Origin: Verrucomicrobiota bacterium | GTDB taxonomy: Bacteria > Verrucomicrobiota > Verrucomicrobiia > Verrucomicrobiales > Akkermansiaceae | DNA length: 64,000 bases | Direction: 5' to 3' | Assembly (NCBI GenBank): GCA_040386755.1 | Contig: JAZKEY010000004.1 | Span: 263,137 to 327,136 of the forward strand | Shown here: positions 1 to 64,000 of the stretch, in pieces | How positions within the stretch are numbered: position 1 is the stretch's first letter | Layout of the letters: every line of letters starts with the position of its first letter | Program-made: the position numbers and the translations under genes | Notes under the pieces: model-generated | What the model saw: only the letters and a program-made list of their open reading frames with translations | Database searches by the model: none | Told to the model about the DNA's origin: nothing

Positions 1-117
1 GAGGTTGTTCAAGTCTTCCTTGCCGACCCGGAATTCCTCCATTAATTCAAGCTGCTCAAGCGTCCCCAAGGCGGAAAGTTCGGCGGCGCTGATTTCATTG
101 AAAACGATCTGAAACAC
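1..117 (-). CDS. 5' part of a RelE/ParE-like protein (runs off the window edge)
   Basis: Hand translation from GTG at 117: VFQIVFNEISAAELSALGTLEQLELMEEFRVGKEDLNNL, open to base 1; resembles a Verrucomicrobial RelE-like family as recalled; not in the ORF track. Confidence 0.5.
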   Translation of the reverse strand, partial: MFQIVFNEISAAELSALGTLEQLELMEEFRVGKEDLNNL

Positions 118-174
118 CGGGACAGGCTAATGATGCGGGGTGGGTTTGCCAGTTCGAATTTGTTCGTTTCCGCG

Positions 175-215
175 AAAAAAAAGAACCCGGACACCGCAGG
201 TTTGCAGCGTCCGGG
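175..215 (-). terminator. Intrinsic terminator after the GH2 gene
   Basis: Stem CCCGGAC (186-192)/GTCCGGG (209-215) with an A-run at 175-182 (U-tract on the minus strand), 20 nt past the GH2 stop. Confidence 0.6.
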
Positions 216-234
216 CTCCGATGAAATCCAGCAA

Positions 235-2520
235 TCAATTCGCCGTCTCGGCGACGATGCCGGCATCGATGAACTGCCCGCCGTTGGTCTGGTGGCAGTG
301 AATCGCGATGATGTTGGCACCGGCTTTGAGCAGGTCTTTTTGAATCGGAAAATCGACGTAGCCGGTGACGTGGGCCTTCGTCTCGGCGATTTTCGTGCCA
401 TTGAGGAACACGACCGCATCCTCGTCGTGGAAAATACGCAGGATCAATTGCCCCACCGGTTCCTTGGCCACCTGCACCTCGCGGCGGATCCAGATGTCGT
501 TGGAGTTCCACTCGGTCCCGACCTTGGCGCCGGGAGTCATGCGGGTGCCGAAGCCGCCCTTGCCTTCGGTCCAGGCGGAATCATTGAAACCCGGTTTTTC
601 CCATCCCTCGGCCGGTGCCGTTAGAATAAACTTCGCCGGCTGGCCGTCCTTCTCCGAGGTCGGCACGATTTCCGTCTGCTTCACCACGTCCGGCGTGTTC
701 AGCAGCAAATCGGATAGAGGCTTGAGCCATGATGGTTCGACCTTGTTGAGGCGGTCGTAGGTCCGGAGACCGTTGATCTCCACCTCGACGTCGGTGGTCT
801 GGGTGTAAACCCCGGCGCAGACACCGCGCTTGCGGAGGCTGGCGAGGACGTCGATGGAGCGGGCGTAACGCTGTTTCCATTCATCCAGGTTTTTCGGCAA
901 GCCGCCGTAGCCCCAGTTAGGGCTGTTCTTGTTCCACAGATGTCCCTCGATGGGCATGCCGTGGCCGCCGAACTCTCCGACCACCTTCACGTAGTCGTCG
1001 AAACGCTTGTCCTCGAACGGGAATCCGGGATCCGGGTAGCGGTGCTCGTCGGCGATGTCACCGGCAGGCCAGAAATTGCCACCGCTCGCGATGTTGATCG
1101 GCCGCGTCTTGTCGTATTCGGCAGCCATTTTCCCGACTTCCATCGTCCGGTGCTGGCCCCACGCCTCGTTGAAGGGCGACCAGACGGCGATGCACGGCAC
1201 GTCGCGAAGGTGATCCACCATCCGCTTGTATTCGGTGACGAACTGCTCGTGGGCCTCATCCGGCCAGACGCCTTCAGGCGGTTTTGGAGCCATCCGCGTC
1301 CACGGCGGGTTCGAGCCTTTCGGGTTGGTCTCCGGACCGTAACCTTGGCTGACCTGGTCCTGCCACATCAACATCCCGACCTTGTCGCAATACGCGTAGT
1401 AGCGCCGCGGCTCGATCTTGATGTGCTTGCGGATCATGTTGAATCCGGCGGCCTTGAGGTAGTCGATGTCGGAAACCATCGCCGCATCCGACGGAGGCGT
1501 TAGAAGCCCGTCCGGCCACCAGCCCTGGTCCAGCGGGCCCCAATGGAAAATGCTCTTGCCGTTCAGCGTGAAGCGCCAGTTGCCGTTGGCGTCCTTCACC
1601 TTGCCGAACTCGCGCAGCGCGGTGTAAGACTTCACTTCATCGGCGACCTTGCCGCCGCCATCCAGCAGCTCGACTTTCAGATCGTAAAGATTCGGCGCAT
1701 CGGGCGACCAGAGTTTCGCGTCGGGGAATTTCAAGGTGATCTCGGAAGTGCCGCTGCCGGTGGCGATTTCCTTGCCGCCGAAGCTCGCGCTGACGCGGAC
1801 TTTTTCCCCTTCAATCGCTTTGCCGGAAAGCTTCGGCTGGACGGTCACGCTGCCCGTCTTGATGTCGGTGGTGAAATCCAGATCATGGATGAAACGCTCG
1901 TTCACGTTTTCCAACCACACCGTCTGCCAGATGCCGGTCACGCGGGTGTACCAGATGCCCTCGTTCTTGAGCTTCTGTTTGCCATGGAGCTGGAAGCCTT
2001 CGGTCGCGTCGTCCACGCGGACTAACAACTCGTTACCTTCCGCCTTCAGCTCATCCGTAATGTCGTAGGAAAACGGAGTGAAGCCGCCGGTATGACTGCC
2101 GACGCGTTTGCCGTTCACCCATACGGTCGTCGTGTAGTCCACGGCTTCGAAATGCAAAATCGTCCGCTTGCCCGCCTTCGATCCGGGCAACGGGCGTTTA
2201 TACCAAAGCGCTTCCGTCGGCTCGATCAGGCGACCCACACCCGACAAGCCCGACTCCGGACAAAACGGCACCAGGATTTTCCCCGCCCATGTCGCGGCGG
2301 TCGTCTCGTCCTTGCCGGTCACTGCGTAGTCCCACAGGCCGTTGAGGTTCGTCCAGTCGCCGCGCTCGAGCTGAGGCCGCGGGTATTCCTGCCAGACCTT
2401 GTCGGCCGTCACCTTGCGACCCCAGTCAGTCATCATGCCGCCCTTGACCGGCGCCCATTCCGCCGCGGCGGCGATGCCCGTGAGCGATGCTGCCAGCAGG
2501 CCTTTCCAAACCCGTTGCAT
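235..2520 (-). CDS. Glycoside hydrolase family 2 (beta-galactosidase-like), exported, with a C-terminal beta-sandwich domain
   Basis: Signal-like N-terminus MQRVWKGLLAASLTG; GH2 motifs EYPRPQL, NLNGLWDY, HFEAVDY, GFNMIRKHIK, FNEAWGQ, VGEFGG; likely start ATG 2520 (ORF track starts at 2598). Confidence 0.9.
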   Translation of the reverse strand: MQRVWKGLLAASLTGIAAAAEWAPVKGGMMTDWGRKVTADKVWQEYPRPQLERGDWTNLNGLWDYAVTGKDETTAATWAGKILVPFCPESGLSGVGRLIEPTEALWYKRPLPGSKAGKRTILHFEAVDYTTTVWVNGKRVGSHTGGFTPFSYDITDELKAEGNELLVRVDDATEGFQLHGKQKLKNEGIWYTRVTGIWQTVWLENVNERFIHDLDFTTDIKTGSVTVQPKLSGKAIEGEKVRVSASFGGKEIATGSGTSEITLKFPDAKLWSPDAPNLYDLKVELLDGGGKVADEVKSYTALREFGKVKDANGNWRFTLNGKSIFHWGPLDQGWWPDGLLTPPSDAAMVSDIDYLKAAGFNMIRKHIKIEPRRYYAYCDKVGMLMWQDQVSQGYGPETNPKGSNPPWTRMAPKPPEGVWPDEAHEQFVTEYKRMVDHLRDVPCIAVWSPFNEAWGQHRTMEVGKMAAEYDKTRPINIASGGNFWPAGDIADEHRYPDPGFPFEDKRFDDYVKVVGEFGGHGMPIEGHLWNKNSPNWGYGGLPKNLDEWKQRYARSIDVLASLRKRGVCAGVYTQTTDVEVEINGLRTYDRLNKVEPSWLKPLSDLLLNTPDVVKQTEIVPTSEKDGQPAKFILTAPAEGWEKPGFNDSAWTEGKGGFGTRMTPGAKVGTEWNSNDIWIRREVQVAKEPVGQLILRIFHDEDAVVFLNGTKIAETKAHVTGYVDFPIQKDLLKAGANIIAIHCHQTNGGQFIDAGIVAETAN

Positions 2521-2699
2521 TGACTTGGTTCGTAGAAATTCAGTGGTGGAGTAGGATCGGTTCATGGCTAACAGCCCGCACGTTGCGGGGCGAAACATTA
2601 ACTAGCAAGCTCCTCCCACCGACAACACCCCGAAAGGGGGGATTCGGGAATTCCCAATTTGGGTTTGGGAATCCCGCAGCCGTTCCCTAAGCTCGCGCC

Positions 2700-4793
2700 G
2701 TGGCGGCTGGCGACGACGATGCGCGATGGCAAACGGACGGGAAATTTTTCCGCTCCGGCGATCAGCGCGTCCGCATGAACGCCGTCACCTACGGGCCATT
2801 CCCCGGCGGCTGGCCGGAATCGTTTGACCCGGATTTTTCGCAAATCGCCGCCGCGGGCTTCAACGCGATCCGCCTCTTCGAAATGCCCGGCACCCCGCTG
2901 CTCAATGCCGCCGCCGTGCACGGACTGAAAGTCTTCGGTGGTCTGAAATGGGGCCTCAGCGCGGATTTCTTCCGCCAACCCGGCCTTTATTCCGCCGCCA
3001 CCGTCCAGCTCGTCGAGTCCCTGCGGGAAATCCACGAACACCCCGCGCTCGCCGGGATCTATGTCGGAAACGAAGTCCCCGCCGACCTCGCCCGCTGGAT
3101 GGGACCTCTTAAAGTCCGGCGCGCCATCGAGGAGCTCATTGCCGTCGGCCGGGAAGTCGCGCCCGGCCTGTTGTTTGCCTACGCGAACTACCCGAGCACC
3201 GAATACCTGGAGCCGGAAAACGCCGATTTCACCGCATTCAACATCTATCTGGAGTCCGAGCCCGTCTTCCGCGACTACCTGAAACGCCTTCACCACATCG
3301 CCGGCGACCGGCCGCTCGTCATTTCCGAATTCGGCCTCGATTCCCGCCGCAACGGCCTCGACCGCCAGGCGGAAATCCTCGGTTGGGCCACCCGCGCCGC
3401 GCTCGAACTCGAAACCGCCGGGATGACTATTTACGCTTGGAGCGACCGCTGGCAAAACGCCGGAGCCGAGGTCCTCGACTGGGACTTCGGCCTCACCGAC
3501 CGCGCCGGAAATCCCAAGCCCGCGCTCTCAGCGATAAGGAGTGGGGACATTCCTGTCCCCACGTCTCCCAGCTTCAGCATCATCGTCTGCACCCGCAACG
3601 GCAGATCCCGCATCGGCGCTTGTTTGGAAGCCATCCATAGGTCCGATAAGTCCTATGGGACCTATGAAACCCTCGTCATCGACGACGGCTCAACCGACGG
3701 AACCGCCCCGTTCGTCCAACAAAACTTCCCCTGGGTCCGCCTCATCGTCCTCGAACCCTGCGGCCTCAGTGCCGCGCGAAATGCCGGGGCAGCCGCCGCG
3801 CTCGGCGACATTTTCGCATTCACCGATGACGACTGCGAACCCGACCGCGAATGGCTCACCCGCCTCCGCCCGATTTTCCAATCCGGAAAATTCGCCGCCG
3901 CCGGGGGGCCGAACCTCCCGCCGCCACCGCGAACCTGGGAGGAAGCCGTCGTCTGCGCCGCGCCCGGCGCGCCGAGCCACGTCATGCTCGACGATGTCGA
4001 AGCCGAGCACCTTCCAGGCTGCAATCTCGTCGTCACCCGCGCCGCTTTCGAGACCATCGGCGGCTTCGATCCGCAATTCCACACGGCCGGCGACGACGTC
4101 GATTTCTGTTGGCGTTTGCGAGACGCCGGGTTCCGCCTCGGCTTCGCGCCGGGTGCCTTCGTCTGGCATTGGCGGCGGCCGTCGTTGCGCGCGTTTCTCC
4201 GCCAGCAACTCGGCTACGGCCGCGCCGAGCACCTCTTGTTAGCCAAGCACCCCGCCCGTTTCACCAAGCGCGGCGGACCGCGGTGGGAAGGCTTCATCTA
4301 CGGCGGCGGGCCCGTCCGGGTCATGTCCGACTCCGTCATCTATCACGGCCCGATGGGCGAGGCCGGCTATCAGGCCATCGTCAACCGGATGCTCCCGTTG
4401 CGCGGGTTGGGGAAAAATTTCGACACGCTGAAGGCCCGGCTCGCCCTGTCGCTCGTCCGTTTTCTCCAGCCCCGGCTCCGCGCCTGGGCCAGAAATCACG
4501 TGCTCTGCCTGCGCGCTGGCTGGCCGCACAAGAGCCCCCCGTTTCCGCCGACCGAGGAATTCCACATCGACTCCCCGGAAGGAAAAGACCGCGAGCATTT
4601 CCTCGCCCTCCTCCTCGCCCAAGGCTGGAAACCCTGCGGCGACACCGAACCCTGGGATCTCGAACTCCACGGCACCCGCGTCCTCATGGCCACCGAGCGC
4701 GGCGACGGCATCGCCAAACGCACCCTTGTCCGGGTTTCCGCGCTCGACCCCGCCGCCGCTGTCCTACAGATTTACGTAGGTTTGATTCTGTAA
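2700..4793 (+). CDS. Fusion of a clan GH-A TIM-barrel domain and a glycosyltransferase family 2 domain
   Basis: N-half FNAIRLF, VGNEVP, ISEFG; C-half SIIVCTRNG, VIDDGSTDGT, FTDDDC, HLPGCNL, AGDDVDFCWRL. Confidence 0.85.
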   Translation: MAAGDDDARWQTDGKFFRSGDQRVRMNAVTYGPFPGGWPESFDPDFSQIAAAGFNAIRLFEMPGTPLLNAAAVHGLKVFGGLKWGLSADFFRQPGLYSAATVQLVESLREIHEHPALAGIYVGNEVPADLARWMGPLKVRRAIEELIAVGREVAPGLLFAYANYPSTEYLEPENADFTAFNIYLESEPVFRDYLKRLHHIAGDRPLVISEFGLDSRRNGLDRQAEILGWATRAALELETAGMTIYAWSDRWQNAGAEVLDWDFGLTDRAGNPKPALSAIRSGDIPVPTSPSFSIIVCTRNGRSRIGACLEAIHRSDKSYGTYETLVIDDGSTDGTAPFVQQNFPWVRLIVLEPCGLSAARNAGAAAALGDIFAFTDDDCEPDREWLTRLRPIFQSGKFAAAGGPNLPPPPRTWEEAVVCAAPGAPSHVMLDDVEAEHLPGCNLVVTRAAFETIGGFDPQFHTAGDDVDFCWRLRDAGFRLGFAPGAFVWHWRRPSLRAFLRQQLGYGRAEHLLLAKHPARFTKRGGPRWEGFIYGGGPVRVMSDSVIYHGPMGEAGYQAIVNRMLPLRGLGKNFDTLKARLALSLVRFLQPRLRAWARNHVLCLRAGWPHKSPPFPPTEEFHIDSPEGKDREHFLALLLAQGWKPCGDTEPWDLELHGTRVLMATERGDGIAKRTLVRVSALDPAAAVLQIYVGLIL

Positions 4794-4865
4794 AGAGCCG
4801 GATCATGATGCCGTAAACCGTCGCGGTTGCCTGCCGCATCCCAATCCATTCCCACCTTTATTTTC

Positions 4866-7800
4866 GTGAATCGCTCCCTGTTATCCGCTGGTCTAACTTG
4901 CTCATTCGGCATCGCCGTTTCCATCACCCCGCTGGAGGCCGCGCCGCAGTGGATCTGGTCGGCCAAGGAGGCGACATCCGGTCAGAAGGCCACCTTCGTC
5001 AAAAGTTTCACCGTCTCGGGACCGGTCAAATCCGCCCGCCTCAATTTTACCTGTGACAACGGCGCGACCGCTTTTCTGAACGGTCAGAAGGTCGCCGAAA
5101 ATCCGGATTGGAACGACCCCACCAGCGCGGATGTGGCCAAGCAGCTCAAGGCCGGCCAAAACGAACTCCGCTTCGACGCAAGGAACGAAGGCACCACCGC
5201 CGGCTTCGTCGCGACCTTGAAGATCGAAACCGCCGACGGGAAAAAATCCGTCATCGAGAGCGGCACCGATTGGACCGTCGCGCCCACCGGCAGCAGCGAT
5301 TTCAAACCCGCCGTGATGGTCGCGGCCTATGGCGGCGGCCCGTGGGGCACGCCACTGGATGGCGGTGCCAGCGTGCCCGACTCCACCGGGATCCAGGCAG
5401 CACCCGGTTTCTCCGTCGAGCTGCTCTACACCGTGCCGAAATCCCAACAGGGCTCCTGGGTGGTCATTACCGAGGACAACAAGGGCCGCCTCCTCACCAG
5501 CGACCAATACGGCGGCGTCTATCGGGTCACCCTGCCCCCCGCCGGGAAAAACGAGGAGCCCAAGGTGGAGCCCCTCACCCTTCCCAACGGGAAAAACGGC
5601 AAGCCCCTCGGTGGCGCACACGGCCTGTTATACGCCTTCGACAGCCTCTATCTGATGAACAACGAGATGGGCGACACCGGCCTGTGGCGCTTGTGGGACA
5701 CCGACCGCGACGACCAGTTCGACAAGGCCGAGTTCATCCGCAAGTGCGACGGCGGTGGCGAGCACGGCACCCACGGCATCGTCCTCGGACCCGATGGGAA
5801 ATCCATTTACTTCGCCAACGGCAACCACACCAAGGTCCCCGACAAAGTCGACTACATCCGCCCCGTCGCCATGGGTGAGGACCACCTCATCACCCGCCTG
5901 TGGGACGCCAACGGCCACGCCAAAGGCATCATGGCCCCCGGCGGCTATGTTTGCAAAACCGACCCCGAAGGCAAACGCGTCGAGCTCTTCGCCGGCGGTT
6001 TCCGCAACCAATATGACATCGCCTTCGACGCCAACGGCGAGCTCTTCACCTTCGACTCCGACATGGAATGGGACCTCGGCTCCCCTTGGTATATGCCCAC
6101 CCGCATCAACCACATCGTCAGCGCCGGTGACTACGGCTGGCGCTCCGGAGCCGGCCGCTGGCCCGAGTATTATGCCGACTCGCTGCCCGGCGCGGTGGAC
6201 ATCGGTCCCGGTTCGCCGACCGGCACCGTCTTCGGCACCGGTGCGAAATTCCCCGCGAAATACCAGCGCGCGATGTATGCCCTCGACTGGACCTACGGCA
6301 CCATGTGGGCCATCCACCTCAAGCCCGATGGTGCCAGCTTCAAAGCCGTGAAAGAGGATTTCATCTCCGGCAAACCCCTGCCCTTCACCGACGCCATCAT
6401 CCGCCGTGAGGACGGCGCCATGTATTTCACCACCGGCGGCCGCAAGAGCCAATCCGCCCTCTACCGCGTCACCTACACCGGCAAGGAAAGCACCACCGCC
6501 GCCGCGAAAATCGACCCCACCCCCGAGGCGAAACTCCGCCGCGCCTTGGAAACCCTCCATTCCCCCGACGCCGCCTCCGACGCCATTGCCAAAGCCTGGC
6601 CCTCGCTCGCCAGCAAGGACCGCTTCCTCCGCTTCGCCGCCCGCGAGGCCATCGAACGCCAGTCACCGGACAAATGGGCGGAAAAAGCCCTCGCCGAGAC
6701 CAACCCTCAAGCCTCCATCGAGGCCATCATCGCCCTCGCCCGCGTCGGTGACAAATCCCTCCAGCCCAAGCTCTTCGTCTCGCTCGGCCGCCTCGACTAT
6801 AACAAGCTCCCCGCCGACCTCCGCCTCGCTTACCTCCGCGCTTGGCAGCTCGTCTTCACCCGCATGGGCAAGCCCGCGCCGGATGTTTGTGCGAAAATCT
6901 CCCAGCGCCTCGATCCCCTGTTCCCCACCACCGACCCGCACGCCAACCGCGAGCTCGTCAACCTCCTCGTCTACCTCGACTCCCGCAGCATCGTCGCCAA
7001 GACCGTGCCCATGCTCGACACCGCCAAGGACGCCGACATCAACATCGCCAGCGAGGCCGTCCTCGCCCGCAACGTCGGCTACGCCAGCGCCGTCGCCGAC
7101 ATGCACGACAGCCACCCGAACCGCCAGGCCATCGCCTACGCCTACGCCCTGCGCGAGGCCAAAACCGGCTGGACCCCCGAGCTCCGCAAAACCTTCTTCG
7201 GCTGGTTCCCCCGCACCTCGAAATGGCGCGGCGGCAACAGCTTCAAAGGCTTCCTCAACACCATCCGCAGCGAAGCCCTCACCAACTGCGTGACCGACGC
7301 CACTGAGCGCGCCGCCCTCGACACCCTCTCCAAGCAGGCCCCGCCCGCTCCACCGGTGAACCTCGTCATGCCCAAAGGCCCCGGCAAGGACTACACCGCC
7401 GAGGAAATCGAGTCCCTCGCCAAGGACGGTATGAAAGGCCGCAACTTCGAGCAAGGCAAAGCCATGTTCTCCTCCCAGCTCTGCATCAACTGCCACCACT
7501 TCGGCGGTGACGGCGGCAACAGCGGCCCCGACCTCACCGGCTCCGGCAGCCGCTACACCGTCCGCGACCTCGCCGAAAACATCGTCGAGCCCTCCAAGGT
7601 CATCAGCGACCAATACCCCAGCGAGCAGATCGACCTCAAGGACGGCGGTGTCGTCGTCGGCCGTGTCGTCGTCGAAGAAAACGGCAAGCTCTTCGTCATG
7701 ACCAGCGCCCTCGCCCCCGACGCCCTCACCACCATCGATGGCGAAAACGTCAAGAACCGCCAGCCCTTCAGCATCTCCATGATGCCGCCCGGCCTGCTCA

Positions 7801-7880
7801 CCCCGCTGAACAAGGACGAGCTTCTCGACCTCATGGCCTACATCCTCTCCGGCGGAAATCCCAAGGATCCGAGGTTCTAG
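4866..7880 (+). CDS. PVC-type heme-binding (CxxCH) putative dehydrogenase: sugar-binding-like N-domain, beta-propeller, helical repeats, cytochrome c
   Basis: Signal peptide, GFRNQYDIAFDANGELFTFDSDMEWD propeller motif, CINCH heme motif, GPDLTG, SMMPPGL; likely GTG start 4866 (ORF track 4827). Confidence 0.85.
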   Translation: MNRSLLSAGLTCSFGIAVSITPLEAAPQWIWSAKEATSGQKATFVKSFTVSGPVKSARLNFTCDNGATAFLNGQKVAENPDWNDPTSADVAKQLKAGQNELRFDARNEGTTAGFVATLKIETADGKKSVIESGTDWTVAPTGSSDFKPAVMVAAYGGGPWGTPLDGGASVPDSTGIQAAPGFSVELLYTVPKSQQGSWVVITEDNKGRLLTSDQYGGVYRVTLPPAGKNEEPKVEPLTLPNGKNGKPLGGAHGLLYAFDSLYLMNNEMGDTGLWRLWDTDRDDQFDKAEFIRKCDGGGEHGTHGIVLGPDGKSIYFANGNHTKVPDKVDYIRPVAMGEDHLITRLWDANGHAKGIMAPGGYVCKTDPEGKRVELFAGGFRNQYDIAFDANGELFTFDSDMEWDLGSPWYMPTRINHIVSAGDYGWRSGAGRWPEYYADSLPGAVDIGPGSPTGTVFGTGAKFPAKYQRAMYALDWTYGTMWAIHLKPDGASFKAVKEDFISGKPLPFTDAIIRREDGAMYFTTGGRKSQSALYRVTYTGKESTTAAAKIDPTPEAKLRRALETLHSPDAASDAIAKAWPSLASKDRFLRFAAREAIERQSPDKWAEKALAETNPQASIEAIIALARVGDKSLQPKLFVSLGRLDYNKLPADLRLAYLRAWQLVFTRMGKPAPDVCAKISQRLDPLFPTTDPHANRELVNLLVYLDSRSIVAKTVPMLDTAKDADINIASEAVLARNVGYASAVADMHDSHPNRQAIAYAYALREAKTGWTPELRKTFFGWFPRTSKWRGGNSFKGFLNTIRSEALTNCVTDATERAALDTLSKQAPPAPPVNLVMPKGPGKDYTAEEIESLAKDGMKGRNFEQGKAMFSSQLCINCHHFGGDGGNSGPDLTGSGSRYTVRDLAENIVEPSKVISDQYPSEQIDLKDGGVVVGRVVVEENGKLFVMTSALAPDALTTIDGENVKNRQPFSISMMPPGLLTPLNKDELLDLMAYILSGGNPKDPRF

Positions 7881-8000
7881 AAACTGGGAGCGCGAATCCA
7901 GAGTCTGCGCCAGCAGACTTGCAAAAACCGGCGTAGCCCTGACTGGCTGGCCCCTAGGCAAATTTATTTCGCGCGGATTGGCACCGGGGATACGCGCGAA

Positions 8001-8768
8001 ATGAATTTCGCGCTCCAATTTTCCATGCCCACCGACGCACAACGCCTCGCCACCCGCGAGCGCCCGACAGGCCTCCCCGTCATGCGCCAGCGTTGGTCCG
8101 GACTGCTCTTCCTCCACTGGCCGATCGAAATCTCCCTGATCCAAGCCCGCCTCCCACCCGGTTTGCACGTCGATACGTTCAACGGCCAGGCATGGATCGG
8201 CGTCGTGCCGTTTTTCATGGACCGCATCCGTCCGATCGGACATCCGCCGATGCCTTGGCTCTCTTGGTTCATGGAACTCAACGTCCGCACCTACGTCCAC
8301 GACGACACGGGAAATCCCGGCGTCTGGTTCTTCTCGCTCGATTGCAACCAACCGCTCGCCGTGGAAATCGCCCGCCGTGCGTTCCACCTCCCCTACCATC
8401 ACGCCGCCATGCGGAGCGAGAAATCCGGCCACCGCATCCACTACCGCTGCCAGCGGAAATCCGCCGACGCCCGGGAAGCCGCGTTCGACTACGAATCCCC
8501 CACCCACACCCAATCCGCCGTGCCCGGCTCGCTCGAATGGTTCCTCGTCGAGCGCTACCTCCTCTTCTCCACCAACCGCAGAAACGAACTCTTCAGCGGC
8601 CGCGTCCATCACACGCCCTACCAAATCGCGCCGGGGAAATGCGCTCACTGGTCCGCCGAGCCCCTGCGTTGGGAGGGATTTCCCGAGCCGGATTCATCCC
8701 CGCCTTCCCTCCTCACCGCCGATCCGGTGGACGTGACGGTTTTCCCCCTCCGCCGCTGTCGTGTTTAA
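8001..8768 (+). CDS. DUF2071 / YqjF family protein
   Basis: MRQRWSGLLFLHWP, FMELNVRTYV, GVWFFSLD, LEWFLVERY. Confidence 0.85.
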   Translation: MNFALQFSMPTDAQRLATRERPTGLPVMRQRWSGLLFLHWPIEISLIQARLPPGLHVDTFNGQAWIGVVPFFMDRIRPIGHPPMPWLSWFMELNVRTYVHDDTGNPGVWFFSLDCNQPLAVEIARRAFHLPYHHAAMRSEKSGHRIHYRCQRKSADAREAAFDYESPTHTQSAVPGSLEWFLVERYLLFSTNRRNELFSGRVHHTPYQIAPGKCAHWSAEPLRWEGFPEPDSSPPSLLTADPVDVTVFPLRRCRV

Positions 8769-8829
8769 AAATCCAATCACAACTGACTCACCCTCAGCTC
8801 TGTCCACCCTAAAAACCGTCGCCCGAAAC

Positions 8830-9081
8830 CCCGACCCGTTCACACGGACTGCCGATCGGTTGTCTGCCAGGCCCGAACCGTCCACCCGAAACCCCGACCG
8901 GTTGTCTGCCAAGGCCAAACCGTCCACCCGAAACCCCGAACCGGCGGCTGCGAAGCCCGAACCGTTCACCCAAAACCTCGAACCGTTGGCTGCCAGTCCC
9001 GAACCGTCCACCTGAAACCCCGAACCGTCGGCTGCCAGGCCCGAACCGTTGGCTGTTTGGCCCGAACCGGCCGCCCTGACG
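8830..9081. repeat. Degenerate 21-bp tandem repeat, 12 units, alternating into a 42-bp higher-order unit
   Basis: Type A CCCGAACCGTCCACCCGAAAC (e.g. 8872-8892) alternates with type B CCCGAACCGTTGGCTGCCAGG-like units (e.g. 8977-8997, 9019-9039). Confidence 0.9.
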
Positions 9082-9106
9082 GCCAAAACCGCCAGCCACC
9101 CGCCGA

Positions 9107-9302
9107 GGCAGGGACTGACCTCCGGGCAGTCAGGCGAATGAAAAGCAAATGTCCCGCCGCTGCGAAGCCGTTCCGTCCACCTCATCGGCCTCCTCATTCT
9201 CTCCACATTCTCAAGACCGCCCGGAATGCAGAGCGAGCGCTGGCGAGTCAAAAATCAACGCGAAGCGCACTACGCATGGCCGGAGGCAAGTCGGTCCCTG
9301 CC
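9107..9302. repeat. REP-like inverted pair
   Basis: GGCAGGGACTGAC (9107-9119) vs GTCGGTCCCTGCC (9290-9302), 12/13 complementary and extendable by CCTCCGG/CCGGAGG. Confidence 0.6.
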
Positions 9303-9304
9303 GG

Positions 9305-11026
9305 TTACTCACCGGCTTTCCCAAGCTCCTTCACCTTCGCCCGCGTCGTCGCCGGGAGGGTCTTCATCCACCGCTCCGCCGCCTCCGGATCATACAGCGA
9401 CCAGACGCTTTGCAGGTTCTTCGCGGCATATAGCTTCGCCTCGCTGTCGGGCAGGGACCGGATCCAGTCCCCCGCCTTTTCCGGGTTCTGCTTTCCAAGC
9501 TCCGCCACGTAGTCGGAGGTGAACTCGATGATTCGCGAAGGACCATCCGGGTCGCCCGAAACCGGCGCGTCCGCAGGATGGGCCACGAGGTAGGCCAGCG
9601 CCTCGCCTTTGAGTGGAAAATCCCCGTTGACCCCGGCGGCTCCGATGAATTGGGCCAGAGTTTTCTTCCGGGCATCCGGCAGCGAATGAAACCCGGCGAC
9701 CAGAGCGGCGGCCTTCTCCGGCTCCCAACCCTGCACCATCTGGAGGTATTCCCAGGAATCCTGACTCTGAGGATCAAGCGCTGCCGCGGTGGCCAGCCAC
9801 TCGGCGGGGTGTGGGATCGGTTTGATCTCCGCTTCCGGGCCGAATGGATCCGACTGAAGCGCCTTGCGGGCGATTTCCCGCTCCTCTTCCGAGCCGAGCA
9901 GCGCGAGCAGGGCCTCGGCTTTCTCGGGCTTGCCTTGCAGACTCTCGAAAATGGAGGCAAGTATGCGCGTTTTCTCATCCGGGAGCAAATCGAGCTCCGC
10001 CCACACTTGGAACGCGGCATCCGGATCGTCGTATTTAAGTCGCGACACTGCTAGAGTGCGGATCTTCCCGGCTTGCTCCGCCGTGAACCCCGCTCCTTCA
10101 AGATCCGCCGCCGCCCACTTCGCCGCGTCCACCCTGCCAATAAACGTAAAGGGGGTGGAAGCGATCTCGTCCCGCCATGAGGGCGGGAGATTCGCCAACT
10201 CATCGATCAGCTTTCCCCCAAGTTCCCCCGACCGGAGGAAAATGCTCCGCAACGTGTCAAAGCCGTCCGGACGATCCCAAAGTTTCCGCAGCTCGGTGGC
10301 GAAGGAGTCCTCCATTCTCCGGGCGATCAGGGATTTCTCCGCTTCGGATTTCAGCGCACTCGGCAGGGTGTCGAGGATCGCTCCGAGCGCGGCGGGCGCT
10401 TGTTTGGCGAGCTCCGCCAGCACATCCCCCGCATCGTCGCTGTTGGAAATCCCGGCGGCGGCCATTTCCTGGAAGCGCCGGAGGGCGAGTTCGGGGTGCT
10501 TCACGGCGATTTTCCCGAGGACAGCAAGTTCCATCGAGTCGCCGGGGTGGCTCTTGAAGAAGTCGAGCGCGCGCTGGGGCTCGGTTTCCGCCCAGCCGGA
10601 GAGCACGGAATCGGCGTCGGTGGATTTATTTTTCCGGCACCAAAGGAGATGACCTTCCGGGTCTTCCTGCCGCCAGCGTTCCATCAGGATTCCGGTGAAG
10701 ACGGTGGACTCCATGCCGCCGTCCAGGTTGAACCAACCGCCGTCCAGCCAGGTGGCGAACTGGGCGGACGGCAGGGTGCTGGCAAGATCGATGGTGGCCC
10801 GCAGCCGCTCCGCCGGGTCGGTGGAGGCGCGGATGGCGGCGAGGCGTTGCGCGGCCTCGCCGGCAGGACCGGGACGCACCCTCACCGGTCGCTCCGTGCG
10901 GGATGAGCGAGTGGCCGCAGGCGGCGGAACGGCGGGTGGTTCTCCGGAATTTCCACCGAGATTCCAGCCAGCGACGGCCATGCCGAGGAAGCAGAGTGCG
11001 AGAAGCGAAATGTGGGATTTGGACAT
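9305..11026 (-). CDS. Hypothetical membrane-anchored helical-repeat protein, family A copy 1
   Basis: 573-aa ORF; N-terminal hydrophobic anchor MAVAGWNLGG; paralogous to 12873-14591 (DPAERLRATIDLA vs DPAGRLRATIALA; WLDGGWF vs WLGGGWF). Confidence 0.8.
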   Translation of the reverse strand: MSKSHISLLALCFLGMAVAGWNLGGNSGEPPAVPPPAATRSSRTERPVRVRPGPAGEAAQRLAAIRASTDPAERLRATIDLASTLPSAQFATWLDGGWFNLDGGMESTVFTGILMERWRQEDPEGHLLWCRKNKSTDADSVLSGWAETEPQRALDFFKSHPGDSMELAVLGKIAVKHPELALRRFQEMAAAGISNSDDAGDVLAELAKQAPAALGAILDTLPSALKSEAEKSLIARRMEDSFATELRKLWDRPDGFDTLRSIFLRSGELGGKLIDELANLPPSWRDEIASTPFTFIGRVDAAKWAAADLEGAGFTAEQAGKIRTLAVSRLKYDDPDAAFQVWAELDLLPDEKTRILASIFESLQGKPEKAEALLALLGSEEEREIARKALQSDPFGPEAEIKPIPHPAEWLATAAALDPQSQDSWEYLQMVQGWEPEKAAALVAGFHSLPDARKKTLAQFIGAAGVNGDFPLKGEALAYLVAHPADAPVSGDPDGPSRIIEFTSDYVAELGKQNPEKAGDWIRSLPDSEAKLYAAKNLQSVWSLYDPEAAERWMKTLPATTRAKVKELGKAGE

Positions 11027-11052
11027 CGGGTGGAGGCGTCAGGATTCCCCGG

Positions 11053-11172
11053 CTTGGACTGCGTGCAGCCTGCTGCCGCTTTGGGTAACGCAGCCTGCTG
11101 CGGCCCGGCTTTTGCGGATACTCCGCCAGCAGGCTGGCGGAGAAAAGCGGCAGCGAGCTACCGCAGTCCAAG
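11053..11172. repeat. REP/MITE-like nested palindrome
   Basis: CTTGGACTGCG (11053-63)/CGCAGTCCAAG (11162-72); GCTGCCGCTTT (11072-82)/AAAGCGGCAGC (11144-54); inner CTCCGCCAGC (11121-30)/GCTGGCGGAG (11133-42). Confidence 0.75.
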
Positions 11173-11193
11173 GTGCGATGCACGGAGAAGGAT

Positions 11194-12756
11194 TCATCGC
11201 GGGCGGTCGAGGAGAGTTTGGATGATGGCCTTGCGCTCAGGCGGGAGGTCGGCGTTCTCCAACCAACGGGCCGGGGCTTCGGGGTCCTGCCGCAGCCACC
11301 TCGACAGGACACCGTCGAGGTCAGCCGTCTGGCGGAGGTCCATGCTGGCCGCCCACTCCGCGGCCTCCTGATAGTGGCTGGATTCCCTGAGGGCGCTGAC
11401 GATGCGGGAAACACCGCTTTGCCGGATGGCGGTGTCGGTCTGCTGGTTCACCCAGTCCGTGTAGCCGACGAGATCCTGCTGCACCCATTGGCGGGAATAG
11501 GAATCGAGCTGATCCTTTGCCAACTCCGGTGGGAGTGCGGCGATCATTTCCATGACCTGCTGCGGCTGCCGGACCATCAGGGAATTCATGAACTCGAGGA
11601 CGCCGGGAATTGCGAAGGACGGATGGGAGGTGCGATCCGGATACTCGATGGGGGCGCTCAGGTCCAACGCGCCGGGGCAGACGGTGAGGAGGGCTTGTGC
11701 GAACTGGAGGGCCTGCGCGGGATCGGTATGGACGAGGCTTTGGCCGATGGCGGCGTAGCGCTCGGCGGCGGTGCGCGGGACGGTGGTGGCTTTCGCCTGC
11801 TCCAGCGCGGCAGCGGGGTCGGTCTTGAGGAGATGGGCGAAGAGGGCGGATTCCATTTTCAACTTATCCTCCCCGGAAGGTGTCCGCTCGGCAATGCGGG
11901 CCAGTTCGTCCGGCGACTCTTCGGCGAGGGCCTGGATGATGGTCAATAGCGTTTCGTTTTCCTCACTGAAGGGATCACCACCGCTGTTGGGATTCTGCCG
12001 GGCCCACTCGACGGCGGCCCACGGGTCTTCGCGGGCGAAGGCATTGAGGGTGCCGGGATGGATATCGGAACCTTGCTGTTGGAGGAACTTGAGGGTTTCG
12101 AGGGGATTTTTCCCGCCGTCTTCGTTCAGGGAGCGGATGGCGGAGTGCTGGGCGCCGGTGGGGATTTCGTCGAAGTGTTTCAGCAGCCAGTCGGGTTGGA
12201 ATTTGCCGATGCCCTCGGCGACGCAATCCACGGACCCCGGACCGTCGGCAATGGCGGCGGCGAGGGCGGCTTGCGGATCATGGCAGGCCCAGGCCCACCA
12301 GGCGTTGGGCCGGGAATGGATTCCCTGAGTGCTGTCGATGGCGTGCTGCGGATCGAGGCGCGTCCAGTGGAGGAAGAGGAGGTTGGAGATTTCGGGGGTC
12401 CAATCTTCTTTTTTCGAATAACAGCCGCTCCAGAACGCGGCGATGTCCGGCTCGCTGGCGTCCACCAGCCAGAGGGCGAGGCGGGCGTAGAGATTGGCAT
12501 CGTCCAAGGCGGCGAGGGTTTCCAAGGTGTCGGTGGAATGGCGCGGCGGGAAGGCGGCGGCGGGAGGCGGGAGTTCTGCCGTGGGTTTTTCGGAGGCGGA
12601 GCGGGTTGAGTGGGAAATGTCTGGAGACGCCGGAGCGCGCGCGGTGGACCGCCTGACGGCAAGGCCGGTGCACAAGCCCGCCGCGGCGACGAGGATGAGG
12701 AGGTGGTGGAATTTCGGGTTCAACGGGGAGCGGCTGGGCGGAGTGGTTTTAATCAA
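11194..12756 (-). CDS. Hypothetical membrane-anchored helical-repeat protein, family B copy 1
   Basis: 520-aa ORF; N-terminal TM; paralogous to 14588-16066 (RLALWLVDASEPDIAAFW vs RLAMWLVDASEQDIAAYW; WWAWACHDP in both); start codon uncertain. Confidence 0.8.
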   Translation of the reverse strand: MIKTTPPSRSPLNPKFHHLLILVAAAGLCTGLAVRRSTARAPASPDISHSTRSASEKPTAELPPPAAAFPPRHSTDTLETLAALDDANLYARLALWLVDASEPDIAAFWSGCYSKKEDWTPEISNLLFLHWTRLDPQHAIDSTQGIHSRPNAWWAWACHDPQAALAAAIADGPGSVDCVAEGIGKFQPDWLLKHFDEIPTGAQHSAIRSLNEDGGKNPLETLKFLQQQGSDIHPGTLNAFAREDPWAAVEWARQNPNSGGDPFSEENETLLTIIQALAEESPDELARIAERTPSGEDKLKMESALFAHLLKTDPAAALEQAKATTVPRTAAERYAAIGQSLVHTDPAQALQFAQALLTVCPGALDLSAPIEYPDRTSHPSFAIPGVLEFMNSLMVRQPQQVMEMIAALPPELAKDQLDSYSRQWVQQDLVGYTDWVNQQTDTAIRQSGVSRIVSALRESSHYQEAAEWAASMDLRQTADLDGVLSRWLRQDPEAPARWLENADLPPERKAIIQTLLDRPR

Positions 12757-12760
12757 GGAG

Positions 12761-12869
12761 AGGCGGACTCCGATCCGCCTGGGTCAATGAGATGAGGTTA
12801 CCCGTGATTCATTGGCTTGGGCGATTCGGAGATCGCCCTTCCTTGTTAGCAGGGACGAGGCGTCCCTGC
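12761..12869. repeat. Three short intergenic hairpins, one REP-like
   Basis: AGGCGGA/TCCGCCT (12761-80), GGGCGAT/ATCGCCC (12819-38), GCAGGGACG-AGG-CGTCCCTGC (12849-69, same GCAGGGAC core as 9107). Confidence 0.55.
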
Positions 12870-12872
12870 CCC

Positions 12873-14591
12873 CTATTTTTTCGTGATCTTTCGGACCTCG
12901 GCTTGGGTAGCGGGCGGGAGGGTCTTGAACCATTGGTCGGCGGCCTTGGGGTCGTAACCGGACCAGAGGGAATGGAGGTTCGCCTGGGCCCAGAGCTTGG
13001 GCTCGCCATCGGGGAGGGTCTGGATCCAGTCGCGGGCGGTTTCGGGTTCGTCGATGGCAAGCTTGGCAATGTAGTTCGACGTTTTTCCGACCAAAGGGGT
13101 CGGGGTGCCGGGCACCGCCTCGGCCGGGTGGGTGAGCAGGTAGCGGAGGGCCTCGCCGACGAGGGGTGGCTGAGATTCCATGGCGGAGACGCTGCCGGTG
13201 ATGGCTCGGGCGACTCGTTGTTTCTGGTCGTCCGGCAGGGTTTGGAATTGGTCACCGATCATGGCGAGCTGTTCCGAATTCCAACTTCTCAGCAGCCATG
13301 CGTAATCGGAATGGGACCCGGGGTCGATGGTGGTGAACTTGGCCAGCCACTGCTCGGGAGTTTCGACGGAATCGGCGGCATCGCTGTCGTTCTTTTCCTC
13401 CATGCTTTCCAGGATGCTCGCGGCAGCGTTGCGATCTTCCTCCGTCGTCAAAAGGGCGATGAGATCCGCGGTTTTATCCGGCCAAGCGGCGAGCGCGTTG
13501 GCGATGGTCTCCCACCGGTCGTCCGAAATTTCCTGCTCCGATTCGGGGCGACGAATTTCCAATCCCGCCAGCCGCTGGAGGGCGAGTTCCGGGTTTTTAT
13601 GGGCGATTTCCCGCAAGGCCCGGGTCTGGAGATGATTTGCTTCGGACTTGGAGAAGCCAACGGCGATGAGGTCGATGTTCCACCATTTTTCCGCGCTTTC
13701 GGCGTCGCTGTAGCCGCCCGCATGAGCAACGATCCGTTTGAGCCATTCGGGCGGAAGAGCGGTGAGATCGTCCAAAATGGCCGCATGCATTCCATCCACT
13801 TGGGAGGCGATTTCCTCGTAAATCTCGAAGCCGTCGGGCCGGGACCAGAGTTTCCGAAACTCGCCGGCGTAGTCATTCTTGAAATTCACGAAGAGCAGCA
13901 ACCTCTCCACCTGGGTCCTCATGGAACCCTTGAAGGAATCCAGCGCGGCTTCGAGAGCGGCGGGCGATTTCTCGGCCAAGGTCTCGAAAAGGTCGGAATT
14001 GAAGAGACGGTCACCCTTCATTTCCAACAGGCACTGGAGCGCGAGGTCCGGATGGGTCTTGGCGAGGTCGGCCAGCGCGGCGAGTTGGGCGGAGTTGTCC
14101 GGGTGGCGTTTGAAGAAATCGAGGAACTGCTGCGGCTGGCTTGCCGCCCACGATGCCAGTGTGGCGGGCACGCGGCGAGACTCGTTTTTGATGCTCCAGA
14201 GGAAGAAGCCTTCCGGGTCTTCCCGCCACCAGCGCTCGCGGAGGATATTGGAGAAAAGCGTGAACTCCGCGCCGTTCCGCAGGGAGAACCAGCCGCCGCC
14301 CAGCCACTTACCGAACTCGGAAACCGGGAGAGCATTGGCAAGGGCGATGGTGGCGCGCAGCCGCCCGGCGGGATCGGCGGCATTGCGGATGGTGGCGAGT
14401 CTCGCGTGGGCGAGATTGCTTGGGCTGGTAGGCCGGGATGGGCGCTGCCGGGAGGAACGAGTGGCGTGGGGACCGTCCGTGGATTTCCCGGAATCCCTTT
14501 CCGAAGATTCGCCAGCGAGAATCCAGCCGAGCACGGCCATGGCCAGGAATCCGGCGGCTCCGGGGACGATGTGGTTAGGGGGAAATTTCAT
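12873..14591 (-). CDS. Hypothetical membrane-anchored helical-repeat protein, family A copy 2
   Basis: Likely start ATG 14591 (MKFPPNHIV...MAVLGWILAG) overlapping the upstream stop as ATGA; ORF track extends to 14879. Confidence 0.8.
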   Translation of the reverse strand: MKFPPNHIVPGAAGFLAMAVLGWILAGESSERDSGKSTDGPHATRSSRQRPSRPTSPSNLAHARLATIRNAADPAGRLRATIALANALPVSEFGKWLGGGWFSLRNGAEFTLFSNILRERWWREDPEGFFLWSIKNESRRVPATLASWAASQPQQFLDFFKRHPDNSAQLAALADLAKTHPDLALQCLLEMKGDRLFNSDLFETLAEKSPAALEAALDSFKGSMRTQVERLLLFVNFKNDYAGEFRKLWSRPDGFEIYEEIASQVDGMHAAILDDLTALPPEWLKRIVAHAGGYSDAESAEKWWNIDLIAVGFSKSEANHLQTRALREIAHKNPELALQRLAGLEIRRPESEQEISDDRWETIANALAAWPDKTADLIALLTTEEDRNAAASILESMEEKNDSDAADSVETPEQWLAKFTTIDPGSHSDYAWLLRSWNSEQLAMIGDQFQTLPDDQKQRVARAITGSVSAMESQPPLVGEALRYLLTHPAEAVPGTPTPLVGKTSNYIAKLAIDEPETARDWIQTLPDGEPKLWAQANLHSLWSGYDPKAADQWFKTLPPATQAEVRKITKK

Positions 14592-16066
14592 TGGCGGAGG
14601 AGGTTCCTGATGTTCTGCTTCTTCTCTTCCGGAAGATTGGCGGCTTCCAGCCATTCGCGGGGTTCCGCCGGGTTGATCTGTCCCCACTGATAGAGCATCG
14701 TGCCGAGGTCGTGTGAGCCGGTGGCCACGGTCAGAGTCATGATCCACTCGACGGCATCCCGATATTGATGGTCCCGTTGCAACTGCCCGATGAGTTTGTT
14801 GGCAGCGTCGTCGTGGATGGAGGGATCGGTTTGGCGTTTGGCCCACTCCGCGTAGGCCGCCACATCGCGTTCCAGCCATTGCTCGCTGAGTTCGTCAAAT
14901 GCGTAATCCCGATCCGAGGTGGCGGTGATCGTGTCCATGAGTCTAACCGGATTCTCCGTTAGCAAGGCATTCAACAGCTCGCGGACTCCCCGGTTCCCGG
15001 TGCTCCAACCTCCACGGCTGCCCGGAACTTGGAACGAATGCGGCGTCATCAGGGCATCCGGGCAGGCGGTGAAGAGATCCTTCGTCAGTTCAAATGCTCT
15101 GGCGGGATCGGTTTTCACGAGGGCGAGACCGACGGCGGCGAAGCGTTCGGCGGCGATCCTCGGCGCATCGGCGGCCTTGGCTTGGGCGATGGCCGCCTCG
15201 GGATCGGTCTTGATGAGGTTGGCGAAAAGGGCGGCTTCCATCTTCCGCTTGATCTCGCCGGAGGGGGATTGCGCGGCAAGGCGGGCGAGTTCGTCCGGGC
15301 GTTCTTCGGCCAGCTGTGCGATGAGCGGGTCCATGCCGGATCGGTTTTTCTTCGCCCACTCCAAAGCGGCCCATGGGTCCTTGCTGACGAAGGCGCGGAA
15401 CGTCGGGAGATCGAGTCCCATCCCGTGTTCCTTGGAGAATTCGAGCATTTCCAAGGGATTTCCCGCGTCGCCCCATTGCGCCAATGCGGAGAGCGCCTCC
15501 TGCCTCGCCTCCTCGGGGATTTTATCGAAATGCGCGCGCAGCCATGCGGGATGAAATTCGCCGAGGCCGCGGGCTACATGGATCACCAGCTCCGGACCGG
15601 CGGTTAGAGCGGCGGCGAGAGAGCCTTGCGGGTCATGGCAAGCCCACGCCCACCACGCGAAATCCTCGTCTTCGGTTCCGGCGGTGGCGTCGATGGCTCC
15701 TTGCGGATTCAGGCGGGTCCAGTTGAGGAAAACCAGGCCGGTGCTTTCGTTGTCCCGTTTTCCTTTCGAATAGATCGCCCAGTAGGCGGCGATGTCCTGC
15801 TCGCTGGCGTCCACCAGCCACATGGCGAGGCGCGAGTAGCGCTCACTGTTAGGCAGCGCGGCAAGGGTTTCCACCGTGTCGGTGGAGCGGGGCATTTCCG
15901 GAACGGCGGCGACCGGCGCGGGGGCTTCCGCCCGGCCGGTGGATTCACCTGCCACCGGGGCCGGGGAAACGGTTGGGACGGCGATGGATCGCCTGGCAAC
16001 AAGGCCAACCGGCAAGCCGGCGACACACAGCCCGATGACGATGAGAGAGATGGGTTTTCGCTTCAC
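14588..16066 (-). CDS. Hypothetical membrane-anchored helical-repeat protein, family B copy 2
   Basis: 492-aa ORF, MKRKPISLIVIGLCVAG anchor, motifs shared with 11194-12756. Confidence 0.8.
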   Translation of the reverse strand: MKRKPISLIVIGLCVAGLPVGLVARRSIAVPTVSPAPVAGESTGRAEAPAPVAAVPEMPRSTDTVETLAALPNSERYSRLAMWLVDASEQDIAAYWAIYSKGKRDNESTGLVFLNWTRLNPQGAIDATAGTEDEDFAWWAWACHDPQGSLAAALTAGPELVIHVARGLGEFHPAWLRAHFDKIPEEARQEALSALAQWGDAGNPLEMLEFSKEHGMGLDLPTFRAFVSKDPWAALEWAKKNRSGMDPLIAQLAEERPDELARLAAQSPSGEIKRKMEAALFANLIKTDPEAAIAQAKAADAPRIAAERFAAVGLALVKTDPARAFELTKDLFTACPDALMTPHSFQVPGSRGGWSTGNRGVRELLNALLTENPVRLMDTITATSDRDYAFDELSEQWLERDVAAYAEWAKRQTDPSIHDDAANKLIGQLQRDHQYRDAVEWIMTLTVATGSHDLGTMLYQWGQINPAEPREWLEAANLPEEKKQNIRNLLRQ

Positions 16067-16145
16067 GGAAAATTGTTAGCTGATCGGATTTCCTACAGGG
16101 GATTTCCGATGGAGACGAACAAAATCGCCGATAAGAAAGAACCGC

Positions 16146-17138
16146 TTAATCCTGATTCGCCTCCAGCTCCGCCACCGTCACGCGGTCGCTTTTCTTCAGG
16201 AAAAACAACGCGCCGAGACCGGCCCAGAAGACATTGCAGGCGAAGCCCGCGAGCGAGGCGGCGATGGCGGTTTCCGGCGGCACTCCGGCCAGATCCTTCA
16301 TCAGCACCTCGAACAATTTCTCCCGCACGCCGACGCCCGCGATGGAGATGGGCAAGGCGCTGATAGAGTCGATGACCGGCATCGCGGAAACCACCGCGCC
16401 GTAGCCCGCCGTGCCGCCGACGGCGCGCATGCCGCAGTAGTAGGAAGAGAAATACGCGAACAGCATGACAAACGAAACGGCCAGACCACCGAGCGCGAAC
16501 CGCCAGTTTTTCCGATAGACATCATACAGCTCGGGAATTTTCCGCATGATCGGAAACCGCGCGAACCGGTCGTTGCCATGAATCCGCCGGTGCACCGGCG
16601 GCGAGGCGCAGACGAAGATCATCGCCACCATCGCAAGTCCGCCGCCCAGATAGAACCAGGCAAAATGGATCACGCCGCGGCCGAGGATGCTCTGGTCCAC
16701 GATGGCATCGAACCTCGCGACCGAGATGATGAAAAATAACAGCGCCAGCGAAACCAGCCCCGCCAGATGATCCGCCATCACCGCCATCGCGATGACCAGC
16801 TTCTTCCCCGGCAGGTCGCGCATGAGCAGGAGGATGCGCGCGGCATCGCCACCGAGCCCGCTAACAGAAGCGAGGTTGAACAGGCTGTCGATCATCGTCA
16901 GCTCGACGGCGCGCCCGAGTTTCACCGGCAGCGATTGGCCGCGCAGGAACAACCACCAGCGCAGCGCGTGCAGCACGATGGAAGCACCCGCCAACGCCGC
17001 GCCACCGGCGAGCCAGCGGTAGTCAATGGCACCGGGGCGGGTGAAGATCGAGCGGTCGAACTTCACTTGAGAGAACGCCCACCACAGGCAGAGTCCGGTA
17101 AGAGCCAGCTTGAGGAGGAAAATCAGGAACGCCTTCAT
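16146..17138 (-). CDS. Lysylphosphatidylglycerol synthase TM-domain (UPF0104, flippase-like) membrane protein
   Basis: Multi-TM; ALRWWLFL, GLGGDAARI, LPISIAGVGVRE. Confidence 0.8.
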   Translation of the reverse strand: MKAFLIFLLKLALTGLCLWWAFSQVKFDRSIFTRPGAIDYRWLAGGAALAGASIVLHALRWWLFLRGQSLPVKLGRAVELTMIDSLFNLASVSGLGGDAARILLLMRDLPGKKLVIAMAVMADHLAGLVSLALLFFIISVARFDAIVDQSILGRGVIHFAWFYLGGGLAMVAMIFVCASPPVHRRIHGNDRFARFPIMRKIPELYDVYRKNWRFALGGLAVSFVMLFAYFSSYYCGMRAVGGTAGYGAVVSAMPVIDSISALPISIAGVGVREKLFEVLMKDLAGVPPETAIAASLAGFACNVFWAGLGALFFLKKSDRVTVAELEANQD

Positions 17139-17159
17139 GCCAGCTGATAGAAAGCCGGC

Positions 17160-17417
17160 CTAGGCGGATTTCTCAATCTCGCGGGCGATCGATTCCACGT
17201 TTTCGAGGATGGCTTTCGCGGCGTCCGAGTTGCCGATCTTCAAGCCGAAATGTTTTTCCAAACCGACGACGAGCTGTAGAGCGTCCACCGAATCGAGGCC
17301 GAGCCCGCCGGCACCGAAGATCGGAACGGTGTCGCTGATTTCCGACGGGGATTGCTCCAGCATGAGCTCGTCCACCATCACTTCCTTGATCTTCTGTCGT
17401 AGTTCCGCGCCTTGCAT
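17160..17417 (-). CDS. Acyl carrier protein
   Basis: Acidic 85-aa protein, GLGLDSVDALQLV phosphopantetheine site; likely start ATG 17417 (ORF track 17444). Confidence 0.9.
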   Translation of the reverse strand: MQGAELRQKIKEVMVDELMLEQSPSEISDTVPIFGAGGLGLDSVDALQLVVGLEKHFGLKIGNSDAAKAILENVESIAREIEKSA

Positions 17418-17427
17418 GATAATTGAG

Positions 17428-18153
17428 TTAGAAAATTCCGCCATCGATCTTCAGCGCGGCTCCGGTGATGTAGGCCGCGTCGGCACTTGCTAGAAAAAAC
17501 ACCGCGGCGGCGACTTCCTCCGGTTTGCCGAAGCGGCGCATCGGGATGCCGCGTTTCGCGTTTTTCCTCGCCTCCTCGTCCATCCCGCCGAGCGCGTCGG
17601 TTTCGATGAACCCGGGGAGGATGGAATTCACGGTAATGCCGGATCTAGCGACTTCCTTCGCCAGTGTCTGGCCTAACGAAACCACACCGGCTTTGGCCGC
17701 GGCGTAATTGGTCTGGCCTAACGGCGGCAGCAGGGCGCTGAGCGAGGCGATGTTGATGATGCGTCCGGAGCGCTGGCGCATCATCGGCGTGACCACCGCG
17801 CGGCAACCGTGGAAGACCGCGTCGAGATTGGCGGCGATGACCGAGTGCCACGCGTCGTCCGGCATCGCGGCGAGTAGGCAATCGCGGTGCATGCCGGCGT
17901 TGTTGATGAGCACGTCGAGGCGGCCGTCGGTCTCGAGGATTTTCCCAACCGCCGCTTTCCACGCATCCGGGCTGGTGACCTCGAGATCGATCAGGAAACA
18001 GCGCCCGGGAAATTCACGGGCGAGGGATTCCGCCAGACCGCGGTTGGCCCGGACCCCGAGCCAGACCCGCGCTTCGGGATCATGATCGAGGAAATACCGG
18101 GCGATCCCCAGACCGAGCCCGCCATTTCCACCAGTGACCAAAACCGAACGCAC
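17428..18153 (-). CDS. fabG: 3-oxoacyl-ACP reductase-like SDR
   Basis: TGGNGGLG, NNAG, NYAAAK (YxxxK), PGFIET, IDGG. Confidence 0.8.
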   Translation of the reverse strand: MRSVLVTGGNGGLGLGIARYFLDHDPEARVWLGVRANRGLAESLAREFPGRCFLIDLEVTSPDAWKAAVGKILETDGRLDVLINNAGMHRDCLLAAMPDDAWHSVIAANLDAVFHGCRAVVTPMMRQRSGRIINIASLSALLPPLGQTNYAAAKAGVVSLGQTLAKEVARSGITVNSILPGFIETDALGGMDEEARKNAKRGIPMRRFGKPEEVAAAVFFLASADAAYITGAALKIDGGIF

Positions 18154-18321
18154 GGCGCAAGCATCACCGCCGCGCCAACCAGGGTCAATTTCAATACAAG
18201 CGCTCGAAATCTTCGGTCATCCGTGCTGACGGATTCGCGTTCGCGAGCAGCCGACAAGCCTCCATAGCGCCCCCCCCCCATTTATGGGGGTATTGGTGGC
18301 ATAAAATCGCACGGCCGCCAC

Positions 18322-18349
18322 TTGAAAAAACCCATAAATACCTGATAAT
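18322..18349 (+). promoter_or_regulatory. Candidate sigma70 promoter for the large surface protein
   Basis: TTGAAA (18322-27), 16 nt, GATAAT (18344-49) in an AT-rich intergenic tract. Confidence 0.3.
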
Positions 18350-18591
18350 GAGAAATTAACAGATTTTTATATTTTTGGAATTGTCGCAAATCTACACATC
18401 GCGGGCGCATTGATACAAGTCGATCACAGGTTCGGAGCTAAAGTCTCAGGGATTCCGGTCGTGATCCGATTCGGAACACCAACGTTCAAAAACCCAATCA
18501 GGAACCGAGCTCGAACCCATCGAGTCCCTGTTCCCGTGAGTGCGAGCTCAGCGTGCCTGAATCAACCCAACCCAACCGCAACCCATCGATT

Positions 18592-21500
18592 ATGAAACCC
18601 CGTTTCCTGTCTCCGTCATCCACCACCACTCTGACCAAATCCTTCCACCCGGCAGCCGCGTTTTTCGCCGGCGTCCTCGCTTTCACCGCGACCGGCCCGC
18701 TTGAAGCCGCCTCCGACACTTGGGACAACGGTGCCGCGGACAACAACTGGCAGTCGGTCAACAACTGGGTTTTAAATGCGACATTTCCCGGACTGAACAC
18801 CAATGTTTACACCAGCACCGAGGACGCGACCTTCAGCGCCACCGGGGCCACCGGCACGGTCAATCTCGGTAACCAAATCAACCTCAGGAGCCTGATTTTC
18901 GGCGTCGCAGCAGGAAATGCGGCCTCGTTCACCCTCGGCGACGCGAATGACGTTCTGAACCTCACCACCGCTGGCGGCGTTACCGTCAATGCCGGTGTCA
19001 CCACCGCGCAGAACATCGGCTCTGCCGGAACCACCATCAATCTTTCCAACGCCTCCGCCGCCTCCGCGACCTTTACCAATAACAGCACGAACCTGCTCAC
19101 GGTCGCCGGCAACGTGGTCGCCAACGGTGCGGGCACGGGCGCGACTATCGCCCTATCACCCCTCCTGACCGTCACCGGCAGCGGAAACACCACCATTTCC
19201 GGCACGGTCTCCAAAGTCACCCACAACGCGCTTCTGAAAACCGGCGCTGGAACACTGACCCTGACCAACGGCAGTTCCTTCAGCGGCGCGGGTGCCATCG
19301 GCTACGTTCCCGCCACTGCCGCCGGCTTTCCGCTGGTGGTGCGCGAGGGCACTTTGTTGCTCAACGGAGGAACACACGCCTCCACCGGAGAGATTGTCAT
19401 TGGCGGCGTCGTGGCAAACGGCGGTGCCGGTCAGAACGCGAAAATCCAAGTCGACTCCGGCTCGATGACGGTGAGTTCGTGGCTTTCCGTCGGCCGCGGA
19501 AACGGTGTGGGTGGAGTCTCATCGGACCTCGCCTTGAACAATGGCGCGACCGTCACCTCCGCCAACTACAGCGGCGGCTTCAACGGGGGCAACGCTGCCA
19601 ATCTCGTCAAGGGTTCGATCACCCTGAATGGAACCTCCATGATGACCGTCACCGGAAATGATGGCAATTTCAACCATGGCGAGTCTACCGGTTCCAACCT
19701 CACCTTGACCCTCAACAATACGGCCACTTTGGTGCACAATGGAGGCGCTTCCGGAACAAAGATCGGCCTCTCCGGTCGTGGTATTCTGAACAACGCCAGC
19801 GTCGGCAGCACGGTCGACGTCCGCAACCTCATCATCGGGCAAGCTGCCAACGGAATCGGCGCGGTGTATAACAAAGGCACCCTGAAAACCGTCAATGACG
19901 GCTATTTCCTCGGAGACGGCAGCGGCAGCTCGAGTTATCTGCGAAACGACAATGCCCTGGCCACCGTGGCGAATGACAATGCGGGCAACCTGGCGGTCGG
20001 TATCGGACTGAACAGCAACGCGGTCACGGACGTCATCAGCGGCAGTCTGTCCGCGACAAGGATCCTTCTCGGCGCGTTCAACAGCAACGCATCCAACGGC
20101 CAGATCAACGTCACGGGCGGCACCCTTTCGAGCGGTGCGACGGGCACCTCCATCACCGACAGCGCGGCCCGTCAGAACAAGTGGGGAAACATCAACGTCA
20201 CCGGCGCCGGTGTCTTCGCGAATCCTACCACCATCAACCTTTCCTCGAGTCCCTTTGCCAACAACACCGGCATCCTCTCGATCGCGTCCGGAGGCACCGT
20301 GACCGCAGACACCATTATTACAAACGGAGCTCTGCCCAATGCCTATGTCAATTTCGACAGCGGCACTCTTCGCGCCAGTTCCGGCACCTCCGCCGCGCTG
20401 ATCGACACCAACATCGACCGGGTCACGGTTTATGGCGGCGGCGGCACCATCGACACCAATTCATTCAACAAGAACATTGACCGCATCATCGCCGCACCGA
20501 CCGGCAACGGCGTGACCAGCGTCGCCATCAGCGCCACCGGCACCGGCTACCTCGGACGCCCGCTGGTGAAAATCACCGGCGACGGAACCGGAGCCACCGC
20601 GATGGCTGATTTCAACCTGGCCACCGGCGAGGTCACCGGTATCACCGTCACCAGTCCCGGTGCGGGCTACACCACTGCGACAGTGACGGTCACCGGAGGC
20701 GGCGGCACCGCCATCACCGCCACGCCGACGCTTTCCGCTCCCACTGCCGGCGGCATCACCAAGGCCAGCGCTGGCACCCTGACTCTATCAGCCGCTAACA
20801 CCTACACCGGCCCCACCCTGGTCAACGGCGGCAAACTCAGCGTCACCGGCTCCCTCGCGAGCAGCAGCGCCGTCACGGTCGCCAACGGGGCGACCTTGGG
20901 CGGCACCGGCACGGTGAATGGCACCACCACCGTTTCCACCGGCGGCATCGTCGAAGGCGGCGTCAACGCGACCGGCAAGCTCAACCTCAGCGGACTCGCC
21001 TTCAACGGCGCTGCCAGCGTGAAGATCGGAACACTCTCCAACTATGCCGCGAGCACCGCCATCGGTGCCGGAGCATTAAGCACGGCGGGCGGTGCGGGTG
21101 CCGTGGTCATCAACATCGCCTCGCTCGGTGCCGCGACCGCTCCCAGCACCTACACCCTCATCGACTACACCGGCGGCTCCATCGGCGGAACTGGTTTTTC
21201 CGGTTTCTCCCTTGCTGCTCTGCCCAGCCGCGCCCTCGGCAGCCTTGTCGATACCGGCAGCCAGATCAACCTGTCCCTCACCAGCCTGGATTTCCTCAAA
21301 TGGACCGGAAACTCCGGGAGTTCATGGGACACGACCACCTCCAGTTGGAAACTCAACTCCAACAACAATGCCACCCTGTACATCAACTCGCCGGGTGATT
21401 CCGTGGTCTTCGACGACTCAGCCGTTCCCAATTTTACCGTGGATATCAGCACGGCGGACGTGAGTCCCACGAGCGTGACGTTCAACAACACCCTCACCAA

Positions 21501-24216
21501 CATTTACTCGCTGGAAGGGACCAATGCGATCACCGGAGTCACCAGCCTGACTAAGAACAACACCGGCATTCTTTCCATCAGCAATCCGAACACCTACTCC
21601 GGCGGGACCATTCTCAACGGCGGCACGCTCAACATCAACAACAACTCCGCCATCGGAACCGGCACGCTCACCATCAACGGCGGCGAACTGGACAGCACCT
21701 TCGGCGGCATCGTCCTGGGAACCAACAACCCCCAAGTCTGGAATGCGGACTTCAACTTCGTCGGAACCGGCGCGCTCAACCTCGGTACCGGAGCGGTCAC
21801 TCTCAGTGCGAACCGCATTCTGGACATCAACGGCGACGCCCCCCTGACCGTCGGCGGGGTGATCGGCGGACCCGGCTTCAGTCTCACCAAAGAAGGTCCT
21901 CAGGCCCTGATCCTCGGCGGGGCGAATACCTACACCGGCGGCACCACCGTCAACGAAGGAATCCTCCAGCTCAACCAGACAACCGGTGCTGCGAACATCG
22001 GGACCATCAACGTCAACGGTGGCTCGCTGGTGTTCAATCCGCCCGGCAACAATTTCGGTTATGCCCCTGCGATCAACCTGACGGTTGACACCACCTTCAG
22101 CAAGATCGGCAACCCGCAGATCAACTACACCGGCACCCTCACCGGCACCGGAAATGATCTGGAGGTCAACACTTCCGCAGGCCGCTTCTACATGAACGCC
22201 ACCGTCAGCGGCATCGACCAGATCAATATCACCGGAGGAGCGATGGGCTTCGACCTCAACGTTGGAAATCGTGCGGGAGGCGCTCCGGTCAACGTCTCCG
22301 ACGGTGCCTCGCTCTGGATGGCCAACGGAACCAACACCGTGGCCAACAACATCACCCTCAACGGTGGAACCGGTCAGGGCGGTACGGGAGCGCTTTTCCA
22401 GGAAGGCAACTCCGTGCAAACCATCTCCGGCGCGATCACGCTTGCCGCCGGGAACAGCCTGATCGGCGGCAATTCCAACAACGGAATCACCAGCAGCGTC
22501 ACCATCAGCGGCGCGGTCGGAGGCCCGGGGTCCCTGACCAAGGCCGGAACCCACAAGTTGGTCCTTTCCGGAGCCAACACCTATCCCGGATCGACCACGG
22601 TCAATGCCGGCACCCTTGCCGCCGGCATCGCTTCCGTTCCGAATGTCAGCGGTGCGTTCGGAAACAATTCCGCAGTGGCACTTGCAGACGTCGCCACCGC
22701 CATTCTCGACATCACCGGCTTCAACACCCAGATCGGCTCGATCACCGGCGGCGGGGCCGTCGGCGGAAACGTAACCCTCGGCGCGGCCACCCTCACCACC
22801 GGCGCTGATGACAGCAGCCCGGCCGCCTACGCCGGAGCGATCTCCGGCACGGGAGCCCTCGTCAAGATCGGCAACGGAACCCAAACCCTTTCAGGGGCCA
22901 GCAGCTACACCGGGGATACCACCATCCATGCGGGTTTCCTGGCCGCCAACCGTACCAATAACAACCTCAACCCGGTCGTCAGTGCCCTTGGAAATCCCCA
23001 GGTCGCGCGCAACATCACCGTCAACTCCGGCGGCACGCTGGGCTTCATCCTAGGTGACACCCTTGGAGGAGCGACCAGTGTCGTGGTTTCCACCCTCGTC
23101 ATCAATGCCGGCGGCCTGGTCACCAACAACGCCGACAACTTCACCAACCTGGGCCCGGTGCTCATGAATGGCGGAGTCCTGACCACGGCCGGCGGAGCGG
23201 TCGGCGGTTACCAATCCTACTACTTCAGCGGTGATGTGAGTGTCGGCGGCTCGACTGCCTCCGCCATCACCGTCACAGCCGGAGGAAATGCCTTCAACGG
23301 ATTCCACTTGGGCACCAACACCACCTTCACCGTCGCCGATGCCACAGGCAGCGCCGCCAGTGATCTCGATGTCACCGCCCCGCTCATCAACCGGAACCAA
23401 TCTCTTGGTGGCAATGGCGGCCTTACCAAAGCAGGTTCAGGAACCATGACCTTGGGCGAAATCAACACCTACACCGGCAACACCGTGGTTTCCGCCGGCA
23501 CGCTGGTCCTGGACACCGCCGGACAGTTGAAGTTCGTGGTCACCACCAATGGGCTGAACAACTCTCTCTCAGGTGCCGGAGCCGCCACACTCAAGGGTGG
23601 CTTCAACATCGACCACTCCGGAGCTGACATTGCCAATGGCAACAGTTGGACACTCGTGGATGTCACCAGCAAGACCTATGACAGCCTCTCCTTCAACATC
23701 CCCGGCTTCACCCAGGCCGCCGATGTCTGGACCAAGGTCGAGGGCAACAACACCTGGCGCTTCCATGAAACCGGCGTGAACGCCGGCAAGCTCACGTTGG
23801 AAGTGGCCACCCCGAGTGGATACGCCACCTGGGCCTCCACCAACGCGCCTACCGGAACCGCCGACGACGACTTCGACAACGACGGAGTGGCCAACGGCGT
23901 CGAATATGTGCTCGGCGGTTTGGCCACCACCAACGACAATGGCAAGCTGCCTGGTCTTGCCTTGAATGGTGGCGACCTCGTGTTCACCTTCATGCGCGAT
24001 CAGAATTCCGAAACACCGGATACCACCGCGAAAATCGAAGTCGGCACCAGCCTCTCCGCCTGGCCCGCCAGCTACGCGATCCCTAACAACCCTGTCGCCG
24101 CCAACCCCGGCGTCACGGTGGTGGATAACGGAAACGGTACGGACTCCATCACGCTGAGAATCCCGCAAGCGCCGGATACGAAGAAATTCGCCCGCTTGGT
24201 GGTGACGATCCAGTAA
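18592..24216 (+). CDS. Large secreted beta-helix protein with autotransporter-associated beta-strand repeats (adhesin-like)
   Basis: Signal peptide; repeated LTKxGxGTLTLxGxNTYTGxTxVNxGxL units; no beta-barrel; C-terminal DFDNDGVANGVEY...KKFARLVVTIQ; likely start ATG 18592. Confidence 0.9.
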   Translation: MKPRFLSPSSTTTLTKSFHPAAAFFAGVLAFTATGPLEAASDTWDNGAADNNWQSVNNWVLNATFPGLNTNVYTSTEDATFSATGATGTVNLGNQINLRSLIFGVAAGNAASFTLGDANDVLNLTTAGGVTVNAGVTTAQNIGSAGTTINLSNASAASATFTNNSTNLLTVAGNVVANGAGTGATIALSPLLTVTGSGNTTISGTVSKVTHNALLKTGAGTLTLTNGSSFSGAGAIGYVPATAAGFPLVVREGTLLLNGGTHASTGEIVIGGVVANGGAGQNAKIQVDSGSMTVSSWLSVGRGNGVGGVSSDLALNNGATVTSANYSGGFNGGNAANLVKGSITLNGTSMMTVTGNDGNFNHGESTGSNLTLTLNNTATLVHNGGASGTKIGLSGRGILNNASVGSTVDVRNLIIGQAANGIGAVYNKGTLKTVNDGYFLGDGSGSSSYLRNDNALATVANDNAGNLAVGIGLNSNAVTDVISGSLSATRILLGAFNSNASNGQINVTGGTLSSGATGTSITDSAARQNKWGNINVTGAGVFANPTTINLSSSPFANNTGILSIASGGTVTADTIITNGALPNAYVNFDSGTLRASSGTSAALIDTNIDRVTVYGGGGTIDTNSFNKNIDRIIAAPTGNGVTSVAISATGTGYLGRPLVKITGDGTGATAMADFNLATGEVTGITVTSPGAGYTTATVTVTGGGGTAITATPTLSAPTAGGITKASAGTLTLSAANTYTGPTLVNGGKLSVTGSLASSSAVTVANGATLGGTGTVNGTTTVSTGGIVEGGVNATGKLNLSGLAFNGAASVKIGTLSNYAASTAIGAGALSTAGGAGAVVINIASLGAATAPSTYTLIDYTGGSIGGTGFSGFSLAALPSRALGSLVDTGSQINLSLTSLDFLKWTGNSGSSWDTTTSSWKLNSNNNATLYINSPGDSVVFDDSAVPNFTVDISTADVSPTSVTFNNTLTNIYSLEGTNAITGVTSLTKNNTGILSISNPNTYSGGTILNGGTLNINNNSAIGTGTLTINGGELDSTFGGIVLGTNNPQVWNADFNFVGTGALNLGTGAVTLSANRILDINGDAPLTVGGVIGGPGFSLTKEGPQALILGGANTYTGGTTVNEGILQLNQTTGAANIGTINVNGGSLVFNPPGNNFGYAPAINLTVDTTFSKIGNPQINYTGTLTGTGNDLEVNTSAGRFYMNATVSGIDQINITGGAMGFDLNVGNRAGGAPVNVSDGASLWMANGTNTVANNITLNGGTGQGGTGALFQEGNSVQTISGAITLAAGNSLIGGNSNNGITSSVTISGAVGGPGSLTKAGTHKLVLSGANTYPGSTTVNAGTLAAGIASVPNVSGAFGNNSAVALADVATAILDITGFNTQIGSITGGGAVGGNVTLGAATLTTGADDSSPAAYAGAISGTGALVKIGNGTQTLSGASSYTGDTTIHAGFLAANRTNNNLNPVVSALGNPQVARNITVNSGGTLGFILGDTLGGATSVVVSTLVINAGGLVTNNADNFTNLGPVLMNGGVLTTAGGAVGGYQSYYFSGDVSVGGSTASAITVTAGGNAFNGFHLGTNTTFTVADATGSAASDLDVTAPLINRNQSLGGNGGLTKAGSGTMTLGEINTYTGNTVVSAGTLVLDTAGQLKFVVTTNGLNNSLSGAGAATLKGGFNIDHSGADIANGNSWTLVDVTSKTYDSLSFNIPGFTQAADVWTKVEGNNTWRFHETGVNAGKLTLEVATPSGYATWASTNAPTGTADDDFDNDGVANGVEYVLGGLATTNDNGKLPGLALNGGDLVFTFMRDQNSETPDTTAKIEVGTSLSAWPASYAIPNNPVAANPGVTVVDNGNGTDSITLRIPQAPDTKKFARLVVTIQ

Positions 24217-24227
24217 ACCTCCCACCC

Positions 24228-24270
24228 AACGCCCCGGCTGGACCCGTTCCGGCCGGGGCGTTTTGTTTTT
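24228..24270 (+). terminator. Intrinsic terminator
   Basis: AACGCCCCGGCTGGA (24228-42)/TCCGGCCGGGGCGTT (24248-62) followed by TTGTTTTT. Confidence 0.85.
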
Positions 24271-24770
24271 CAGAAAGGAAGCCCGGCTTTTCGATAGATG
24301 AAATGCATCAGCCACGCCGGACCGATGAGGAGGAACTGGACGTCCTTCAAAAACGACGGCTTTTTGCCTTCCACATGGTGCCCGAAAAATTGGAACACCC
24401 ACGAAACCGCGAAAATCCCCGCGCAGATTCCCCACAACGGAATCGATACGTGAGAGGAAATGAAACCCACCAGCACCAGACACCCGGCGCTAAAAAACAT
24501 CAACCCGAGTGCCAATGACGGCGACAGGATCACATAATAAATCCCGACAACGATCACCGCTGGCAGCGCCCAATTCGCCAGATTTCCCAACCACGGTTCC
24601 AACTCAGCCAACGGCCCCGGCGGGATGCAGGCAATCAGGCCGAGAATGCTGAAAAAAATCGCGGGCACGCAGATCCAATGGATGATCTCATTGGTCGCAT
24701 TCTGATGGCTGTCGCCGTATTCGGCCAGCAGCCGGTCGATTTTCCGCAGCGATGTTCGTGAAGTTGGCAC
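24270..24770 (-). CDS. DUF962 / Mpo1-like membrane protein (2-hydroxy fatty acid dioxygenase family)
   Basis: EYGDSHQNATNEIIHWICVP and WVFQFFGHHVEGKKPSF motifs; probable GTG start 24770 (ORF track 24929). Confidence 0.8.
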   Translation of the reverse strand: MPTSRTSLRKIDRLLAEYGDSHQNATNEIIHWICVPAIFFSILGLIACIPPGPLAELEPWLGNLANWALPAVIVVGIYYVILSPSLALGLMFFSAGCLVLVGFISSHVSIPLWGICAGIFAVSWVFQFFGHHVEGKKPSFLKDVQFLLIGPAWLMHFIYRKAGLPF

Positions 24771-24822
24771 CGGACAATGAACTAGCCGTTTCAAATCCAT
24801 CATGCAATGCTTCCCGCCATTC

Positions 24823-25905
24823 ATGAAAACTCCCCGGCTTGTATTCGTCGTCCTGATTTCAGCAATGGGTATTTCCATGGCCGATGAAGACCCGCCGATC
24901 AACCGCGCACAATTCATCGGCACGCACAATTCCTATCACATCGCACCCTCGCCGAAGGTTCGCCACTTGATCGAAACAGTCGCAAAGGGCGAGGGCGACG
25001 CCATCAACTGCACCCAGCGCCCCCTAACTGAGCAACTGGAGAAACTCTCCATCCGCCATTTCGAGCTCGATCTCTACGCCGATCCCAAAGGCGGGCTGTT
25101 CTCGAATCCGCTCGCAGCCACCCTCGTCGGAGAAATTAATCCGCATCCTGATCCGCTATGGAAGCAGCCGGGGCTAAAAATCCTGCATAGTCCTGATTTC
25201 GACTTCCGCACCACGGTTCCCACCTTTCGTAAAGCCCTTCAGGAACTCGCCGCCTGGTCCAAGGCACATCCGAAACATGAGCCGCTGATGATTCTGCTAG
25301 AGCTGAAACAGGATTCGTTTTCCCCGAAGACCCGACCGCTGCCGTTTGACGAAGCGCAGCTCAAGACCGTCGAAACGGAAATTCTCGCGGAACTCGCGAA
25401 GGAACAAATTCTAACACCGGATCAGGTGCGCGGCGATTTCCCCACCCTGCACGATGCCGTCACGAAACGCGGTTGGCCGAAACTTTCCGAAGCCGCCGGA
25501 AAATTCATCTTCTGCCTCGATAACGAAGGCGTGGTCCGCGACCGCTATCTCGCGCTTTCACCGGCAAAGAACCTAACTGGCCGATTGCTCTTCACCAGTG
25601 TCCCGCGTGATCACCCGGCGGCGGCGTGGATGAAGCGGAATGATCCGGTCGGCGGCTTCGATGAAATCCAGTCCCTCGTGAAAACCGGTTTCATGGTCCG
25701 CACCCGCGCCGATGGCAACCTCAAGGAAGTCCGCGCCAAGGATTACACCCGTTTCAAGAAAGCCGTGGCCAGCGGTGCGCAATGGATCAGCACCGATGCG
25801 CCCGAGGAAATTCCGGAGTTCCCCGGCTATCGCGTCGGCTGGGAAAACGGTCGAGTGTGGCAGCTAAGGAGCGTGGGACTGTGGCCCACGAAGCCGATGG
25901 AGTGA
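24823..25905 (+). CDS. Exported phosphoinositide-specific phospholipase C-like protein (PI-PLC X domain)
   Basis: Signal peptide; QFIGTHNSYH, IRHFELDL, GAQWISTD; likely start 24823. Confidence 0.8.
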   Translation: MKTPRLVFVVLISAMGISMADEDPPINRAQFIGTHNSYHIAPSPKVRHLIETVAKGEGDAINCTQRPLTEQLEKLSIRHFELDLYADPKGGLFSNPLAATLVGEINPHPDPLWKQPGLKILHSPDFDFRTTVPTFRKALQELAAWSKAHPKHEPLMILLELKQDSFSPKTRPLPFDEAQLKTVETEILAELAKEQILTPDQVRGDFPTLHDAVTKRGWPKLSEAAGKFIFCLDNEGVVRDRYLALSPAKNLTGRLLFTSVPRDHPAAAWMKRNDPVGGFDEIQSLVKTGFMVRTRADGNLKEVRAKDYTRFKKAVASGAQWISTDAPEEIPEFPGYRVGWENGRVWQLRSVGLWPTKPME

Positions 25906-25975
25906 GAAAGCGCTGCGCGAAGCTCATTTCTTTCGCTTCCCATCGACCCGGTGGGCCGAAGTCCCACCCTTACCC

Positions 25976-27667
25976 CTAACGAAACCTCGCATCAAACGAA
26001 CGCAAAGCGATTTCCCCACCACTGAAATCCGGCGGAAGCCCGTCACTCAAATTCCTTCGCTCGGCTACCGGCTTCAACATCTCCAACGCCATGCCTTTGA
26101 ACCTCGTCTGCACCGCACCCAGCGTGTGCTTTCCAAACACCGTGTGCCCTCCCTCATAAGCCTGCTCCTCGTATTCCTCCAATGTCGTGACATAGCCGCA
26201 GTAGCCGTTGGCGTAACTCGCGACCACCACCTCCTCAATCCCACGCGTTGATAGAATTTCCAACAGCGACTTCTCAATACGCCGCCCCGCGATGGTCGTC
26301 ACCTCCCCCGGAACCGCAGCGAACGCGCAATCGCCCACAATCATCAGTTGCAGCGGAAGGACCTGCGGAATCCACGGTTGGTCGCCCAAACTGCCGTTCG
26401 CGTAAAACCGTTTGAAGGCGGCAAGCCCGCCATCCGCCCATCCGGGCAGTGGAAGTTTCCGGATGTCGCGAAACCCGAGAATTCGCCGCTGCCCCGCTTC
26501 GAACAAAATGTCCTTGGGATCCTGGATCCGGTATTTAAGCCGGACCGCCTCGGCAACCGGTTTCCAACGCATGGAAAACAACTCCCATGCTTTCAGTGCA
26601 CGGCTCAGCAGAACGGAGACATCCGCAAGAATCTTCGGCATCCCCGGCCCCTCGCGGGTGCCTCTGGCGAACGCCACGCCATGACAGGCCGGGCCGGTTC
26701 TGGCATCGGTTTCTCCACGGGAAAACTCGGCATCGATGCTCACCTTCGTGAAGTCCACCCATGCCAGCAGAGAGTCGATTTCCACGGGCAGGACTTCGCT
26801 GATAGCAGCACGTGCCGACAACTCTCTCGCCTGCTCGAATTGAAGCCTGCCGTTGATTCGCGAGCTTTCGAAATCGTCTTCATGGCTCCCTCTCGTCCAG
26901 CCCTTCTTCCTGTCGAAAATGAAGTTCGGTGTCACATCGCCCGCGCTGCGTTGGGCGAAGACGGCGACACCCTCATGCTCTTCCATCAACGCCGCCGCAT
27001 GGCCCTTGTTGTCGGCACAGATGCGGTGTTGGTCATTGCTGATGCTGGTGCAATGGACGCCGAAAAAATTCCATGTCGCGATCGGCGTGCCATCGACTCC
27101 ATCAAAGCGGAACAGCAGCATCTGCCGGTCGATGGCCGCGTTCGCATCCTTCTCCGTGACCTTCACCACTTCCGGATTCCTGTTATAAGCCGCGAGGGAG
27201 CGATTGAAGGCCACATCCCGGTCCAGTGGAAATTCCCCGCTGGAGAACTTGATCACCGCAGGCCGAGCGTTTGCGTCCGCTTGAATGATCACCTCCACAA
27301 TGCCATCGACGATGATTTGAAAGACCTCCGGCCCGAATCCGGGGATGGACATGTTATAGAGCGCGTAATGCGAATAGCCGCCGGGACCGCTGTGGGTGTG
27401 CTGGGCGGTCAGCATTACGGCATCCTCAGTGAAACCTAGACCGCCGATCTTTTCCATCACCGCGGTCCTGATCGCCAAAGTGATGAAACAGATTTCCGCA
27501 TTCACCCACGCCACTTTCCCCCGGCCGGTCTTGATGACGACGGCCCGTGCGAACAAAGGGGTTTCTACTTCCTCCACGAACTGGTGGAACAATCCGTAAC
27601 CCATCATCCCAACACCCCGCTTGAATGCGGTGATGCCGGCCTTGGCCGCGCCGATTTGATAGATCAA
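25976..27667 (-). CDS. Neutral/alkaline ceramidase
   Basis: AQHTHSGPGGY, FGVHCTS, AGDVTPN, AVPGEVTTIAGRR, YANGYCGYVTTLEEYEEQAYEGG; TTG start, no signal peptide. Confidence 0.85.
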   Translation of the reverse strand: MIYQIGAAKAGITAFKRGVGMMGYGLFHQFVEEVETPLFARAVVIKTGRGKVAWVNAEICFITLAIRTAVMEKIGGLGFTEDAVMLTAQHTHSGPGGYSHYALYNMSIPGFGPEVFQIIVDGIVEVIIQADANARPAVIKFSSGEFPLDRDVAFNRSLAAYNRNPEVVKVTEKDANAAIDRQMLLFRFDGVDGTPIATWNFFGVHCTSISNDQHRICADNKGHAAALMEEHEGVAVFAQRSAGDVTPNFIFDRKKGWTRGSHEDDFESSRINGRLQFEQARELSARAAISEVLPVEIDSLLAWVDFTKVSIDAEFSRGETDARTGPACHGVAFARGTREGPGMPKILADVSVLLSRALKAWELFSMRWKPVAEAVRLKYRIQDPKDILFEAGQRRILGFRDIRKLPLPGWADGGLAAFKRFYANGSLGDQPWIPQVLPLQLMIVGDCAFAAVPGEVTTIAGRRIEKSLLEILSTRGIEEVVVASYANGYCGYVTTLEEYEEQAYEGGHTVFGKHTLGAVQTRFKGMALEMLKPVAERRNLSDGLPPDFSGGEIALRSFDARFR

Positions 27668-27682
27668 CGGCCCGTGGCCTTT

Positions 27683-28258
27683 CTAACTTTGCGGCTCATT
27701 CCCCGGTTTCCACTTGATGTTGCAGCCGCTGCTGGGATATGGACGGGCGAGCGGTTCCTCGCCACCGAGCATCCGTCGCACCGCCTCGCGCAGATCGCCG
27801 CCGTGGGGTTCGAGCCCGCTGCGTGGCCGGGAGTCGTCGAACTGGCCGGTGTAAAAAAGCAGGCCGTTTTCGTCGAAGAGGAAGAAGTCCGGCGTGCACA
27901 CCGCGCCGTGGGCCTTGGCGACTTCCTGGGATTCATCCAAAAGATACGGAAAATCCCAGCGATGCTCATTGGCGAAGTTTTTCATCATATCCGGGCCATC
28001 CTGGGGGAACCTGCCGAGATCGTTAGAGTTAATCACCACTGTGCTGACGCCATGGTCTGAAATTTCGCGGGCGAACTCCCCCAGCGCATCCGCCAGATGA
28101 ACTACGAAAGGACAGTGGTTGCAGGCGAATACGACCAGCAGGCCTTTTGGTCCGTTCATGCCTTCACGCGGCATCATGTTTCCGTCGGCATCGGGCAAAG
28201 AGAAGTCGGGGGCCGGGTCGCCCGGACTCATTTGAAAGGATGACAGGGTTTCAGACAT
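27683..28258 (-). CDS. Thioredoxin-family (AhpC/TSA-like) protein
   Basis: GDPAPDFSL, FACNHCPFV, CTPDFFLF, GCNIKWK; likely start 28258. Confidence 0.85.
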   Translation of the reverse strand: MSETLSSFQMSPGDPAPDFSLPDADGNMMPREGMNGPKGLLVVFACNHCPFVVHLADALGEFAREISDHGVSTVVINSNDLGRFPQDGPDMMKNFANEHRWDFPYLLDESQEVAKAHGAVCTPDFFLFDENGLLFYTGQFDDSRPRSGLEPHGGDLREAVRRMLGGEEPLARPYPSSGCNIKWKPGNEPQS

Positions 28259-28343
28259 GGAGGCACCATAACACAAATCCCTGAGCCGCAAAACGGTTTT
28301 CCGCCTTTGACGGGTGACAATTCCACTGCGAGCATCCGCCGCC

Positions 28344-29468
28344 ATGCCAGACGCACTTTCACCGGCGGAGTTGCTCCGCTACTCCCGCCATTTGCTCATT
28401 CCCGCCGTCGGCGAGGCCGGGCAACTGCGGTTGAAAAACGCGTCTGTCCTGCTCATCGGCACCGGAGCACTGGGTTCGCCCGCCGCGCTCTATCTGGCCG
28501 CCGCCGGGGTCGGCAGGATCGGAATGGTCGATGCCGATGTGGTTGATGCCTCCAATCTCCAGCGGCAGATCCTCCACGGCGAGTCGTGGCTCGGGAAACC
28601 CAAACTCGAGAGTGCCGCTGCCCGGCTGCGCGAAGTCAATCCGCTGGTGAAGACCGAGTTCTATCCGGTTAGATTCACTCCGGAGAACGCCATGGAGATC
28701 GCCGCGTCCTACGACATCCTCGTCGATGGCTCGGACAATTTCCCCACGCGTTTCCTCACCAACGACACGGCGTTTTTCCAGAAGAAGCCGCTGGTCTATG
28801 GCGCGATCCACCGCTTCGAGGGCCAGGCCGGAGTCTTCGCGCCGCACCTTGGCGGACCGTGCTACCGCTGCCTGCTTCCCAACATGCCGCCGCCGGGAAG
28901 CGTCCCGTCCTGTCAGGAGGCAGGGGTGTTAGGCGTGCTGCCGGGCATCATCGGCTCATTGCAGGCGATGGAAACGCTCAAGCTGATCCTCGGTATCGGC
29001 ACCGTGCCGCTGGGGAAACTCACCTGTTATGACGCGCTCAACAGCGCGTTCCGGACCCTCAAACTAAACTGTGATCCGAAGTGCCGTCTCTGCGGCGACT
29101 CGCCGGAAATCCACGGCGTGTCCAATGCGGAAACCACCGCCTCCGCCTCCTGCGCCTTTACCTCAGAACACATGGAATCCATCACCACCCGCGAACTCCG
29201 CACCCTCCTCCAAGGAAACTACGACGGCCTGCTCATCGACGTTCGCGAGCCGGACGAATACGCAGTCACGCACATCGAAGGCTCGCGGCTGATCCCGTTG
29301 AAAACCCTGCCGGAGCAATTGGACAGCCTGCCGAAGGACCGCGAGATCCTCGTCCATTGCAAGGCCGGCGGCCGCTCGGCGAAAGCGGTCCAATTGATGT
29401 TAGACCACGGCTACACCCGCGTCAAAAACGTCACCGGCGGGATGGATGCCTGGCTTGCTGAAAATTAA
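28344..29468 (+). CDS. moeB: MoeB/MoeZ adenylyltransferase with C-terminal rhodanese domain
   Basis: RYSRH, GTGALGS, SNLQRQILH, DGSDNF, GPCYRC and CRLC, rhodanese DVREPDE...HCKAGGRS. Confidence 0.9.
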   Translation: MPDALSPAELLRYSRHLLIPAVGEAGQLRLKNASVLLIGTGALGSPAALYLAAAGVGRIGMVDADVVDASNLQRQILHGESWLGKPKLESAAARLREVNPLVKTEFYPVRFTPENAMEIAASYDILVDGSDNFPTRFLTNDTAFFQKKPLVYGAIHRFEGQAGVFAPHLGGPCYRCLLPNMPPPGSVPSCQEAGVLGVLPGIIGSLQAMETLKLILGIGTVPLGKLTCYDALNSAFRTLKLNCDPKCRLCGDSPEIHGVSNAETTASASCAFTSEHMESITTRELRTLLQGNYDGLLIDVREPDEYAVTHIEGSRLIPLKTLPEQLDSLPKDREILVHCKAGGRSAKAVQLMLDHGYTRVKNVTGGMDAWLAEN

Positions 29469-29585
29469 GGAGGGAGGGACTGTGACCCGCCAAGCCGATG
29501 TGCGGGAAAACCAAGCGCGCAGCTCTTTCTCTTTCACACTCCATCGACAGGTGGCCCGAAGTGCCACCCTCCTTACCCGCCGGCG

Positions 29586-30578
29586 TCAAACGGGACGGTG
29601 CGACAGGCTGATGGACGGTAACATTTCTTGAAGAGGGTCGTCTTTAGAAAATACCAACTCCGCGGACTCACCATCCGCAGTGATCGTGATTCCGGACGTC
29701 TCTTTGAAATGACCGATCTCGCGACAAGTGATTTTCGTCGCCGTGAAATGGCTCATCGTGCTTTCCAGATCATCCTCGGAAATGGCGAGCAGGAATCCGT
29801 AGCTGGGAAACGAGACGAGCCATTTCTCGATCTCCACATCCATCGGACATGGCAGATCCTCCAGATCCAAAACCGCGCCGACGGCTGAGCAGTGGCAAAG
29901 CATCGCTAGCGTTCCGATGATGCCGCCGTTGCTGATGTCCTTGCCCGCACGGCAAAGTCCTTTTTCCGCCAGCGAAGGCAGCATTTCCAAATCCGACCTC
30001 AACCGCTCCGGCGGGGTGATCGTGCTGGCATTCCAAAACGGTTTGTCGCCCTGATAGCCGCCGTGCATGTCGATGGCGATGACAAGCAGATCGCCCGGTT
30101 TCGCATCGAAGCTCGTGATCAACCGGTCGCCAGCATGACCGAGCACCGCCGCGCCGAGCATCGCTTTTCCTGAAACCGTCCGGGTGGTGTGGCCGCCGAC
30201 AATCGGGACGCCGTAAGCCAAGGCGGCGGCTTGCATCCCCTGCCAGATCTCAGCGGAAATTTGTTCGGTGGGCGTCCACAGGATGTCCGTGACGGCGACC
30301 GGACGTCCGCCCATCGCGGCGACATCGGATAAATTGACCATCACCGCAGAGTATCCTGCGAACCAGGGATCGTCTTCCACGAAGGATCCCAACATGCCTT
30401 CGGCGGCGAACAGCAGATGTCCACTGCCCGACGGGTTGACGATCGCCGCGCAGTCATCACCGAGCCGGACCTTGCCTGAAACTTCCAATGCATGACCGTA
30501 TGCCTGTTGAATATTGGCTTTCTCAGTCACCGCAGGGTGACTTGAGAGGTATTCCGCCAGCGAGGCAAGTTCGGTCAT
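29586..30578 (-). CDS. AIR synthase-related protein, Sll0787/NitF family
   Basis: LGDDCAAI, NLSDVAAMGGRP, GGHT, KDISNGG; position in the Nit1C cluster. Confidence 0.85.
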   Translation of the reverse strand: MTELASLAEYLSSHPAVTEKANIQQAYGHALEVSGKVRLGDDCAAIVNPSGSGHLLFAAEGMLGSFVEDDPWFAGYSAVMVNLSDVAAMGGRPVAVTDILWTPTEQISAEIWQGMQAAALAYGVPIVGGHTTRTVSGKAMLGAAVLGHAGDRLITSFDAKPGDLLVIAIDMHGGYQGDKPFWNASTITPPERLRSDLEMLPSLAEKGLCRAGKDISNGGIIGTLAMLCHCSAVGAVLDLEDLPCPMDVEIEKWLVSFPSYGFLLAISEDDLESTMSHFTATKITCREIGHFKETSGITITADGESAELVFSKDDPLQEMLPSISLSHRPV

Positions 30579-30644
30579 CGGACCTTCACTGATAGATCAA
30601 GTCATGCCAATTTTGGGAAAAAAGTGAATCACCGTGTAGTATTT

Positions 30645-31211
30645 TCAGGCGACACGAGATGAGGCGTGGTAATAGCTGAGATCAGCACGCATCCTGACGT
30701 GGGGGATCCCATGAAGACATATCTCTTCGAGCGGTTCCCAATGAAGGCGTTGGAAAAAACGGGCGTTCTGATGTTGCACCGTCGCGAGGAATTCATGACA
30801 GCCCAGTGCGTTCGCCGTGGACACAGCTTTATAGATCAATCCGGCTCCGAGAGCGCCGAGTCCGTGATAGCAAGGTTGTAGATTTCTCACCGCAACGCCC
30901 GGACTGAAGTGGCGGATCCGCCGGAAATCCATTGCCACTCCCAGGCGGGAACCATACCATAGTCCCGGATTCCGCTCGTCGATCCGCACCACGCCCGCCA
31001 CGGCATCCTCCATCCCGGCGATGAGTGTTTTGCATACGATGGGAATCATCGACTCGTCGAAGAGATCGCGATCATCTCCGGCGAAGATCCCCTGCTCCTC
31101 GCAGAAAATATCGCGGCGGACCGAGAAGAATCCATCGAGGTCCTCGGGTGATTTCGCGATCTTGAATACGAAATCATGCGGACTGTAGGTGGGGAAGCGT
31201 TCGAGGATCAT
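30645..31211 (-). CDS. GNAT acetyltransferase, MSMEG_0567/Sll0786 (NitE) family
   Basis: RRDIFCEEQGIF, WYGSRLGV, ATVQHQNARFFQRLHW; ATGA overlap with the upstream gene gives start 31211. Confidence 0.85.
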   Translation of the reverse strand: MILERFPTYSPHDFVFKIAKSPEDLDGFFSVRRDIFCEEQGIFAGDDRDLFDESMIPIVCKTLIAGMEDAVAGVVRIDERNPGLWYGSRLGVAMDFRRIRHFSPGVAVRNLQPCYHGLGALGAGLIYKAVSTANALGCHEFLATVQHQNARFFQRLHWEPLEEICLHGIPHVRMRADLSYYHASSRVA

Positions 31212-32470
31212 GATTCGCAATGGGCGGTTTGGGGAATGCTCGCTTTGATTTTCGCAGCAATGAAATCCGCATCCTCAGCGATGCCGGAAAACCGCGCGGA
31301 GCCCCAGGTGTGTTGCCAGGGCAGTCCGAGAAAGTAGAGTCCCGGCAGCTCGGTGACACCGCGATCCGTTTCCGGGAATCCGCGCATGTTGAGGACCGGC
31401 AGTTTGATGAAACTGAAATTCGGCAGGAAGCCGATGCACCAGACGATGCTGGTGATGTTCTGTTCCGCGAAGTTCAGTTCGATCGGTTCGCTTTCGGGAC
31501 TCCACACCGGGGTATAGTGAGGTTCCTCGGGAGCATCGATGCCGTTGGCGGAGATATAGTCATCAATCCGCTGGCAGATTCCGTTGTAGGACCGGTCCGC
31601 GCTGTCGAGCTTTTGGGCAAGATCCTGGCGGATGGTGAATTTTTCAAAATCGATGTTCTCGACGAAACCATAGAGTTTCACCCCTTCGAGAGCGAATTTG
31701 CGGAGGTCGATTTCATGACCGCCATCGCGACCTGTCAGATAGTGGTTGGTGCCGGAGACCGCCTTCGCCTGATCCGGATGCTCGGCGAAGGTGGTTTTAT
31801 AATACCCCATTTCCTCCAGCCAAGTGACCGCGTCCTTGCCACGATAACGGCGCGGCGATCGCGGGGCATTGCCGAGGCAGAGGTGGACCTTGCGACCTTC
31901 GAGATGGAGGTCTTCCATGATCTGCACTCCGGATTGGCCCGAACCAACGATCAGTGTCTCGCCTTCGGGAATCTGTGAGGGCCGCTTGTAATCGACCGAA
32001 TGGATCTGTTGGATCGAGTCCGGAATCCGGTCCGCTCCGGCGGGCACGAACGGCGTGTGGAATCCGCCGATGGCGACGATCACGTCATCGCAAAACCAAT
32101 TGCCCTGATTAGTGGTGACGTGGAAATAGCCTTCGCGCTTGGTGACGGAAGTGACGGTGACACCTTCCAAGATCGGAGGCTTGAATTTTTTCGCGTAGCG
32201 CTCGATGTAGTCTACGATTTCATCCTTCACCATGAAGCCTTCGGGATCGTCGCCATCGTAGTGATGGCCGGGCAGGCGGCATTGGTGGTTCGGCGTGACG
32301 AGGCAAAAGGTATCCCAGCGCTCCGACCGCCACGAGTGGCCGATGCGGTGTTTCTCAAGGATGACATGGTCATCCACACCGCGCTGCCGGAGGCAATAAC
32401 TCGCCGAAAGTCCGGCTTGTCCGCCGCCGATGATGACCACGGAAATGTATTGGGGATCGGTGAATGGCAT
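31208..32470 (-). CDS. Flavin-dependent oxidoreductase, MSMEG_0569 (NitH) family
   Basis: IGGGQAGL, ERWDTFCLVTPN, VGSGQSGVQI, GLPWQHTWGSARF. Confidence 0.88.
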   Translation of the reverse strand: MPFTDPQYISVVIIGGGQAGLSASYCLRQRGVDDHVILEKHRIGHSWRSERWDTFCLVTPNHQCRLPGHHYDGDDPEGFMVKDEIVDYIERYAKKFKPPILEGVTVTSVTKREGYFHVTTNQGNWFCDDVIVAIGGFHTPFVPAGADRIPDSIQQIHSVDYKRPSQIPEGETLIVGSGQSGVQIMEDLHLEGRKVHLCLGNAPRSPRRYRGKDAVTWLEEMGYYKTTFAEHPDQAKAVSGTNHYLTGRDGGHEIDLRKFALEGVKLYGFVENIDFEKFTIRQDLAQKLDSADRSYNGICQRIDDYISANGIDAPEEPHYTPVWSPESEPIELNFAEQNITSIVWCIGFLPNFSFIKLPVLNMRGFPETDRGVTELPGLYFLGLPWQHTWGSARFSGIAEDADFIAAKIKASIPQTAHCES

Positions 32471-32482
32471 GAGGACGGGCTT

Positions 32483-32761
32483 CTAACTGACGTGGGAAAT
32501 GATGACCGGAGCGTCCGGCGGCAAGGCCCCGGCCCATCGCTCGATGTCCGCAAGCGAGGCGGAGGCGGAGGTGCAGGAGAATCCGAATCGTTCGCGGACA
32601 CGGTCGGACGCCTCGGTGAGGGCGATCCGGGACAAGCGGATGAATTCCTCCGCCGGGAGTTGCTGGCCGGTCTTGAAATATTTTTTCACGACAGTGGACG
32701 GCGAGTAACACGGCTGGAAACTACCGTCCGGCAATTCGGCGGTGAAGGTGACTTCAGGCAT
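32483..32761 (-). CDS. MSMEG_0570 (NitG) family small protein, copy 1
   Basis: MPEVTF...CYSPSTVVKKYF...ASDRVRERFGFSCTSA. Confidence 0.85.
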   Translation of the reverse strand: MPEVTFTAELPDGSFQPCYSPSTVVKKYFKTGQQLPAEEFIRLSRIALTEASDRVRERFGFSCTSASASLADIERWAGALPPDAPVIISHVS

Positions 32762-33902
32762 TGGAACAGGAATTTTTGTTAGAACTCTCGAAAGAGGAAA
32801 GGGAGCTGCAGGCGCCGCATTTCGCGCATCCGGCTTTCACGGTATCAGAAGTCATGCCAGCTTCGGTGAGCATTGCCCCGAGCGGCGACAGGACGGCTTT
32901 CATGAATTCCGGAGTCGGCGGCGGGTGGCCGGCCAGCGGAGTGCCGGTGACGGGGACAAACGGCACGACGAAAGGATAAACGCCGAGTGAAACGAGCTGG
33001 CGGCAGCCTTCGAGCAATCCGTCCACGCTATCGCCAAGCCCGGCGAGGAGGTAGGTGCTGACTTGGCCACGGCCGAAAACTTTCACGGCAGCGGCGAAGG
33101 CTTCCATGTAATAGCTCATCGGCACCTCGGCCTTGCCCGGCATGATCCGGTGGCGGACGGTTTCGTCCCAAGCTTCCAAATGCATGCCGAGGGAATCGAC
33201 GCCGTTGGCGCGGAGTTTCACAAACCACTGGAAATCATCCGGCGGCTCGCATTGGGCTTGGATGGGTAAATTCGTGGCCTGCTTGATCGCGTAAGCGGCG
33301 GCGGCGAGCACGGCGGCCCCGCGATCCGGAGTGGGCGGGGTGCCGGTGGTCATGACGACGTTGTCGATGCCGTCGAGTCGCTTGGCGGCGGCGGCGACTT
33401 CGGCGAGCTGTGCAGGGGATTTTTCGCGGATGGTGCGGCCTGCTTTCAGCGACTCGCCGATGGCGCAGAACTGGCAGCGCGTTTCGGAATTTCCGTAGCG
33501 GATGCAGGTTTGTAAAAGCGTGGTGGCGAGCACGCGCTGCGAGTGGAGCTGGGCGATTTTCCAATAAGGGACGCCGTCCTGCGTGCTGAGTCCGTAGAAT
33601 TTCGGCTCGGGAGGAAACTGGACGGTCGCGATTTGCTCTGAGTCACGAAACAGATCGGCCTGCCCGGACGGGCTGATAGATCCGATTGAGAACGGTGATG
33701 ACGCGGCTCCCCGCGTGTGGATCGGCACCATGATCGTGGTGCCTAACACCGTGACCGCCTTGTGATCGGTCGGCCCCGCGCCGCCGCTGCGCGAGGGCGC
33801 GGTGGAAGGAGCGTCGCCGATGCGGAGCCCGGCGGATTGGAGCTCAGAGAGCAGCCATTGCTTCTTCGAGAAGAGGGCGGATGGGAAGTCGAGTGTCTGC
33901 AT
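32754..33902 (-). CDS. Radical SAM protein, MSMEG_0568 (NitD) family
   Basis: [14 protein letters not shown] cluster motif; C-terminal GCAKCGACS; overlaps the nitrilase 3' end by 59 nt so the start is uncertain. Confidence 0.88.
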
Positions 33903-34830
33903 CTTGGGAGATTTCGGTGAGGGCGGGCCGCGGGGTTTTATCCACGCGGAGGTCGAAAAGGTCGGGCCGGCTGTAGTGGCCGACGGAATCCATCATGCGT
34001 TTCCGCTTGGTGATGAGGTCAAAGTCGAGATCGGCAATCGCCATGCCTTCGCCCTCGGTGACTGGTTCGCAAAGGTGCGAGCCATCCGGCGCGATGATTG
34101 CCGAGAAGCAACCGCCTCGCAGGGCTTTCTGCTTTGCCGGATCCGGCGTGATTTCCGTGATCTGCTCATCGGTGAGCCAGCCGGTGGAATTCACGACGAA
34201 ACATCCGGCCTCCAGCGCGTGATGGCGGATCGTGACTTCGATCTGATCGGCGAAAATCTGCCCGACCATCGAACCGGGAAATTGCGCGCAATGGATTTCC
34301 TCACGATCCGCCATCAGCGTGTAGCGGGCTAACGGATTGTAGTGTTCCCAACAGGCGAGCGCTCCAATCCGGCCGACGGCGGAGTCCACGGCACGCAGAC
34401 CGGAACCGTCGCCCTGGCCCCAGATCATGCGTTCGTGAAACGTCGGCGTGATTTTCCGCCGCTTCAATAACAGCTCGCCGTCCGAGTCGTAGACAAGCTG
34501 CGTGTTATAAAGCGATCCGCCGTCCAGCTCGTTCACGCCGACCACGAGCACCATGCGGTGGCTCGCGGCGGCGCGGGAGAGGCGCTGGGCCAGCGGGCCG
34601 GGAATTTCCACGGCCTCGCGATACAGTTTCTGATGAGCTTTTCCAGTGGCGAACGGCGGCTCGACAAAGGAAAAGTAGGGATAATACGGGACGAAGGTTT
34701 CCGGGAAAACGGCCAACTTCACGCCCGCGTCCGCGGCTTCGGCGATGGCCCGGACCATGCGGTCGATGGTGCCTTCCGCGCCGTTGAGGTCGGGGGCGAT
34801 CTGGATGGCCGCTGCTCGGATGGTTTTCAT
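33844..34830 (-). CDS. Nitrilase, Nit6803/NitC family
   Basis: E-K-C triad: [23 protein letters not shown]. Confidence 0.92.
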
Positions 34831-34837
34831 AATTGGA

Positions 34838-34857
34838 GCGCGGAATTCATTCCGCGC
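34838..34857. repeat. Perfect palindrome between nitB and nitC
   Basis: GCGCGGAAT-TC-ATTCCGCGC, 7 nt upstream of the nitrilase ATG. Confidence 0.7.
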
Positions 34858-34872
34858 GTTTGCTTTGATGAG

Positions 34873-35355
34873 TTAGACCGTCCACGAATCCATGATCACT
34901 GCGTTGCATTTCTTGTGCATCAGGATGCAGTCGAGCACGTCGAGCGGATTGATCGGGATGATGCCCGGCATGAAGGCTTTTTCGGTTTGGCCGTAGAGGG
35001 CCTGCGTTGAAAACCGGCAGCCATAGACTTTTCCGCCCTCTTCCATGAATTTCGCGAGCCGCTGGTTCACAAAGAGATGGCCGGGGAATGCCTCATCGCC
35101 GAGGGTTGGGAAACCGCGTTGGAAGCCCATGGTCACACCCGGCCCGTAGAGCAGGATTGAGGTTTCATAGCCCTTCCGCAGCAGGCGAGTCGCGGAGAGC
35201 GTGTTCACGATGGCGATCGATCCCTCGAAGGCCATGGTGTGGAAGGTGACGAGCGCTTTTTCGCCCGGCTCGGCCTTGTAGTCTTCGAAAACCTTCTCTT
35301 CGTAATCGACGAGCACGTCTCCGTTCTTATGCATTTCACGTTCAACTTTTGGCAT
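34873..35355 (-). CDS. MSMEG_0572/Sll0783 (NitB) family protein
   Basis: [40 protein letters not shown]. Confidence 0.88.
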
Positions 35356-35406
35356 GGTGGTGGTTGGTTAGGGAGTGGGGGTCCGACATTGGACAAGGGC
35401 GAATAA

Positions 35407-35422
35407 AGCACCGCGCGAGCCA
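35407..35422 (-). promoter_or_regulatory. Candidate sigma54 (-24/-12) promoter of the Nit1C operon
   Basis: Minus strand TGGCTCGCGCGGTGCT: GG-N10-GC spacing, 51 nt upstream of the nitB ATG. Confidence 0.5.
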
Positions 35423-35499
35423 GCCACGATTCGCGGGGTGAAATGGCAGGGCGTATTTCATGCACATCGTTGCGCACGGAATCTGCTTGGAGAAAGCCC

Positions 35500-36564
35500 A
35501 TGGACGAACGCGTCACCATGTCGGCACTGGCGAAAGCGCTCGGACTCTCGGAATCCACCATTTCGCGGGCCTTGAAGGGCGATCCACGTATCGGTAAAGA
35601 CACTCGCGAGCGCGTGGAGCAACTTGCGGAGAAACTCGGTTATCGCCCGAACCCACTTGTCAGCGCCCTCATGTCCGTCCGCAAAAAACGCGGCGGCAGC
35701 GAAGTTGGCACCGTCGCGCTGGTGACCGACTACCATGACCAAGGTGGCTGGCGGTCCAAGGACGTCTGCCGTTGGGAATACGAAGGAATCTGCCGCCGCG
35801 CCGACGAACTCGGCTACCGGGTGGAGGAATTCCCCATGAGCGACTTTGGCTACGACGGAGCGAAATTGGAAAAAGCCCTGCTCACCCGCGGCATCCGCGG
35901 TGTCTTGTTAGGATTTTCCCGCGACCGGACCGAGAGAGCCGGATTCGGCATCGGAAAATTCACCGTCGCCGGATTGAGCACGTATTTCCGCGAGGTTGCC
36001 GTGGACCGCGCGAATTTCCACGGCTTCTTCAACGTCCAGCTCGCCCTCGGTGAAATGCGCGCCGTCGGCTACCGCCGCACCGGCCTCGTCGTTCCCGAAT
36101 TCAACAACCGCATCTCCGGCTATCTCTGGTCCGGCGGAGCGCTCGATTGGCAGACCCGCCAAGCGGAATCGGACCGCTGCGTGCCCTCCATCCCCACGGC
36201 GGGCGACGAGGAAAAAGAGTTTGCGAAATGGCTCAAACGCGAGCAACCCGACTCGTTGTTGGTTTACAAATTCCCGGTCAAAAGCTGGCTCTCGAAATCC
36301 GGCCTGCGTGTGCCCGATGACATCGGCCTCGGCTATCTTTATCGCACCGAGGAGGAAATGAAAACCTGGCCCGGCATCGACGGCAACCTGCAAGCCGTCG
36401 GCGCCGCTGCCTTCGACCTGATCGTGGAAGGCCTGCACACAAATCGGTTAGGAATACCGGCCGATCCGAAGGATGTGCTCATCAAGGGCTTATGGCGCCA
36501 CCAGCCGAAGCAGGTTTCGGAAATGATCTCCGCCAAACAATCTAACTCACATGGAAAATCGTAA
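35500..36564 (+). CDS. LacI-family transcriptional regulator
   Basis: VTMSALAKALGLSESTISRAL HTH, LGYRPNPLVSALM hinge; likely start 35500. Confidence 0.9.
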   Translation: MDERVTMSALAKALGLSESTISRALKGDPRIGKDTRERVEQLAEKLGYRPNPLVSALMSVRKKRGGSEVGTVALVTDYHDQGGWRSKDVCRWEYEGICRRADELGYRVEEFPMSDFGYDGAKLEKALLTRGIRGVLLGFSRDRTERAGFGIGKFTVAGLSTYFREVAVDRANFHGFFNVQLALGEMRAVGYRRTGLVVPEFNNRISGYLWSGGALDWQTRQAESDRCVPSIPTAGDEEKEFAKWLKREQPDSLLVYKFPVKSWLSKSGLRVPDDIGLGYLYRTEEEMKTWPGIDGNLQAVGAAAFDLIVEGLHTNRLGIPADPKDVLIKGLWRHQPKQVSEMISAKQSNSHGKS

Positions 36565-36820
36565 CCGGCGTGTCCGGTGGTAAGGCTCCGGCCCAACGCT
36601 CGATGTCCGGGAGCGAGCAGTAGTCCAGACTGGACGAGTATCCGATTTTTTCTTCCACAAGATCGGATGCCGAGCTGAGGGCGATCCGTGACAGGCGGAT
36701 GAATTCTTCCGCAGTGAGTTGCTGGCCCATCTTGAAGTATTTCCTCGCGATGGGGGAAGGCGAGTAACAAGGCTGGAAACTGCCATCCGGGAGTTCGGCG
36801 GTGATTGTGATCTCAGGCAT
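36542..36820 (-). CDS. MSMEG_0570 (NitG) family small protein, diverged copy 2
   Basis: 92 aa from ATG 36820; 67/92 identical to copy 1 by hand alignment; overlaps the LacI 3' end by 23 nt. Confidence 0.75.
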   Translation of the reverse strand: MPEITITAELPDGSFQPCYSPSPIARKYFKMGQQLTAEEFIRLSRIALSSASDLVEEKIGYSSSLDYCSLPDIERWAGALPPDTPVTIFHVS

Positions 36821-36898
36821 TGGAACAGGCGGTTCGGGTTGATTGGCTGCAACAGCCAACCGGTCGTCTTCGGTGAAGACCGCACCAACTACCGGAGT

Positions 36899-36914
36899 AG
36901 CAATTGCCATGCCT
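36899..36914 (-). promoter_or_regulatory. Candidate sigma54 promoter upstream of nitG copy 2
   Basis: Minus strand AGGCATGGCAATTGCT: GG-N10-GC with TTGCT; lacks the T before GG. Confidence 0.3.
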
Positions 36915-37070
36915 TCTCGTCCCGTATTAGACGCGCGAAGGCGCGATTCATCCGTCGCGGCGGGAGTGGGAAAACAGCCCCCACCCGGAACCATTTGCAT
37001 CTCAGCATCCGGCGCGATTTCAGCTCCGCTTCAGGGATAAAAAATTCACCGAAAAAAATCACTTCAAGAG

Positions 37071-38321
37071 TCAATTTCCGTCCGGTTTCGCGAGGTCCTT
37101 CAACGGACTCACCGCATACTTGAACTCCGCCACCTTGTCCGGCTTTGAAGGATTAAACGGCTTCACGTCATCCGCCAGCAGCACGGCCAACGGCAGCTTG
37201 TCCTCGCGAATTCCTTCGACGACGCATTTCGCGAGTTCGTAACTGCCGAAATTGTTGTGATGGGTGCCGTCTTGAAACGCCGCATTCAGATCTTTTCCGA
37301 GCCCGACATAAAGCTGCCGGCTCATCGCATGGAGATCGATCAACGCAGCTTTCTCTTTTTCCGCCACGCGCTTCATCGCATCCGGATAACCCGCCAACGT
37401 GTCCTTCTCCACCCCGCCCTTGCGCTCCATGGAAGTGACCAAGACCGGCGTCACGCCCTTTTCCTGAATCTCTCTAACGAGTTTGCCGAGGTTCTCCTCA
37501 AACTTCTGAAGCGCATCCGGATTCTTGCTCTTCATGTCGTTATGGCCGAACTGGATGAAAACGTAATCGCCCTTTTTCATCTCCGCCTTCACCTTCGCCA
37601 CCCGCCGGGCGGAAAACGAGCTGCCTAACGACTCACCGGATTCCGCATGGTTGGAAACCGCCACTCCCGGCTTGAAAAACCGCGTGAACATCTGGCCCCA
37701 GGAATTCCACGGTTCGAACGGCTGATCCGTCACCGTGGAATCACCGAGCAGATAAACCGTAGTCGCAGCCGCGGCCGGCGAGATTTCCACCGCCGCGACA
37801 CACGGCCGTGGGCCGTTGAATTCCAGCGTCAGCTTGTTGTCCCAGTGCAGATAGGGTCTTTCCCTGTTCTTCAATCCCACGCGGCCACCCGGATATTCCG
37901 GCTGGCGGATGTTTACGGTGAACTTCCGGCTCACCTGCTCCTTCTCCGCCGTCACCACATTTTCCAACATCAGCCTGCGGGATTCCGCCTTTACCGTCGT
38001 GTACGATCTTCCGGCAGGATCTCCTAGCAGAACCGTCACATCATAGTTCCCCTGCGGCAGCACCACGGAGAAATAGAAACCTCCCTCCGCCGTCACGAAG
38101 TCCCCCTTCACCGGATTCCCGCCGCGATCCTCCGCCTTCGGCGTGAATCCAAGATCGAAACCATAGCCCTTTTCCGGAGTGAACACATCGGCGGGCGTGA
38201 CGGCAGTGAATCCGGCACTGGTGTTCGCCAAGCCGAAGTCGAACTTCATCGGCGTGACCGGCGCGCCGTCCGTCATACAGGGCGCGAGGATGAACAGGAA
38301 TGAAGCGAAGCGCTTGGTCAT
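37071..38321 (-). CDS. Rhamnogalacturonan acetylesterase-like SGNH/GDSL esterase with N-terminal beta-sandwich
   Basis: LLGDSTV, SWGQMF, QFGHND, DGTHHN. Confidence 0.88.
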   Translation of the reverse strand: MTKRFASFLFILAPCMTDGAPVTPMKFDFGLANTSAGFTAVTPADVFTPEKGYGFDLGFTPKAEDRGGNPVKGDFVTAEGGFYFSVVLPQGNYDVTVLLGDPAGRSYTTVKAESRRLMLENVVTAEKEQVSRKFTVNIRQPEYPGGRVGLKNRERPYLHWDNKLTLEFNGPRPCVAAVEISPAAAATTVYLLGDSTVTDQPFEPWNSWGQMFTRFFKPGVAVSNHAESGESLGSSFSARRVAKVKAEMKKGDYVFIQFGHNDMKSKNPDALQKFEENLGKLVREIQEKGVTPVLVTSMERKGGVEKDTLAGYPDAMKRVAEKEKAALIDLHAMSRQLYVGLGKDLNAAFQDGTHHNNFGSYELAKCVVEGIREDKLPLAVLLADDVKPFNPSKPDKVAEFKYAVSPLKDLAKPDGN

Positions 38322-38382
38322 TTCTGAAAAATAGCGGGTGGAGAAAACCTGTCACCAAGTCCCGCATCCTCCGATTGGAGCA

Positions 38383-38430
38383 GGAAAACGAAAGCCCCCG
38401 GTTCGGAGATGATTTCCAGACCGGGGGCTT
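38383..38430 (-). terminator. Terminator after gyrA
   Basis: AAGCCCCCGGT (38392-402)/ACCGGGGGCTT (38420-30), followed by TTTCGTTTT on the minus strand. Confidence 0.8.
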
Positions 38431-38444
38431 CTTGCTTGAAGGGA

Positions 38445-41066
38445 TCAGGAAGCGTCCTCTTCAGGTGCCGGAGAGCCGTCGGCTTCTCCAATGATCTCTC
38501 CGTCTTCGGTATCCGACGGTGCATCATCGCCATCCGGAATGACGCGGGAGATGTCCTGGAGTTTTTCGCTTCCCTTGAGAGTTAGAAGTTTCACGCCTTG
38601 GGCATTTCGTCCGGTTTCGCGAACCTCTGCAGCGCGGATGCGGATGCTTTGGCCGCTGGAAGTCATGAGCATGAGCTCGTCTTCCTCGGTGACCGTCACG
38701 GCACCTACGACGGGTCCGGTCTTGTCGGTGACCTTCATGGTGATGATGCCTTTTCCGCCGCGTGACTGCTTGCGGTATTCCTCGAAGGTGGTTCGTTTTC
38801 CGATACCGTTCTCCGAAGCCACTAACAAAGTCGATCCCTGGGTGACGAGTGCGAGGCCGATGACGAAATCCGTTTCGCTCGGGCGGATGCCCATCACACC
38901 GGCAGTGCCACGACCCAGCGGACGGGTGTCGTCTTCGTGGAAGCGGAGGCTCATGCCTTCGTGGGTGACGAGGATGATTTCGTCGCCGCCGGAAGTTAGA
39001 CGGACGCCGATGAGTTCGTTGTCCTCTTCAAGGTTGATGGCGATGATGCCGTCCTTGCGGTAGTTGCGGAAATCGTTGACGGCGGTTTTCTTCACCTTGC
39101 CGCTGCGGGTGGCGAAGAAGATATAACCGGCTTCCTCGCGGAAGGTGATGTCGTTGCCATTTTCATCAACGGTGCGTTCGAGGCGGAGGAGCGCGGCGAT
39201 CTTTTCCTCGGGCTTCAGGTTAAGCACGTTCTGGATGCTGCGTCCCATCGCGGTGCGCGAGCCTTCCGGGAGTTCATAGACCCGCTCGACATACATGCGG
39301 CCGGTGTTGGTGAAGAATAACAGATAGTCGTGGGCCTGGACGCTGAAGAGGTGTTCGATGAAGTCGTTGGCCTCGTCCTTCTTGGTAGCGCGGGTTTCCA
39401 TGCCCTTGAGGCCCTTGCCGCCGCGGCCTTGGACTCGGTATTCGCTGGAAAGGGTGCGCTTGATGTAGCCGCGGTGGGAGAGGGTGACGATCATCGCGTC
39501 GTTGGCGATGAGGTCCTCCATGGCAACCTCACCGACTTCGGCGACGATGGTGCATTTCCGCGGCGTGGCGAACTTGTCTTTGATCATGCGAAGCTCGTCC
39601 TTGATGATGACGAGCACGCGTTCCTCACGGGCGAGGATGTCGAGCAGATCCTTGATGTCGGCGAGCACGGCGTCGTATTCGCCCTTCACCTTGTCCTGTT
39701 CGAGACCGGTGAGTTGATAGAGGCGGAGTTCGAGGATGGCGTTTACCTGGCGCTCGCTGAAAGTGTAGGTGCCGCCGGAAACGGACGCCTGCGAACGGAT
39801 CATGATGCCCAGCGCTTCGGCGGTGGCGACCGGGAAACTGTAGGCAGCAAGGCGCTCGCGGGCTTCATCGCGGTTTTTCGAGTTCCGGATGATTTTGATG
39901 AAATCATCGAGGTGGCCAAGGGCAAGGAGGAAGGCTTCGAGCAGTTCCGCGCGTTCCTCCGCCTTTCCTAGCAGATAGCGGGTGCGGCGGATGACGACCT
40001 CGCGGCGGTGCTCGATGTAAGCGTCGATGGCCTCCTTGAGCGAAAGCTGCTTCGGGCGGTTTTTGTGAATCGCCAGCATGTTCACGGAGAACGAGGTCTC
40101 CATGGAAGTGAGCTTGAAGAGCTGGGCGACGACGACCGCCGGGCGGGCATCGCGTTTCAGTTCGATTTCAATGCAGGTGTCCTCGGCGGATAGATCCCGC
40201 ATCCCGGAGATGCCGGTGAGGATCTTCTCGTTGACGAGTTCGGCGATGCGCTCCTGGAGCACCGCGCGGTTCACGCCGTAGGGAACGCCGCGGATGATGA
40301 TCATCGCCTTGCCGTTGGCGTTTTCCTCGATCTCCATTTTCCCGCGCATCCGCATGGAGCCGCGACCGGTGCGGAAGTATTCCTCGATGCCGCGGATGCC
40401 GCGGATTTCACAGCCGACCGGGAAGTCCGGTCCCTTGATGTGCTGCATCAGCTCCGGCAGCGTGATTTCCGGATTGTCGATCTGGGCGCAGATGCCATCG
40501 ACGACTTCGCCGAGGTTGTGCGAGGCGAGGTTGGTGGCCATGCCAACGGCGATGCCGGTGCTGCCGTTGACGAGGAAGTTAGGAAATGCGGACGGCAGGA
40601 CGGACGGCTCCAACTGCGAACCATCGTAGTTGGGAATCATATCGACCGTGTCCTTGTCGAGATCGTCCATCATCGCGATGCCGAGCGGATGGAGGCGCGC
40701 TTCGGTGTAACGCATGGATGCCGCGGAGTCGCCTTCCACCGAACCGAAGTTACCTTGACCATCGATGAGCATTTCGCGCATCGACCACGGTTGGCCCATG
40801 TTGACCAACGAGGTGTAGATGGACATGTCGCCGTGCGGGTGGAAGTTACCCATCGTCTCACCGACGATCTTTGCGCACTTGACGTGAGGCTTTCCCGGGC
40901 CGACGCCTAACTGGCGCATCGCGTAGAGAATCCGGCGTTGGGAGGGCTTGAGACCGTCGCGCACATCGGGAAGGGCGCGGGAAATAATCACCGACATCGA
41001 GTATTCCAAGAAGGACTTGGAGAGTTCCTCGGCGACGTTGATCGGTTTAATGTTAGCTTCGGACAT
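38445..41066 (-). CDS. gyrA: DNA gyrase subunit A
   Basis: RALPDVRDGLKP, HPHGD, AASMRYTE, GyrA-box QGRGGKG, C-terminal pinwheel repeats. Confidence 0.97.
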   Translation of the reverse strand: MSEANIKPINVAEELSKSFLEYSMSVIISRALPDVRDGLKPSQRRILYAMRQLGVGPGKPHVKCAKIVGETMGNFHPHGDMSIYTSLVNMGQPWSMREMLIDGQGNFGSVEGDSAASMRYTEARLHPLGIAMMDDLDKDTVDMIPNYDGSQLEPSVLPSAFPNFLVNGSTGIAVGMATNLASHNLGEVVDGICAQIDNPEITLPELMQHIKGPDFPVGCEIRGIRGIEEYFRTGRGSMRMRGKMEIEENANGKAMIIIRGVPYGVNRAVLQERIAELVNEKILTGISGMRDLSAEDTCIEIELKRDARPAVVVAQLFKLTSMETSFSVNMLAIHKNRPKQLSLKEAIDAYIEHRREVVIRRTRYLLGKAEERAELLEAFLLALGHLDDFIKIIRNSKNRDEARERLAAYSFPVATAEALGIMIRSQASVSGGTYTFSERQVNAILELRLYQLTGLEQDKVKGEYDAVLADIKDLLDILAREERVLVIIKDELRMIKDKFATPRKCTIVAEVGEVAMEDLIANDAMIVTLSHRGYIKRTLSSEYRVQGRGGKGLKGMETRATKKDEANDFIEHLFSVQAHDYLLFFTNTGRMYVERVYELPEGSRTAMGRSIQNVLNLKPEEKIAALLRLERTVDENGNDITFREEAGYIFFATRSGKVKKTAVNDFRNYRKDGIIAINLEEDNELIGVRLTSGGDEIILVTHEGMSLRFHEDDTRPLGRGTAGVMGIRPSETDFVIGLALVTQGSTLLVASENGIGKRTTFEEYRKQSRGGKGIITMKVTDKTGPVVGAVTVTEEDELMLMTSSGQSIRIRAAEVRETGRNAQGVKLLTLKGSEKLQDISRVIPDGDDAPSDTEDGEIIGEADGSPAPEEDAS

Positions 41067-41099
41067 CGTATCAAAAAGGGGTCAGGAATCGGGGATAAC

Positions 41100-43712
<2,613 letters not shown>

Positions 43713-43766
43713 TCACCCCACTTTCAACCACCCCAAGCCATTGACGACAAGAGAGTTACGATCCTG

Positions 43767-44132
43767 TTATTTCTTCACCCAAACGTTCAAAAACCATGAT
43801 ACGAGCAAGCAGGCGCAAATGGCCAAAATAAACATCGTGATGATGAATAATGTCTTCGCGGTTTCCCGCCGATCCAGGTGCTGGCGATCCACCATCGAGT
43901 CGGCAATGATGTGACCCCTGCTCCGGCGCGGAGCATGTTGTTTCCCTTGGACGGCGGAAGATCGCCGCACCGCCGGCTCCACCATGACGACGGCAGCCAT
44001 TTGCACAGTGTCTGTGTGAGCGGGGGCGACGATCACCGTACCGCAGGAAGGACAGGGGCCGCTCACGCCGGCCAGGCGATGGCTCACCGACAGCTTCCTG
44101 CCGCACCTCGGGCAACAAAAAACGAGTTCCAC
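43767..44132 (-). CDS. Small zinc-ribbon protein with C-terminal TM helix
   Basis: CPRCG...CPSCG then LFIITMFILAICACLLVSWFL; probable GTG start 44132 (ORF track 44204). Confidence 0.65.
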   Translation of the reverse strand: MELVFCCPRCGRKLSVSHRLAGVSGPCPSCGTVIVAPAHTDTVQMAAVVMVEPAVRRSSAVQGKQHAPRRSRGHIIADSMVDRQHLDRRETAKTLFIITMFILAICACLLVSWFLNVWVKK

Positions 44133-44213
44133 GCTTTTTTCGGGATCCGAGATTGATGACTCCAGCACGTTGGAATTGAAAACCCGTGGAATCGCGGGAC
44201 TCAAGCCCGAAGA

Positions 44214-45290
44214 TCAAACCGGCATGCCGAGACACGCGCGCTGCCATTTCAAGAGCACGTCCGCAGGTTCGACTTCACCTTCGGCCAAGGATTCCAAGGT
44301 GGCCCGCGGCGCGATCAGAGATCCTTCGATATCAAGCTTGGTGGCCTCCCTCTCGCGGATTTTGATGAGGTCATCCACCTTGCGTTCAAAATCCCGGTCC
44401 CGCTTCCTGCGCTTGCCGGCAGGGCGCTCCGGCCATTCCGATTCCGGAAGGCCTTGAACCATCTCAACAGCCGCGCGAAAACGCTTCAGCCGATCCGGGC
44501 GGAAATGATTGGGAAGGGACAAATTTTTGTTAGCCGCCAGATCGATGCTCCATTCCAAAAGCTGCCGGTTCGGAGCCACCATGAACGACGGACGATCCCA
44601 GGATTTGGCCTCTCCGTCCCGCCACTGCCACAATGCCCTCAGAAAAGCCAATCCGTAGGGCTCCAGCTTGCCGGATCCCTGCACTCGCCAGTTTTCCTCC
44701 TTCGTGTCATCCCGATCCAAAACCCGCTGGCGGGCGGCGAGACAGCTTTCCTCGAACCATTCGTAACGCCCCTTTTCCTTGAGTTGGGCAACGATCATAT
44801 CGCCCATTTCCAGGAGATAATGCACATCATTGAGCGCATACTCGATCATTTTGGGAGACAACGGGCGCTTGCCCCAATCCGCTTTCTGCGATGATTTCGA
44901 AAGCTCGACTCCGAAATAAAGATTCACGAGATCCCCGAGGCCGAAGCGGCGGACCCCTAACAATCTAGCACCAATCTGCGTGTCATAGACGACGGCGGGC
45001 AGGTTTCCGAACTGCCGCTTGAACATCGTCATGTCGTAATCGGCTCCGTGCATCCATACGGTGGCCGATGAAAGATAGGCCCCTAGGGAAGACAGGTCCT
45101 CGATCGCCAGAGGGTCGATCAGGACGCACTTGGCCCGGTCCGCGAATTGAATCAGACAAAGGGATTCACGATAGCGGTGCAAGCTGTCCGCTTCCGTGTC
45201 GATGGCGCATACCGGATGTTCGGAACCTTGGCGACTCGTCTCAAGATGGCTAACGAGCCGCTCCGCAGTATCGATCATGTCCGAACTCAT
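44214..45290 (-). CDS. rnd: Ribonuclease D (DEDDy exonuclease plus HRDC)
   Basis: AIDTEADSLHRY, LCLIQ, HGADYD, YDTQIGARLLG, DWGKRPLS, YALNDV. Confidence 0.9.
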   Translation of the reverse strand: MSSDMIDTAERLVSHLETSRQGSEHPVCAIDTEADSLHRYRESLCLIQFADRAKCVLIDPLAIEDLSSLGAYLSSATVWMHGADYDMTMFKRQFGNLPAVVYDTQIGARLLGVRRFGLGDLVNLYFGVELSKSSQKADWGKRPLSPKMIEYALNDVHYLLEMGDMIVAQLKEKGRYEWFEESCLAARQRVLDRDDTKEENWRVQGSGKLEPYGLAFLRALWQWRDGEAKSWDRPSFMVAPNRQLLEWSIDLAANKNLSLPNHFRPDRLKRFRAAVEMVQGLPESEWPERPAGKRRKRDRDFERKVDDLIKIREREATKLDIEGSLIAPRATLESLAEGEVEPADVLLKWQRACLGMPV

Positions 45291-45368
45291 CAACTGGCAA
45301 TCCAGAGAGTGAAAAATCCAACCAGCCGGGTGTTTCGGGAGATTTCTTGAGGGAGCCTCATCGGCTTC

Positions 45369-46958
45369 TCACTTGTTTTTCTTGAGGGTAATCTTCACCC
45401 GATAGATATCGGAAAGCGTGCCCGGAGGCTGGATATACCAATTGGGATTGGTGAAGACTTGCTGCTCGTCCGGAACCATGATCTTGCTCCTCACTTGGAT
45501 CTGCGTGGTGACGATGTTGCGCTCGACGTTTGTCACGCGGTCCACCGTCCAATTGTCATCTTCGGTGAATTTCTGCCAGGTTTTCCCTTGGTCGGTGCTT
45601 CGCTGCAGGAGGTAGGCTACCTTGGGATTCGTTGCGGTCTGGACATTCACGTTGAAACCGTAGTAAGAGCCGATCGGGGTAGGACCACCCACGATGTTCA
45701 CGGCTTGGTAGGGTGCGGGTGTCGGAGGTTCGGGGGTACTGGCGAAATCGTTGCCGTTGCTGCCCAGGATCCATTCGTTCAAGTTGTTGAATCCGTCTTT
45801 GTCCGGATCGGACAGAATGTCCTTACCCCGCGCCTTCGCGAAATTGATGTCCGTGTATTCGGTGTAGCGGTTCACCACCATCACGGGAATCTGGAACTTG
45901 CGCGAGGAGAAGTCATAGGTGACCCCGCCGGTTTGGAAGTCCCGTTGCAATTGGAGTTCGACCATCGCGCGCATTCCCGACGGGAAAATCGGCGGCACCG
46001 TGAACGAAGTTTGATACGGGCTTGTCAGCAAGACCCGGGAATCGCCTCCATTATCGAACGCGGGGAACATCGCCTCCCGCTCGACCAAGGCGGAGCCTTG
46101 CGGATTCTTGGGGTCGCGCAACGCTCTCAAGGAGAAGTAGAGGTTGTCCACGGCCGCAAAGACCGTATCAGGATTCATCCCCTTCCACTTGATGACGTTC
46201 GGCCTGAAGTAACTCAATTCGATGAATCCTTTGGGACTCCATTTGTTATTATTGATGCTCGTGAATACAACTCCTTGCTCGGTGTTGTTCACATTGGCCA
46301 ATCCCTCGACCATCGGATAAATCGTCGCGGAAATCGGGGCTGGCCGGAAGACATAATCCTCGCTCGGGGAGTTATCCACCGCAGGAAAAACATACTGGTA
46401 GACACCGGGGACAATCTCGCTGGTGAACTTTGTCCGCTGGGACTTGGCATACTCCCGTTCCAGAAAATAGTGGGTGATTTTATACTCCTGAATACTGGTT
46501 GTGTTCAGGTTATAATATACCGTCGCGCTATCATCCTTAAATCCGCCCGATGGTCTCGGCAGGCCCGATGCGGGTGCCGCCGACAGACTGACGAACTGGG
46601 GCTTGAACGGCTCGATGGCAATGGCAGGATAGAGTGACGTGACTACGAGGTAAGGTCTCTGGATCGTTGCGCCATTGATGCTCCCCGAACTCAAAAATCC
46701 GGCGGTCCCCGGTGAGCAAATACCGATGTAGTACCCAGGTGGGAAATAGTTGGGGTCATTGCAGCCGAAAATGCTGTCAACGTGGCCATCCACAAGGTCC
46801 ATGTCGAAGGACCCTCCCTTGAAATTGATGCTTTTTTTGTCCTGACGGTAAGAGATTTTGCTACTGAGACTCAGCGAGATCTGCGCGCCCAAAGGCATGG
46901 CCGCCGATACAAAGAGTGCGGAAATGAGCGGCAAATAGTGGGTTTTAATCCGAATCAT
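45369..46958 (-). CDS. Secreted protein of unknown function
   Basis: Signal peptide (LPLISALFVSAAMPLGA); C-terminal DPDKDGFNNLNEWILG motif. Confidence 0.75.
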   Translation of the reverse strand: MIRIKTHYLPLISALFVSAAMPLGAQISLSLSSKISYRQDKKSINFKGGSFDMDLVDGHVDSIFGCNDPNYFPPGYYIGICSPGTAGFLSSGSINGATIQRPYLVVTSLYPAIAIEPFKPQFVSLSAAPASGLPRPSGGFKDDSATVYYNLNTTSIQEYKITHYFLEREYAKSQRTKFTSEIVPGVYQYVFPAVDNSPSEDYVFRPAPISATIYPMVEGLANVNNTEQGVVFTSINNNKWSPKGFIELSYFRPNVIKWKGMNPDTVFAAVDNLYFSLRALRDPKNPQGSALVEREAMFPAFDNGGDSRVLLTSPYQTSFTVPPIFPSGMRAMVELQLQRDFQTGGVTYDFSSRKFQIPVMVVNRYTEYTDINFAKARGKDILSDPDKDGFNNLNEWILGSNGNDFASTPEPPTPAPYQAVNIVGGPTPIGSYYGFNVNVQTATNPKVAYLLQRSTDQGKTWQKFTEDDNWTVDRVTNVERNIVTTQIQVRSKIMVPDEQQVFTNPNWYIQPPGTLSDIYRVKITLKKNK

Positions 46959-47049
46959 GTGCGGAAGATGGTGTGGTGAATTGGAGCTGACAAGAGGAAA
47001 TTCGACGTTCTTGCGACAATACTTGAATTACATTGTAATCACGAAGCGC

Positions 47050-48273
47050 TTAGGCGACCCGAAATGCGGCCGCTTGATCCGGAGTCAATTCCAAGACCCG
47101 CCATGGGAGCCCGTGGATATTCAAATCGGCCATGAACGAATCGGGATCGAGTTGCTCGATGTTCCAAACTCCGGGTTTGCGCCAAGGTTTCGCGAGAATT
47201 TGCTTGGCCCCGATCATCGCCGGGACCCCCGTGGTGTAAGAAATCGCTTGGGAGCCGACCTCGGCGAAGCACTCCTCGTGATCGCAGATGTTGTAAATGT
47301 AGATCGCCTTCGATTTGCCGTCCTTGACCCCGGTGATGATGTTGCCAATGCAGGTGCGGCCTTTGGTGGATTGGCCAAGGTCGCCGGGATTCGGCAGGAC
47401 GGCCTTGAGAAACTGGAGCGGCACGATTTCCACGCCTTGATAGACGACTGGATCGATCCGGGTCATCCCGACGTTCTGAAGCACTTCGAGATGCTTCAAG
47501 TAGTTTGGCGAGAACGACATCCAGAATTGGGCGCGCTTGATGGTCGGAATGTGTTTCACGAGGGATTCGAGTTCTTCATGGTACATCCGATAAATCTCAT
47601 AGGTTCCGACTCCATCAGGACAAATAAATTCCTGATGCTCCGACATCGGCGGGGTTTCAACGAATTCGCCGTTTTCGAAGTGGCGGCACTCGGCGGTGAC
47701 CTCGCGGATATTGATTTCCGGATTGAAATTGGTGGCGAACGCCTTGCCGTGGTTGCCGCCGTTTACGTCGATGATGTCGAGCGTGTGGATTTCGTCGTAA
47801 TGGTGTTTCAGTGCCCAAGCGGTGTAAACGTTGGTCACGCCGGGGTCGAAACCGGAGCCAAGCAGCGCGGTGAGTCCGGCTTTCTCGAATTTTTCCTGAT
47901 ACGCCCACTGCCAGGAATACTCGAATTTCGCGACATCCAGCGGTTCGTAGTTCGCGGTGTCCATGTAGTCGCAACCGGCGAGCAGGCAGGCGTCCATCAA
48001 ATTGAGGTCCTGGTAGGGCAAGGCGACGTTGATCAGGAGAGAGGCCCCGGTCTTGCGGATGAGGGCGGCGGTTTCCTCGGCATTGTCGGCGTCCACCTTG
48101 GCGGTGGCGATGTCGCGGCCGGTCCGTTGTTTCACTTCGGCGGCGATCGCGTCGCATTTCGAGAGGGTTCGCGAGGCCAAGGTGATTTCTCCGAAGACCT
48201 CGGGGACCATGGCGCATTTGTGGGCGACGACGCTGCCGACTCCGCCGGCTCCGATGATGAGGACTTTGTTCAT
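47050..48273 (-). CDS. Saccharopine dehydrogenase family protein, probable carboxynorspermidine dehydrogenase
   Basis: MNKVLIIGAGGVG, NVALPYQD, YMDTANYE, GSGFDPGVT, FATNFNPEINIRE, YHEELESL; start ATG 48273. Confidence 0.88.
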   Translation of the reverse strand: MNKVLIIGAGGVGSVVAHKCAMVPEVFGEITLASRTLSKCDAIAAEVKQRTGRDIATAKVDADNAEETAALIRKTGASLLINVALPYQDLNLMDACLLAGCDYMDTANYEPLDVAKFEYSWQWAYQEKFEKAGLTALLGSGFDPGVTNVYTAWALKHHYDEIHTLDIIDVNGGNHGKAFATNFNPEINIREVTAECRHFENGEFVETPPMSEHQEFICPDGVGTYEIYRMYHEELESLVKHIPTIKRAQFWMSFSPNYLKHLEVLQNVGMTRIDPVVYQGVEIVPLQFLKAVLPNPGDLGQSTKGRTCIGNIITGVKDGKSKAIYIYNICDHEECFAEVGSQAISYTTGVPAMIGAKQILAKPWRKPGVWNIEQLDPDSFMADLNIHGLPWRVLELTPDQAAAFRVA

Positions 48274-48429
48274 GATGGAAAGAGGCACAAGGGGTGAGAG
48301 AATCCGACGCGGCTTGCAAGAAATTCCCCGTGACGCCTGCGGATACTTTCGCGGAATTTTCCGACAACTTTTGGGTAGCATGGCGTTTTCATCCCTGAAA
48401 GGCTAACGCCAGACGAAAAAACACTTCTC

Positions 48430-48870
48430 ATGAAAATCACCACCCCTTCCTCCAGCTTCCGCCGCCGCGCCGGTTTCACCCTGCTCGAAATGGTCATCGT
48501 TCTCGGCATCATCGCGATGATCCTCGGCGGCGCGATCTTCTCGATGAAGAAAATCGGCAACTCCGCCAAACTCAGTCAAACCGAATCCGACTTCAAGAGC
48601 TTCGACAGTGCCCTCGCGATGTACAAATTGAACGGCGGCACTTTCCCCGTCACTCAGCAAGGCCTGAAGGCGCTGGTGGAAAAGCCTTCCTCCACCCCGG
48701 TTCCACGCCGCTGGGTGCAAATCATGCCCAAAGTGCCATTGGACCCATGGGGCAGTCCTTATGGCTATCGCTTCCCAGGCAAGAAGAATGCCAGCGATTT
48801 TGAAATCTTCAGCAACGGCCCGGACGGACAGGAAAACACCGCAGATGATCTTAGCAGCCAGGACGAATAA
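48430..48870 (+). CDS. gspG: Type II secretion major pseudopilin
   Basis: GFTLLEMVIVL prepilin motif; ALAMYKL, PVTQQGLKAL, DPWGSPY. Confidence 0.92.
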   Translation: MKITTPSSSFRRRAGFTLLEMVIVLGIIAMILGGAIFSMKKIGNSAKLSQTESDFKSFDSALAMYKLNGGTFPVTQQGLKALVEKPSSTPVPRRWVQIMPKVPLDPWGSPYGYRFPGKKNASDFEIFSNGPDGQENTADDLSSQDE

Positions 48871-49405
48871 GCCGCGCCGGGGCTTCACCCTTATCGAGAT
48901 CGTCATGGTGCTCGCCATCGCGGGTGTCGTCATGGGCGGCGCGGTGGGACTGATGTTGTTCTCATCCGACGAGCGTGCCTTGCGCAACGCTTCTGGCGAA
49001 ATCGAATTGATGGCCAAAAAAGCCCGCACTATCTCGATCCTTCACCAGACGCCCTATGCCCTTGAGTTCCGCGAAGGCAGCGTCAATCTGCTCCCGCTCG
49101 CCCAAGCCGGGCGGGACGAGAAACAGCTCTCGCGGCAGCGGAATCAAATCGAGGAACCCGAGTCCGGCGGCACCAACGAAAACCGCCGGTTCCAACTCCA
49201 AGCCGGCATGGGCATTGCGATCCGGCATTGGAACTCCGACAAATGGCTCACCGCCGCGAAAAACACCGTCCATGTCTGGCGCTTCGATCCGGATGGCCTT
49301 TGCGAACCCATTTCCGTCCGGCTCACGCTCAACAAAAGCTGGGCTGTCGATTCCTTCCATCCGCTTACCGCCTCCATCACGGACAGCGAACTCGAAGCCA
49401 AATGA
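48845..49405 (+). CDS. Minor pseudopilin, GspH-like
   Basis: RRGFTLIEIVMVL; likely start ATG 48845. Confidence 0.8.
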   Translation: MILAARTNKPRRGFTLIEIVMVLAIAGVVMGGAVGLMLFSSDERALRNASGEIELMAKKARTISILHQTPYALEFREGSVNLLPLAQAGRDEKQLSRQRNQIEEPESGGTNENRRFQLQAGMGIAIRHWNSDKWLTAAKNTVHVWRFDPDGLCEPISVRLTLNKSWAVDSFHPLTASITDSELEAK

Positions 49406-49815
49406 TCCCTTCCCGCCAACGCATCAGACGCGGATTCCTTCTCCTTGAGATGGTTCTCGCGCTGGGCGTGTTCGGCATCGCCGCGACCGGATTCGCCGTC
49501 GCGCTGAGGCGCATGGCGCAGGCTGCACAACTCGCCCAAAGCGAACTCCGCATCACCCGCATCCTCGACAGCGCCTTGGACGAAACCCTTTCCATCCCGA
49601 CGATGGAGGAAGGGGAAACCAGCACCACCGTCGGCGAGACCGACATCGAGCTCAACACCACCATCTCCCTCATCGAAGACCTCCAAACCGAAGAGGGCCA
49701 ACAACTTGCCGAGATGTTTCGGATCAAGATCGTCGCCAAATGGTATGAAAACGGCGCCTGGCAGGAGCGCTCCGTCGACACCTGGCGCTACGGACGCATG
49801 TATCAACCGCTGTGA
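49402..49815 (+). CDS. Minor pseudopilin, GspI-like
   Basis: RRGFLLLEMVLAL; ATGA overlap at 49402. Confidence 0.78.
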   Translation: MIPSRQRIRRGFLLLEMVLALGVFGIAATGFAVALRRMAQAAQLAQSELRITRILDSALDETLSIPTMEEGETSTTVGETDIELNTTISLIEDLQTEEGQQLAEMFRIKIVAKWYENGAWQERSVDTWRYGRMYQPL

Positions 49816-50591
49816 CCTCCTCACCTGTCAGAACCCGCGCTTCCGGATTCACGCTGCTTGAGCTCGTGCTCTCCATGGCGATCCTTGCGATCATCGTCGG
49901 TATGGTTTTCGGTACCGCGCGCACTTCGCTGGCTTTGGGAAATACCATCGTAAAAACCCAGAACGAGGAAATGCTCAACCAAGCGTTTCTCGACCTTCTC
50001 AACCAGCGATTCACCGCCTTGCCGGGCAACACCCGATTCGACCTCAAGGTCTCGGATTCCGGATCCCACTACCTCTCGGATCTCACGCTCCAGAACGTCC
50101 CCCTCAGCTTCACTTGGGGCGGGCAGGCGCGCATCGCCAAGGCCGTCCAGCTCAGCACCGTGAAAAAGCGCAGCGGCTACCTCGACGTCGTCCTGCGCTA
50201 TTACGAAAACGAAATTCTCCCGGATTCCACCAATCCCACCGCCTCCGCCACCATCGACGAGAAGCCGTTTGCCGAAATCACCCTGCTCACCGACGTCGCC
50301 TACTTTGAATGGCGGGTGCTCGAGAGCCGCTCCTTGGAGTGGCAATACGATTGGGAATTGCAAGGACGCCTGCCGCTTCAAATCGAACTCACCATGGCCG
50401 TCGGAGCCAAGGGCGAGGAAAGCCGCCACATTTTCTGGATTCCGCCGAAACAAAACGTCGAAGTCCACATCCGTCAGATCACGCAAAACCGCGGCGGCGA
50501 TGCCGGTGGCGGTGGCGGTGGCGGTGGCGGTGGCGGTGGCGGTGGCGGTGGCGGCGGCGGGCCACAGATCAATATCCCTCCTCAGAAATAG
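49812..50591 (+). CDS. Minor pseudopilin, GspJ-like, with poly-Gly tail
   Basis: SGFTLLELVLSM; GTGA overlap; ends in a Gly run. Confidence 0.8.
   Translation: MTSSPVRTRASGFTLLELVLSMAILAIIVGMVFGTARTSLALGNTIVKTQNEEMLNQAFLDLLNQRFTALPGNTRFDLKVSDSGSHYLSDLTLQNVPLSFTWGGQARIAKAVQLSTVKKRSGYLDVVLRYYENEILPDSTNPTASATIDEKPFAEITLLTDVAYFEWRVLESRSLEWQYDWELQGRLPLQIELTMAVGAKGEESRHIFWIPPKQNVEVHIRQITQNRGGDAGGGGGGGGGGGGGGGGGGGPQINIPPQK
50505..50561 (+). repeat. (GGTGGC)8 microsatellite encoding part of a 19-Gly run
   Basis: Eight perfect hexamers at 50505-50552, then GGC GGC GGG. Confidence 0.95.
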
Positions 50592-50593
50592 AA

Positions 50594-51532
50594 ATGATCG
50601 TCCACCCCTTCCATTCCCGAAAACCGACCGGCGCGGCCCTCATGGCGGTGCTTTGGCTGATCGCGATCCTGGGCATGGCATGCATGGCCGCGCTGCGGGT
50701 CATCACCTTCGACATGGAAATCGCCTCGGCCAAGGTCCACGGCTCGCGAGCGCGGCAGATCGCGGAAATGGGCATTGCGCTCGGGTCGAACTACATGGTC
50801 AAAAAGACCGATCCCCTGCTCCACCGTGTGGACCCGGAAACCGGGGAAAGTTTCGACGTCAAAATCATTTCCGAGGGTGGCCGTTTCAACATCAACTGGA
50901 TTCTCATCCAGGACGACAAACCCCTGCTCCGCGAAATTTTCGTCAATTGGGGACTCGAACTCGAAGACGCCCAGCAAGTCGCCGATGCGCTCGGTGACTG
51001 GATCGATGCCGATGATGACGTGGCCCTCAATGGCGCGGAAAAGGAATTTTACGAAAAGGAAGGCCGCATCAACCAACCGTTCAACCGTCCGTTTTACGAC
51101 CTCAGCGAGATGAGTCTCGTCCGCGGGATGGATCGGGTGGAGGCGGTGAAGCCGGATTGGCGTGACTGGTTCACCATCTGGAGCCAAGGCCCGCTCGACG
51201 TGAATGCGGCGTCCGCCGAGTTGATCGCCGCCGCTGCGGAAATCGAAGTGGCCCAAGCCGACGTCATCCCCGAAACTGTCCGCGGCGCGGATGGCGAGCT
51301 TGACACCGTGGATGATGCACCATTTCAAAGTGCCGCCGCCGCGCTTGATCTTTTGGGCATCGGCGAGAATGGTCCGGCCGACATCATCAAACGTTTCGGC
51401 GGGCCTGATCCAATCACCCGCGTCGAAAGCATTGGCAACGCTGAAGGCGCCAAGCACAAGATCTCCATCATTCTCCGCAACCGCACCGGAAGTCCGGCCC
51501 TCCTCGAACGCACTGAAGAAACCATCCCGTGA
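50594..51532 (+). CDS. gspK: Minor pseudopilin GspK
   Basis: GAALMAVLW (no +5 Glu), SEGGRFNIN, DWIDADD, NRPFYDLSEM, LDVNAAS; start 50594. Confidence 0.85.
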   Translation: MIVHPFHSRKPTGAALMAVLWLIAILGMACMAALRVITFDMEIASAKVHGSRARQIAEMGIALGSNYMVKKTDPLLHRVDPETGESFDVKIISEGGRFNINWILIQDDKPLLREIFVNWGLELEDAQQVADALGDWIDADDDVALNGAEKEFYEKEGRINQPFNRPFYDLSEMSLVRGMDRVEAVKPDWRDWFTIWSQGPLDVNAASAELIAAAAEIEVAQADVIPETVRGADGELDTVDDAPFQSAAAALDLLGIGENGPADIIKRFGGPDPITRVESIGNAEGAKHKISIILRNRTGSPALLERTEETIP

Positions 51533-52773
51533 GCAAATCCACCGACAACGTTCTTCTCGTCCCCGGCGAATCCGGCTGGGAAATATGGACCGGCCCCTCC
51601 GCCGCCGAGTTCACCCTTCACAACGCCAGCGCTGTCGAGCAAGCCAGCGAGCTTACCGACCTTCCCGCCGGTGACGTGCTGCTGCTTTTCCCAGTGAAAT
51701 CCGTGACCGCCGTGCCGATGCGCGTCAGCAGCGACGATGAGGCGCTGTTTTCCGATCTTGCCGCGCTTCATGCCGAGCGCCTCGGCCTCCGCCCGGATCC
51801 GATGGCCGGCCAACTGACCGACGTTTTCGTGATTGCCCGCGAGGCGGAGAACAGCGCGTTGGTTTCCGTGCTGCTGCGCGCTCCGGTCGATAGCGAAATG
51901 CCGCCGCGCGGTCCCAAGGGATTCGATATTTCCCCGCGAGCCTTCCCGTTGGGTGGCGATGCACTGGCGGTCTGGAAAGAGTTCGGCCGCTGGGTTTTCA
52001 GCCTCTATCATCAAGGAAATCTCGTTTATTGCCAAGCCACCTCCGGCACGTCCTCCAGCCCGGATGAAGCGTTTGCCCGGGAAATCCGCTTGGCGTTGAT
52101 CCAGCTTTCGATGCAAGGCCTTGAGATCGAGCCTTCGCAGATCTCGCTGTGGACAAATTCTCCCGGAGTCAGTCCGGCCGCATTGAATGCCGCTTTCAGG
52201 GCTCCGGTCGAGGTTTTGCCCCGGCCCGCGCCGGTGCTTCCGGACCCGCTCAGCAAGCTGCTGCCGGCCGACGTCCGCGCCGCCCGCCGCGCCGCTCAGC
52301 AGAAGCGGAACCTCATGCTCGGCGTCGCCGCCGTGGCGCTGCTCTACCTTGGCGTCATCGGTTGGTTCGGCTACGGCTTGTGGAAAGACAGCGCGGAAAC
52401 CGCCCAACTCATCAAGGATGCCAAAGCCGCCGCTCCCGAAGGCGAGGCCTACACCCGCCACATCGCGAAATGGGACGAATTGGCCAACGCCATCCAGCTC
52501 AGCAACTCGCCGGTCGATATTCTCAAACGCATCGCCGACTGCATCCCGCCCGCCAGCGGCCTGCGCCTGCGCACTGCGGAAGTCAGTGCCAGTGAAATCA
52601 AGCTCATCGGCGAGGCGGGTGCGCTTCAGGCGGTGAATAATTTCAGCAAAAGCCTGAGCACGAGCAACGGCCTGACCAACTTCGAATGGCAAACGCCCGA
52701 GCCAAACCAATCAACCCGTGGTTGGGAGTTCGTTTACAGCGCGGAAGTGCCGGCCGCCGCCACCCAGCCCTGA
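51529..52773 (+). CDS. GspL/PilM-N-like inner-membrane platform protein
   Basis: Operon position; large cytoplasmic N-domain, single TM (LMLGVAAVALLYLGVIGWFG), PilN-like C-domain. Confidence 0.7.
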   Translation: MSKSTDNVLLVPGESGWEIWTGPSAAEFTLHNASAVEQASELTDLPAGDVLLLFPVKSVTAVPMRVSSDDEALFSDLAALHAERLGLRPDPMAGQLTDVFVIAREAENSALVSVLLRAPVDSEMPPRGPKGFDISPRAFPLGGDALAVWKEFGRWVFSLYHQGNLVYCQATSGTSSSPDEAFAREIRLALIQLSMQGLEIEPSQISLWTNSPGVSPAALNAAFRAPVEVLPRPAPVLPDPLSKLLPADVRAARRAAQQKRNLMLGVAAVALLYLGVIGWFGYGLWKDSAETAQLIKDAKAAAPEGEAYTRHIAKWDELANAIQLSNSPVDILKRIADCIPPASGLRLRTAEVSASEIKLIGEAGALQAVNNFSKSLSTSNGLTNFEWQTPEPNQSTRGWEFVYSAEVPAAATQP

Positions 52774-52860
52774 TTTTCCACATCACCGACAAAACCCGGC
52801 CGCTACGGCATTAACCGGGCAGCAACCTTCTCCATCCGCTCTTTTTCTTCTCCCTTTTCC

Positions 52861-53391
52861 ATGTCCGACCGCGAAAAAAAACTTCTGATCTTCTTCGCCA
52901 TCGCCGGCTTCGCGATCCTCAATTTTCTCGGCTTCAATCTCGCACAGGCCAAGCGCATCAAGGTGAATGCGGAGAAAGCCGCCGCCCGCCAGCAGCTCGC
53001 CAATGCCGATATGTTCCGAGAAAGCAGCCAAGGGGTCACCGAAGACATGGAATGGCTTGCCGAGCACGAGCCCGAGCCAGCCGCCAATCAGGACGTGCAA
53101 ACCAAGCTCCAGCAGGTCGTCGAGCGCGAAGCCAATTCTGCCGGTCTCACCATCAAACCTGGCCAGAAGCCCCTGCCCACCGACACCACGGGCACCCACT
53201 ATCACCGCGCCAGGATCCAGATCTCGGTTACTGGCTCGGAAGACGCGCTTTACCGTTGGTTCGACAAACTCAACATCCCTGAACAATTCCGCATGGCCTC
53301 GCAGATCCGCCTTTCGCCCAATACCCAGGACGACACCAAGATCGACTGCACCGCCACCATCGAACAATGGTTCGTACCCGCCACCTCCTGA
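52861..53391 (+). CDS. GspM/PilO-like protein
   Basis: MSDREKKLLIFF N-terminus with TM; operon position. Confidence 0.7.
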   Translation: MSDREKKLLIFFAIAGFAILNFLGFNLAQAKRIKVNAEKAAARQQLANADMFRESSQGVTEDMEWLAEHEPEPAANQDVQTKLQQVVEREANSAGLTIKPGQKPLPTDTTGTHYHRARIQISVTGSEDALYRWFDKLNIPEQFRMASQIRLSPNTQDDTKIDCTATIEQWFVPATS

Positions 53392-53403
53392 CCCACACGC
53401 CCT

Positions 53404-54033
53404 ATGAAAACTCCGGTCATTACCCTGCTTTTTCTGGCCCTCGCCGGCATCGTCTCTGCGGACGTCCCCAAAAAGGGATCTCTGAATAGCTACAGCAAAC
53501 TTTGGAACGATTCTCCCTTTACGACGAAGCCGGTTGTCGGGCCTGGTGAATCCGCCGTCAATCCGCTCGACGACTACGCGCTCATCGGCGTCTCACCCAT
53601 CGGCGCCGGGAAATACCGGGTCACCCTGATCAACAAGAAGAAACCGGACGACCGCATCATGGTTTATTCCGACAGCACGACGTCCGATTTCAAAATCCTC
53701 GGCGTGACCAAAAAGGCCGGCGATCCGCTGGGCACGGTGGTTAGCATGTCCTCCGGAAAGCAAACCGGCACGGTGCGTTTCGACGAGAAACTGCTCACCC
53801 TCGCTCCTCCGCCTGCTGCGGCCAAACCAGCCACGCAACCCGGCCAACCCAACCCTCAGGTGCAGCCAGGCCAACCGGGCCAGCCACCGATCCAACCGGG
53901 TGACCCGCGTCAGCGCCAACCCCAGCCCCGCCCGCGTGTGGTGCCGCCACCCACTCCACAAGCTGGCCAGCCCCAGGCCCAACCTGTGCAGCAGCAACAA
54001 AACAATCAGCGCCCGGAACGCCGCCGCAATTAA
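53404..54033 (+). CDS. Exported Pro/Gln-rich protein in the GspC position
   Basis: Signal peptide, compact domain (YALIGVSPIG...VTL), PGQP-rich tail; directly upstream of the secretin. Confidence 0.6.
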   Translation: MKTPVITLLFLALAGIVSADVPKKGSLNSYSKLWNDSPFTTKPVVGPGESAVNPLDDYALIGVSPIGAGKYRVTLINKKKPDDRIMVYSDSTTSDFKILGVTKKAGDPLGTVVSMSSGKQTGTVRFDEKLLTLAPPPAAAKPATQPGQPNPQVQPGQPGQPPIQPGDPRQRQPQPRPRVVPPPTPQAGQPQAQPVQQQQNNQRPERRRN

Positions 54034-54063
54034 TTCTCCAATCTGAAATTCCAATCTTTTTCC

Positions 54064-56553
54064 ATGTCCTTGCCACGCTCTTTCGCCTTCCTAGCTCTCG
54101 GTCTCGCCACCGCCACCGCCCAGCCACCGGCGGAAGCCCCGGCAATTCCCGCTCCGCCACCGGGTGTTCCCATTCCCGGTGCCATTCCGCCCCGTCCTGC
54201 TGGAGCGCCCGGCGTGAACCAGCCAGCGGTGATTCCCGGAGCCACTCTTGGTGATACGAAAATCGTCGAGGACATCAACGAGCCCAAACTCACCGGCAAC
54301 GCACTCGCCGGACTTTACCGGCGTTACACCGGCCGCCGCGTCATCGTTTCCGCCGCCGCCGCCGCCGCCGAGTTCTCCTTCGTCCAGGAAGCCACTACCC
54401 AAGACCCGCTGACTTTCTCCAAGGCCGCCGAGCTGCTGAAGAAAGCCGCCATGATCGAAAACTTCGTTTTCGTGCCCGATGGCCAAGACAAGAATCTCGA
54501 TTTCCTCACTCTCCCGACCGGCGGCATCCGCCCGACGCAGCGTGGGGTCGAGGTTTATACGGATAAAGGCCCCGTCTACAGCGAAAACGACTCCCTGCCT
54601 GAGGGAGATGCCGTCATTTCCTACGTGATGCAGCTCAACTACATCAAACCGGTCGATGCGCAGAACGTCTTCACCCAGATTATCGGCCAGTTTGGTTCCT
54701 ACGGCTCCATCGCCCCGGTCGCCAACGCCTCCTCGCTCATCATCACGGAAAATACCTCGCTGATCCGCAAGCTCATCGACCTCAAAAAGGAAATCGACAA
54801 GCCCGGCTCCGTCCAGGGCACCCGTTTCATCAAGGTCCAGTACGCCGACGTCACCGAGATCGCCGAGACACTGACGACACTTCTCACCGCCCAACAATCC
54901 ACCCAGAAAACCGCCGGCATCCAGCGTGCCGATACCGCACCGGCACCGGGTGGTGCCCCAGCAGGCGCCGGCCAGCCCGGCGGCGCGAGCAGCGGTGAGG
55001 AAACTCCCGTCCAAATCGTTCCTGACCCGCGCACGAACCGCATCTTCGCCATGGGCCGCCCGGTCGATTTGATTTTCGTCGAAGGACTCGTCCGCGAGTT
55101 CGATGTGGAAACCAGCGAGAAGAACTTCCTTCGCCGGAAACTCCGTTTCCTCACCGTTTCGGACTTCCTGCCGATCGCCGGCGACGCCCTCACTCGCGCC
55201 TTCAGCGGCAGTGGTGACAGTGGCGGAAGCGGAGGCTCAAGCACACAAGGTGGCGCTGCTTCGGGCGGCGGTGCCCAAGCAGGTGGACGCTCCCAATCCA
55301 CGGGGCGCACCTCGGGCAGTAGCAGCAGCAGCTCGGGAGCCAATTTCGGCGGATCCTCCTCCAGCAGCGGTGGCATCGGCGGCAGTGGCGGATCGAGCGG
55401 CGGCGGTGCCGGAAATGCACTCAGCGATCCTGAAGTCAGCTCGGCTCCCGAGTCTGTTTTGGTCGGACGCACGCTTCTGGTTGCGGACAACATCACCAAC
55501 TCCATCGTCGTCCAAGGCCCGCCATCCGGTCTGGAAATCATCGAGAAGCTGCTCGACCAGATCGACGTGAAGCCGGACCAGGTTATGATTTCCACGGTCA
55601 TCGGCCAGCTCAGCCTCGGCCAATCGAATGAATTCGGCGTCAACTACCTGTTCAAGAACGAGGATTTCCGCGCGGGAGGCGGTGGAAGCAGCAATCCCAT
55701 CCTTCCCATCCCCGACACCGGCGGCCGATTCCCGCGTTTCGATCCCTCGACCCTCAGCGGCAGCGGCCTTCGCGCACTGGGAACCGTCGGTGATCTCAGC
55801 ATTTACCTCAAGGCCCTCCAGTCGAAGACCGACTTCACAGTGCTCTCCAGACCGAGTATTTTCACCTCAAACAACCAAAAGGGCACCATCTCCAGTGGTG
55901 AAAAAATCGCCATCCCCACCAGCAACAACAACTACGCCGGCGGTGGATCCAGCACCAACATCGAGTATCAGGATGTCGTGCTGAAACTCGAAGTGATCCC
56001 GCTGGTGAACTCGGACAACGAGATCACCATGAAGATCGCCCTCCTCAACGACGAACAAAACGGCACCCAGACGATCGCCGGTGGCGGAAGTGACGGCGGA
56101 GATCTCACGGTTCCCAAGATTTCTACCCGGGAAATCCTCACCACCGCCACGGTTCCTAACGGACAAACCATCGTGCTCGGTGGCTTGATCGTCGGCCGGA
56201 AAGGCACGGACGTCAGCGGGATTCCGATCCTCAGCGACATTCCCTACCTCGGCAAACTTTTCTCGACCACCACTAATACGGACAACCGCAGCGAGCTGAT
56301 GGTCTTCATCCAGCCCTCCGTGGTGAAAAACGACCGCTCGCTCGATGCCGTGCAGATCGACATGGATTCCCGCTACAAGGTTGCCGCCAAGGCCCACCAA
56401 ATGGCCGACGGCCCCGGCGTCCTGCCGGATGTGAATGCCATCCAGCCCGTGTCCGACAAGGAAAGCAGCAAGTCGCAACCAGCTCCGGTGCAATACCAAA
56501 CCGCTCCGGCCAGTACCAAAAAACCGTCGATGCGCCCGGCCCACCGCCGTTGA
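54064..56553 (+). CDS. gspD: Type II secretion secretin
   Basis: N-domain repeats (DPRTNRIF, DNITNSIVV), IDVKPDQVMI, VLSRPSI, LKLEVIP, GQTIVLGGL, GIPILSDIPYLGKLF, SELMVFIQP. Confidence 0.93.
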   Translation: MSLPRSFAFLALGLATATAQPPAEAPAIPAPPPGVPIPGAIPPRPAGAPGVNQPAVIPGATLGDTKIVEDINEPKLTGNALAGLYRRYTGRRVIVSAAAAAAEFSFVQEATTQDPLTFSKAAELLKKAAMIENFVFVPDGQDKNLDFLTLPTGGIRPTQRGVEVYTDKGPVYSENDSLPEGDAVISYVMQLNYIKPVDAQNVFTQIIGQFGSYGSIAPVANASSLIITENTSLIRKLIDLKKEIDKPGSVQGTRFIKVQYADVTEIAETLTTLLTAQQSTQKTAGIQRADTAPAPGGAPAGAGQPGGASSGEETPVQIVPDPRTNRIFAMGRPVDLIFVEGLVREFDVETSEKNFLRRKLRFLTVSDFLPIAGDALTRAFSGSGDSGGSGGSSTQGGAASGGGAQAGGRSQSTGRTSGSSSSSSGANFGGSSSSSGGIGGSGGSSGGGAGNALSDPEVSSAPESVLVGRTLLVADNITNSIVVQGPPSGLEIIEKLLDQIDVKPDQVMISTVIGQLSLGQSNEFGVNYLFKNEDFRAGGGGSSNPILPIPDTGGRFPRFDPSTLSGSGLRALGTVGDLSIYLKALQSKTDFTVLSRPSIFTSNNQKGTISSGEKIAIPTSNNNYAGGGSSTNIEYQDVVLKLEVIPLVNSDNEITMKIALLNDEQNGTQTIAGGGSDGGDLTVPKISTREILTTATVPNGQTIVLGGLIVGRKGTDVSGIPILSDIPYLGKLFSTTTNTDNRSELMVFIQPSVVKNDRSLDAVQIDMDSRYKVAAKAHQMADGPGVLPDVNAIQPVSDKESSKSQPAPVQYQTAPASTKKPSMRPAHRR

Positions 56554-56578
56554 GGAATCTTTCAAAAATTATTTGAAC

Positions 56579-56741
56579 GCTGTCGTTACCCAAGGGTCAA
56601 ACCCCCCTGAAGACCGTACGCAAGTTCGCGTTTTCATGTAAGGGTGAACAGCAGTTGTCAGCCTCATTACGAGCCGCGAATCAAATCGCGGGTGTGTTGA
56701 AGTTGTTCAGCTTGGCCGTCGGAGTGGGTGCTCCGGCGGCC
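56579..56741 (+). ncRNA. ssrS: Probable 6S RNA
   Basis: Hand-folded rod: 56579-85/56734-40, 56587-92/56725-30, 56595-600/56712-17, 56607-11/56706-10, central bubble, then 56625-30/56675-80 and an apical stem; CCCCUGA and UUGAA..GUUCAG resemble conserved 6S motifs; ends in a U-tract. Confidence 0.65.
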
Positions 56742-56750
56742 TTTTTTTTT
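56714..56750 (+). terminator. Intrinsic terminator (alternative fold of the 6S 3' end)
   Basis: GGCCGTCGGAG/CTCCGGCGGCC stem followed by a T9 run. Confidence 0.8.
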
Positions 56751-56760
56751 GACTGCCGCG

Positions 56761-57432
56761 TCACTCCGGCAGCACGATTTTCTTTCCCATGTGGCTCGGG
56801 CGGGTGTTGAGGAAGTTGACGTCGAGCCACATTTTCACCCGCGCGCCGATCTCGCGGATCTTGGTTTTCATGCCTGCTTGGGTTTCCACGTCGCGGGCGT
56901 TGTAGCCGTAGGCCTCGATGCCGTTGGCCTTTGCCAGATAGATCGCGCGCTCGTTCTGGAACCGCTGGCTGATCAACAGCACGGAGTCCGTTCCGAAAAT
57001 TTCCTTCGCTCTCACTACCGAGTCCAAAGTCCGCAGCCCGCGTGGGTCGCAGACGATGCGGTCGGCGGGGATGCCGCGTTCGATGAGCGCGTGCTTCATT
57101 TTTTCCGGCTCGTTGTAGTAGGGGCTGAGGTTGTCACCGGAGACGATCAGCGTCTCCACCTTGCCGGATTTCCAAACCTCCACGGCGGCATCGATACGGT
57201 AGCGAAAATAGAGATTTTCCCGGCCGTTCACCCGGTCCGTGGTGCCGAAGACCAAGCCCACCTTGGTTACGGGCAGCGAGGTGACATCACCGAAAAGCCG
57301 CCCGCGGGACGCCCACATGGCCGTGAAATTTGCATAGGCGATCACACCAATGCCCGACACGGCGAGCACTAGCAGAAAAATCAACACCCGCCGGGTCCAG
57401 CGTTTGAGAAAACTTTTCACGCCGGGCTTCAT
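56761..57432 (-). CDS. sanA: SanA/YdcF (ElyC/DUF218) family protein
   Basis: VGLVFGT, LIVSGDN, YNEPEKMK, GLRTLDSVVRA, ISQRFQNERA; start 57432. Confidence 0.85.
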   Translation of the reverse strand: MKPGVKSFLKRWTRRVLIFLLVLAVSGIGVIAYANFTAMWASRGRLFGDVTSLPVTKVGLVFGTTDRVNGRENLYFRYRIDAAVEVWKSGKVETLIVSGDNLSPYYNEPEKMKHALIERGIPADRIVCDPRGLRTLDSVVRAKEIFGTDSVLLISQRFQNERAIYLAKANGIEAYGYNARDVETQAGMKTKIREIGARVKMWLDVNFLNTRPSHMGKKIVLPE

Positions 57433-58394
57433 AAACTTCGCGTGGTTTGAAGCTCGCCCGTCTTGCGCGGCCATTGCAGCAAGGATCTAACAACATCGGA
57501 GAATCCGCCGGCCAGCGGCTCTTCCGGGGCGATCACCCGCAGACGGTTGGCTGTGTCTTGGAAACGGATTTCGGAAAAGCGTCCGATCCACTCGCCATCG
57601 ACCTCCACCGGTACTTCCCGGTCGGCGCGGACGATGAAACTCTCGGCTTGGAAACAACTCGTCGATGCCACCAGATCGATACCACCGAACGCGAGTCCGC
57701 GCAGCGAGTCGAGCACCAGCCGGTAGCCCGCCTCCTTGTAAACGAGCACGTCGAGCTTGGAGTCGTTGTTGTTCGCGTTGCGGAAAAACCTGAACTGCCC
57801 GCCATAAAGCGAGCCGTTTCCTGCTAGAACGGCCACGCCTTCCTCACGCCGTCCGTCCGGGCAGATCACCTCGATCTTCGGCGGTGTCTCACCGAGGACC
57901 TTCACCGCGGCTAACAGATAGGCCAGCGGTCCGAGCTTCTTCTTCGCCTCCCACGACGTTTCCTCGATGACCATCGCGTCGAATCCGACACCCGCCATCT
58001 GGACGAAGGGCGATCCGTTCGCCTCGAACAGATCCACCTCCCTGACGAACCCGCGCTCGATGACCTGGAACGCCCGCTCAAGCGTGTCGAAGGGAATCCC
58101 CATTTCGCGGGCGAACACGTTCATCGTCCCGGCGGGCAGCACTCCTAACAAAGTCCTCGATCCCGCCAGCCCGCTCACCACCTCATTGAGCGTGCCATCG
58201 CCACCGGCGGCGATCACCACCGGCTCGCCCGCTTTCGCGAAACGCGCCGCCAGTTCACGGGCCTCGCCAGCATGATTCGTGGCATAGAGCGCGAACCGGT
58301 TGGCATGGCTCATCAGGAAACGAAGCACCCGCCCACCCTTCTGGCTGCGCGCCTTGGGGTTGAAAATAACCGGATACCGGTGGGGTGCTTCCAT
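57429..58394 (-). CDS. Diacylglycerol kinase-family (YegS-like) lipid kinase
   Basis: IFNPKA, AGGDGTLNEV, LPAGTMNVFA, MAGVGFDA, VEVDGE; start ATG 58394; ATGA overlap with sanA. Confidence 0.9.
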   Translation of the reverse strand: MEAPHRYPVIFNPKARSQKGGRVLRFLMSHANRFALYATNHAGEARELAARFAKAGEPVVIAAGGDGTLNEVVSGLAGSRTLLGVLPAGTMNVFAREMGIPFDTLERAFQVIERGFVREVDLFEANGSPFVQMAGVGFDAMVIEETSWEAKKKLGPLAYLLAAVKVLGETPPKIEVICPDGRREEGVAVLAGNGSLYGGQFRFFRNANNNDSKLDVLVYKEAGYRLVLDSLRGLAFGGIDLVASTSCFQAESFIVRADREVPVEVDGEWIGRFSEIRFQDTANRLRVIAPEEPLAGGFSDVVRSLLQWPRKTGELQTTRSL

Positions 58395-58551
58395 GCCGCG
58401 ATTCTTCACCCATGGCCGCCCCAACCGCAACCCGATATCACTTTTTCCCGAGTATATAGCCGCCACCTGTTCTCGTTGGGTTTTAAATTGACAGGGGAGT
58501 GGAGCGGTCACAAGCATCCTAGACTGATATCCACAAACCCTAATCAAACCC

Positions 58552-60957
58552 ATGATCCACCCGTCATTAACGCATCTGTCGTCGCTCGCTTTAATTTTCA
58601 TGCCTTTAGGCGTGGTTTCGGCCGCCTCCATCGATTCCGCAGCTTCTGGAAATTGGAATGCCACCGGTACCTGGTCCGGCGGGGCCGTCCCGCAAACCGG
58701 CGTGGGCGATACGGCCAACATTCTATCCAGTCACACCGTCATCTACACCAATGGGGCCCCTTTTGCCGGCTTGGATGGATCCAACGATTTCGGCGTGGGC
58801 AACGGCAATAGCATCAATATCAACGGCGGCATCCTCAGCCAGGCGGAAGGCGGCTGGTGGGTGCGCATCGGCCACAAGGGCGTTGGCACTTTCAACATCA
58901 ACGACGGACGTTTCCATGTCACCGATGCCACCGGCGGAGGCACCGACCTTCAGGTGGGCGTGGAGACCAATGGCAACGGCACGATCAATGTCGGCGACAA
59001 CAGCGGGGACGCCGGCAGCGCCGTGCTCAACCTGCGTGACCGCGTCGCCTTGTCCGCCAACGGGGGTGCTTTCACCATGAATCTCGGCCGCAGCACCGGG
59101 ACCGTCGGGGTGGTCACCATCAACTCCGATGGCGTTCTCGAAAGCGATCAGAAGACGTGGAGCGGCACCACCGCGGTTCAAAATCCCCACATCCGGATCG
59201 GGCAGGCATCGTCCGACGTGCAGAGCGTCCTCAACGTGAAAGCAGGCGGGCAATTCAACGCGCGGGGCAATGTCGAGGTCGCTGCCGAAGGTGGTGCCAA
59301 GGGACGGCTTCATCTGGACGGCTGGCTAGCCCGCATGGACATGTCCGATGGCGAGTTTACTGTCGGCTTTACCGGAACCGGCGCAATGACCGTGGAAAAC
59401 GAAGGGGTCTTTTCCCGTACGAACACAACCGAAGCCAGATCCGATCTCTATGTCGGTCGGAATGGCAGCGGTAACGGCACCATCACGATCGCCTCTTTCG
59501 GCGAATTCCGCCGCCAGTCTGGAGGAAACGTCGGTGACTTGCGCATTGGGTTCGACGGCACTGGCGTGCTGAACGTCGAAGCCGACGGACTCTACCATAA
59601 TGAATCCGGCAACTGGGACTGGCTCGGCCAGAATTCCACCGGCAACGGAACCGTCAACGTCAACGGCGGCATTTTTGAAATCACCAGCGGTTCCAACCTG
59701 ATCATCGGCCTCAACGGGACCGGCACCTTCCACCACAACAGCGGCTCCACCAACGTCAGTGGCATCCGGGCCGGTGTGAACAGCGGCACCGGACTCATCA
59801 CCATCGATGACGGCACGTTCAATGTGCGCGGAGGTTTGTATCTTGGCGGCGACTCCACCACCAGCTTGGGCAACGGCTCCGCCACCATGACTCAAACCGG
59901 CGGAGAACTCCTTGTCGGCGGCTCCTTGGTCGTCGGGATCGCCGCCAATCACACCGGAATCTATAGTCTCACTGGCGGCACCGCCACGCACACCACCTCC
60001 GATATCAGCGTTGGAGAATCAGGCACCGGGACATTAACCATCGCAGCCGAAGCTTCTCTAACCGACACATCGATCACCAGCGGACAGTTTTTTGTCGGTC
60101 GCAATGAAGGATCCGGTGGCACGCTGATCGTCAACGGCACCCTCACCAAAAGCGTTAGTGCCAATGCCATCCGAGTGGGCAACGGCAACGCCGACGGCGT
60201 GGACAACACCAACGCCACCGGCCTGCTAGGCGGCACGGGTTCCATCTCCTCCGACGGCGGAGTCCGCATTGGCAGCCGGGGCACGCTCACCGCTGGTCTT
60301 GCCACCACCGTCGGCGTCCTCGGCATTACCGGCAATCTCGCCTTCTCCTCCGGCGGCAAGCTCAGTGTGGATGTCGACGGAGCCACCGCCGACCGGGTGA
60401 ATATCGTCGGCAGCCTGGATCTCGCCGCAGACGCGTTCACGTTTGATGTTCTCGCCACACCCACCGCGATGAATTATATCATCGCCAAATACACCGGCAG
60501 CCTGACCGGCACGCTCTCCGGCACGACCCTCCCCTCCGGCTATGGGCTTAAACACGACACCGCCGCCAAAGAAATCCACCTCACGAAACTGGGCTTCCTC
60601 GCCTTCATGGATCAATTCTCCGGCCTGAGCGAGGCCGACAAGCTCGCCGGTGCTGACCCGGATCACGACGGCATCAGCAACCTCATCGAGTATGCTCTTG
60701 CGGGATTGAATCCGACGACCCCCGATGCGTCGCCAGGGACTTTGATCGACGGTGTCGTCAGCTTCAACAAACGCGATCTCGCGGTAACCAATGGAGACGT
60801 CGCGTATGGCATCGAGGAGTCGTCTACCTTGGGAGTGGCACCAGACCCATGGGCTCCCGTCACGACCTATATTCTCAATAACGCCACGACCATTTCCAGC
60901 CTTGTTCCCGCGGAATCGTCGAAGCATTTTGCGCGCCTCGCAGTTGTGGGCAATTGA
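58552..60957 (+). CDS. Secreted beta-helix (passenger-like) protein
   Basis: Signal peptide; Gly/Asn/Thr-rich xVGxxGxGxxxxxGG repeats; C-terminal DPDHDGISNLIEYAL...KHFARLAVVGN. Confidence 0.85.
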   Translation: MIHPSLTHLSSLALIFMPLGVVSAASIDSAASGNWNATGTWSGGAVPQTGVGDTANILSSHTVIYTNGAPFAGLDGSNDFGVGNGNSININGGILSQAEGGWWVRIGHKGVGTFNINDGRFHVTDATGGGTDLQVGVETNGNGTINVGDNSGDAGSAVLNLRDRVALSANGGAFTMNLGRSTGTVGVVTINSDGVLESDQKTWSGTTAVQNPHIRIGQASSDVQSVLNVKAGGQFNARGNVEVAAEGGAKGRLHLDGWLARMDMSDGEFTVGFTGTGAMTVENEGVFSRTNTTEARSDLYVGRNGSGNGTITIASFGEFRRQSGGNVGDLRIGFDGTGVLNVEADGLYHNESGNWDWLGQNSTGNGTVNVNGGIFEITSGSNLIIGLNGTGTFHHNSGSTNVSGIRAGVNSGTGLITIDDGTFNVRGGLYLGGDSTTSLGNGSATMTQTGGELLVGGSLVVGIAANHTGIYSLTGGTATHTTSDISVGESGTGTLTIAAEASLTDTSITSGQFFVGRNEGSGGTLIVNGTLTKSVSANAIRVGNGNADGVDNTNATGLLGGTGSISSDGGVRIGSRGTLTAGLATTVGVLGITGNLAFSSGGKLSVDVDGATADRVNIVGSLDLAADAFTFDVLATPTAMNYIIAKYTGSLTGTLSGTTLPSGYGLKHDTAAKEIHLTKLGFLAFMDQFSGLSEADKLAGADPDHDGISNLIEYALAGLNPTTPDASPGTLIDGVVSFNKRDLAVTNGDVAYGIEESSTLGVAPDPWAPVTTYILNNATTISSLVPAESSKHFARLAVVGN

Positions 60958-61124
60958 CCCGCCGACCGAATAACTACCGGAGCTTTACTGCCAGCGGATT
61001 CCCGGATCCGGCTCCTCTCGTCTCGATCATTAACAGTCCCGCCGGCCACTGGCTGCCTGCGGGACTTTTCCCTTTGCGGCTGAAAGAAGAGACACGTATT
61101 TCTCGCTCTAACCGCAACCCGGTT

Positions 61125-61673
61125 TCATGAAAGGGCGGCAATCACCTTGTCCACCGGCAGGCCCATCACGTTTTCGAAGCTGCCGCGGATTTCAGAAATG
61201 ATCAGCTCGCCGGATTCCTGAATCCCGTAGGCCCCGGCCTTGTCCAACGGGTTGGAGAGCGAGAAATATTCGTCAATAGCGGCATCATCCAACGTCAGGA
61301 ACGTCACCTCGGTGATGTCGTGAAACACGTTTTTCCGCCCACCGGGCTCAATCACGCAGACGCCGGTGCAGACCTGATGGGTCCGGCCGGAGAGGCGCCG
61401 CAACATTTCCCGCGCCTCGGCGAGATCGGCGGGTTTTCCCAAAGGAAGGTCGTCGATGAACACCAGCGTATCCGAGCCAATGACCGTCGCATCCGGTCTA
61501 ACCGCCGCGACAGCGGCGGCTTTCAGCGTGGCGTTGAGCTCGCACAGGATGTCCGGTTTCATCGACGCGTCATGGATTTCCTCCGCCGGGGAAACCACCA
61601 CTTCGAAGACGACACCCGCCCGTGCTAACAATTCACGGCGGCGGGGCGAGGCGGAAGCGAGGACGACGGGCAT
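61125..61673 (-). CDS. maf: Maf-family nucleoside triphosphate pyrophosphatase
   Basis: VLASASPRRRELL, IGSDT, GKP, LSGRTHQV, DKAGAYGIQ, NVMGLP. Confidence 0.93.
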   Translation of the reverse strand: MPVVLASASPRRRELLARAGVVFEVVVSPAEEIHDASMKPDILCELNATLKAAAVAAVRPDATVIGSDTLVFIDDLPLGKPADLAEAREMLRRLSGRTHQVCTGVCVIEPGGRKNVFHDITEVTFLTLDDAAIDEYFSLSNPLDKAGAYGIQESGELIISEIRGSFENVMGLPVDKVIAALS

Positions 61674-61726
61674 GGAAATGAAATGGACGGGAGGCGAAGC
61701 AGGATCAAGCTGATAGACCGTGTCGT

Positions 61727-63898
61727 CTATCGCCCTTCAAGCGCTTGAAGGGCCTCCATTTCCTCGTTCATGTATTCCATCAGCCGCTGCATGTCCGTGA
61801 GGTGGCGGCGCATGCGCTCTTCGGTTCCGGGCAGCGAGCCCCCCCGCGGCTGCGGGCGCCGGTTCGTCCGCACCGGTTCCGCCTCCTCATCCTCTTCACC
61901 GATGCTGGCCAACGAGGGGCTCTCCGGATTTTTCTTCAGCAGATTCTCCACCGCGGCGGCGGGCATGAAAAAGGACCGCGTGCGGTCGGCGCGTGCCATC
62001 GTGATCCCGAGCGCACGGCCTTTCAAATCGACGACCGGGCCACCGACTTGGTTTGGCTCCAGCCGCATGTCGGTCTGGATCACGCGGGAGAACGAGTCGC
62101 GGATCTGGCTGATAGGTCCGCCCATGCGTTCCATCTGTTGGAGACGCGCGCCGAAATACTGAGGCATCTTCGGGCGGTTGCCGAGTGACACATCGATCTT
62201 CTTTTCCCGGCCGTTCACCTCGACCCACAGGGAAACCTTCTGACCGGGAGCGACTCCGGTGAGGGCGTTTTGCAGGGCGAGGATTCCTGACACCGGGCGG
62301 TCACCGACTTTGAGGATGACATTTCCCGGCGTCAATCCGGCTTTGGCGGCACCGGAGCCCTCGGTGACTTCGTCGATCTTCACGCCTTTTCCGGTAAAGC
62401 CCCTGGCACCCCGAATCCCGAGGTAGGCGAAGTCGGTATCGCGCAGATTGCGCTCCAGCACGCTCACCACGCCGAACCCGGCGAGACGGCCATCCGGTTG
62501 CGGAGCGGCGAGGAAGCCGCCAAGTTCGGGTGTTTCCCGAGACCATTTCACCGGAGTGAGCACGCCGCCTTCAACATCAAGCAGGACCAGATCCTCGTCC
62601 TCGTAAACACCGCCCACTTTGACCGGACGAACTTCCCCCGCGCCATTGTCGATACGCAGCTTGTCCGAGTAGCGGGCGACTTCGCTCCATTTGCTCAGGA
62701 TGCGAGAGCCGTCGCCGACGACGGTGCCGTAAGCCAGCCGCCGGGTGCCCGACCAGATTCTAACCGTGGACTTGGCGGCTGTGGCGAGGCCCGGTGTGAG
62801 GGCGGCGCTGGATTCCTGATTCTGTGCGGTCACTACCTCACGCTCTTCCGGCAGCATCAGGGGAATCTCATCCTCTGCCCGCAGCGCTCCCCCATCGGGC
62901 AGTGAGCTGTAAATGTCATCGAACCGGGCCAGCACGACATCGACATTGAAGGCCTTGCGGTCGCGCAGGATGCCGAGTTTCACCTTGTCCCCAGCCTGGT
63001 GCTTGGCCAGGGCCTGCAACAGTCGGTTGGTGTCGGGGATTTTCGAACCATTGAGGCTGGTGATCAGGTCACCCGGCCTCACTCCCGCGACGGCGGCGGG
63101 CGACCGCGGCGTCATGGCCAGCACCGGCGCTCCGTTTTTACCCCGGGTATTCGCCATGTCGATGCCGAGCACGGGCTTTTCCGGATTCGCGAACGGATTC
63201 ATCGAAAGCTCTCCCCAGGCCTCACCGGCGCGGAGTCGGTCCCAGTCCTGTTTGAAGCCGTCGATGCCAGCGTGGTTGTTGTTCTTCCATGACACTCCGA
63301 TCGAGGAGTTGATGCCGATGATTTTCCCGGTGATGTCAAAAAGCGGTCCGCCCGAATCGCCGCCGATCAAGGTGCAGTCGGTGGTGAGGAAATTGCCGGG
63401 ACCTTTCGAAACGACCCGGCCGAAGCGGACGGGCGGGGTTCTTGCGGCGTCGAAGCCTGCGGAATGACCGAGCGCGAGGACCCAGTCACCGGCGGCGAGT
63501 GGTTTCGACTCACCCATTTCGACGAACGGCCATGGGCCCTTGTCCTGGATCTGCACCATCGCGATGTCCTTGGAAAAATTCGAGCCCAGCACTTTTCCCT
63601 GAACCTGTTCACCATTCGGGAAGACGACCGTGACTTCGTCGGCCCCCTGCGTGACGTGAGCGGCCGTTAGAATCAGGCCGTCGGCGGTGGTGATCACGCC
63701 GGATCCGGAGGATTCGGTTTTTTCGGAAAGCAGCGCCACCGTGGCGGGCATCACCTTGCGGGAAACCGTCTCGACTTTGGATTGCAGTTGGGTGAGGTCA
63801 TCGAGGGTGCGGACCGGCTCGCGTGCCTGCAGGAAACCGCTGCCGGTGAGCAACCCCAGGCAAAGACCGGCGAGGGGGAAAAAAGAGTTCACTTTCAT
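61727..63898 (-). CDS. Exported S1C (HtrA-like) serine protease with two protease-PDZ modules
   Basis: Module 1 LTAAHV / SKDIAM / GDSGGP; module 2 ILSKWSEV / DEDLVLL / NQVGGP; a PDZ-like segment follows each module. Confidence 0.88.
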   Translation of the reverse strand: MKVNSFFPLAGLCLGLLTGSGFLQAREPVRTLDDLTQLQSKVETVSRKVMPATVALLSEKTESSGSGVITTADGLILTAAHVTQGADEVTVVFPNGEQVQGKVLGSNFSKDIAMVQIQDKGPWPFVEMGESKPLAAGDWVLALGHSAGFDAARTPPVRFGRVVSKGPGNFLTTDCTLIGGDSGGPLFDITGKIIGINSSIGVSWKNNNHAGIDGFKQDWDRLRAGEAWGELSMNPFANPEKPVLGIDMANTRGKNGAPVLAMTPRSPAAVAGVRPGDLITSLNGSKIPDTNRLLQALAKHQAGDKVKLGILRDRKAFNVDVVLARFDDIYSSLPDGGALRAEDEIPLMLPEEREVVTAQNQESSAALTPGLATAAKSTVRIWSGTRRLAYGTVVGDGSRILSKWSEVARYSDKLRIDNGAGEVRPVKVGGVYEDEDLVLLDVEGGVLTPVKWSRETPELGGFLAAPQPDGRLAGFGVVSVLERNLRDTDFAYLGIRGARGFTGKGVKIDEVTEGSGAAKAGLTPGNVILKVGDRPVSGILALQNALTGVAPGQKVSLWVEVNGREKKIDVSLGNRPKMPQYFGARLQQMERMGGPISQIRDSFSRVIQTDMRLEPNQVGGPVVDLKGRALGITMARADRTRSFFMPAAAVENLLKKNPESPSLASIGEEDEEAEPVRTNRRPQPRGGSLPGTEERMRRHLTDMQRLMEYMNEEMEALQALEGR

Positions 63899-64000
63899 GG
63901 TTTGTAGAATCCTGAGCGACGCCCGTTTGTCGGTTTGTCTGTCCCAATAATCAAGGATGGAAGGTTCGAAAAGGATCGCTTATCATTTGCACGAAGATGC

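Follow-up and report, generated by a model that had tools for sequence, protein, structure and literature searches.

Two protein families, here called A and B, define new groups of lineage-restricted proteins that follow a rule of obligate pairing, but do not by themselves define a new mechanism. They are encoded by neighboring genes in a Luteolibacter-like bacterium, in which four open reading frames (ORFs) in the order B2-A2-B1-A1 occupy the minus strand between positions 9305 and 16066 of the window, the 64,000-nucleotide stretch of DNA that was analyzed. We consider it about an even chance that the obligate, co-translated B-A pair acts as a membrane-tethered and probably periplasmic binding scaffold, in which A and B would be in contact with one another.

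Tandem duplication of a two-gene unit

All four ORFs were found by ORF calling exactly where they had been predicted, forming a two-gene module repeated in tandem (Table 1). The A1 and A2 proteins are 39% identical across their full length (E = 7e-126), and B1 and B2 are 44% identical (E = 9e-126); the likeness between the A copies and between the B copies is far beyond chance. The B-A-B-A arrangement of the window arose long ago, when the entire unit was duplicated in tandem to yield two cognate pairs. The suggestion that this is a diversifying system finds no support: the copies are old paralogs holding many invariant positions.

The B-family profile gives B2 a score of 658 bits. The longest ORF for A2 reaches 14879, but the start listed here is the one indicated by alignment of the family and by the ATGA junction. 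For B1, the start on record is the TTG at 12723.

Table 1. Features of the duplicated B-A unit, with positions numbered along the window
Feature	Position	Strand	Description
B2 gene	14588–16066	-	492 aa, GTG start; membrane helix, disordered linker and alpha-solenoid
B2 membrane helix	15989–16051	-	about aa 6–26; B-family GxxxG then RR; hydropathy peak 2.53
ATGA overlap, B2 stop/A2 start	14588–14591	-	translational coupling; reads CGC CAA TGA / ATG AAA
A2 gene	12873–14591	-	572 aa, ATG at 14591
A2 membrane helix	14511–14564	-	about aa 10–27; invariant Gly-Trp at end; from hydropathy
GC-rich hairpin	12849–12869		between the two units, directly past the A2 stop
B1 gene	11194–12756	-	520 aa with the TTG at 12756 as start, 509 aa with that at 12723
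B1 membrane helix	12652–12708	-	aa 17–35 counted from 12756; AlphaFold helix 14–36, hydropathy
Hairpin and T-run	11147–11164	-	in the B1-A1 spacer; the overlap seen in most pairs has been lost here
A1 gene	9305–11026	-	573 aa
A1 membrane helix	10952–11014	-	aa 5–25; AlphaFold helix 4–23, hydropathy
Terminator-like hairpin and T-run	9256–9272	-	33 nt past the A1 stop

The proposed coupling of B2 to A2 is read directly in the sequence as an ATGA overlap. B1 and A1 are uncoupled, being separated by a 167-nt spacer that holds a hairpin followed by a T-run; this hairpin may be an attenuator or partial terminator. The orthologous pair L011 is likewise uncoupled, with a spacer of 87 nt. The loss of coupling in both cases indicates that a fixed A:B ratio is not indispensable. 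In L. yonseiensis, the B and A genes (L010 8441-9997 and 10001-11752) lie in the same frame, with one stop between them; this culturable species has the B-A-B-A arrangement as well.

Pairing, co-inheritance and genomic context

The GTDB family of the bacterium was surveyed for pairing of A and B in 151 genomes, taking genes within 1.5 kb as partners. A partner was present for 31 of 32 A matches and for 31 of 32 B matches, so the two families occur almost always together and not independently. Every intact pair has B followed by A on one strand (27/27), and 20 of these 27 have the 4-nt overlap; pairs that are only 37-45% identical still keep both the gene order and the overlap. Where copies have degraded they have done so as pairs (G010, G112 and G135), and the entire unit has been duplicated in tandem at least twice, in separate clades. 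The tree of A is congruent with that of B, with a cophenetic r = 0.93 that was reached by none of 2000 permutations, though such congruence is expected from linkage alone and is no proof of contact between A and B.

The original prediction of a fixed A:B unit is thus strongly supported by obligate adjacency, constant order, overlap, congruent trees and repeated duplication of the unit. Joint inheritance, joint duplication and, for the most part, joint translation imply that A and B very probably function as a pair.

Could the two proteins instead be independent, co-expressed paralogs? They would then be separate anchored binders, of different envelope ligands for example, kept adjacent only by joint regulation and inheritance and not assembled into a complex. 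Linkage by itself would make the trees congruent, coupling has been lost in B1-A1 and L011, and the other superfamily members of the genome, some 20, are mostly single genes. Yet the co-occurrence is near-absolute, the order is fixed despite deep divergence (37-45% identity), pairs degrade jointly, and the membrane helices have conserved motifs of small residues, such as are typically seen where helices pack together. We therefore regard independent action as unlikely, if conceivable.

One protein, P0297 (1070 aa), was considered as a Rosetta-stone fusion of B and A. It proved to be a frameshifted read-through containing an out-of-frame junk segment, with the A membrane helix still in the middle of the protein. 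No natural in-frame B-A fusion was found.

The B-A pairs sit in variable genomic contexts. When the flanking ORFs of 25 loci were clustered, none was common to more than three loci, i.e., there is no conserved third gene. An origin in mobile elements was also considered and rejected, as relatives of A or B were absent from plasmid and phage collections.

The unit in the window lies 80 nt downstream of, and on the same strand as, a trio of genes encoding a FabG-like reductase, an acyl carrier protein and a flippase-like LPG_synthase_TM protein. The same adjacency of trio and unit is seen at L011, and in G127 and G025 the trio stands beside divergent B-A pairs in the opposite arrangement. From this it might be supposed that B-A is an accessory of membrane-lipid metabolism that works with these neighbors. 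However, although 17 of 24 genomes have the conserved trio, a B-A or B-A-like pair adjoins it at only 4 of 19 trio loci, and the majority of B-A pairs are located elsewhere. The trio is thereby ruled out as a general partner of B-A, and we consider a lipid-related role very improbable.

Architecture and membrane topology

AlphaFold2 and hydropathy agree in giving each protein the predicted arrangement of an N-terminal hydrophobic helix, a disordered linker rich in Ser, Pro and Arg, and helical repeats. The AlphaFold2 models of B1 (pLDDT 87.2) and A1 (pLDDT 83.6) are confident, and all-helical beyond the disordered linker, apart from one short beta hairpin in B. With about 30 helices arranged in pairs (pLDDT 84-87), the models belong to the alpha-solenoid class of HEAT/ARM-like structures. 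The repeat that is common to the superfamily, W-x3-DP-x2-A-x2-W, builds helix-turn-helix units.

The motifs quoted for A and B in the original prediction are present in both copies, but one of them, WWAWACHDP of B, is not wholly invariant across the family. Within this region W153, W156, D160 and P161 are conserved in 100% of 31 family members, whereas the Cys is found in 83% and the His in 87%. Conservation of the Cys-His pair had been proposed as a check; since neither residue is invariant, a catalytic Cys-His was rejected.

The membrane helices are conserved to an extent that exceeds what hydrophobicity alone demands. In the A family G20 and W21 are conserved in 100% of members, and in the B family the corresponding region has G27 (90%), G31 (96%) and R36 (87%). 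The sequence GLC in B was read as a possible lipoprotein signal, and was rejected because the residues preceding the Cys fit no lipobox.

Averaged over 27 pairs, the N-terminal tail before the helix has only 6.9 aa (A) or 6.1 aa (B). Judged by charge balance, A would be N-in in 19 of 27 cases. By the positive-inside rule the topology of B is ambiguous (N-in 10, tie 9, N-out 8), as a result of the conserved Arg-Arg right behind its helix. There is a further indication from related ECF sigma fusions, which are ordered as sigma domain, one strong membrane helix and solenoid, so that a solenoid of related type sits outside the cytoplasm. Taken with the charge balance of A, these fusions suggest that the solenoids of A and B are most probably located in the periplasm.

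A model for the scaffold can be constructed on this basis. One transcript would encode both proteins, and in most lineages translational coupling would lead to their joint appearance at the membrane. Each would be held in the inner membrane by its single N-terminal helix, carrying GxxxG then R/K in B and the invariant Gly-Trp in A. A disordered stretch of about 30-50 residues would link this helix to the HEAT/ARM-like solenoid, which is about 450-500 residues long and most probably periplasmic. Association of the membrane helices, the solenoids or both would then create a heteromeric platform that could bind an envelope ligand, either protein or glycan. As only about six residues are cytoplasmic and neither protein has an enzyme-like domain, the pair is better seen as an adaptor or scaffold than as an enzyme or a self-contained signal transducer.

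A wider superfamily and its sigma-factor relatives

The proteins had been described as unknown, and database searches agree. None of the four proteins matched a Pfam or NCBIfam family, including HEAT, ARM, TPR, Sel1 and PPR, above its cut-off; a PDB sequence search gave no match for A or B, and there was none among the PADLOC models, so that A and B fit no known anti-phage defense protein. Literature searches found no description of either family. Homologs number 64 for A and 95 for B, all in Luteolibacter and related Verrucomicrobia, and the two stand well apart as distinct families, neither of which extends beyond a single GTDB family. The B profile matches 232 cluster representatives at E ≤ 1e-30 and 6744 at E ≤ 1e-3, scores of a kind that repeat composition can inflate.

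A and B are distant paralogs of one another (hhalign probability 94%, E = 1e-7), and both belong to a large superfamily of membrane-anchored alpha-solenoids. This unnamed verrucomicrobial superfamily is characterized by a membrane helix, a low-complexity linker, repeats and profile homology, all of which are found in A and B; about 20 of its members in the same genome are matched by both profiles. Comparison of the A and B families with regular members gives hhalign probabilities of 98.6-98.7%. Profile scores across the superfamily can be inflated by repeat composition.

Some superfamily members directly follow genes for tethered ECF sigma fusions. On contig C17 of the same genome there are two such pairs of a sigma fusion and a '+1' partner, at C17:25586-27589/24285-25589 and C17:22113-24122/20848-22110. 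These genes resemble B-A in several respects: they encode paralogous anchored solenoids with the same repeat and the same anchor-linker-solenoid layout, the two genes overlap by 4 nt, and the pair is tandemly duplicated. B-A differs in lacking both a sigma domain and a nearby sigma gene, and the fusion solenoids show no detectable likeness to B. IutY and other sigma/anti-sigma hybrids (reviewed in PMC8999054) are built on a general plan comparable to that of the tethered sigma fusions.

The original prediction had raised a possible link to ECF/anti-sigma-like sensory domains. The part that stands is remote homology (hhalign 96-99%) to solenoids, some of them encoded right after tethered sigma fusions. 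An anti-sigma function finds no support. Transmembrane anti-sigma factors (ASD/zf-HC2, RskA, FecR) have a cytoplasmic N-terminal domain of about 50-90 residues, for which the tail of roughly 6-7 residues in A and B is too short, and neither protein matched a Pfam anti-sigma domain. Such factors also have their cognate ECF sigma encoded adjacently, whereas a sigma-like ORF lies within 5 kb of only 2 of 25 B-A loci, directly adjacent to none, and is absent from the locus in the window. The description of A and B as a sensor is doubtful, because they have no cytoplasmic output domain.

A related idea is that B-A senses a periplasmic cue and passes it on in trans, using its solenoids or membrane helices to dock onto tethered ECF sigma factors of the superfamily that are encoded elsewhere; this comes near the sensor originally suggested. 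Both families are remote homologs (hhalign 96.6%) of the '+1' partners that overlap the sigma fusions on contig C17, and P0161, a weak match to B, is itself a fusion of sigma domain, membrane helix and solenoid. Nevertheless, the scarcity of sigma-like ORFs near B-A loci, the variable genomic contexts of the pairs, the missing output domain and the fact that neither A nor B shows detectable similarity to the solenoids of the sigma fusions (hhalign probability 5-9%) make a trans-acting sensor distinctly unlikely.

We would give very little credence to a broader scheme, whereby paralog pairing through membrane helices and repeat bodies is a principle of the entire superfamily, controlling a tethered sigma factor in the fused branch and free-standing in B-A. 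Possibly A would then be periplasmic and B, with its Arg-Arg, cytoplasmic, relaying binding across the membrane without a classical signaling domain, or the pair would serve as an adaptin-like adaptor.

Anchored helical-repeat proteins make up a major unannotated fraction of verrucomicrobial genomes, with about 20 in this one and thousands of metagenome clusters. B-A is the cleanest case where comparative data indicate that two such proteins must act jointly. With two genes and clear predictions, it is a tractable system for learning the ligand of the W-x3-DP-x2-A-x2-W repeat, and may also throw light on the control of the related tethered ECF sigma factors.

As binding scaffolds, A and B can be compared with known anchored proteins. 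The TPR-type anchors CcmI and YfgM are inner-membrane-anchored periplasmic helical-repeat scaffolds. PflA/PflB from the flagellar motor of Campylobacter (PDB 9hmf, matched weakly by Foldseek) likewise combine a membrane anchor with a periplasmic helical-repeat binding platform and have no catalytic domain, but there is no sequence relationship and in structure the likeness is generic, with TM-scores of 0.17 at most. Unlike A and B, none of these proteins is known to form obligate paralog pairs, and no flagellar or cytochrome-maturation genes lie near B-A.

The top Foldseek matches in the PDB are all generic HEAT/ARM solenoids with low TM-scores. The best are the eukaryotic CAND1, karyopherin-beta and AP adaptor large subunits, which have the two-helix-repeat superhelix in common with A and B, but with TM-scores of 0.13-0.33 and identities of 9-15%, and which are soluble and cytosolic. 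On the predicted models, the resemblance is one of fold class only. The membrane-coat-like proteins of PVC bacteria are soluble or peripheral and combine an N-terminal beta-propeller with an alpha-solenoid; in A and B there is no beta domain, and a membrane helix is present instead.

The duplicated B-A-B-A locus

Four long open reading frames occupy positions 9305-16066 of the window, all on the minus strand and transcribed in the order B2, A2, B1, A1 (see the table). Identity over the full length is 39% between A1 and A2 (E = 7e-126); between B1 and B2 it is 44% (E = 9e-126). The duplicated two-gene module proposed from the sequence is thus real, and the motifs quoted for it are found in both copies of A and of B. 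The stop codon of B2 overlaps the start of A2, the junction reading CGC CAA TGA / ATG AAA, so that the ATGA described earlier is present in the sequence. Within the window this overlap is limited to the B2-A2 pair. A GC-rich hairpin lies directly 3′ of the A2 stop, in the spacer of 117-150 nt that separates A2 from B1; the 167 nt between B1 and A1 contain a hairpin and a T-run, and a terminator-like hairpin lies 3′ of A1. The 42-bp tandem repeat near A1 (4.7 copies, 83% matches, 21-bp sub-period) sits in the convergent intergenic region that separates A1 from the DUF2071 gene. It has no second occurrence in the genome, and gives rise to a spurious repetitive ORF of 185 aa.

Features of the window at and around the B-A-B-A locus
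Feature	Position	Strand	Remarks
Protein with cytochrome c domain	4827-7880	+	1017 aa
42-bp tandem repeat	8852-9049		
A1	9305-11026	-	573 aa
B1	11194 to 12756 or 12723	-	TTG at either start; 12723 is the start on record
A2	12873-14591	-	ATG start, 572 aa
B2	14588-16066	-	GTG start, 492 aa, stop TGA
LPG_synthase_TM / flippase-like membrane protein	16146-17138	-	trio member
Small acyl carrier protein	~17161-17415	-	trio member
FabG-like SDR	17428-18153	-	trio member
PATR-repeat protein	18553-24216	+	1887 aa

Pairing, inheritance and distribution

Profile-profile comparison of A with B gave a probability of 94% (E = 1e-7) over the C-terminal ~260 columns, and on this evidence the two are distant paralogs. 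A less likely reading is that they are independent, co-expressed paralogs; their strict pairing speaks against it. In a set of 151 genomes from the window's GTDB family, ~20 carry both A and B, and many of these have 2-4 copies. Taking matches at E ≤ 1e-15 and a partner distance of ≤1.5 kb, 31 of 32 A matches and 31 of 32 B matches have a partner. Those that do not are an A fragment of 135 aa and a divergent pair whose members are 1.6 kb apart. Where copies are truncated or interrupted by stop codons, both members of the pair are degenerate (genomes G010, G112 and G135). In all 27 intact pairs, drawn from 25 loci, B precedes A on one strand. A 4-nt overlap (ATGA or GTGA) joins 20 of the 27, and in five the junction falls between -11 and +4 nt; the only uncoupled pairs are B1-A1 of the window and its ortholog at L011 (87 nt), a related locus. 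The first pair of Luteolibacter yonseiensis (L010 8441-11752) is 3 nt apart and in frame across a single stop, read-through of which would yield a natural B-A pseudo-fusion.

Maximum-likelihood trees of A and of B from the intact pairs are congruent (cophenetic r = 0.93; 0 of 2000 permutations as high). The two pairs of the window, that of L011 and both pairs of L. yonseiensis, which also has a B-A-B-A arrangement, form a single clade in both trees (support 0.97-0.99), although its inner branching order is not settled by them. L011, which among relatives sharing these flanks is the closest, keeps one B-A unit. The tandem pair of genome G057 falls in a separate clade (support 0.90-0.98), and therefore the whole unit has been tandemly duplicated at least twice. 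The duplication in the window is old. The suggestion of a diversifying system is not supported, since many positions stay invariant across deeply diverged sequences. Survey and trees together show A and B behaving as one unit in inheritance, duplication, loss and, for the most part, translation, under an unusually strict pairing rule. This supports the earlier idea that the two are fixed partners.

Homologs occur exclusively in Luteolibacter and related Verrucomicrobia, every one named hypothetical. Run against 1.84 billion cluster representatives, the B profile matched 232 at E ≤ 1e-30, which make up the family proper, and 6744 at the superfamily level of E ≤ 1e-3. In a phylum-wide sample of 301 genomes A was present in two, that of the window and one of the same GTDB family, and no relatives were found in plasmid and phage collections. 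A and B are two new lineage-restricted families within a large unnamed repeat superfamily.

Predicted structure and a possible scaffold

Neither Pfam, NCBIfam and PADLOC models nor PDB sequences matched the proteins. AlphaFold2 models of B1 (pLDDT 87.2, pTM 0.73) and A1 (pLDDT 83.6), built with 31-sequence alignments, each have an N-terminal helix, a disordered stretch at about residues 24-57 and then ~30 paired helices. The predicted fold class is clearly that of a HEAT/ARM-like solenoid. Foldseek found generic solenoids in the PDB (CAND1, karyopherins, AP adaptor subunits; TM-scores ≤0.33, identity 9-15%) and no specific structural relative. The N-terminal hydrophobic helices are conserved in sequence, beyond hydrophobicity: that of B has a GxxxG (glycines 90% and 96% conserved) followed by arginine (87%), and in that of A, Phe13 is 87% conserved and Gly20-Trp21 invariant. 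WWAWACHDP had been listed as an invariant motif; across the family it is W153, W156, D160 and P161 that are invariant, the cysteine and histidine being conserved at 83% and 87%.

In the simplest mechanism A and B would assemble into a heteromer, a solenoid platform tethered to the membrane and probably located in the periplasm, making contact through the conserved small-residue motifs of both helices, the repeat bodies, or both. The locus would then belong to a known kind, the anchored helical-repeat scaffolds. A sensor had been proposed, but the pair fits an adaptor or scaffold better, since it has ~6 cytoplasmic residues and lacks a catalytic or output domain. By the positive-inside rule, A is favoured to be N-in in 19 of 27 pairs, and for B the rule is neutral (10 N-in, 9 ties, 8 N-out).

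Sigma factors and neighboring genes

Some 20 additional ORFs of the window's genome are matched by both profiles. Nearly all start with MK and then run through a hydrophobic helix and a linker rich in Ser and Arg into W-x3-DP-x2-A-x2-W repeats. Outside the window, at contig C17:20848-27589, two tandem units each encode a fusion of ~667 aa in which a single strong membrane helix joins an ECF sigma factor to a helical body, overlapping by 4 nt with a downstream anchored solenoid of 420-434 aa. The sigma domain has to be in the cytoplasm, and with a single strong membrane helix this makes the solenoid of these fusions periplasmic. The same contig has a third anchored paralog (C17:29115-30422), and a further sigma fusion (C1:206111-207964) and a solenoid gene (C1:204826-206007) are divergently oriented.

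A less likely alternative is that the B-A pair is a trans-acting co-sensor for such tethered sigma factors. By hhalign, whose probabilities repeat composition may inflate, A and B match regular anchored members at 98.6-98.7% and the downstream partners on C17 at 96.6%; the sigma-fusion bodies, ~95% against the other superfamily members, give 5-9% with A and B, indicating no link. The suggested ECF/anti-sigma relation thus has only remote support, through distant homology to the sigma-linked partners, and a sigma-like ORF occurs within 5 kb of only 2 of 25 B-A loci. Overall the initial observation stands, and its interpretation is borne out in part.

No third gene common to more than three of the 25 loci was found, and contexts differ widely. 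The window's units start 80 nt downstream of a same-strand trio (FabG-like reductase, acyl carrier protein, LPG_synthase_TM), a candidate module for the modification of membrane lipids; that B-A is an accessory of these lipid genes is an unlikely reading. Of 24 genomes tested, 17 keep the trio, but only 4 of 19 trio loci adjoin a B-A or B-A-like pair, in two different arrangements. We regard the adjacency as a weak lead, not a functional link.

The secreted-looking 1017-aa protein, whose sole Pfam match is its C-terminal cytochrome c domain, is missing from the syntenic L011. The gene divergent from that of the SDR encodes six repeats of the PATR (passenger-associated transport) type; another PATR protein lies near the L. 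yonseiensis B-A-B-A locus (L010 3140-5215). This is probably coincidence, because PATR proteins are common in the phylum.

Follow-up and report, generated by a model that had tools for sequence, protein, structure and literature searches.

Verrucomicrobiota encode many autotransporter-like beta-helix proteins without a barrel. On the same classes of repeat proteins (PATR/TIGR04393), also in Verrucomicrobia, the C-terminal position is held by the autotransporter barrel (the 12-strand beta-barrel of the T5aSS, PF03797) or by the PEP-CTERM/exosortase tag (TIGR02595/PF07589), with its PEP motif, TM helix and basic cluster. C-terminal modules of other kinds are found on exported proteins elsewhere. 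The T9SS CTD of Bacteroidota (Por_Secre_tail, type A/B; PF18962/TIGR04183) is an Ig-like beta-sandwich found at the very end of unrelated Sec-exported proteins, and cleavage by PorU, A-LPS attachment and a cognate PorU/PorV/Sov machinery are features of that system. Type I dockerins (PF00404), in which two EF-hand-like loop-helix units are paired over about 70 aa, attach diverse exoproteins to a common partner (cohesin); they too are strictly terminal, yet they bind rather than sort. Substrates of the T2SS carry Sec signals and are exported from the periplasm in a folded state. They are defined by loss of secretion in gsp mutants, and we know of no sequence feature that defines them and of no substrate class that shares a linear or modular signal. 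Both PEP-CTERM/exosortase and autotransporter systems are present in Akkermansia muciniphila (PMC4960237). In the GlyGly-CTERM/rhombosortase and MYXO-CTERM/myxosortase systems, Sec-exported proteins bear C-terminal tags and need the T2SS to reach the cell surface (bioRxiv 10.1101/2023.06.07.544157).

The DNA analysed here is a stretch of 64,000 nucleotides (the window) from a Luteolibacter-like genome, in which three exported proteins, A, B and C, end in one unnamed domain of about 120–160 residues (Table 1).

Carrier proteins and homology of their C-termini

Table 1. Coordinates of the carrier proteins, their C-terminal domains and calcium-loop motifs, and of the T2SS operon.
Feature	Position	Strand	Description
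Protein A	18553..24216	+	1887 aa from GTG start; Sec-type signal, no barrel
C-terminal domain of A	23818..24213	+	A-type subfamily, ..VANGVEY.., end ..PQAPDTKKFARLVVTIQ
Calcium-loop motif of A	23869..23907	+	DxDxDG-type, DFDNDGVANGVEY
Protein B	45369..46958	-	529 aa; signal peptide; Ig/FN3-like beta-sandwiches linked in a chain
C-terminal domain of B	45372..45869	-	Divergent B-type, ..FNNLNEW.., end ..DIYRVKITLKKNK
Calcium-loop motif of B	45771..45809	-	DPDKDGFNNLNEW
T2SS operon	48430..56553	+	gspG-H-I-J-K-L(like)-M, uncharacterised 209-aa gene, gspD; candidate partner, context only
Protein C	58552..60957	+	801 aa; signal peptide, TIGR04393 repeats, no barrel, no PEP-CTERM
C-terminal domain of C	60592..60954	+	C-type, ..ISNLIEY.., end ..KHFARLAVVGN
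Calcium-loop motif of C	60655..60693	+	DPDHDGISNLIEY

Protein A, when read from the ATG at 18592, is 1874 aa long, the same as the public copy P0112, and carries at least seven PATR/autotransporter-associated beta-strand repeats (PATR/TIGR02601). Protein B belongs to a full-length orthologue family kept across Luteolibacter and Akkermansiaceae. The repeats of protein C are T5SS/PEP-CTERM-associated repeats (TIGR04393, NCBIfam), named for their association with the T5SS barrel or PEP-CTERM, so the domain occupies the slot of a sorting or anchor module on this protein. A search beyond the contig of the window returned a short duplicate contig only.

All motifs and peptides quoted in the original prediction were found in the three ORFs, and its reading of Sec-like signals on each protein was borne out: the N-termini of A, B and C are of the Sec type, and no autotransporter barrel, PEP-CTERM or two-partner secretion TPS domain (PF05860) was detected in them by Pfam and NCBIfam searches. 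The range given there for the tail of B (45369–45870) has a length not divisible by three and is out of frame, although the sequences quoted from it lie within the ORF. The three proteins had also been called unrelated, which is partly right: pairwise comparison of their N-terminal parts found no significant similarity, but A and C are both beta-helix repeat proteins.

Across all six reading frames of the window, the strict motif D-x-D-x-DG-x-x-N-x-x-E-[YWF] is present at just three places, one in each of the three ORFs and 87–133 residues ahead of the stop; the expected count is 3e-5, and none of 300 shuffles gave a match. Over the whole tail, A and C align by BLASTP at E=6e-8, and the tails of C and B match at E=3e-5. 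A profile built without any B-type sequence matches 102 of 120 members of the B family (best E=1.5e-9), and alignment of the B family to the A/C profile by hhalign gives 94.8% probability and E=4.9e-8 over about 85 columns. The family HMM matches residues 1793–1922 of the stop-to-stop frame of A at E=7e-31, a value that is partly circular because A's own tail is a row of the HMM alignment. The best reading of the three tails is as members of a single unnamed domain family, specific to Verrucomicrobiota and with three subtypes. DxDxDG motifs are frequent across many protein contexts, and the shared layout could in principle reflect nothing more than a widespread calcium-binding motif that recurs by chance; this explanation is refuted by the expected count, by homology that reaches about 85–120 residues past the motif (BLASTP, hhalign) and by a family size of more than 1,300 members, and its probability is negligible.

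The subtypes differ in the length of the segment from the motif to the chain end, which is ~104 aa in the A-type and ~85 aa in the C-type, the commonest subfamily. The B-type has a perfect Asp-box (STDQGKTW) and an insertion ahead of the last strand; its tail gave a weak BNR match in the Pfam search, and protein B matched the NCBIfam Amuc_1099 family weakly (E=0.008) across the calcium motif only.

Anatomy, position and distribution of the family

By sequence and AlphaFold model, the domain has a short helix with aromatic residues (G-[FY]-x-x-[WF]), followed by one DxDxDG-type loop (EF-hand/TSP3-like). Positions 1, 3, 5, 9 and 12 of the loop are occupied by acidic or amide residues, and the loop runs into a further helix (..N-L-[IV]-E-Y-A). 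Next comes a compact beta-sandwich with an Asp-box-like hairpin (S-T-D-x-G...W), and the last strand (K-x-F-A-R-L-K-V) is amphipathic and is succeeded by 5–8 residues to the chain end, usually with a Pro. Neither a TM segment nor a Cys is present in the domain. Among 96 sequences, D22, D24, D26, G27, N30 and E33 either do not vary or are conserved in 90% or more; as in EF-hand-like loops, oxygen ligands are found at positions 1, 3, 5, 9 and 12 with Gly at position 6, and the loop is predicted from these residues to bind Ca2+. The model of the C tail (pLDDT 94.6, pTM 0.84) is a self-contained globular unit. Foldseek searches with this model against PDB and BFVD returned no significant match, the best PDB match being a cytokine-receptor FN3 domain (E=0.035, TM 0.37); CBM21 and accessory domains of amylases and pullulanases were among the weak, non-significant neighbours. 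No Pfam or NCBIfam family matches the domain, and none was found for PDB sequences either; ATP-synthase gamma matches in the PDB profile search were rejected as spurious (E~0.3). The domain was described nowhere in the literature searched.

The census confirmed a real family, as had been anticipated from the three tails: an exhaustive HMM search returned 1,336 cluster representatives at E<=1e-10, a number that rises to 11,571 when the cut-off is relaxed to E<=1e-3. An almost strictly C-terminal position, a further expectation, was observed as well, the full domain ending <=8 residues from the C-terminus in 140 of 142 best-scoring representatives and 95 of 96 genomic copies (98–99% of copies), counts that cover representatives biased to close relatives, with roughly 10,000 weaker matches outside them. 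The chain stops 5–8 residues past a near-invariant Arg in 223 of 227 tails, and a final Pro is present in 142 of the 227. Exceptions to the single terminal copy are few. Three representatives have two tandem copies each, P0121 has five internal copies and none terminal, and in P0133, a beta-helix protein of 4,499 aa, the calcium-loop third alone recurs as a repeated linker and is therefore a general building block.

Genome loci were collected with a four-sequence C-type alignment, chosen because the seven-tail alignment was too diverse for a genome scan. Among the 80 genome matches, all 79 named loci were from Verrucomicrobiota, a taxonomic result that this alignment biases toward close relatives. 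Genomes carry several copies (six loci in one MAG), and adjacent carrier genes are common.

Statistics on architecture were taken from the exhaustive search because the proteins recovered by word-index searches did not exceed 290 aa. PATR repeats were found in 53 of 71 carriers examined (75%), and other carriers contain LTD, Big_3_5, Big_5, chitobiase-C, malectin or LamG domains. The search reported no further families among the 71 relatives, and hence no match to the autotransporter barrel or to PEP-CTERM. Hydrophobic N-terminal signals are present in 86 of 109 long representatives, the remainder resembling truncated fragments, in line with the expectation that the domain is borne by proteins with signal peptides.

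The prevalence of PATR beta-helix proteins among the carriers, together with the C-terminal autochaperone that autotransporter passengers require, would suit a module without a partner that acts as a folding cap or as an autochaperone, nucleating or terminating a long beta-helix. That reading is decidedly improbable, since the domain also ends proteins that are not beta-helices (the Ig-like chain of B, and the LTD, Big, malectin and LamG carriers) and its model is self-contained. A ligand-binding or adhesive end module, engaged in Ca2+-dependent external binding of the CBM or lectin type with no role in export or attachment, is a doubtful alternative. The domain's small beta-sandwich, calcium-type loop and Asp-box hairpin are features often seen in glycan-binding modules, the weak Foldseek neighbours point the same way, and tandem and five-fold copies would be expected for avidity; against it stand the near-constant terminal position with its fixed tail of 5–8 residues, when binding modules usually sit at varied positions, the carriers, which are mainly adhesin-like repeat proteins and not enzymes, and the lack of a match to any CBM family.

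Candidate localisation role and the gsp operon

The near-constant place of the domain at the extreme C-terminus of barrel-less proteins makes it a good candidate for a surface-targeting or anchoring module. We infer a localisation role, in which this modular domain with its calcium-type loop would serve as a shared handle for export recognition or surface retention, a reading on which the evidence leaves us evenly divided. The carriers would cross the inner membrane via Sec, and the domain, with Ca2+ as its stabiliser, would fold either in the periplasm or extracellularly. Folded and with a free C-terminus, it would act as a common recognition handle that sets the final place of the cargo, by hand-over to an outer-membrane export route, by surface retention via a shared envelope component, or by both. 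In this lineage it would take the place held elsewhere by the autotransporter barrel or the PEP-CTERM tag on like repeat proteins. Between an anchor and a pure secretion signal, the rare tandem and internal copies slightly favour the former, tandem and five-fold internal copies being unusual for the latter. Strict terminality, a trait also of binding modules such as dockerins, and the lack of a conserved partner gene beside 80 carrier loci count against the handle. No phage protein bearing the domain, a potential pointer to an envelope ligand, turned up in a scan of IMG/VR.

A narrower proposal, which we consider rather unlikely, is that the domain is the export signal of a Verrucomicrobiota-specific outer-membrane route. 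This would be a T2SS able to read modular tags at the C-terminus, unlike any T2SS studied, or else a translocon that is yet to be described. Such a route, if real, would explain the export of many giant barrel-less PATR proteins.

The specific version put forward in the original prediction, in which the domain is a recognition tag for the T2SS of the window, with GspC/GspD or the pseudopilus tip binding the folded domain and pushing the cargo through the secretin, is unlikely to a slightly greater degree. The complete gspG-M and gspD operon is present, proteins A, B and C fit the profile of folded periplasmic substrates with Sec signals, and T2SS-dependent C-terminal tags are known (bioRxiv 10.1101/2023.06.07.544157). 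Protein B is encoded two genes from the gsp operon, an arrangement kept in five relatives at 45–57% identity, and protein C ~2 kb downstream of gspD. The conserved synteny of protein B with the operon is the single observation from which a link between domain and T2SS may be drawn. RNase D, gyrB and gyrA lie in the conserved block as well, and the adjacency may therefore be plain inherited gene order. The 80 other carrier loci are dispersed, and no gsp genes were detected beside them; clustering of neighbouring genes found no conserved partner gene beside them, only sulfatases (13 loci) and antisense artefacts. The absence, to our knowledge, of a common signal in any T2SS substrate class weighs further against a tag of this kind.

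For the localisation handle in general, a domain common to more than 1,000 protein clusters offers a concrete hold on the surface delivery of barrel-less beta-helix proteins. Its HMM could predict the exported and surface proteome of a phylum abundant in soil, freshwater and gut, and the domain itself is usable for deletion, for reporter fusion and as bait for partners. Should the domain turn out to be a T2SS tag, that system would have its first modular secretion signal; should it be an anchor, it would represent a new surface-display system. The family merits a domain-database entry in either case.

Comparison with known systems

A further alternative is membership of a known class of secretion signal (T9SS CTD, T1SS/RTX, autotransporter, PEP-CTERM or two-partner secretion), and the domain bears a superficial likeness to two of these, to the T9SS in its C-terminal beta-sandwich and to the T1SS in its combination of calcium and C-terminal position. 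This is a very remote prospect: no HMM of any such family matches, A, B and C have N-terminal Sec signals, unlike T1SS substrates, which lack such a signal and carry GGxGxD nonapeptide repeats, no RTX match was found in Pfam, a barrel, a TM helix with basic tail and a TPS domain are all lacking, and the taxon is Verrucomicrobiota, not Bacteroidota.

The T9SS CTD is nevertheless similar in several respects, being likewise a beta-sandwich of ~80–120 residues at the extreme C-terminus of unrelated Sec-exported proteins, with many copies per genome and confinement to one phylum. The likeness extends neither to sequence nor to a significant structural match. Isolated tails gave no match to the CTD families in Pfam and NCBIfam even at E<=10, no solved T9SS CTD was among the 50 listed Foldseek matches, none of which was significant, and the present domain has an extra N-terminal helix and calcium loop and rare tandem or internal copies.

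Like dockerin type I, the domain is a calcium-loop module that is usually C-terminal, sometimes duplicated and borne by diverse exoproteins. It differs in combining one loop with a sandwich, which dockerins lack, and no cohesin-like partner is known for it; Pfam gave no dockerin match, and the PDB profile search, with a cut-off of E<=10, gave none either. TSP3 and bacterial TSP3 repeats (PF02412/PF18884) share the ligand spacing of D-x-D-x-D-G-x-x-[ND]-x-x-E then ..G..P, a correspondence at the level of the motif only (D.D.DG..N..E in all three tails, Asn at position 9). The linker of P0133, in which this part is repeated by itself, is a further resemblance. No TSP3 HMM matched in Pfam even at E<=10, and the loop is not tandemly repeated within the domain; each domain has a single loop, fused to a conserved beta-sandwich of ~85 residues that is absent from TSP3 repeats. 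The domain matches none of the dockerin, TSP3 and T9SS CTD models, an outcome in favour of the original prediction.

The PEP-CTERM tag and the autotransporter barrel correspond to the domain in position and in the repeat proteins that carry them, whereas the domain has neither a PEP motif with TM helix nor a barrel. GlyGly-CTERM and MYXO-CTERM are short tripartite TM-helix tags, cleaved by intramembrane proteases and lipid-modified, whereas the domain described here is soluble and folded; they stand as the precedent for a T2SS-dependent C-terminal tag.

Three proteins and the homology of their tails

Six-frame translation of the window gave exactly three matches to D.D.DG..N..E[YWF], one in each of the open reading frames of proteins A, B and C and 87–133 residues from the stop, against an expected count of 3e-5 from residue frequencies and no match in 300 shuffles. 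The three frames end where originally predicted and every peptide quoted in that prediction was found; for tail B the quoted strings lie in the frame, but the nucleotide range assigned to it is not divisible by three and is out of frame. The public copy of protein A starts 13 codons downstream of the GTG. Sec-like signals had been proposed for all three and the N-termini are Sec-type (MKPRF...AAAFFAGVLAFTATGPLEA/AS, MIRIKTHYLPLISALFVSAAMPLGA/Q and MIHPSLTHLSSLALIFMPLGVVSA/A, respectively); low confidence in the model of protein B is confined to residues 1–23.

Features of the window and their positions
Feature	Position	Strand	Description
Signal-peptide protein	4827-7880	+	1017 aa; C-terminal cytochrome c domain is the sole recognisable part
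Four consecutive paralogues	9305-16066	-	Single-pass proteins of 573, 520, 668 and 492 aa; similar N-terminal anchors, C-terminal W...P... motifs; no Pfam match in any
Protein A	18553-24216	+	1887 aa, GTG start
Phospholipase and ceramidase	24802-27667	+, -	Directly downstream of A; Ca2+-dependent PI-PLC-like phospholipase (+) and neutral/alkaline ceramidase (-), possibly a lipid-degrading exoenzyme pair
Conserved block	38445-56553		gspD..gspG / saccharopine dehydrogenase / B / RNase D / gyrB / gyrA
Protein B	45369-46958	-	529 aa
T2SS (gsp) operon	48430-56553	+	Full set in order gspG-H-I-J-K-L(like)-M, 209-aa gene, gspD (pseudopilins G-K, L-like gene, M, secretin D); without gspE/gspF
209-aa gene	53404-54033		Between gspM and gspD; unannotatable; signal or TM segment and Pro/Gln-rich tail; also kept in relatives' gsp operons
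Protein C	58552-60957	+	801 aa
HtrA-like protein	61727-63898	-	723 aa; two trypsin-like and several PDZ domains; adjoins maf

Proteins A and C are both beta-helix repeat proteins (PATR/TIGR02601 in A and TIGR04393, 'T5SS/PEP-CTERM-associated repeat', in C, by Pfam/NCBIfam), and protein B consists of Ig/FN3-like sandwiches in series (model pLDDT 93.3; closest folds ClfB and cytokine-receptor FN3 domains). Pairwise comparison of the three outside their tails gave no significant similarity, but A and C belong to one general repeat class, and the description of the three as unrelated is correct only in part.

Tail A aligned with tail C across the entire tail (BLASTP, E=6e-8), tail C with tail B over the first half (E=3e-5), and tail A with tail B at the motif only. 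Built from A- and C-type tails (subtypes are named after the tails of the three proteins) after removal of all B-type sequences, a profile matched 102 of the 120 proteins in the B family (best E=1.5e-9, profile positions 2 to ~100). Comparison of the B-family and A/C tail alignments in hhalign (probability 94.8%, E=4.9e-8) covered the aromatic helix, calcium loop, first strands and S-T-D-x-G...W hairpin. B-type tails carry an insertion ahead of the last strand, whose end, Y-R-V-K-I, parallels F-A-R-L-K-V. The shared C-terminal domain was confirmed, as a large unnamed family.

Family size, terminal position and carriers

A word-indexed search with a seven-tail profile returned 102 proteins of three subtypes (A, B and C), nearly all with the motif 74–110 residues before the end and the terminus ..K-x-F-A-R-L-K-V-T-x-x-P. 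When 1.84 billion cluster representatives were searched exhaustively with an HMM, 11,571 matched at E<=1e-3, of which 1,336 also passed E<=1e-10 and 31 passed E<=1e-30; family size was set conservatively at ~1,300 because weaker matches may cover the calcium-loop part alone. Among the best 150, 140 of the 142 newly returned proteins had a full-length domain ending <=8 residues from the C-terminus, including P0104, P0105 and P0162, with two tandem copies each at the C-terminus. The two exceptions are metagenome proteins: P0121, whose copies are all internal, five of them in tandem, and P0133, a 4,499-aa Beta_helix/NosD protein with the loop third of the domain only, repeated eight times between beta-helix units. 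The chain ends 5–8 residues past a near-invariant Arg in 223/227 tails, with Pro as final residue in 142/227.

The pattern DG[IL]SNL[IV]EY was run against 185,579 species, each represented by a single genome, and the best 80 of 147 confirmed relatives were kept; 79 were labelled Verrucomicrobiota and one an unclassified 'bacterium', a proportion that applies to the C-type search and not to the breadth of the whole family, the pattern being C-type specific. Most of these 80 loci were from Luteolibacter, Akkermansiaceae, Verrucomicrobiaceae and Haloferula; Opitutales, Chthoniobacterales and Lacunisphaera contributed a few. Among their full-length matches 96 had a visible stop codon, and in 95 of these the stop fell within 8 residues of the domain end; the position was almost strictly C-terminal in proteins and genomic copies alike. 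Up to six loci came from a single MAG, and adjacent carrier genes were common. At ten loci (L005, L010, L027, L033, L037, L040, L044, L045, L056 and L080) two or three domain genes are adjacent, often of differing subtype, which suggests local paralogue expansion. The named homologues of protein B are from Luteolibacter species (L. yonseiensis orthologue 54% identical) and Akkermansiaceae, and the window's organism is Luteolibacter-like.

A Pfam scan of 71 representatives found PATR repeats in 53; the others had LTD, Big_3_5, Big_5, chitobiase C-terminal, malectin or LamG domains, or no known domain. The scan reported neither an autotransporter barrel nor a PEP-CTERM match. A hydrophobic signal-like N-terminal segment was present in 86 of 109 long representatives; the others, which begin within repeats, resemble truncated ORFs of metagenomic origin. 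Source annotations of carriers are of the kind 'hypothetical' or 'autotransporter-associated beta strand protein'.

Predicted fold and calcium-type loop

Tails A, B and C matched no Pfam or NCBIfam model even at E<=10, and none of the three proteins gave an autotransporter barrel or PEP-CTERM match; sub-threshold traces occurred only on B (BNR/Asp-box on STDQGKTW, Amuc_1099 family on the motif). Profile search of PDB sequences gave nothing meaningful, and the domain was not found described in literature searches. An AlphaFold2 model of tail C (96-sequence alignment; pLDDT 94.6, pTM 0.84) comprised helix 2-7, loop 22-29, helix 30-35, strands 49-52 and 55-60, helix 62-67, and strands 70-77, 100-104 and 113-120. 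Foldseek gave nothing significant for this model in PDB (best E=0.035, TM 0.37, FN3-like) and no significant neighbour among predicted viral structures (BFVD). Solved structures of neither the T9SS CTD nor dockerin were among the Foldseek matches listed. As modelled, the unnamed family has a confidently predicted fold with no significant match among PDB or BFVD structures.

Read against the canonical DxDxDG/EF-hand-type loop, the near-invariant residues D22, D24, D26, G27, N30 and E33 correspond to positions 1, 3, 5, 6, 9 and 12, and a structural Ca2+ site would be the natural prediction.

The gsp neighbourhood and the likely role of the domain

Protein B lies two genes from the gsp operon and is divergently transcribed; the conserved block is kept in five relatives (L081-L085), with B orthologues 45-54% identical. 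Downstream of gyrA are Wadjet genes (JetA, B, C or D) in L081, L083 and L084 and a GDSL lipase in the window. The block is compatible with a functional link, as for a tag specific to the T2SS, but equally with inherited core-gene order, and the other carriers are dispersed, with no neighbour family common to them. C-terminal tags with T2SS-dependent surface display exist in GlyGly-CTERM and MYXO-CTERM (bioRxiv 10.1101/2023.06.07.544157), but these differ in kind, being TM-helix tags processed by an intramembrane protease, whereas the present domain is folded. We regard a T2SS-specific tag as unlikely.

Ranked first, with about an even chance of being right, is a shared localisation handle serving export recognition, surface retention or both. 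This ranking follows from a domain that is modular and found on unrelated passengers, that lies nearly always at the free C-terminus, followed by a short tail of fixed length, and that occurs in one phylum (in the C-type search) in many copies per genome; such a feature set is the signature of a localisation module and not of a catalytic or substrate-binding one. Tandem and internal copies tilt the reading towards anchoring or binding, and the strict terminal rule towards a signal. The original interpretation as a putative targeting or anchoring domain is plausible and came through each refutation test open to computation. The ranking also draws on the position of the domain, which takes here the slot that the autotransporter barrel or PEP-CTERM fills elsewhere on the same repeat classes.

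Follow-up and report, generated by a model that had tools for sequence, protein, structure and literature searches.

A ceramidase-like and an Mpo1-like gene as a candidate functional pair in the Luteolibacter lineage

Introduction

Do three neighbouring genes, coding for an Mpo1/DUF962 protein, a PF16670 PI-PLC and a neutral-ceramidase homologue, make up one route of sphingolipid breakdown, or do they stand side by side for other reasons? The genes lie at positions 24270-27667 of the window, as we call the whole 64-kb stretch of DNA that was analysed. Its host is a freshwater, Luteolibacter-like bacterium. An initial annotation had proposed the first answer, with the PI-PLC cleaving inositol phosphorylceramide, while allowing that the linkage could be due to chance.

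The combination of a phosphodiesterase with a ceramidase is already known from the plcH-cerN genes of P. aeruginosa, of which the Luteolibacter locus is a variation. Two reports describe cerN-plcH-plcR as a conditional operon induced by sphingosine and SphR, and CerN and PlcH as acting in sequence on exogenous sphingolipid (bioRxiv 10.1101/2023.11.06.565848, PMC5150637). CerN is secreted and PlcH hydrolyses both sphingomyelin and phosphatidylcholine (PMC5150637). The initial annotation knew of no bacterial pathway that combines all three enzymes. A phosphodiesterase paired with a neutral ceramidase is known, and for the P. aeruginosa system no Mpo1 partner has been described. PlcH belongs, we presume, to a phosphoesterase/acid-phosphatase type family and not to PF16670.

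Yeast Mpo1 reportedly has three essential histidines, which are the proposed Fe2+ ligands. The enzyme (YGL010w), the sole DUF962 protein reported as characterised, is an Fe2+-dependent dioxygenase for 2-hydroxy fatty acids that belongs to phytosphingosine degradation and alpha-oxidises those arising in sphingolipid breakdown (Kondo 2014, Seki 2019, Mori 2020 via PMC10398889). Our search of the searchable literature found no characterised bacterial member of the family.

Results

An ORF scan and Pfam searches recovered the three genes where the initial annotation had placed them, with the same families (PF06127, PF16670 and PF04734) and orientations: the Mpo1-like gene (minus strand) is divergent from the PLC gene (plus strand), and the latter is convergent on the ceramidase gene (minus strand). 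They form three separate transcription units, and because the PLC and ceramidase genes converge, these two have no common transcript. In contrast, cerN and plcH of P. aeruginosa point the same way, and read-through joins them in a single transcript. A strong terminator-like hairpin (24228..24262, plus strand; 15 pairs and a T run) lies 3' of a PATR gene, just beyond the Mpo1 stop codon. On the other side, the ceramidase gene is preceded on its own strand by a gene for an AhpC/TSA-redoxin-like protein of 191 aa (27683..28258, minus strand; PF08534 and PF00578), which stops 16 nt short of it; the two are probably co-transcribed. The redoxin-like gene is syntenic in the related loci L001, L002, L003 and L165-L167, and it is kept even where the ceramidase gene is missing.

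The PLC gene (24823..25905, plus strand) encodes an exported phosphodiesterase of 360 aa, assigned to the Ca2+-dependent PI-PLC family by Pfam and AF2 fold. Its ORF (24802/24823..25905, plus strand) matched PF16670 PI-PLC-C1 practically from end to end (positions 3-325 of the 329 in the profile; E 4e-101), and the start at 24823 is conserved among relatives. The N-terminal stretch MKTPRLVFVVLISAMGISMA (24823..24882, plus strand), followed by DED, was recognised by eye as a probable Sec signal peptide that would be cleaved after SMA; this region has low pLDDT in the AF2 model. Among solved structures, the model (pLDDT 88.7) most resembled 5FYO/5FYR and 3H4W, with a probability of 1.0 and target-normalised TM scores of 0.57-0.66. 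These are the PI-PLC of Pseudomonas sp. (5FYO/5FYP/5FYR) and PLC1 of Streptomyces antibioticus (3H4W/3H4X), PF16670 proteins of the secreted type like the window PLC; identity to them is just 13-16%, and the sequence alignment with 3H4W covers only residues 128-233, about 100 residues. In 14 homologues, H35-N36, E81-x-D83, E160 and R293/R295/D297 are invariant.

The ceramidase-like gene (25976..27667, minus strand) encodes a leaderless, single-domain neutral-ceramidase homologue of 563 aa. It matched the neutral/alkaline ceramidase N-terminal domain (PF04734, E 4.9e-102) and the PDB entries 2ZWS (E 2.8e-74) and 4WGK (E 3e-57), and a fold search returned neutral ceramidases only (TMq 0.72-0.75). 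The residues of the P. aeruginosa enzyme that we take to be zinc ligands or catalytic (2ZWS H97, H204, E411, Y448, H99, R160 and Y460) are all conserved in the window protein as H90, H205, E455, Y492, H92, R156 and Y504, and at these aligned positions 12 subfamily members are invariant. Judged by these residues and by its fold, the protein looks like an active ceramidase. However, it differs from the P. aeruginosa enzyme, which has 646 residues and a C-terminal domain: the alignment with 2ZWS stops at residue 488 of 646, the window protein runs only 31 residues further, and no Pfam match to the C-terminal (immunoglobulin-like) domain was found in it. Against the NCBIfam neutral ceramidase model NF041649 it scored 238 bits and did not reach the cut-off of 1200. 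Given this low score and the missing domain, its substrate could be another N-acyl lipid. The bacterial ceramidases that have been characterised carry a secretion signal; here a stop codon precedes the first start by 15 nt and leaves no room for one, and all homologues start at a common M-x-x-I-G motif. An exported PLC thus stands beside a cytoplasmic-type ceramidase, in agreement with the initial annotation.

The Mpo1-like gene (24270..24770, minus strand) encodes a protein of about 160-184 aa, predicted to be membrane-embedded, whose start is uncertain. Its ORF (24270..24929, minus strand) matched PF06127, the family that it shares with yeast Mpo1, at E 2e-17, with 63 bits where 24 would suffice for the family. 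The start is internal to this ORF, at GTG 24770 or at ATG 24800/24803/24824; the ATG start of the relatives is CTG in the window (24749-24747). H40, H49, H149 and H174 (P0241 numbering) are invariant in 120 bacterial Mpo1-like homologues.

The trio arrangement is found in five of seven related loci (the window, L001, L002, L166 and L167; 70-77% amino-acid identity). Since it is kept inside this clade only, adjacency by itself says little; more can be learnt from which genes were lost, and from what surrounds members of the ceramidase subfamily in other phyla. One clade member, L165/L168, keeps the ceramidase and Mpo1 genes, and a 10-kb block that encodes a histidine kinase, a LamG and an RCC1-like protein has replaced the PLC gene. 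L003 shows the reverse: the PLC gene is intact, every other flanking gene is retained, the ceramidase gene is gone, and a deletion of about 405 bp has left of Mpo1 only 17 codons at the start and 14 at the end. The three genes are therefore not kept or lost as a set; rather, ceramidase and Mpo1 co-vary and PLC is independent of them, a pattern that comes from seven loci with one loss lineage and refers to absence at the locus, not genome-wide. A link between ceramidase and Mpo1 is, on this sequence comparison, likely.

The closest relatives of these two genes outside the lineage point the same way. For the ceramidase they are Flavobacteriales (60% identity) and for Mpo1 Cyclobacteriaceae (60-67% identity), both Bacteroidota, so that horizontal acquisition of the pair is likely. 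The Cyclobacteriaceae relatives of Mpo1 adjoin DAO, Na+/H+ exchanger and patatin genes and not a ceramidase gene. The relatives of the PLC, by comparison, are Planctomycetota and Verrucomicrobiota. At other loci it is accompanied by metallophosphoesterases, sulfatases and members of the PVC families DUF1559, DUF1501 and DUF1549/1553, and calcineurin-like phosphoesterases directly upstream in three Planctomycetaceae loci suggest phosphate scavenging.

These phosphoesterases would also fit an account in which all three genes are chance neighbours at an indel hotspot: the PLC would draw phosphate or inositol from glycerophosphoinositides or GPI anchors, some other N-acyl compound would be the substrate of the ceramidase-like enzyme, and Mpo1 would deal with endogenous 2-hydroxy fatty acids. 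In favour of it are the mixed orientation of the genes, the absence of the trio outside the clade and the plasticity of the region, as seen from the block in L165/L168 and from the 5.7-kb PATR gene inserted beside Mpo1 in one subclade. Chance does not readily explain, however, why both ceramidase and Mpo1 disappeared from a locus that kept PLC and the other flanking genes, why two genes with closest relatives in Bacteroidota sit beside one resident gene, or why the ceramidase subfamily repeatedly adjoins sphingomyelinase-like genes, and once Mpo1, in another phylum. We consider this account unlikely.

To look beyond the clade, we surveyed the flanks of 79 other PF16670 loci (1.05 Mb) and 80 other ceramidase loci (0.70 Mb). 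A synteny search for the trio had been named beforehand as a test that could refute the initial proposal, and for the PI-PLC the result went against it: no Mpo1 gene was found in the flanks of the 79 PF16670 loci, and there was a single, weak ceramidase-like match (L015, below the Pfam cut-off). Among the 80 ceramidase loci, one had a PLC gene: in L095, a Chitinophagales-like contig, 6 kb separate a PF16670 gene from the ceramidase gene, and the latter is directly followed by a secreted purple-acid-phosphatase-like gene. A sphingomyelinase-C-like EEP gene bearing a signal peptide directly adjoins the ceramidase gene in metagenome loci L151, L155, L160 and L162, as well as in L169, which is closely related to L160, and two further loci have an exported sphingomyelinase-C-like gene within about 4-6 kb. 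In six loci the ceramidase subfamily thereby shares an operon with such an exported enzyme. The best PDB matches of these EEP neighbours were beta-hemolysin and B. cereus SMase, and their match to TIGR03395 was below that model's cut-off. In 24 of the 80 loci a gene for a D-threonine-aldolase-like PLP enzyme comes immediately after the ceramidase gene on the same strand, and in seven a TonB-dependent receptor gene lies immediately upstream. Mpo1 occurs within 10 kb in two loci, both of one lineage: in the marine Flavobacteriales L106 and L114, an uninterrupted row of sphingomyelinase-like, DUF1571/LysM and Mpo1-like genes, all on one strand, is found at a distance of about 4 kb from the ceramidase gene. 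These neighbourhoods support a theme of sphingolipid catabolism.

The full three-step scheme of the initial annotation can be weighed against this survey. In it, the secreted PI-PLC would cut IPC or GIPC of plants, fungi, protists or Bacteroidota, and the resulting ceramide would be taken into the cell. There the ceramidase would free the long-chain base and a 2-hydroxy fatty acid, and Mpo1 would alpha-oxidise the latter, so that the three genes would make up one module. The trio in five of seven clade members and the second, independent co-location of PF16670 and ceramidase in L095 are in its favour. An exported phosphodiesterase beside a leaderless ceramidase also resembles the SMase-like/ceramidase operons and cerN-plcH of P. 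aeruginosa, where a neutral-ceramidase-family gene adjoins one for a secreted lipid phosphodiesterase; this match makes a non-orthologous head-group-cleaving enzyme in that slot plausible. Yet Mpo1 accompanies none of the other PF16670 loci, the PLC's usual neighbours are of a different kind, and the gene outlasts the pair in L003 and is replaced where the pair persists. Nor did our literature search find a report of IPC or GIPC cleavage by PF16670 enzymes; the characterised fungal GIPC-PLC, Botrytis BcGIPC-PLC1, belongs to the sphingomyelinase family (PMC11496612). It is such sphingomyelinase-family IPC/GIPC-PLCs, among them yeast Isc1, together with bacterial sphingomyelinase C, that carry out the head-group removal that had been ascribed to the PI-PLC, and their homologues with signal peptides are the phosphodiesterases that actually adjoin the ceramidase subfamily in other bacteria. 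They have an EEP fold and not the TIM barrel of PI-PLC, and no gene of this kind is present at the Luteolibacter locus. Overall, sphingolipid catabolism stands as a reasonable theme, given the SMase-like neighbours and the co-loss of ceramidase and Mpo1; the part given to the PLC is unproven, and the single module seems improbable.

A further possibility is that Mpo1 and the ceramidase-like amidase remodel the cell's own N-acyl or hydroxy-acyl lipids, made by an adjacent KR-ACP-LPG_synthase_TM cluster. In L001 and L167 these three genes follow Mpo1 after 38 nt on the same strand, which hints at a link with endogenous lipid synthesis; they are also present in the window (16146-18153), and a cytoplasmic ceramidase would suit such a role. 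In the window, however, the PATR gene stands between this cluster and Mpo1, and no serine-palmitoyltransferase-like gene was seen there. L003 retains the cluster in full without Mpo1 and ceramidase, and relatives of the ceramidase keep company with exported hydrolases and TonB receptors, a setting that is catabolic and faces outwards. Taken together, we regard endogenous remodelling as very unlikely.

Discussion

The reading that we favour, with a probability of roughly 0.45, is that the ceramidase-like and Mpo1-like genes are a functional pair for sphingolipid breakdown in the Luteolibacter lineage, with the PLC as an older, non-obligatory neighbour. From gene identities, aligned active-site residues, topology, synteny and loss patterns we infer the following substrates and direction of flux. 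The ceramidase-like enzyme, a cytoplasmic and probably membrane-associated zinc amidase, would split externally obtained ceramide-type lipids, yielding a long-chain base together with a fatty acid. Acyl chains with a 2-hydroxyl group are found in plant, fungal and many bacterial sphingolipids. From such a chain, the Mpo1-like membrane dioxygenase would take off C1 as CO2, and the product, a fatty acid one carbon shorter, could enter beta-oxidation. The PLC gene would have resided in PVC bacteria for longer and would have a role of its own, most plausibly head-group release from inositol lipids. It could provide ceramide out of inositol-phosphoceramides, and so may or may not feed the pair.

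The survey also allows a wider and more speculative reading, in which the window holds a reduced Luteolibacter version, with PI-PLC, of a modular pathway of Bacteroidota and Verrucomicrobiota. An exported head-group phosphodiesterase would act first, a sphingomyelinase-C-like enzyme, a PI-PLC or a purple-acid-phosphatase-like enzyme being interchangeable. Uptake, in some cases by a dedicated TonB-dependent receptor, would precede cleavage by a leaderless, single-domain neutral ceramidase. The D-threonine-aldolase-like PLP enzyme could then convert the free sphingoid base directly to fatty aldehyde and ethanolamine, which would bypass the kinase and lyase steps of eukaryotes, and the Mpo1-type dioxygenase would render 2-hydroxy acyl chains usable. 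Neither an aldolase-like partner nor an outer-membrane importer was found within the 64-kb window, and no SphR-like regulator is annotated near the locus. We hold this reading to be rather unlikely. If it were true, Bacteroidota and, by transfer, some Verrucomicrobiota would possess an undescribed modular pathway that consumes exogenous sphingolipids.

The favoured ceramidase-Mpo1 pair would also differ from the yeast system in the origin of the Mpo1 substrate: in yeast it comes mainly from the long-chain base via 2-hydroxypalmitate, whereas in the proposal for the window it would be the N-acyl chain.

Identity of the three genes

Three adjacent ORFs at window positions 24270-27667, which the initial annotation had read as a route from inositol phosphorylceramides (IPC or GIPC) through ceramide to a long-chain base, a 2-hydroxy fatty acid and finally an odd-chain fatty acid, were confirmed from the sequence and from family matches. 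The first, an Mpo1-like (DUF962) ORF at 24270..24929 on the minus strand, matches PF06127 with an E-value of 2e-17. Since its relatives are 156-161 aa long, the real Mpo1-like gene probably spans about 24270-24770. The ATG start of these relatives is a CTG in the window (region 24747-24824), and the intergenic region shared with the divergent PLC gene is about 21 nt shorter than theirs. Depending on the start used, the gap between the two genes is at most 52 nt or they overlap. The changed start and the shortened intergenic region may reflect incipient decay or a change in regulation. A search for a shared regulatory motif in this intergenic region of the window and its relatives found no conserved palindrome.

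The PLC gene (24823..25905, plus strand) matches the whole profile of PF16670, a Ca2+-dependent PI-PLC family, with an E-value of 4e-101, and the N-terminus of its product reads as a classical signal peptide. The best structural matches of its AlphaFold model (pLDDT 88.7) are the Ca-dependent PI-PLCs of Pseudomonas sp. and Streptomyces antibioticus, at 13-16% identity; sequence alignment to solved PI-PLCs covers a small part of the protein, too little to assign catalytic residues.

The third gene (25976..27667, minus strand) encodes a neutral-ceramidase catalytic domain (E-value 5e-102). Its product aligns to the P. aeruginosa ceramidase 2ZWS with an E-value of 3e-74, and the positions matching H97, H99, R160, H204, E411, Y448 and Y460 are all conserved. 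The alignment ends at residue 488 of 646, so that the C-terminal domain is missing, and the gene leaves no space for a signal peptide. The protein scores 238 bits against an NCBIfam neutral-ceramidase cut-off of 1200, and the PDB matches of its structural model are neutral ceramidases only. On these features, it is better termed a member of a leaderless, single-domain subfamily. The 3' end of an AhpC/TSA-redoxin gene lies 16 nt upstream on the same strand, and a ThiF/MoeB-rhodanese gene is next after it.

The nearest described system is that of P. aeruginosa, in which the neutral-ceramidase gene cerN precedes the PLC/sphingomyelinase gene plcH in a sphingosine-induced conditional operon (bioRxiv 10.1101/2023.11.06.565848, PMC5150637). 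A secreted phosphodiesterase acting with a neutral ceramidase on exogenous sphingolipids is thus an already known theme, of which the window is a variant. It differs from cerN-plcH in that its ceramidase is leaderless and single-domain, its phosphodiesterase belongs to another family, the ceramidase and PLC genes converge, and there is an additional Mpo1-type gene.

Retention and loss within the Luteolibacter clade

The order AhpC -> ceramidase -> <- PLC, Mpo1 -> is common to the window, L. yonseiensis (L001) and three metagenome or MAG contigs (L002, L166 and L167). Two further loci depart from it. The Luteolibacter MAG L003, which has the PLC most similar to that of the window (77%), retains the neighbouring beta-strand repeat (PATR) gene, an intact PLC gene, AhpC and ThiF. 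Its ceramidase gene is gone without a trace, and Mpo1 is reduced to a remnant (L003:9865-9949): about 405 bp are deleted, which leaves 17 codons from the start of the gene and 14 from its end, and a short repeated sequence marks the junction. On a JGI contig (L165/L168), AhpC -> ceramidase and Mpo1 are retained; the PLC position is taken by genes for a hybrid histidine kinase, a LamG protein and an RCC1-like protein, and no PLC remnant was found there. Together these patterns indicate that ceramidase and Mpo1 share one fate, present or absent as a pair, with the PLC varying independently. Since the PLC persists where the other two have disappeared, it presumably serves an independent function, and it might also cleave inositol-phosphoceramide.

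L. yonseiensis (L001:19-6820) and a relative (L167:81-6802) carry a JetABCD (Wadjet) defence operon within a few kb of the locus; none was seen at the corresponding position of the window.

Conservation outside the clade

We collected 79 genome loci around PF16670 homologues from Planctomycetota and Verrucomicrobiota (1.05 Mb of flanks) and 80 metagenome loci around homologues of the ceramidase subfamily (0.70 Mb of flanks), and searched them by tblastn and then with HMMs. The PLC loci contained no Mpo1 gene and one weak ceramidase-like protein (L015), which falls below the Pfam cut-off. Among the ceramidase loci, one has a PF16670 gene, 6 kb away (L095), and two, representing one lineage (L106 and L114), have Mpo1-like genes about 4 kb away. 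The closest relatives of the window Mpo1, from Cyclobacteriaceae, adjoin DAO, Na+/H+ exchanger and patatin genes, and neither a ceramidase nor a PLC was found near Mpo1 in the closest named relatives, Mongoliitalea and Echinicola. By both search methods, the trio as a cluster was confined to the Luteolibacter clade among 160 fetched loci.

The initial annotation had itself proposed conservation of the trio as a check, and on this count the PI-PLC drops out of the cluster. The PF16670 family is spread through PVC bacteria, where its usual neighbours are metallophosphoesterases, sulfatases and PVC-specific families. Moreover, the characterised IPC/GIPC phospholipases C are sphingomyelinase-family enzymes (PMC11496612), and our literature search turned up no report of IPC as a substrate of PF16670 enzymes. 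A full three-step route that includes the PLC, although it would fit the arrangement shared by five Luteolibacter-clade loci, is therefore unlikely.

In three Planctomycetaceae MAGs, of which two come from marine surveys, calcineurin-like metallophosphoesterase genes lie immediately upstream of the PF16670 PLC (L016:7553-8575, L018:422-1444, L029:8463-9893), which suggests a PLC and phosphatase pair scavenging phosphate from inositol lipids.

Neighbours of the leaderless ceramidases

Clustering of the ORFs neighbouring the 80 ceramidase loci revealed several recurrent partners. A protein of about 400 aa, whose family and structure matches are only D-threonine aldolases and 3-hydroxy-D-aspartate aldolase (fold-type III PLP enzymes), follows the ceramidase directly on the same strand in 24 of the 80, and a TonB-dependent receptor lies directly upstream in 7. 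In five loci (L151, L155, L162, L160 and L169, a close relative of L160), the ceramidase adjoins an EEP-family protein with a signal peptide. The best PDB matches of this protein are S. aureus beta-hemolysin and the sphingomyelinases C of B. cereus and Listeria; it also matches the NCBIfam sphingomyelin phosphodiesterase model, below the model cut-off. The ceramidases of these loci share 32-49% identity between lineages.

In marine Flavobacteriales (L106:7475-18130, L114:1-9276), the order is TonB-dependent receptor -> ceramidase-like -> aldolase-like -> CotH-like -> unknown. About 4 kb from the first three of these genes, the opposite strand carries consecutive sphingomyelinase-like, DUF1571/LysM and Mpo1-like genes. 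Functionally, this arrangement appears to be the counterpart of the window trio in a different phylum, built with a non-homologous phosphodiesterase. In L095 (2819-13494), which encodes a ceramidase identical to a named protein of a Chitinophagales-type MAG, the order is TonB receptor -> ceramidase-like -> secreted (T9SS-tailed) purple-acid-phosphatase-like protein. The PF16670 homologue lies 6 kb upstream, the only co-location of PF16670 and ceramidase outside Luteolibacter among the fetched loci.

In the EEP, L106/L114 and L095 cases, as in the window, the phosphoesterase is exported and the ceramidase leaderless. This recurrence provides good comparative evidence that the subfamily acts on sphingolipid-type substrates supplied from outside the cell, and suggests that its head-group-removing partner is interchangeable.

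Compact operons of a leaderless ceramidase-like gene, an exported sphingomyelinase-C-like EEP gene and a D-threonine-aldolase-like PLP enzyme gene occur in low-GC metagenome bacteria (L151:4924-8548, L155:6042-9669, L162:10007-13607); L160:417-3009 and L169:120-2676 carry the ceramidase-like/EEP pair without the third gene. The ceramidase/PLP-enzyme operons may represent a phosphorylation-independent route of sphingoid-base degradation. This recurrent three-gene operon, although outside the window, is the most valuable lead. We found no description of it in the literature, a weak absence as subscription journals lay outside the search.

A ceramidase-Mpo1 pair as the favoured reading

We propose, with a probability of roughly 45%, that the ceramidase-like enzyme and the Mpo1-like dioxygenase form a functional pair. 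Imported ceramide would undergo amide hydrolysis by the ceramidase-like enzyme to yield a long-chain base and a fatty acid. The latter would often be 2-hydroxylated, and removal of one carbon by Mpo1 would permit further oxidation. This step is modelled on 2-hydroxy fatty acid oxidation, the only known activity of the Mpo1 family (PMC10398889). Our literature search yielded no functional work on any bacterial DUF962 protein, and nothing relevant on a bacterial ceramidase/Mpo1 system, a D-threonine-aldolase/sphingosine system or Verrucomicrobia ceramidases. The nearest relatives of both proteins outside the clade are in Bacteroidota, consistent with acquisition of the two genes by horizontal transfer. 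Gene identities, conserved residues, topology, synteny and the pattern of loss are observed directly; this history and the substrates of all three enzymes we infer.

That the genes are unrelated neighbours would agree with the confinement of the trio to one clade, but is improbable given the joint retention and loss of ceramidase and Mpo1 and their proximity in L106/L114. The independent comparative evidence thus strengthens the sphingolipid theme of the initial annotation and the ceramidase-Mpo1 link, and the conservation analysis weakens the inclusion of the PI-PLC.

Sphingolipids (GIPC, IPC, sphingomyelin and bacterial ceramides) form a large pool of C, N and P in soil and water, and 2-hydroxy acyl chains block beta-oxidation. 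To our knowledge, sphingolipid consumption by environmental bacteria is almost undescribed outside P. aeruginosa. If true, the ceramidase-Mpo1 link would give a first function for a bacterial DUF962 protein, define a class of cytoplasmic, single-domain neutral ceramidases and explain the salvage of 2-hydroxy acyl chains. The candidate genes are few and directly testable.

Genomic surroundings

The window has a G+C content of about 60%, and its proteins are nearest to Luteolibacter (Verrucomicrobiota); among named species, L. yonseiensis comes closest (about 70% amino-acid identity). Among sequencing runs, its sequence was found in DNA metagenomes only (watershed and freshwater) and in no RNA run. 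GC3 of the trio genes is 0.67-0.71, compared with about 0.70-0.85 in their neighbours; base composition is not decisive as a sign of recent transfer, as the AhpC gene and several others are equally low.

A PATR (autotransporter-associated beta-strand repeat) protein of 1887 aa (18553-24216, plus strand) is encoded between Mpo1 and KR, ACP and LPG_synthase_TM genes that lie on the far side of Mpo1. The window, L002 and L003 share this insertion, which L001, L166 and L167 lack. At 24228-24262 there is a strong terminator hairpin; this PATR terminator excepted, the promoter and terminator scan did no better than on shuffled sequence. The KR, ACP and LPG_synthase_TM genes belong to a same-strand run at 9305-18153 (minus strand), comprising four large ORFs (573, 520, 668 and 492 aa) with no Pfam matches, LPG_synthase_TM, a dedicated ACP and a FabG-like ketoreductase. 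Lipid biosynthesis is a possible function of this uncharacterised cluster. A run of this type directly follows Mpo1 in L001 and L167, as would suit a role of Mpo1 and the ceramidase in endogenous lipid remodelling tied to these genes; with the ceramidase subfamily recurring beside exported phosphoesterases, we regard such a role as very unlikely.

Inspection of the window for a serine palmitoyltransferase, a TonB-dependent receptor or an obvious long-chain-base enzyme found none. An endogenous sphingolipid synthesis locus was set aside, as a serine-palmitoyltransferase-like gene is missing from the window. Genes elsewhere in the window include gyrA/gyrB and a secretin. An MSMEG_0567/sll0787-type cluster at 29586-35367 (minus strand) encodes an AIR-synthase-like protein, a GNAT protein, an MSMEG_0569 flavin oxidoreductase, a radical SAM protein, a CN hydrolase and a small ORF; the name of the NCBIfam GNAT model ties it to nitrogen starvation, and it looks unrelated to the trio. 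Finally, a DAGK_cat/YegS-like lipid kinase of 430 aa, from a family that includes diacylglycerol, ceramide and sphingosine kinases, is encoded at 57429-58721 (minus strand), 30 kb from the trio.
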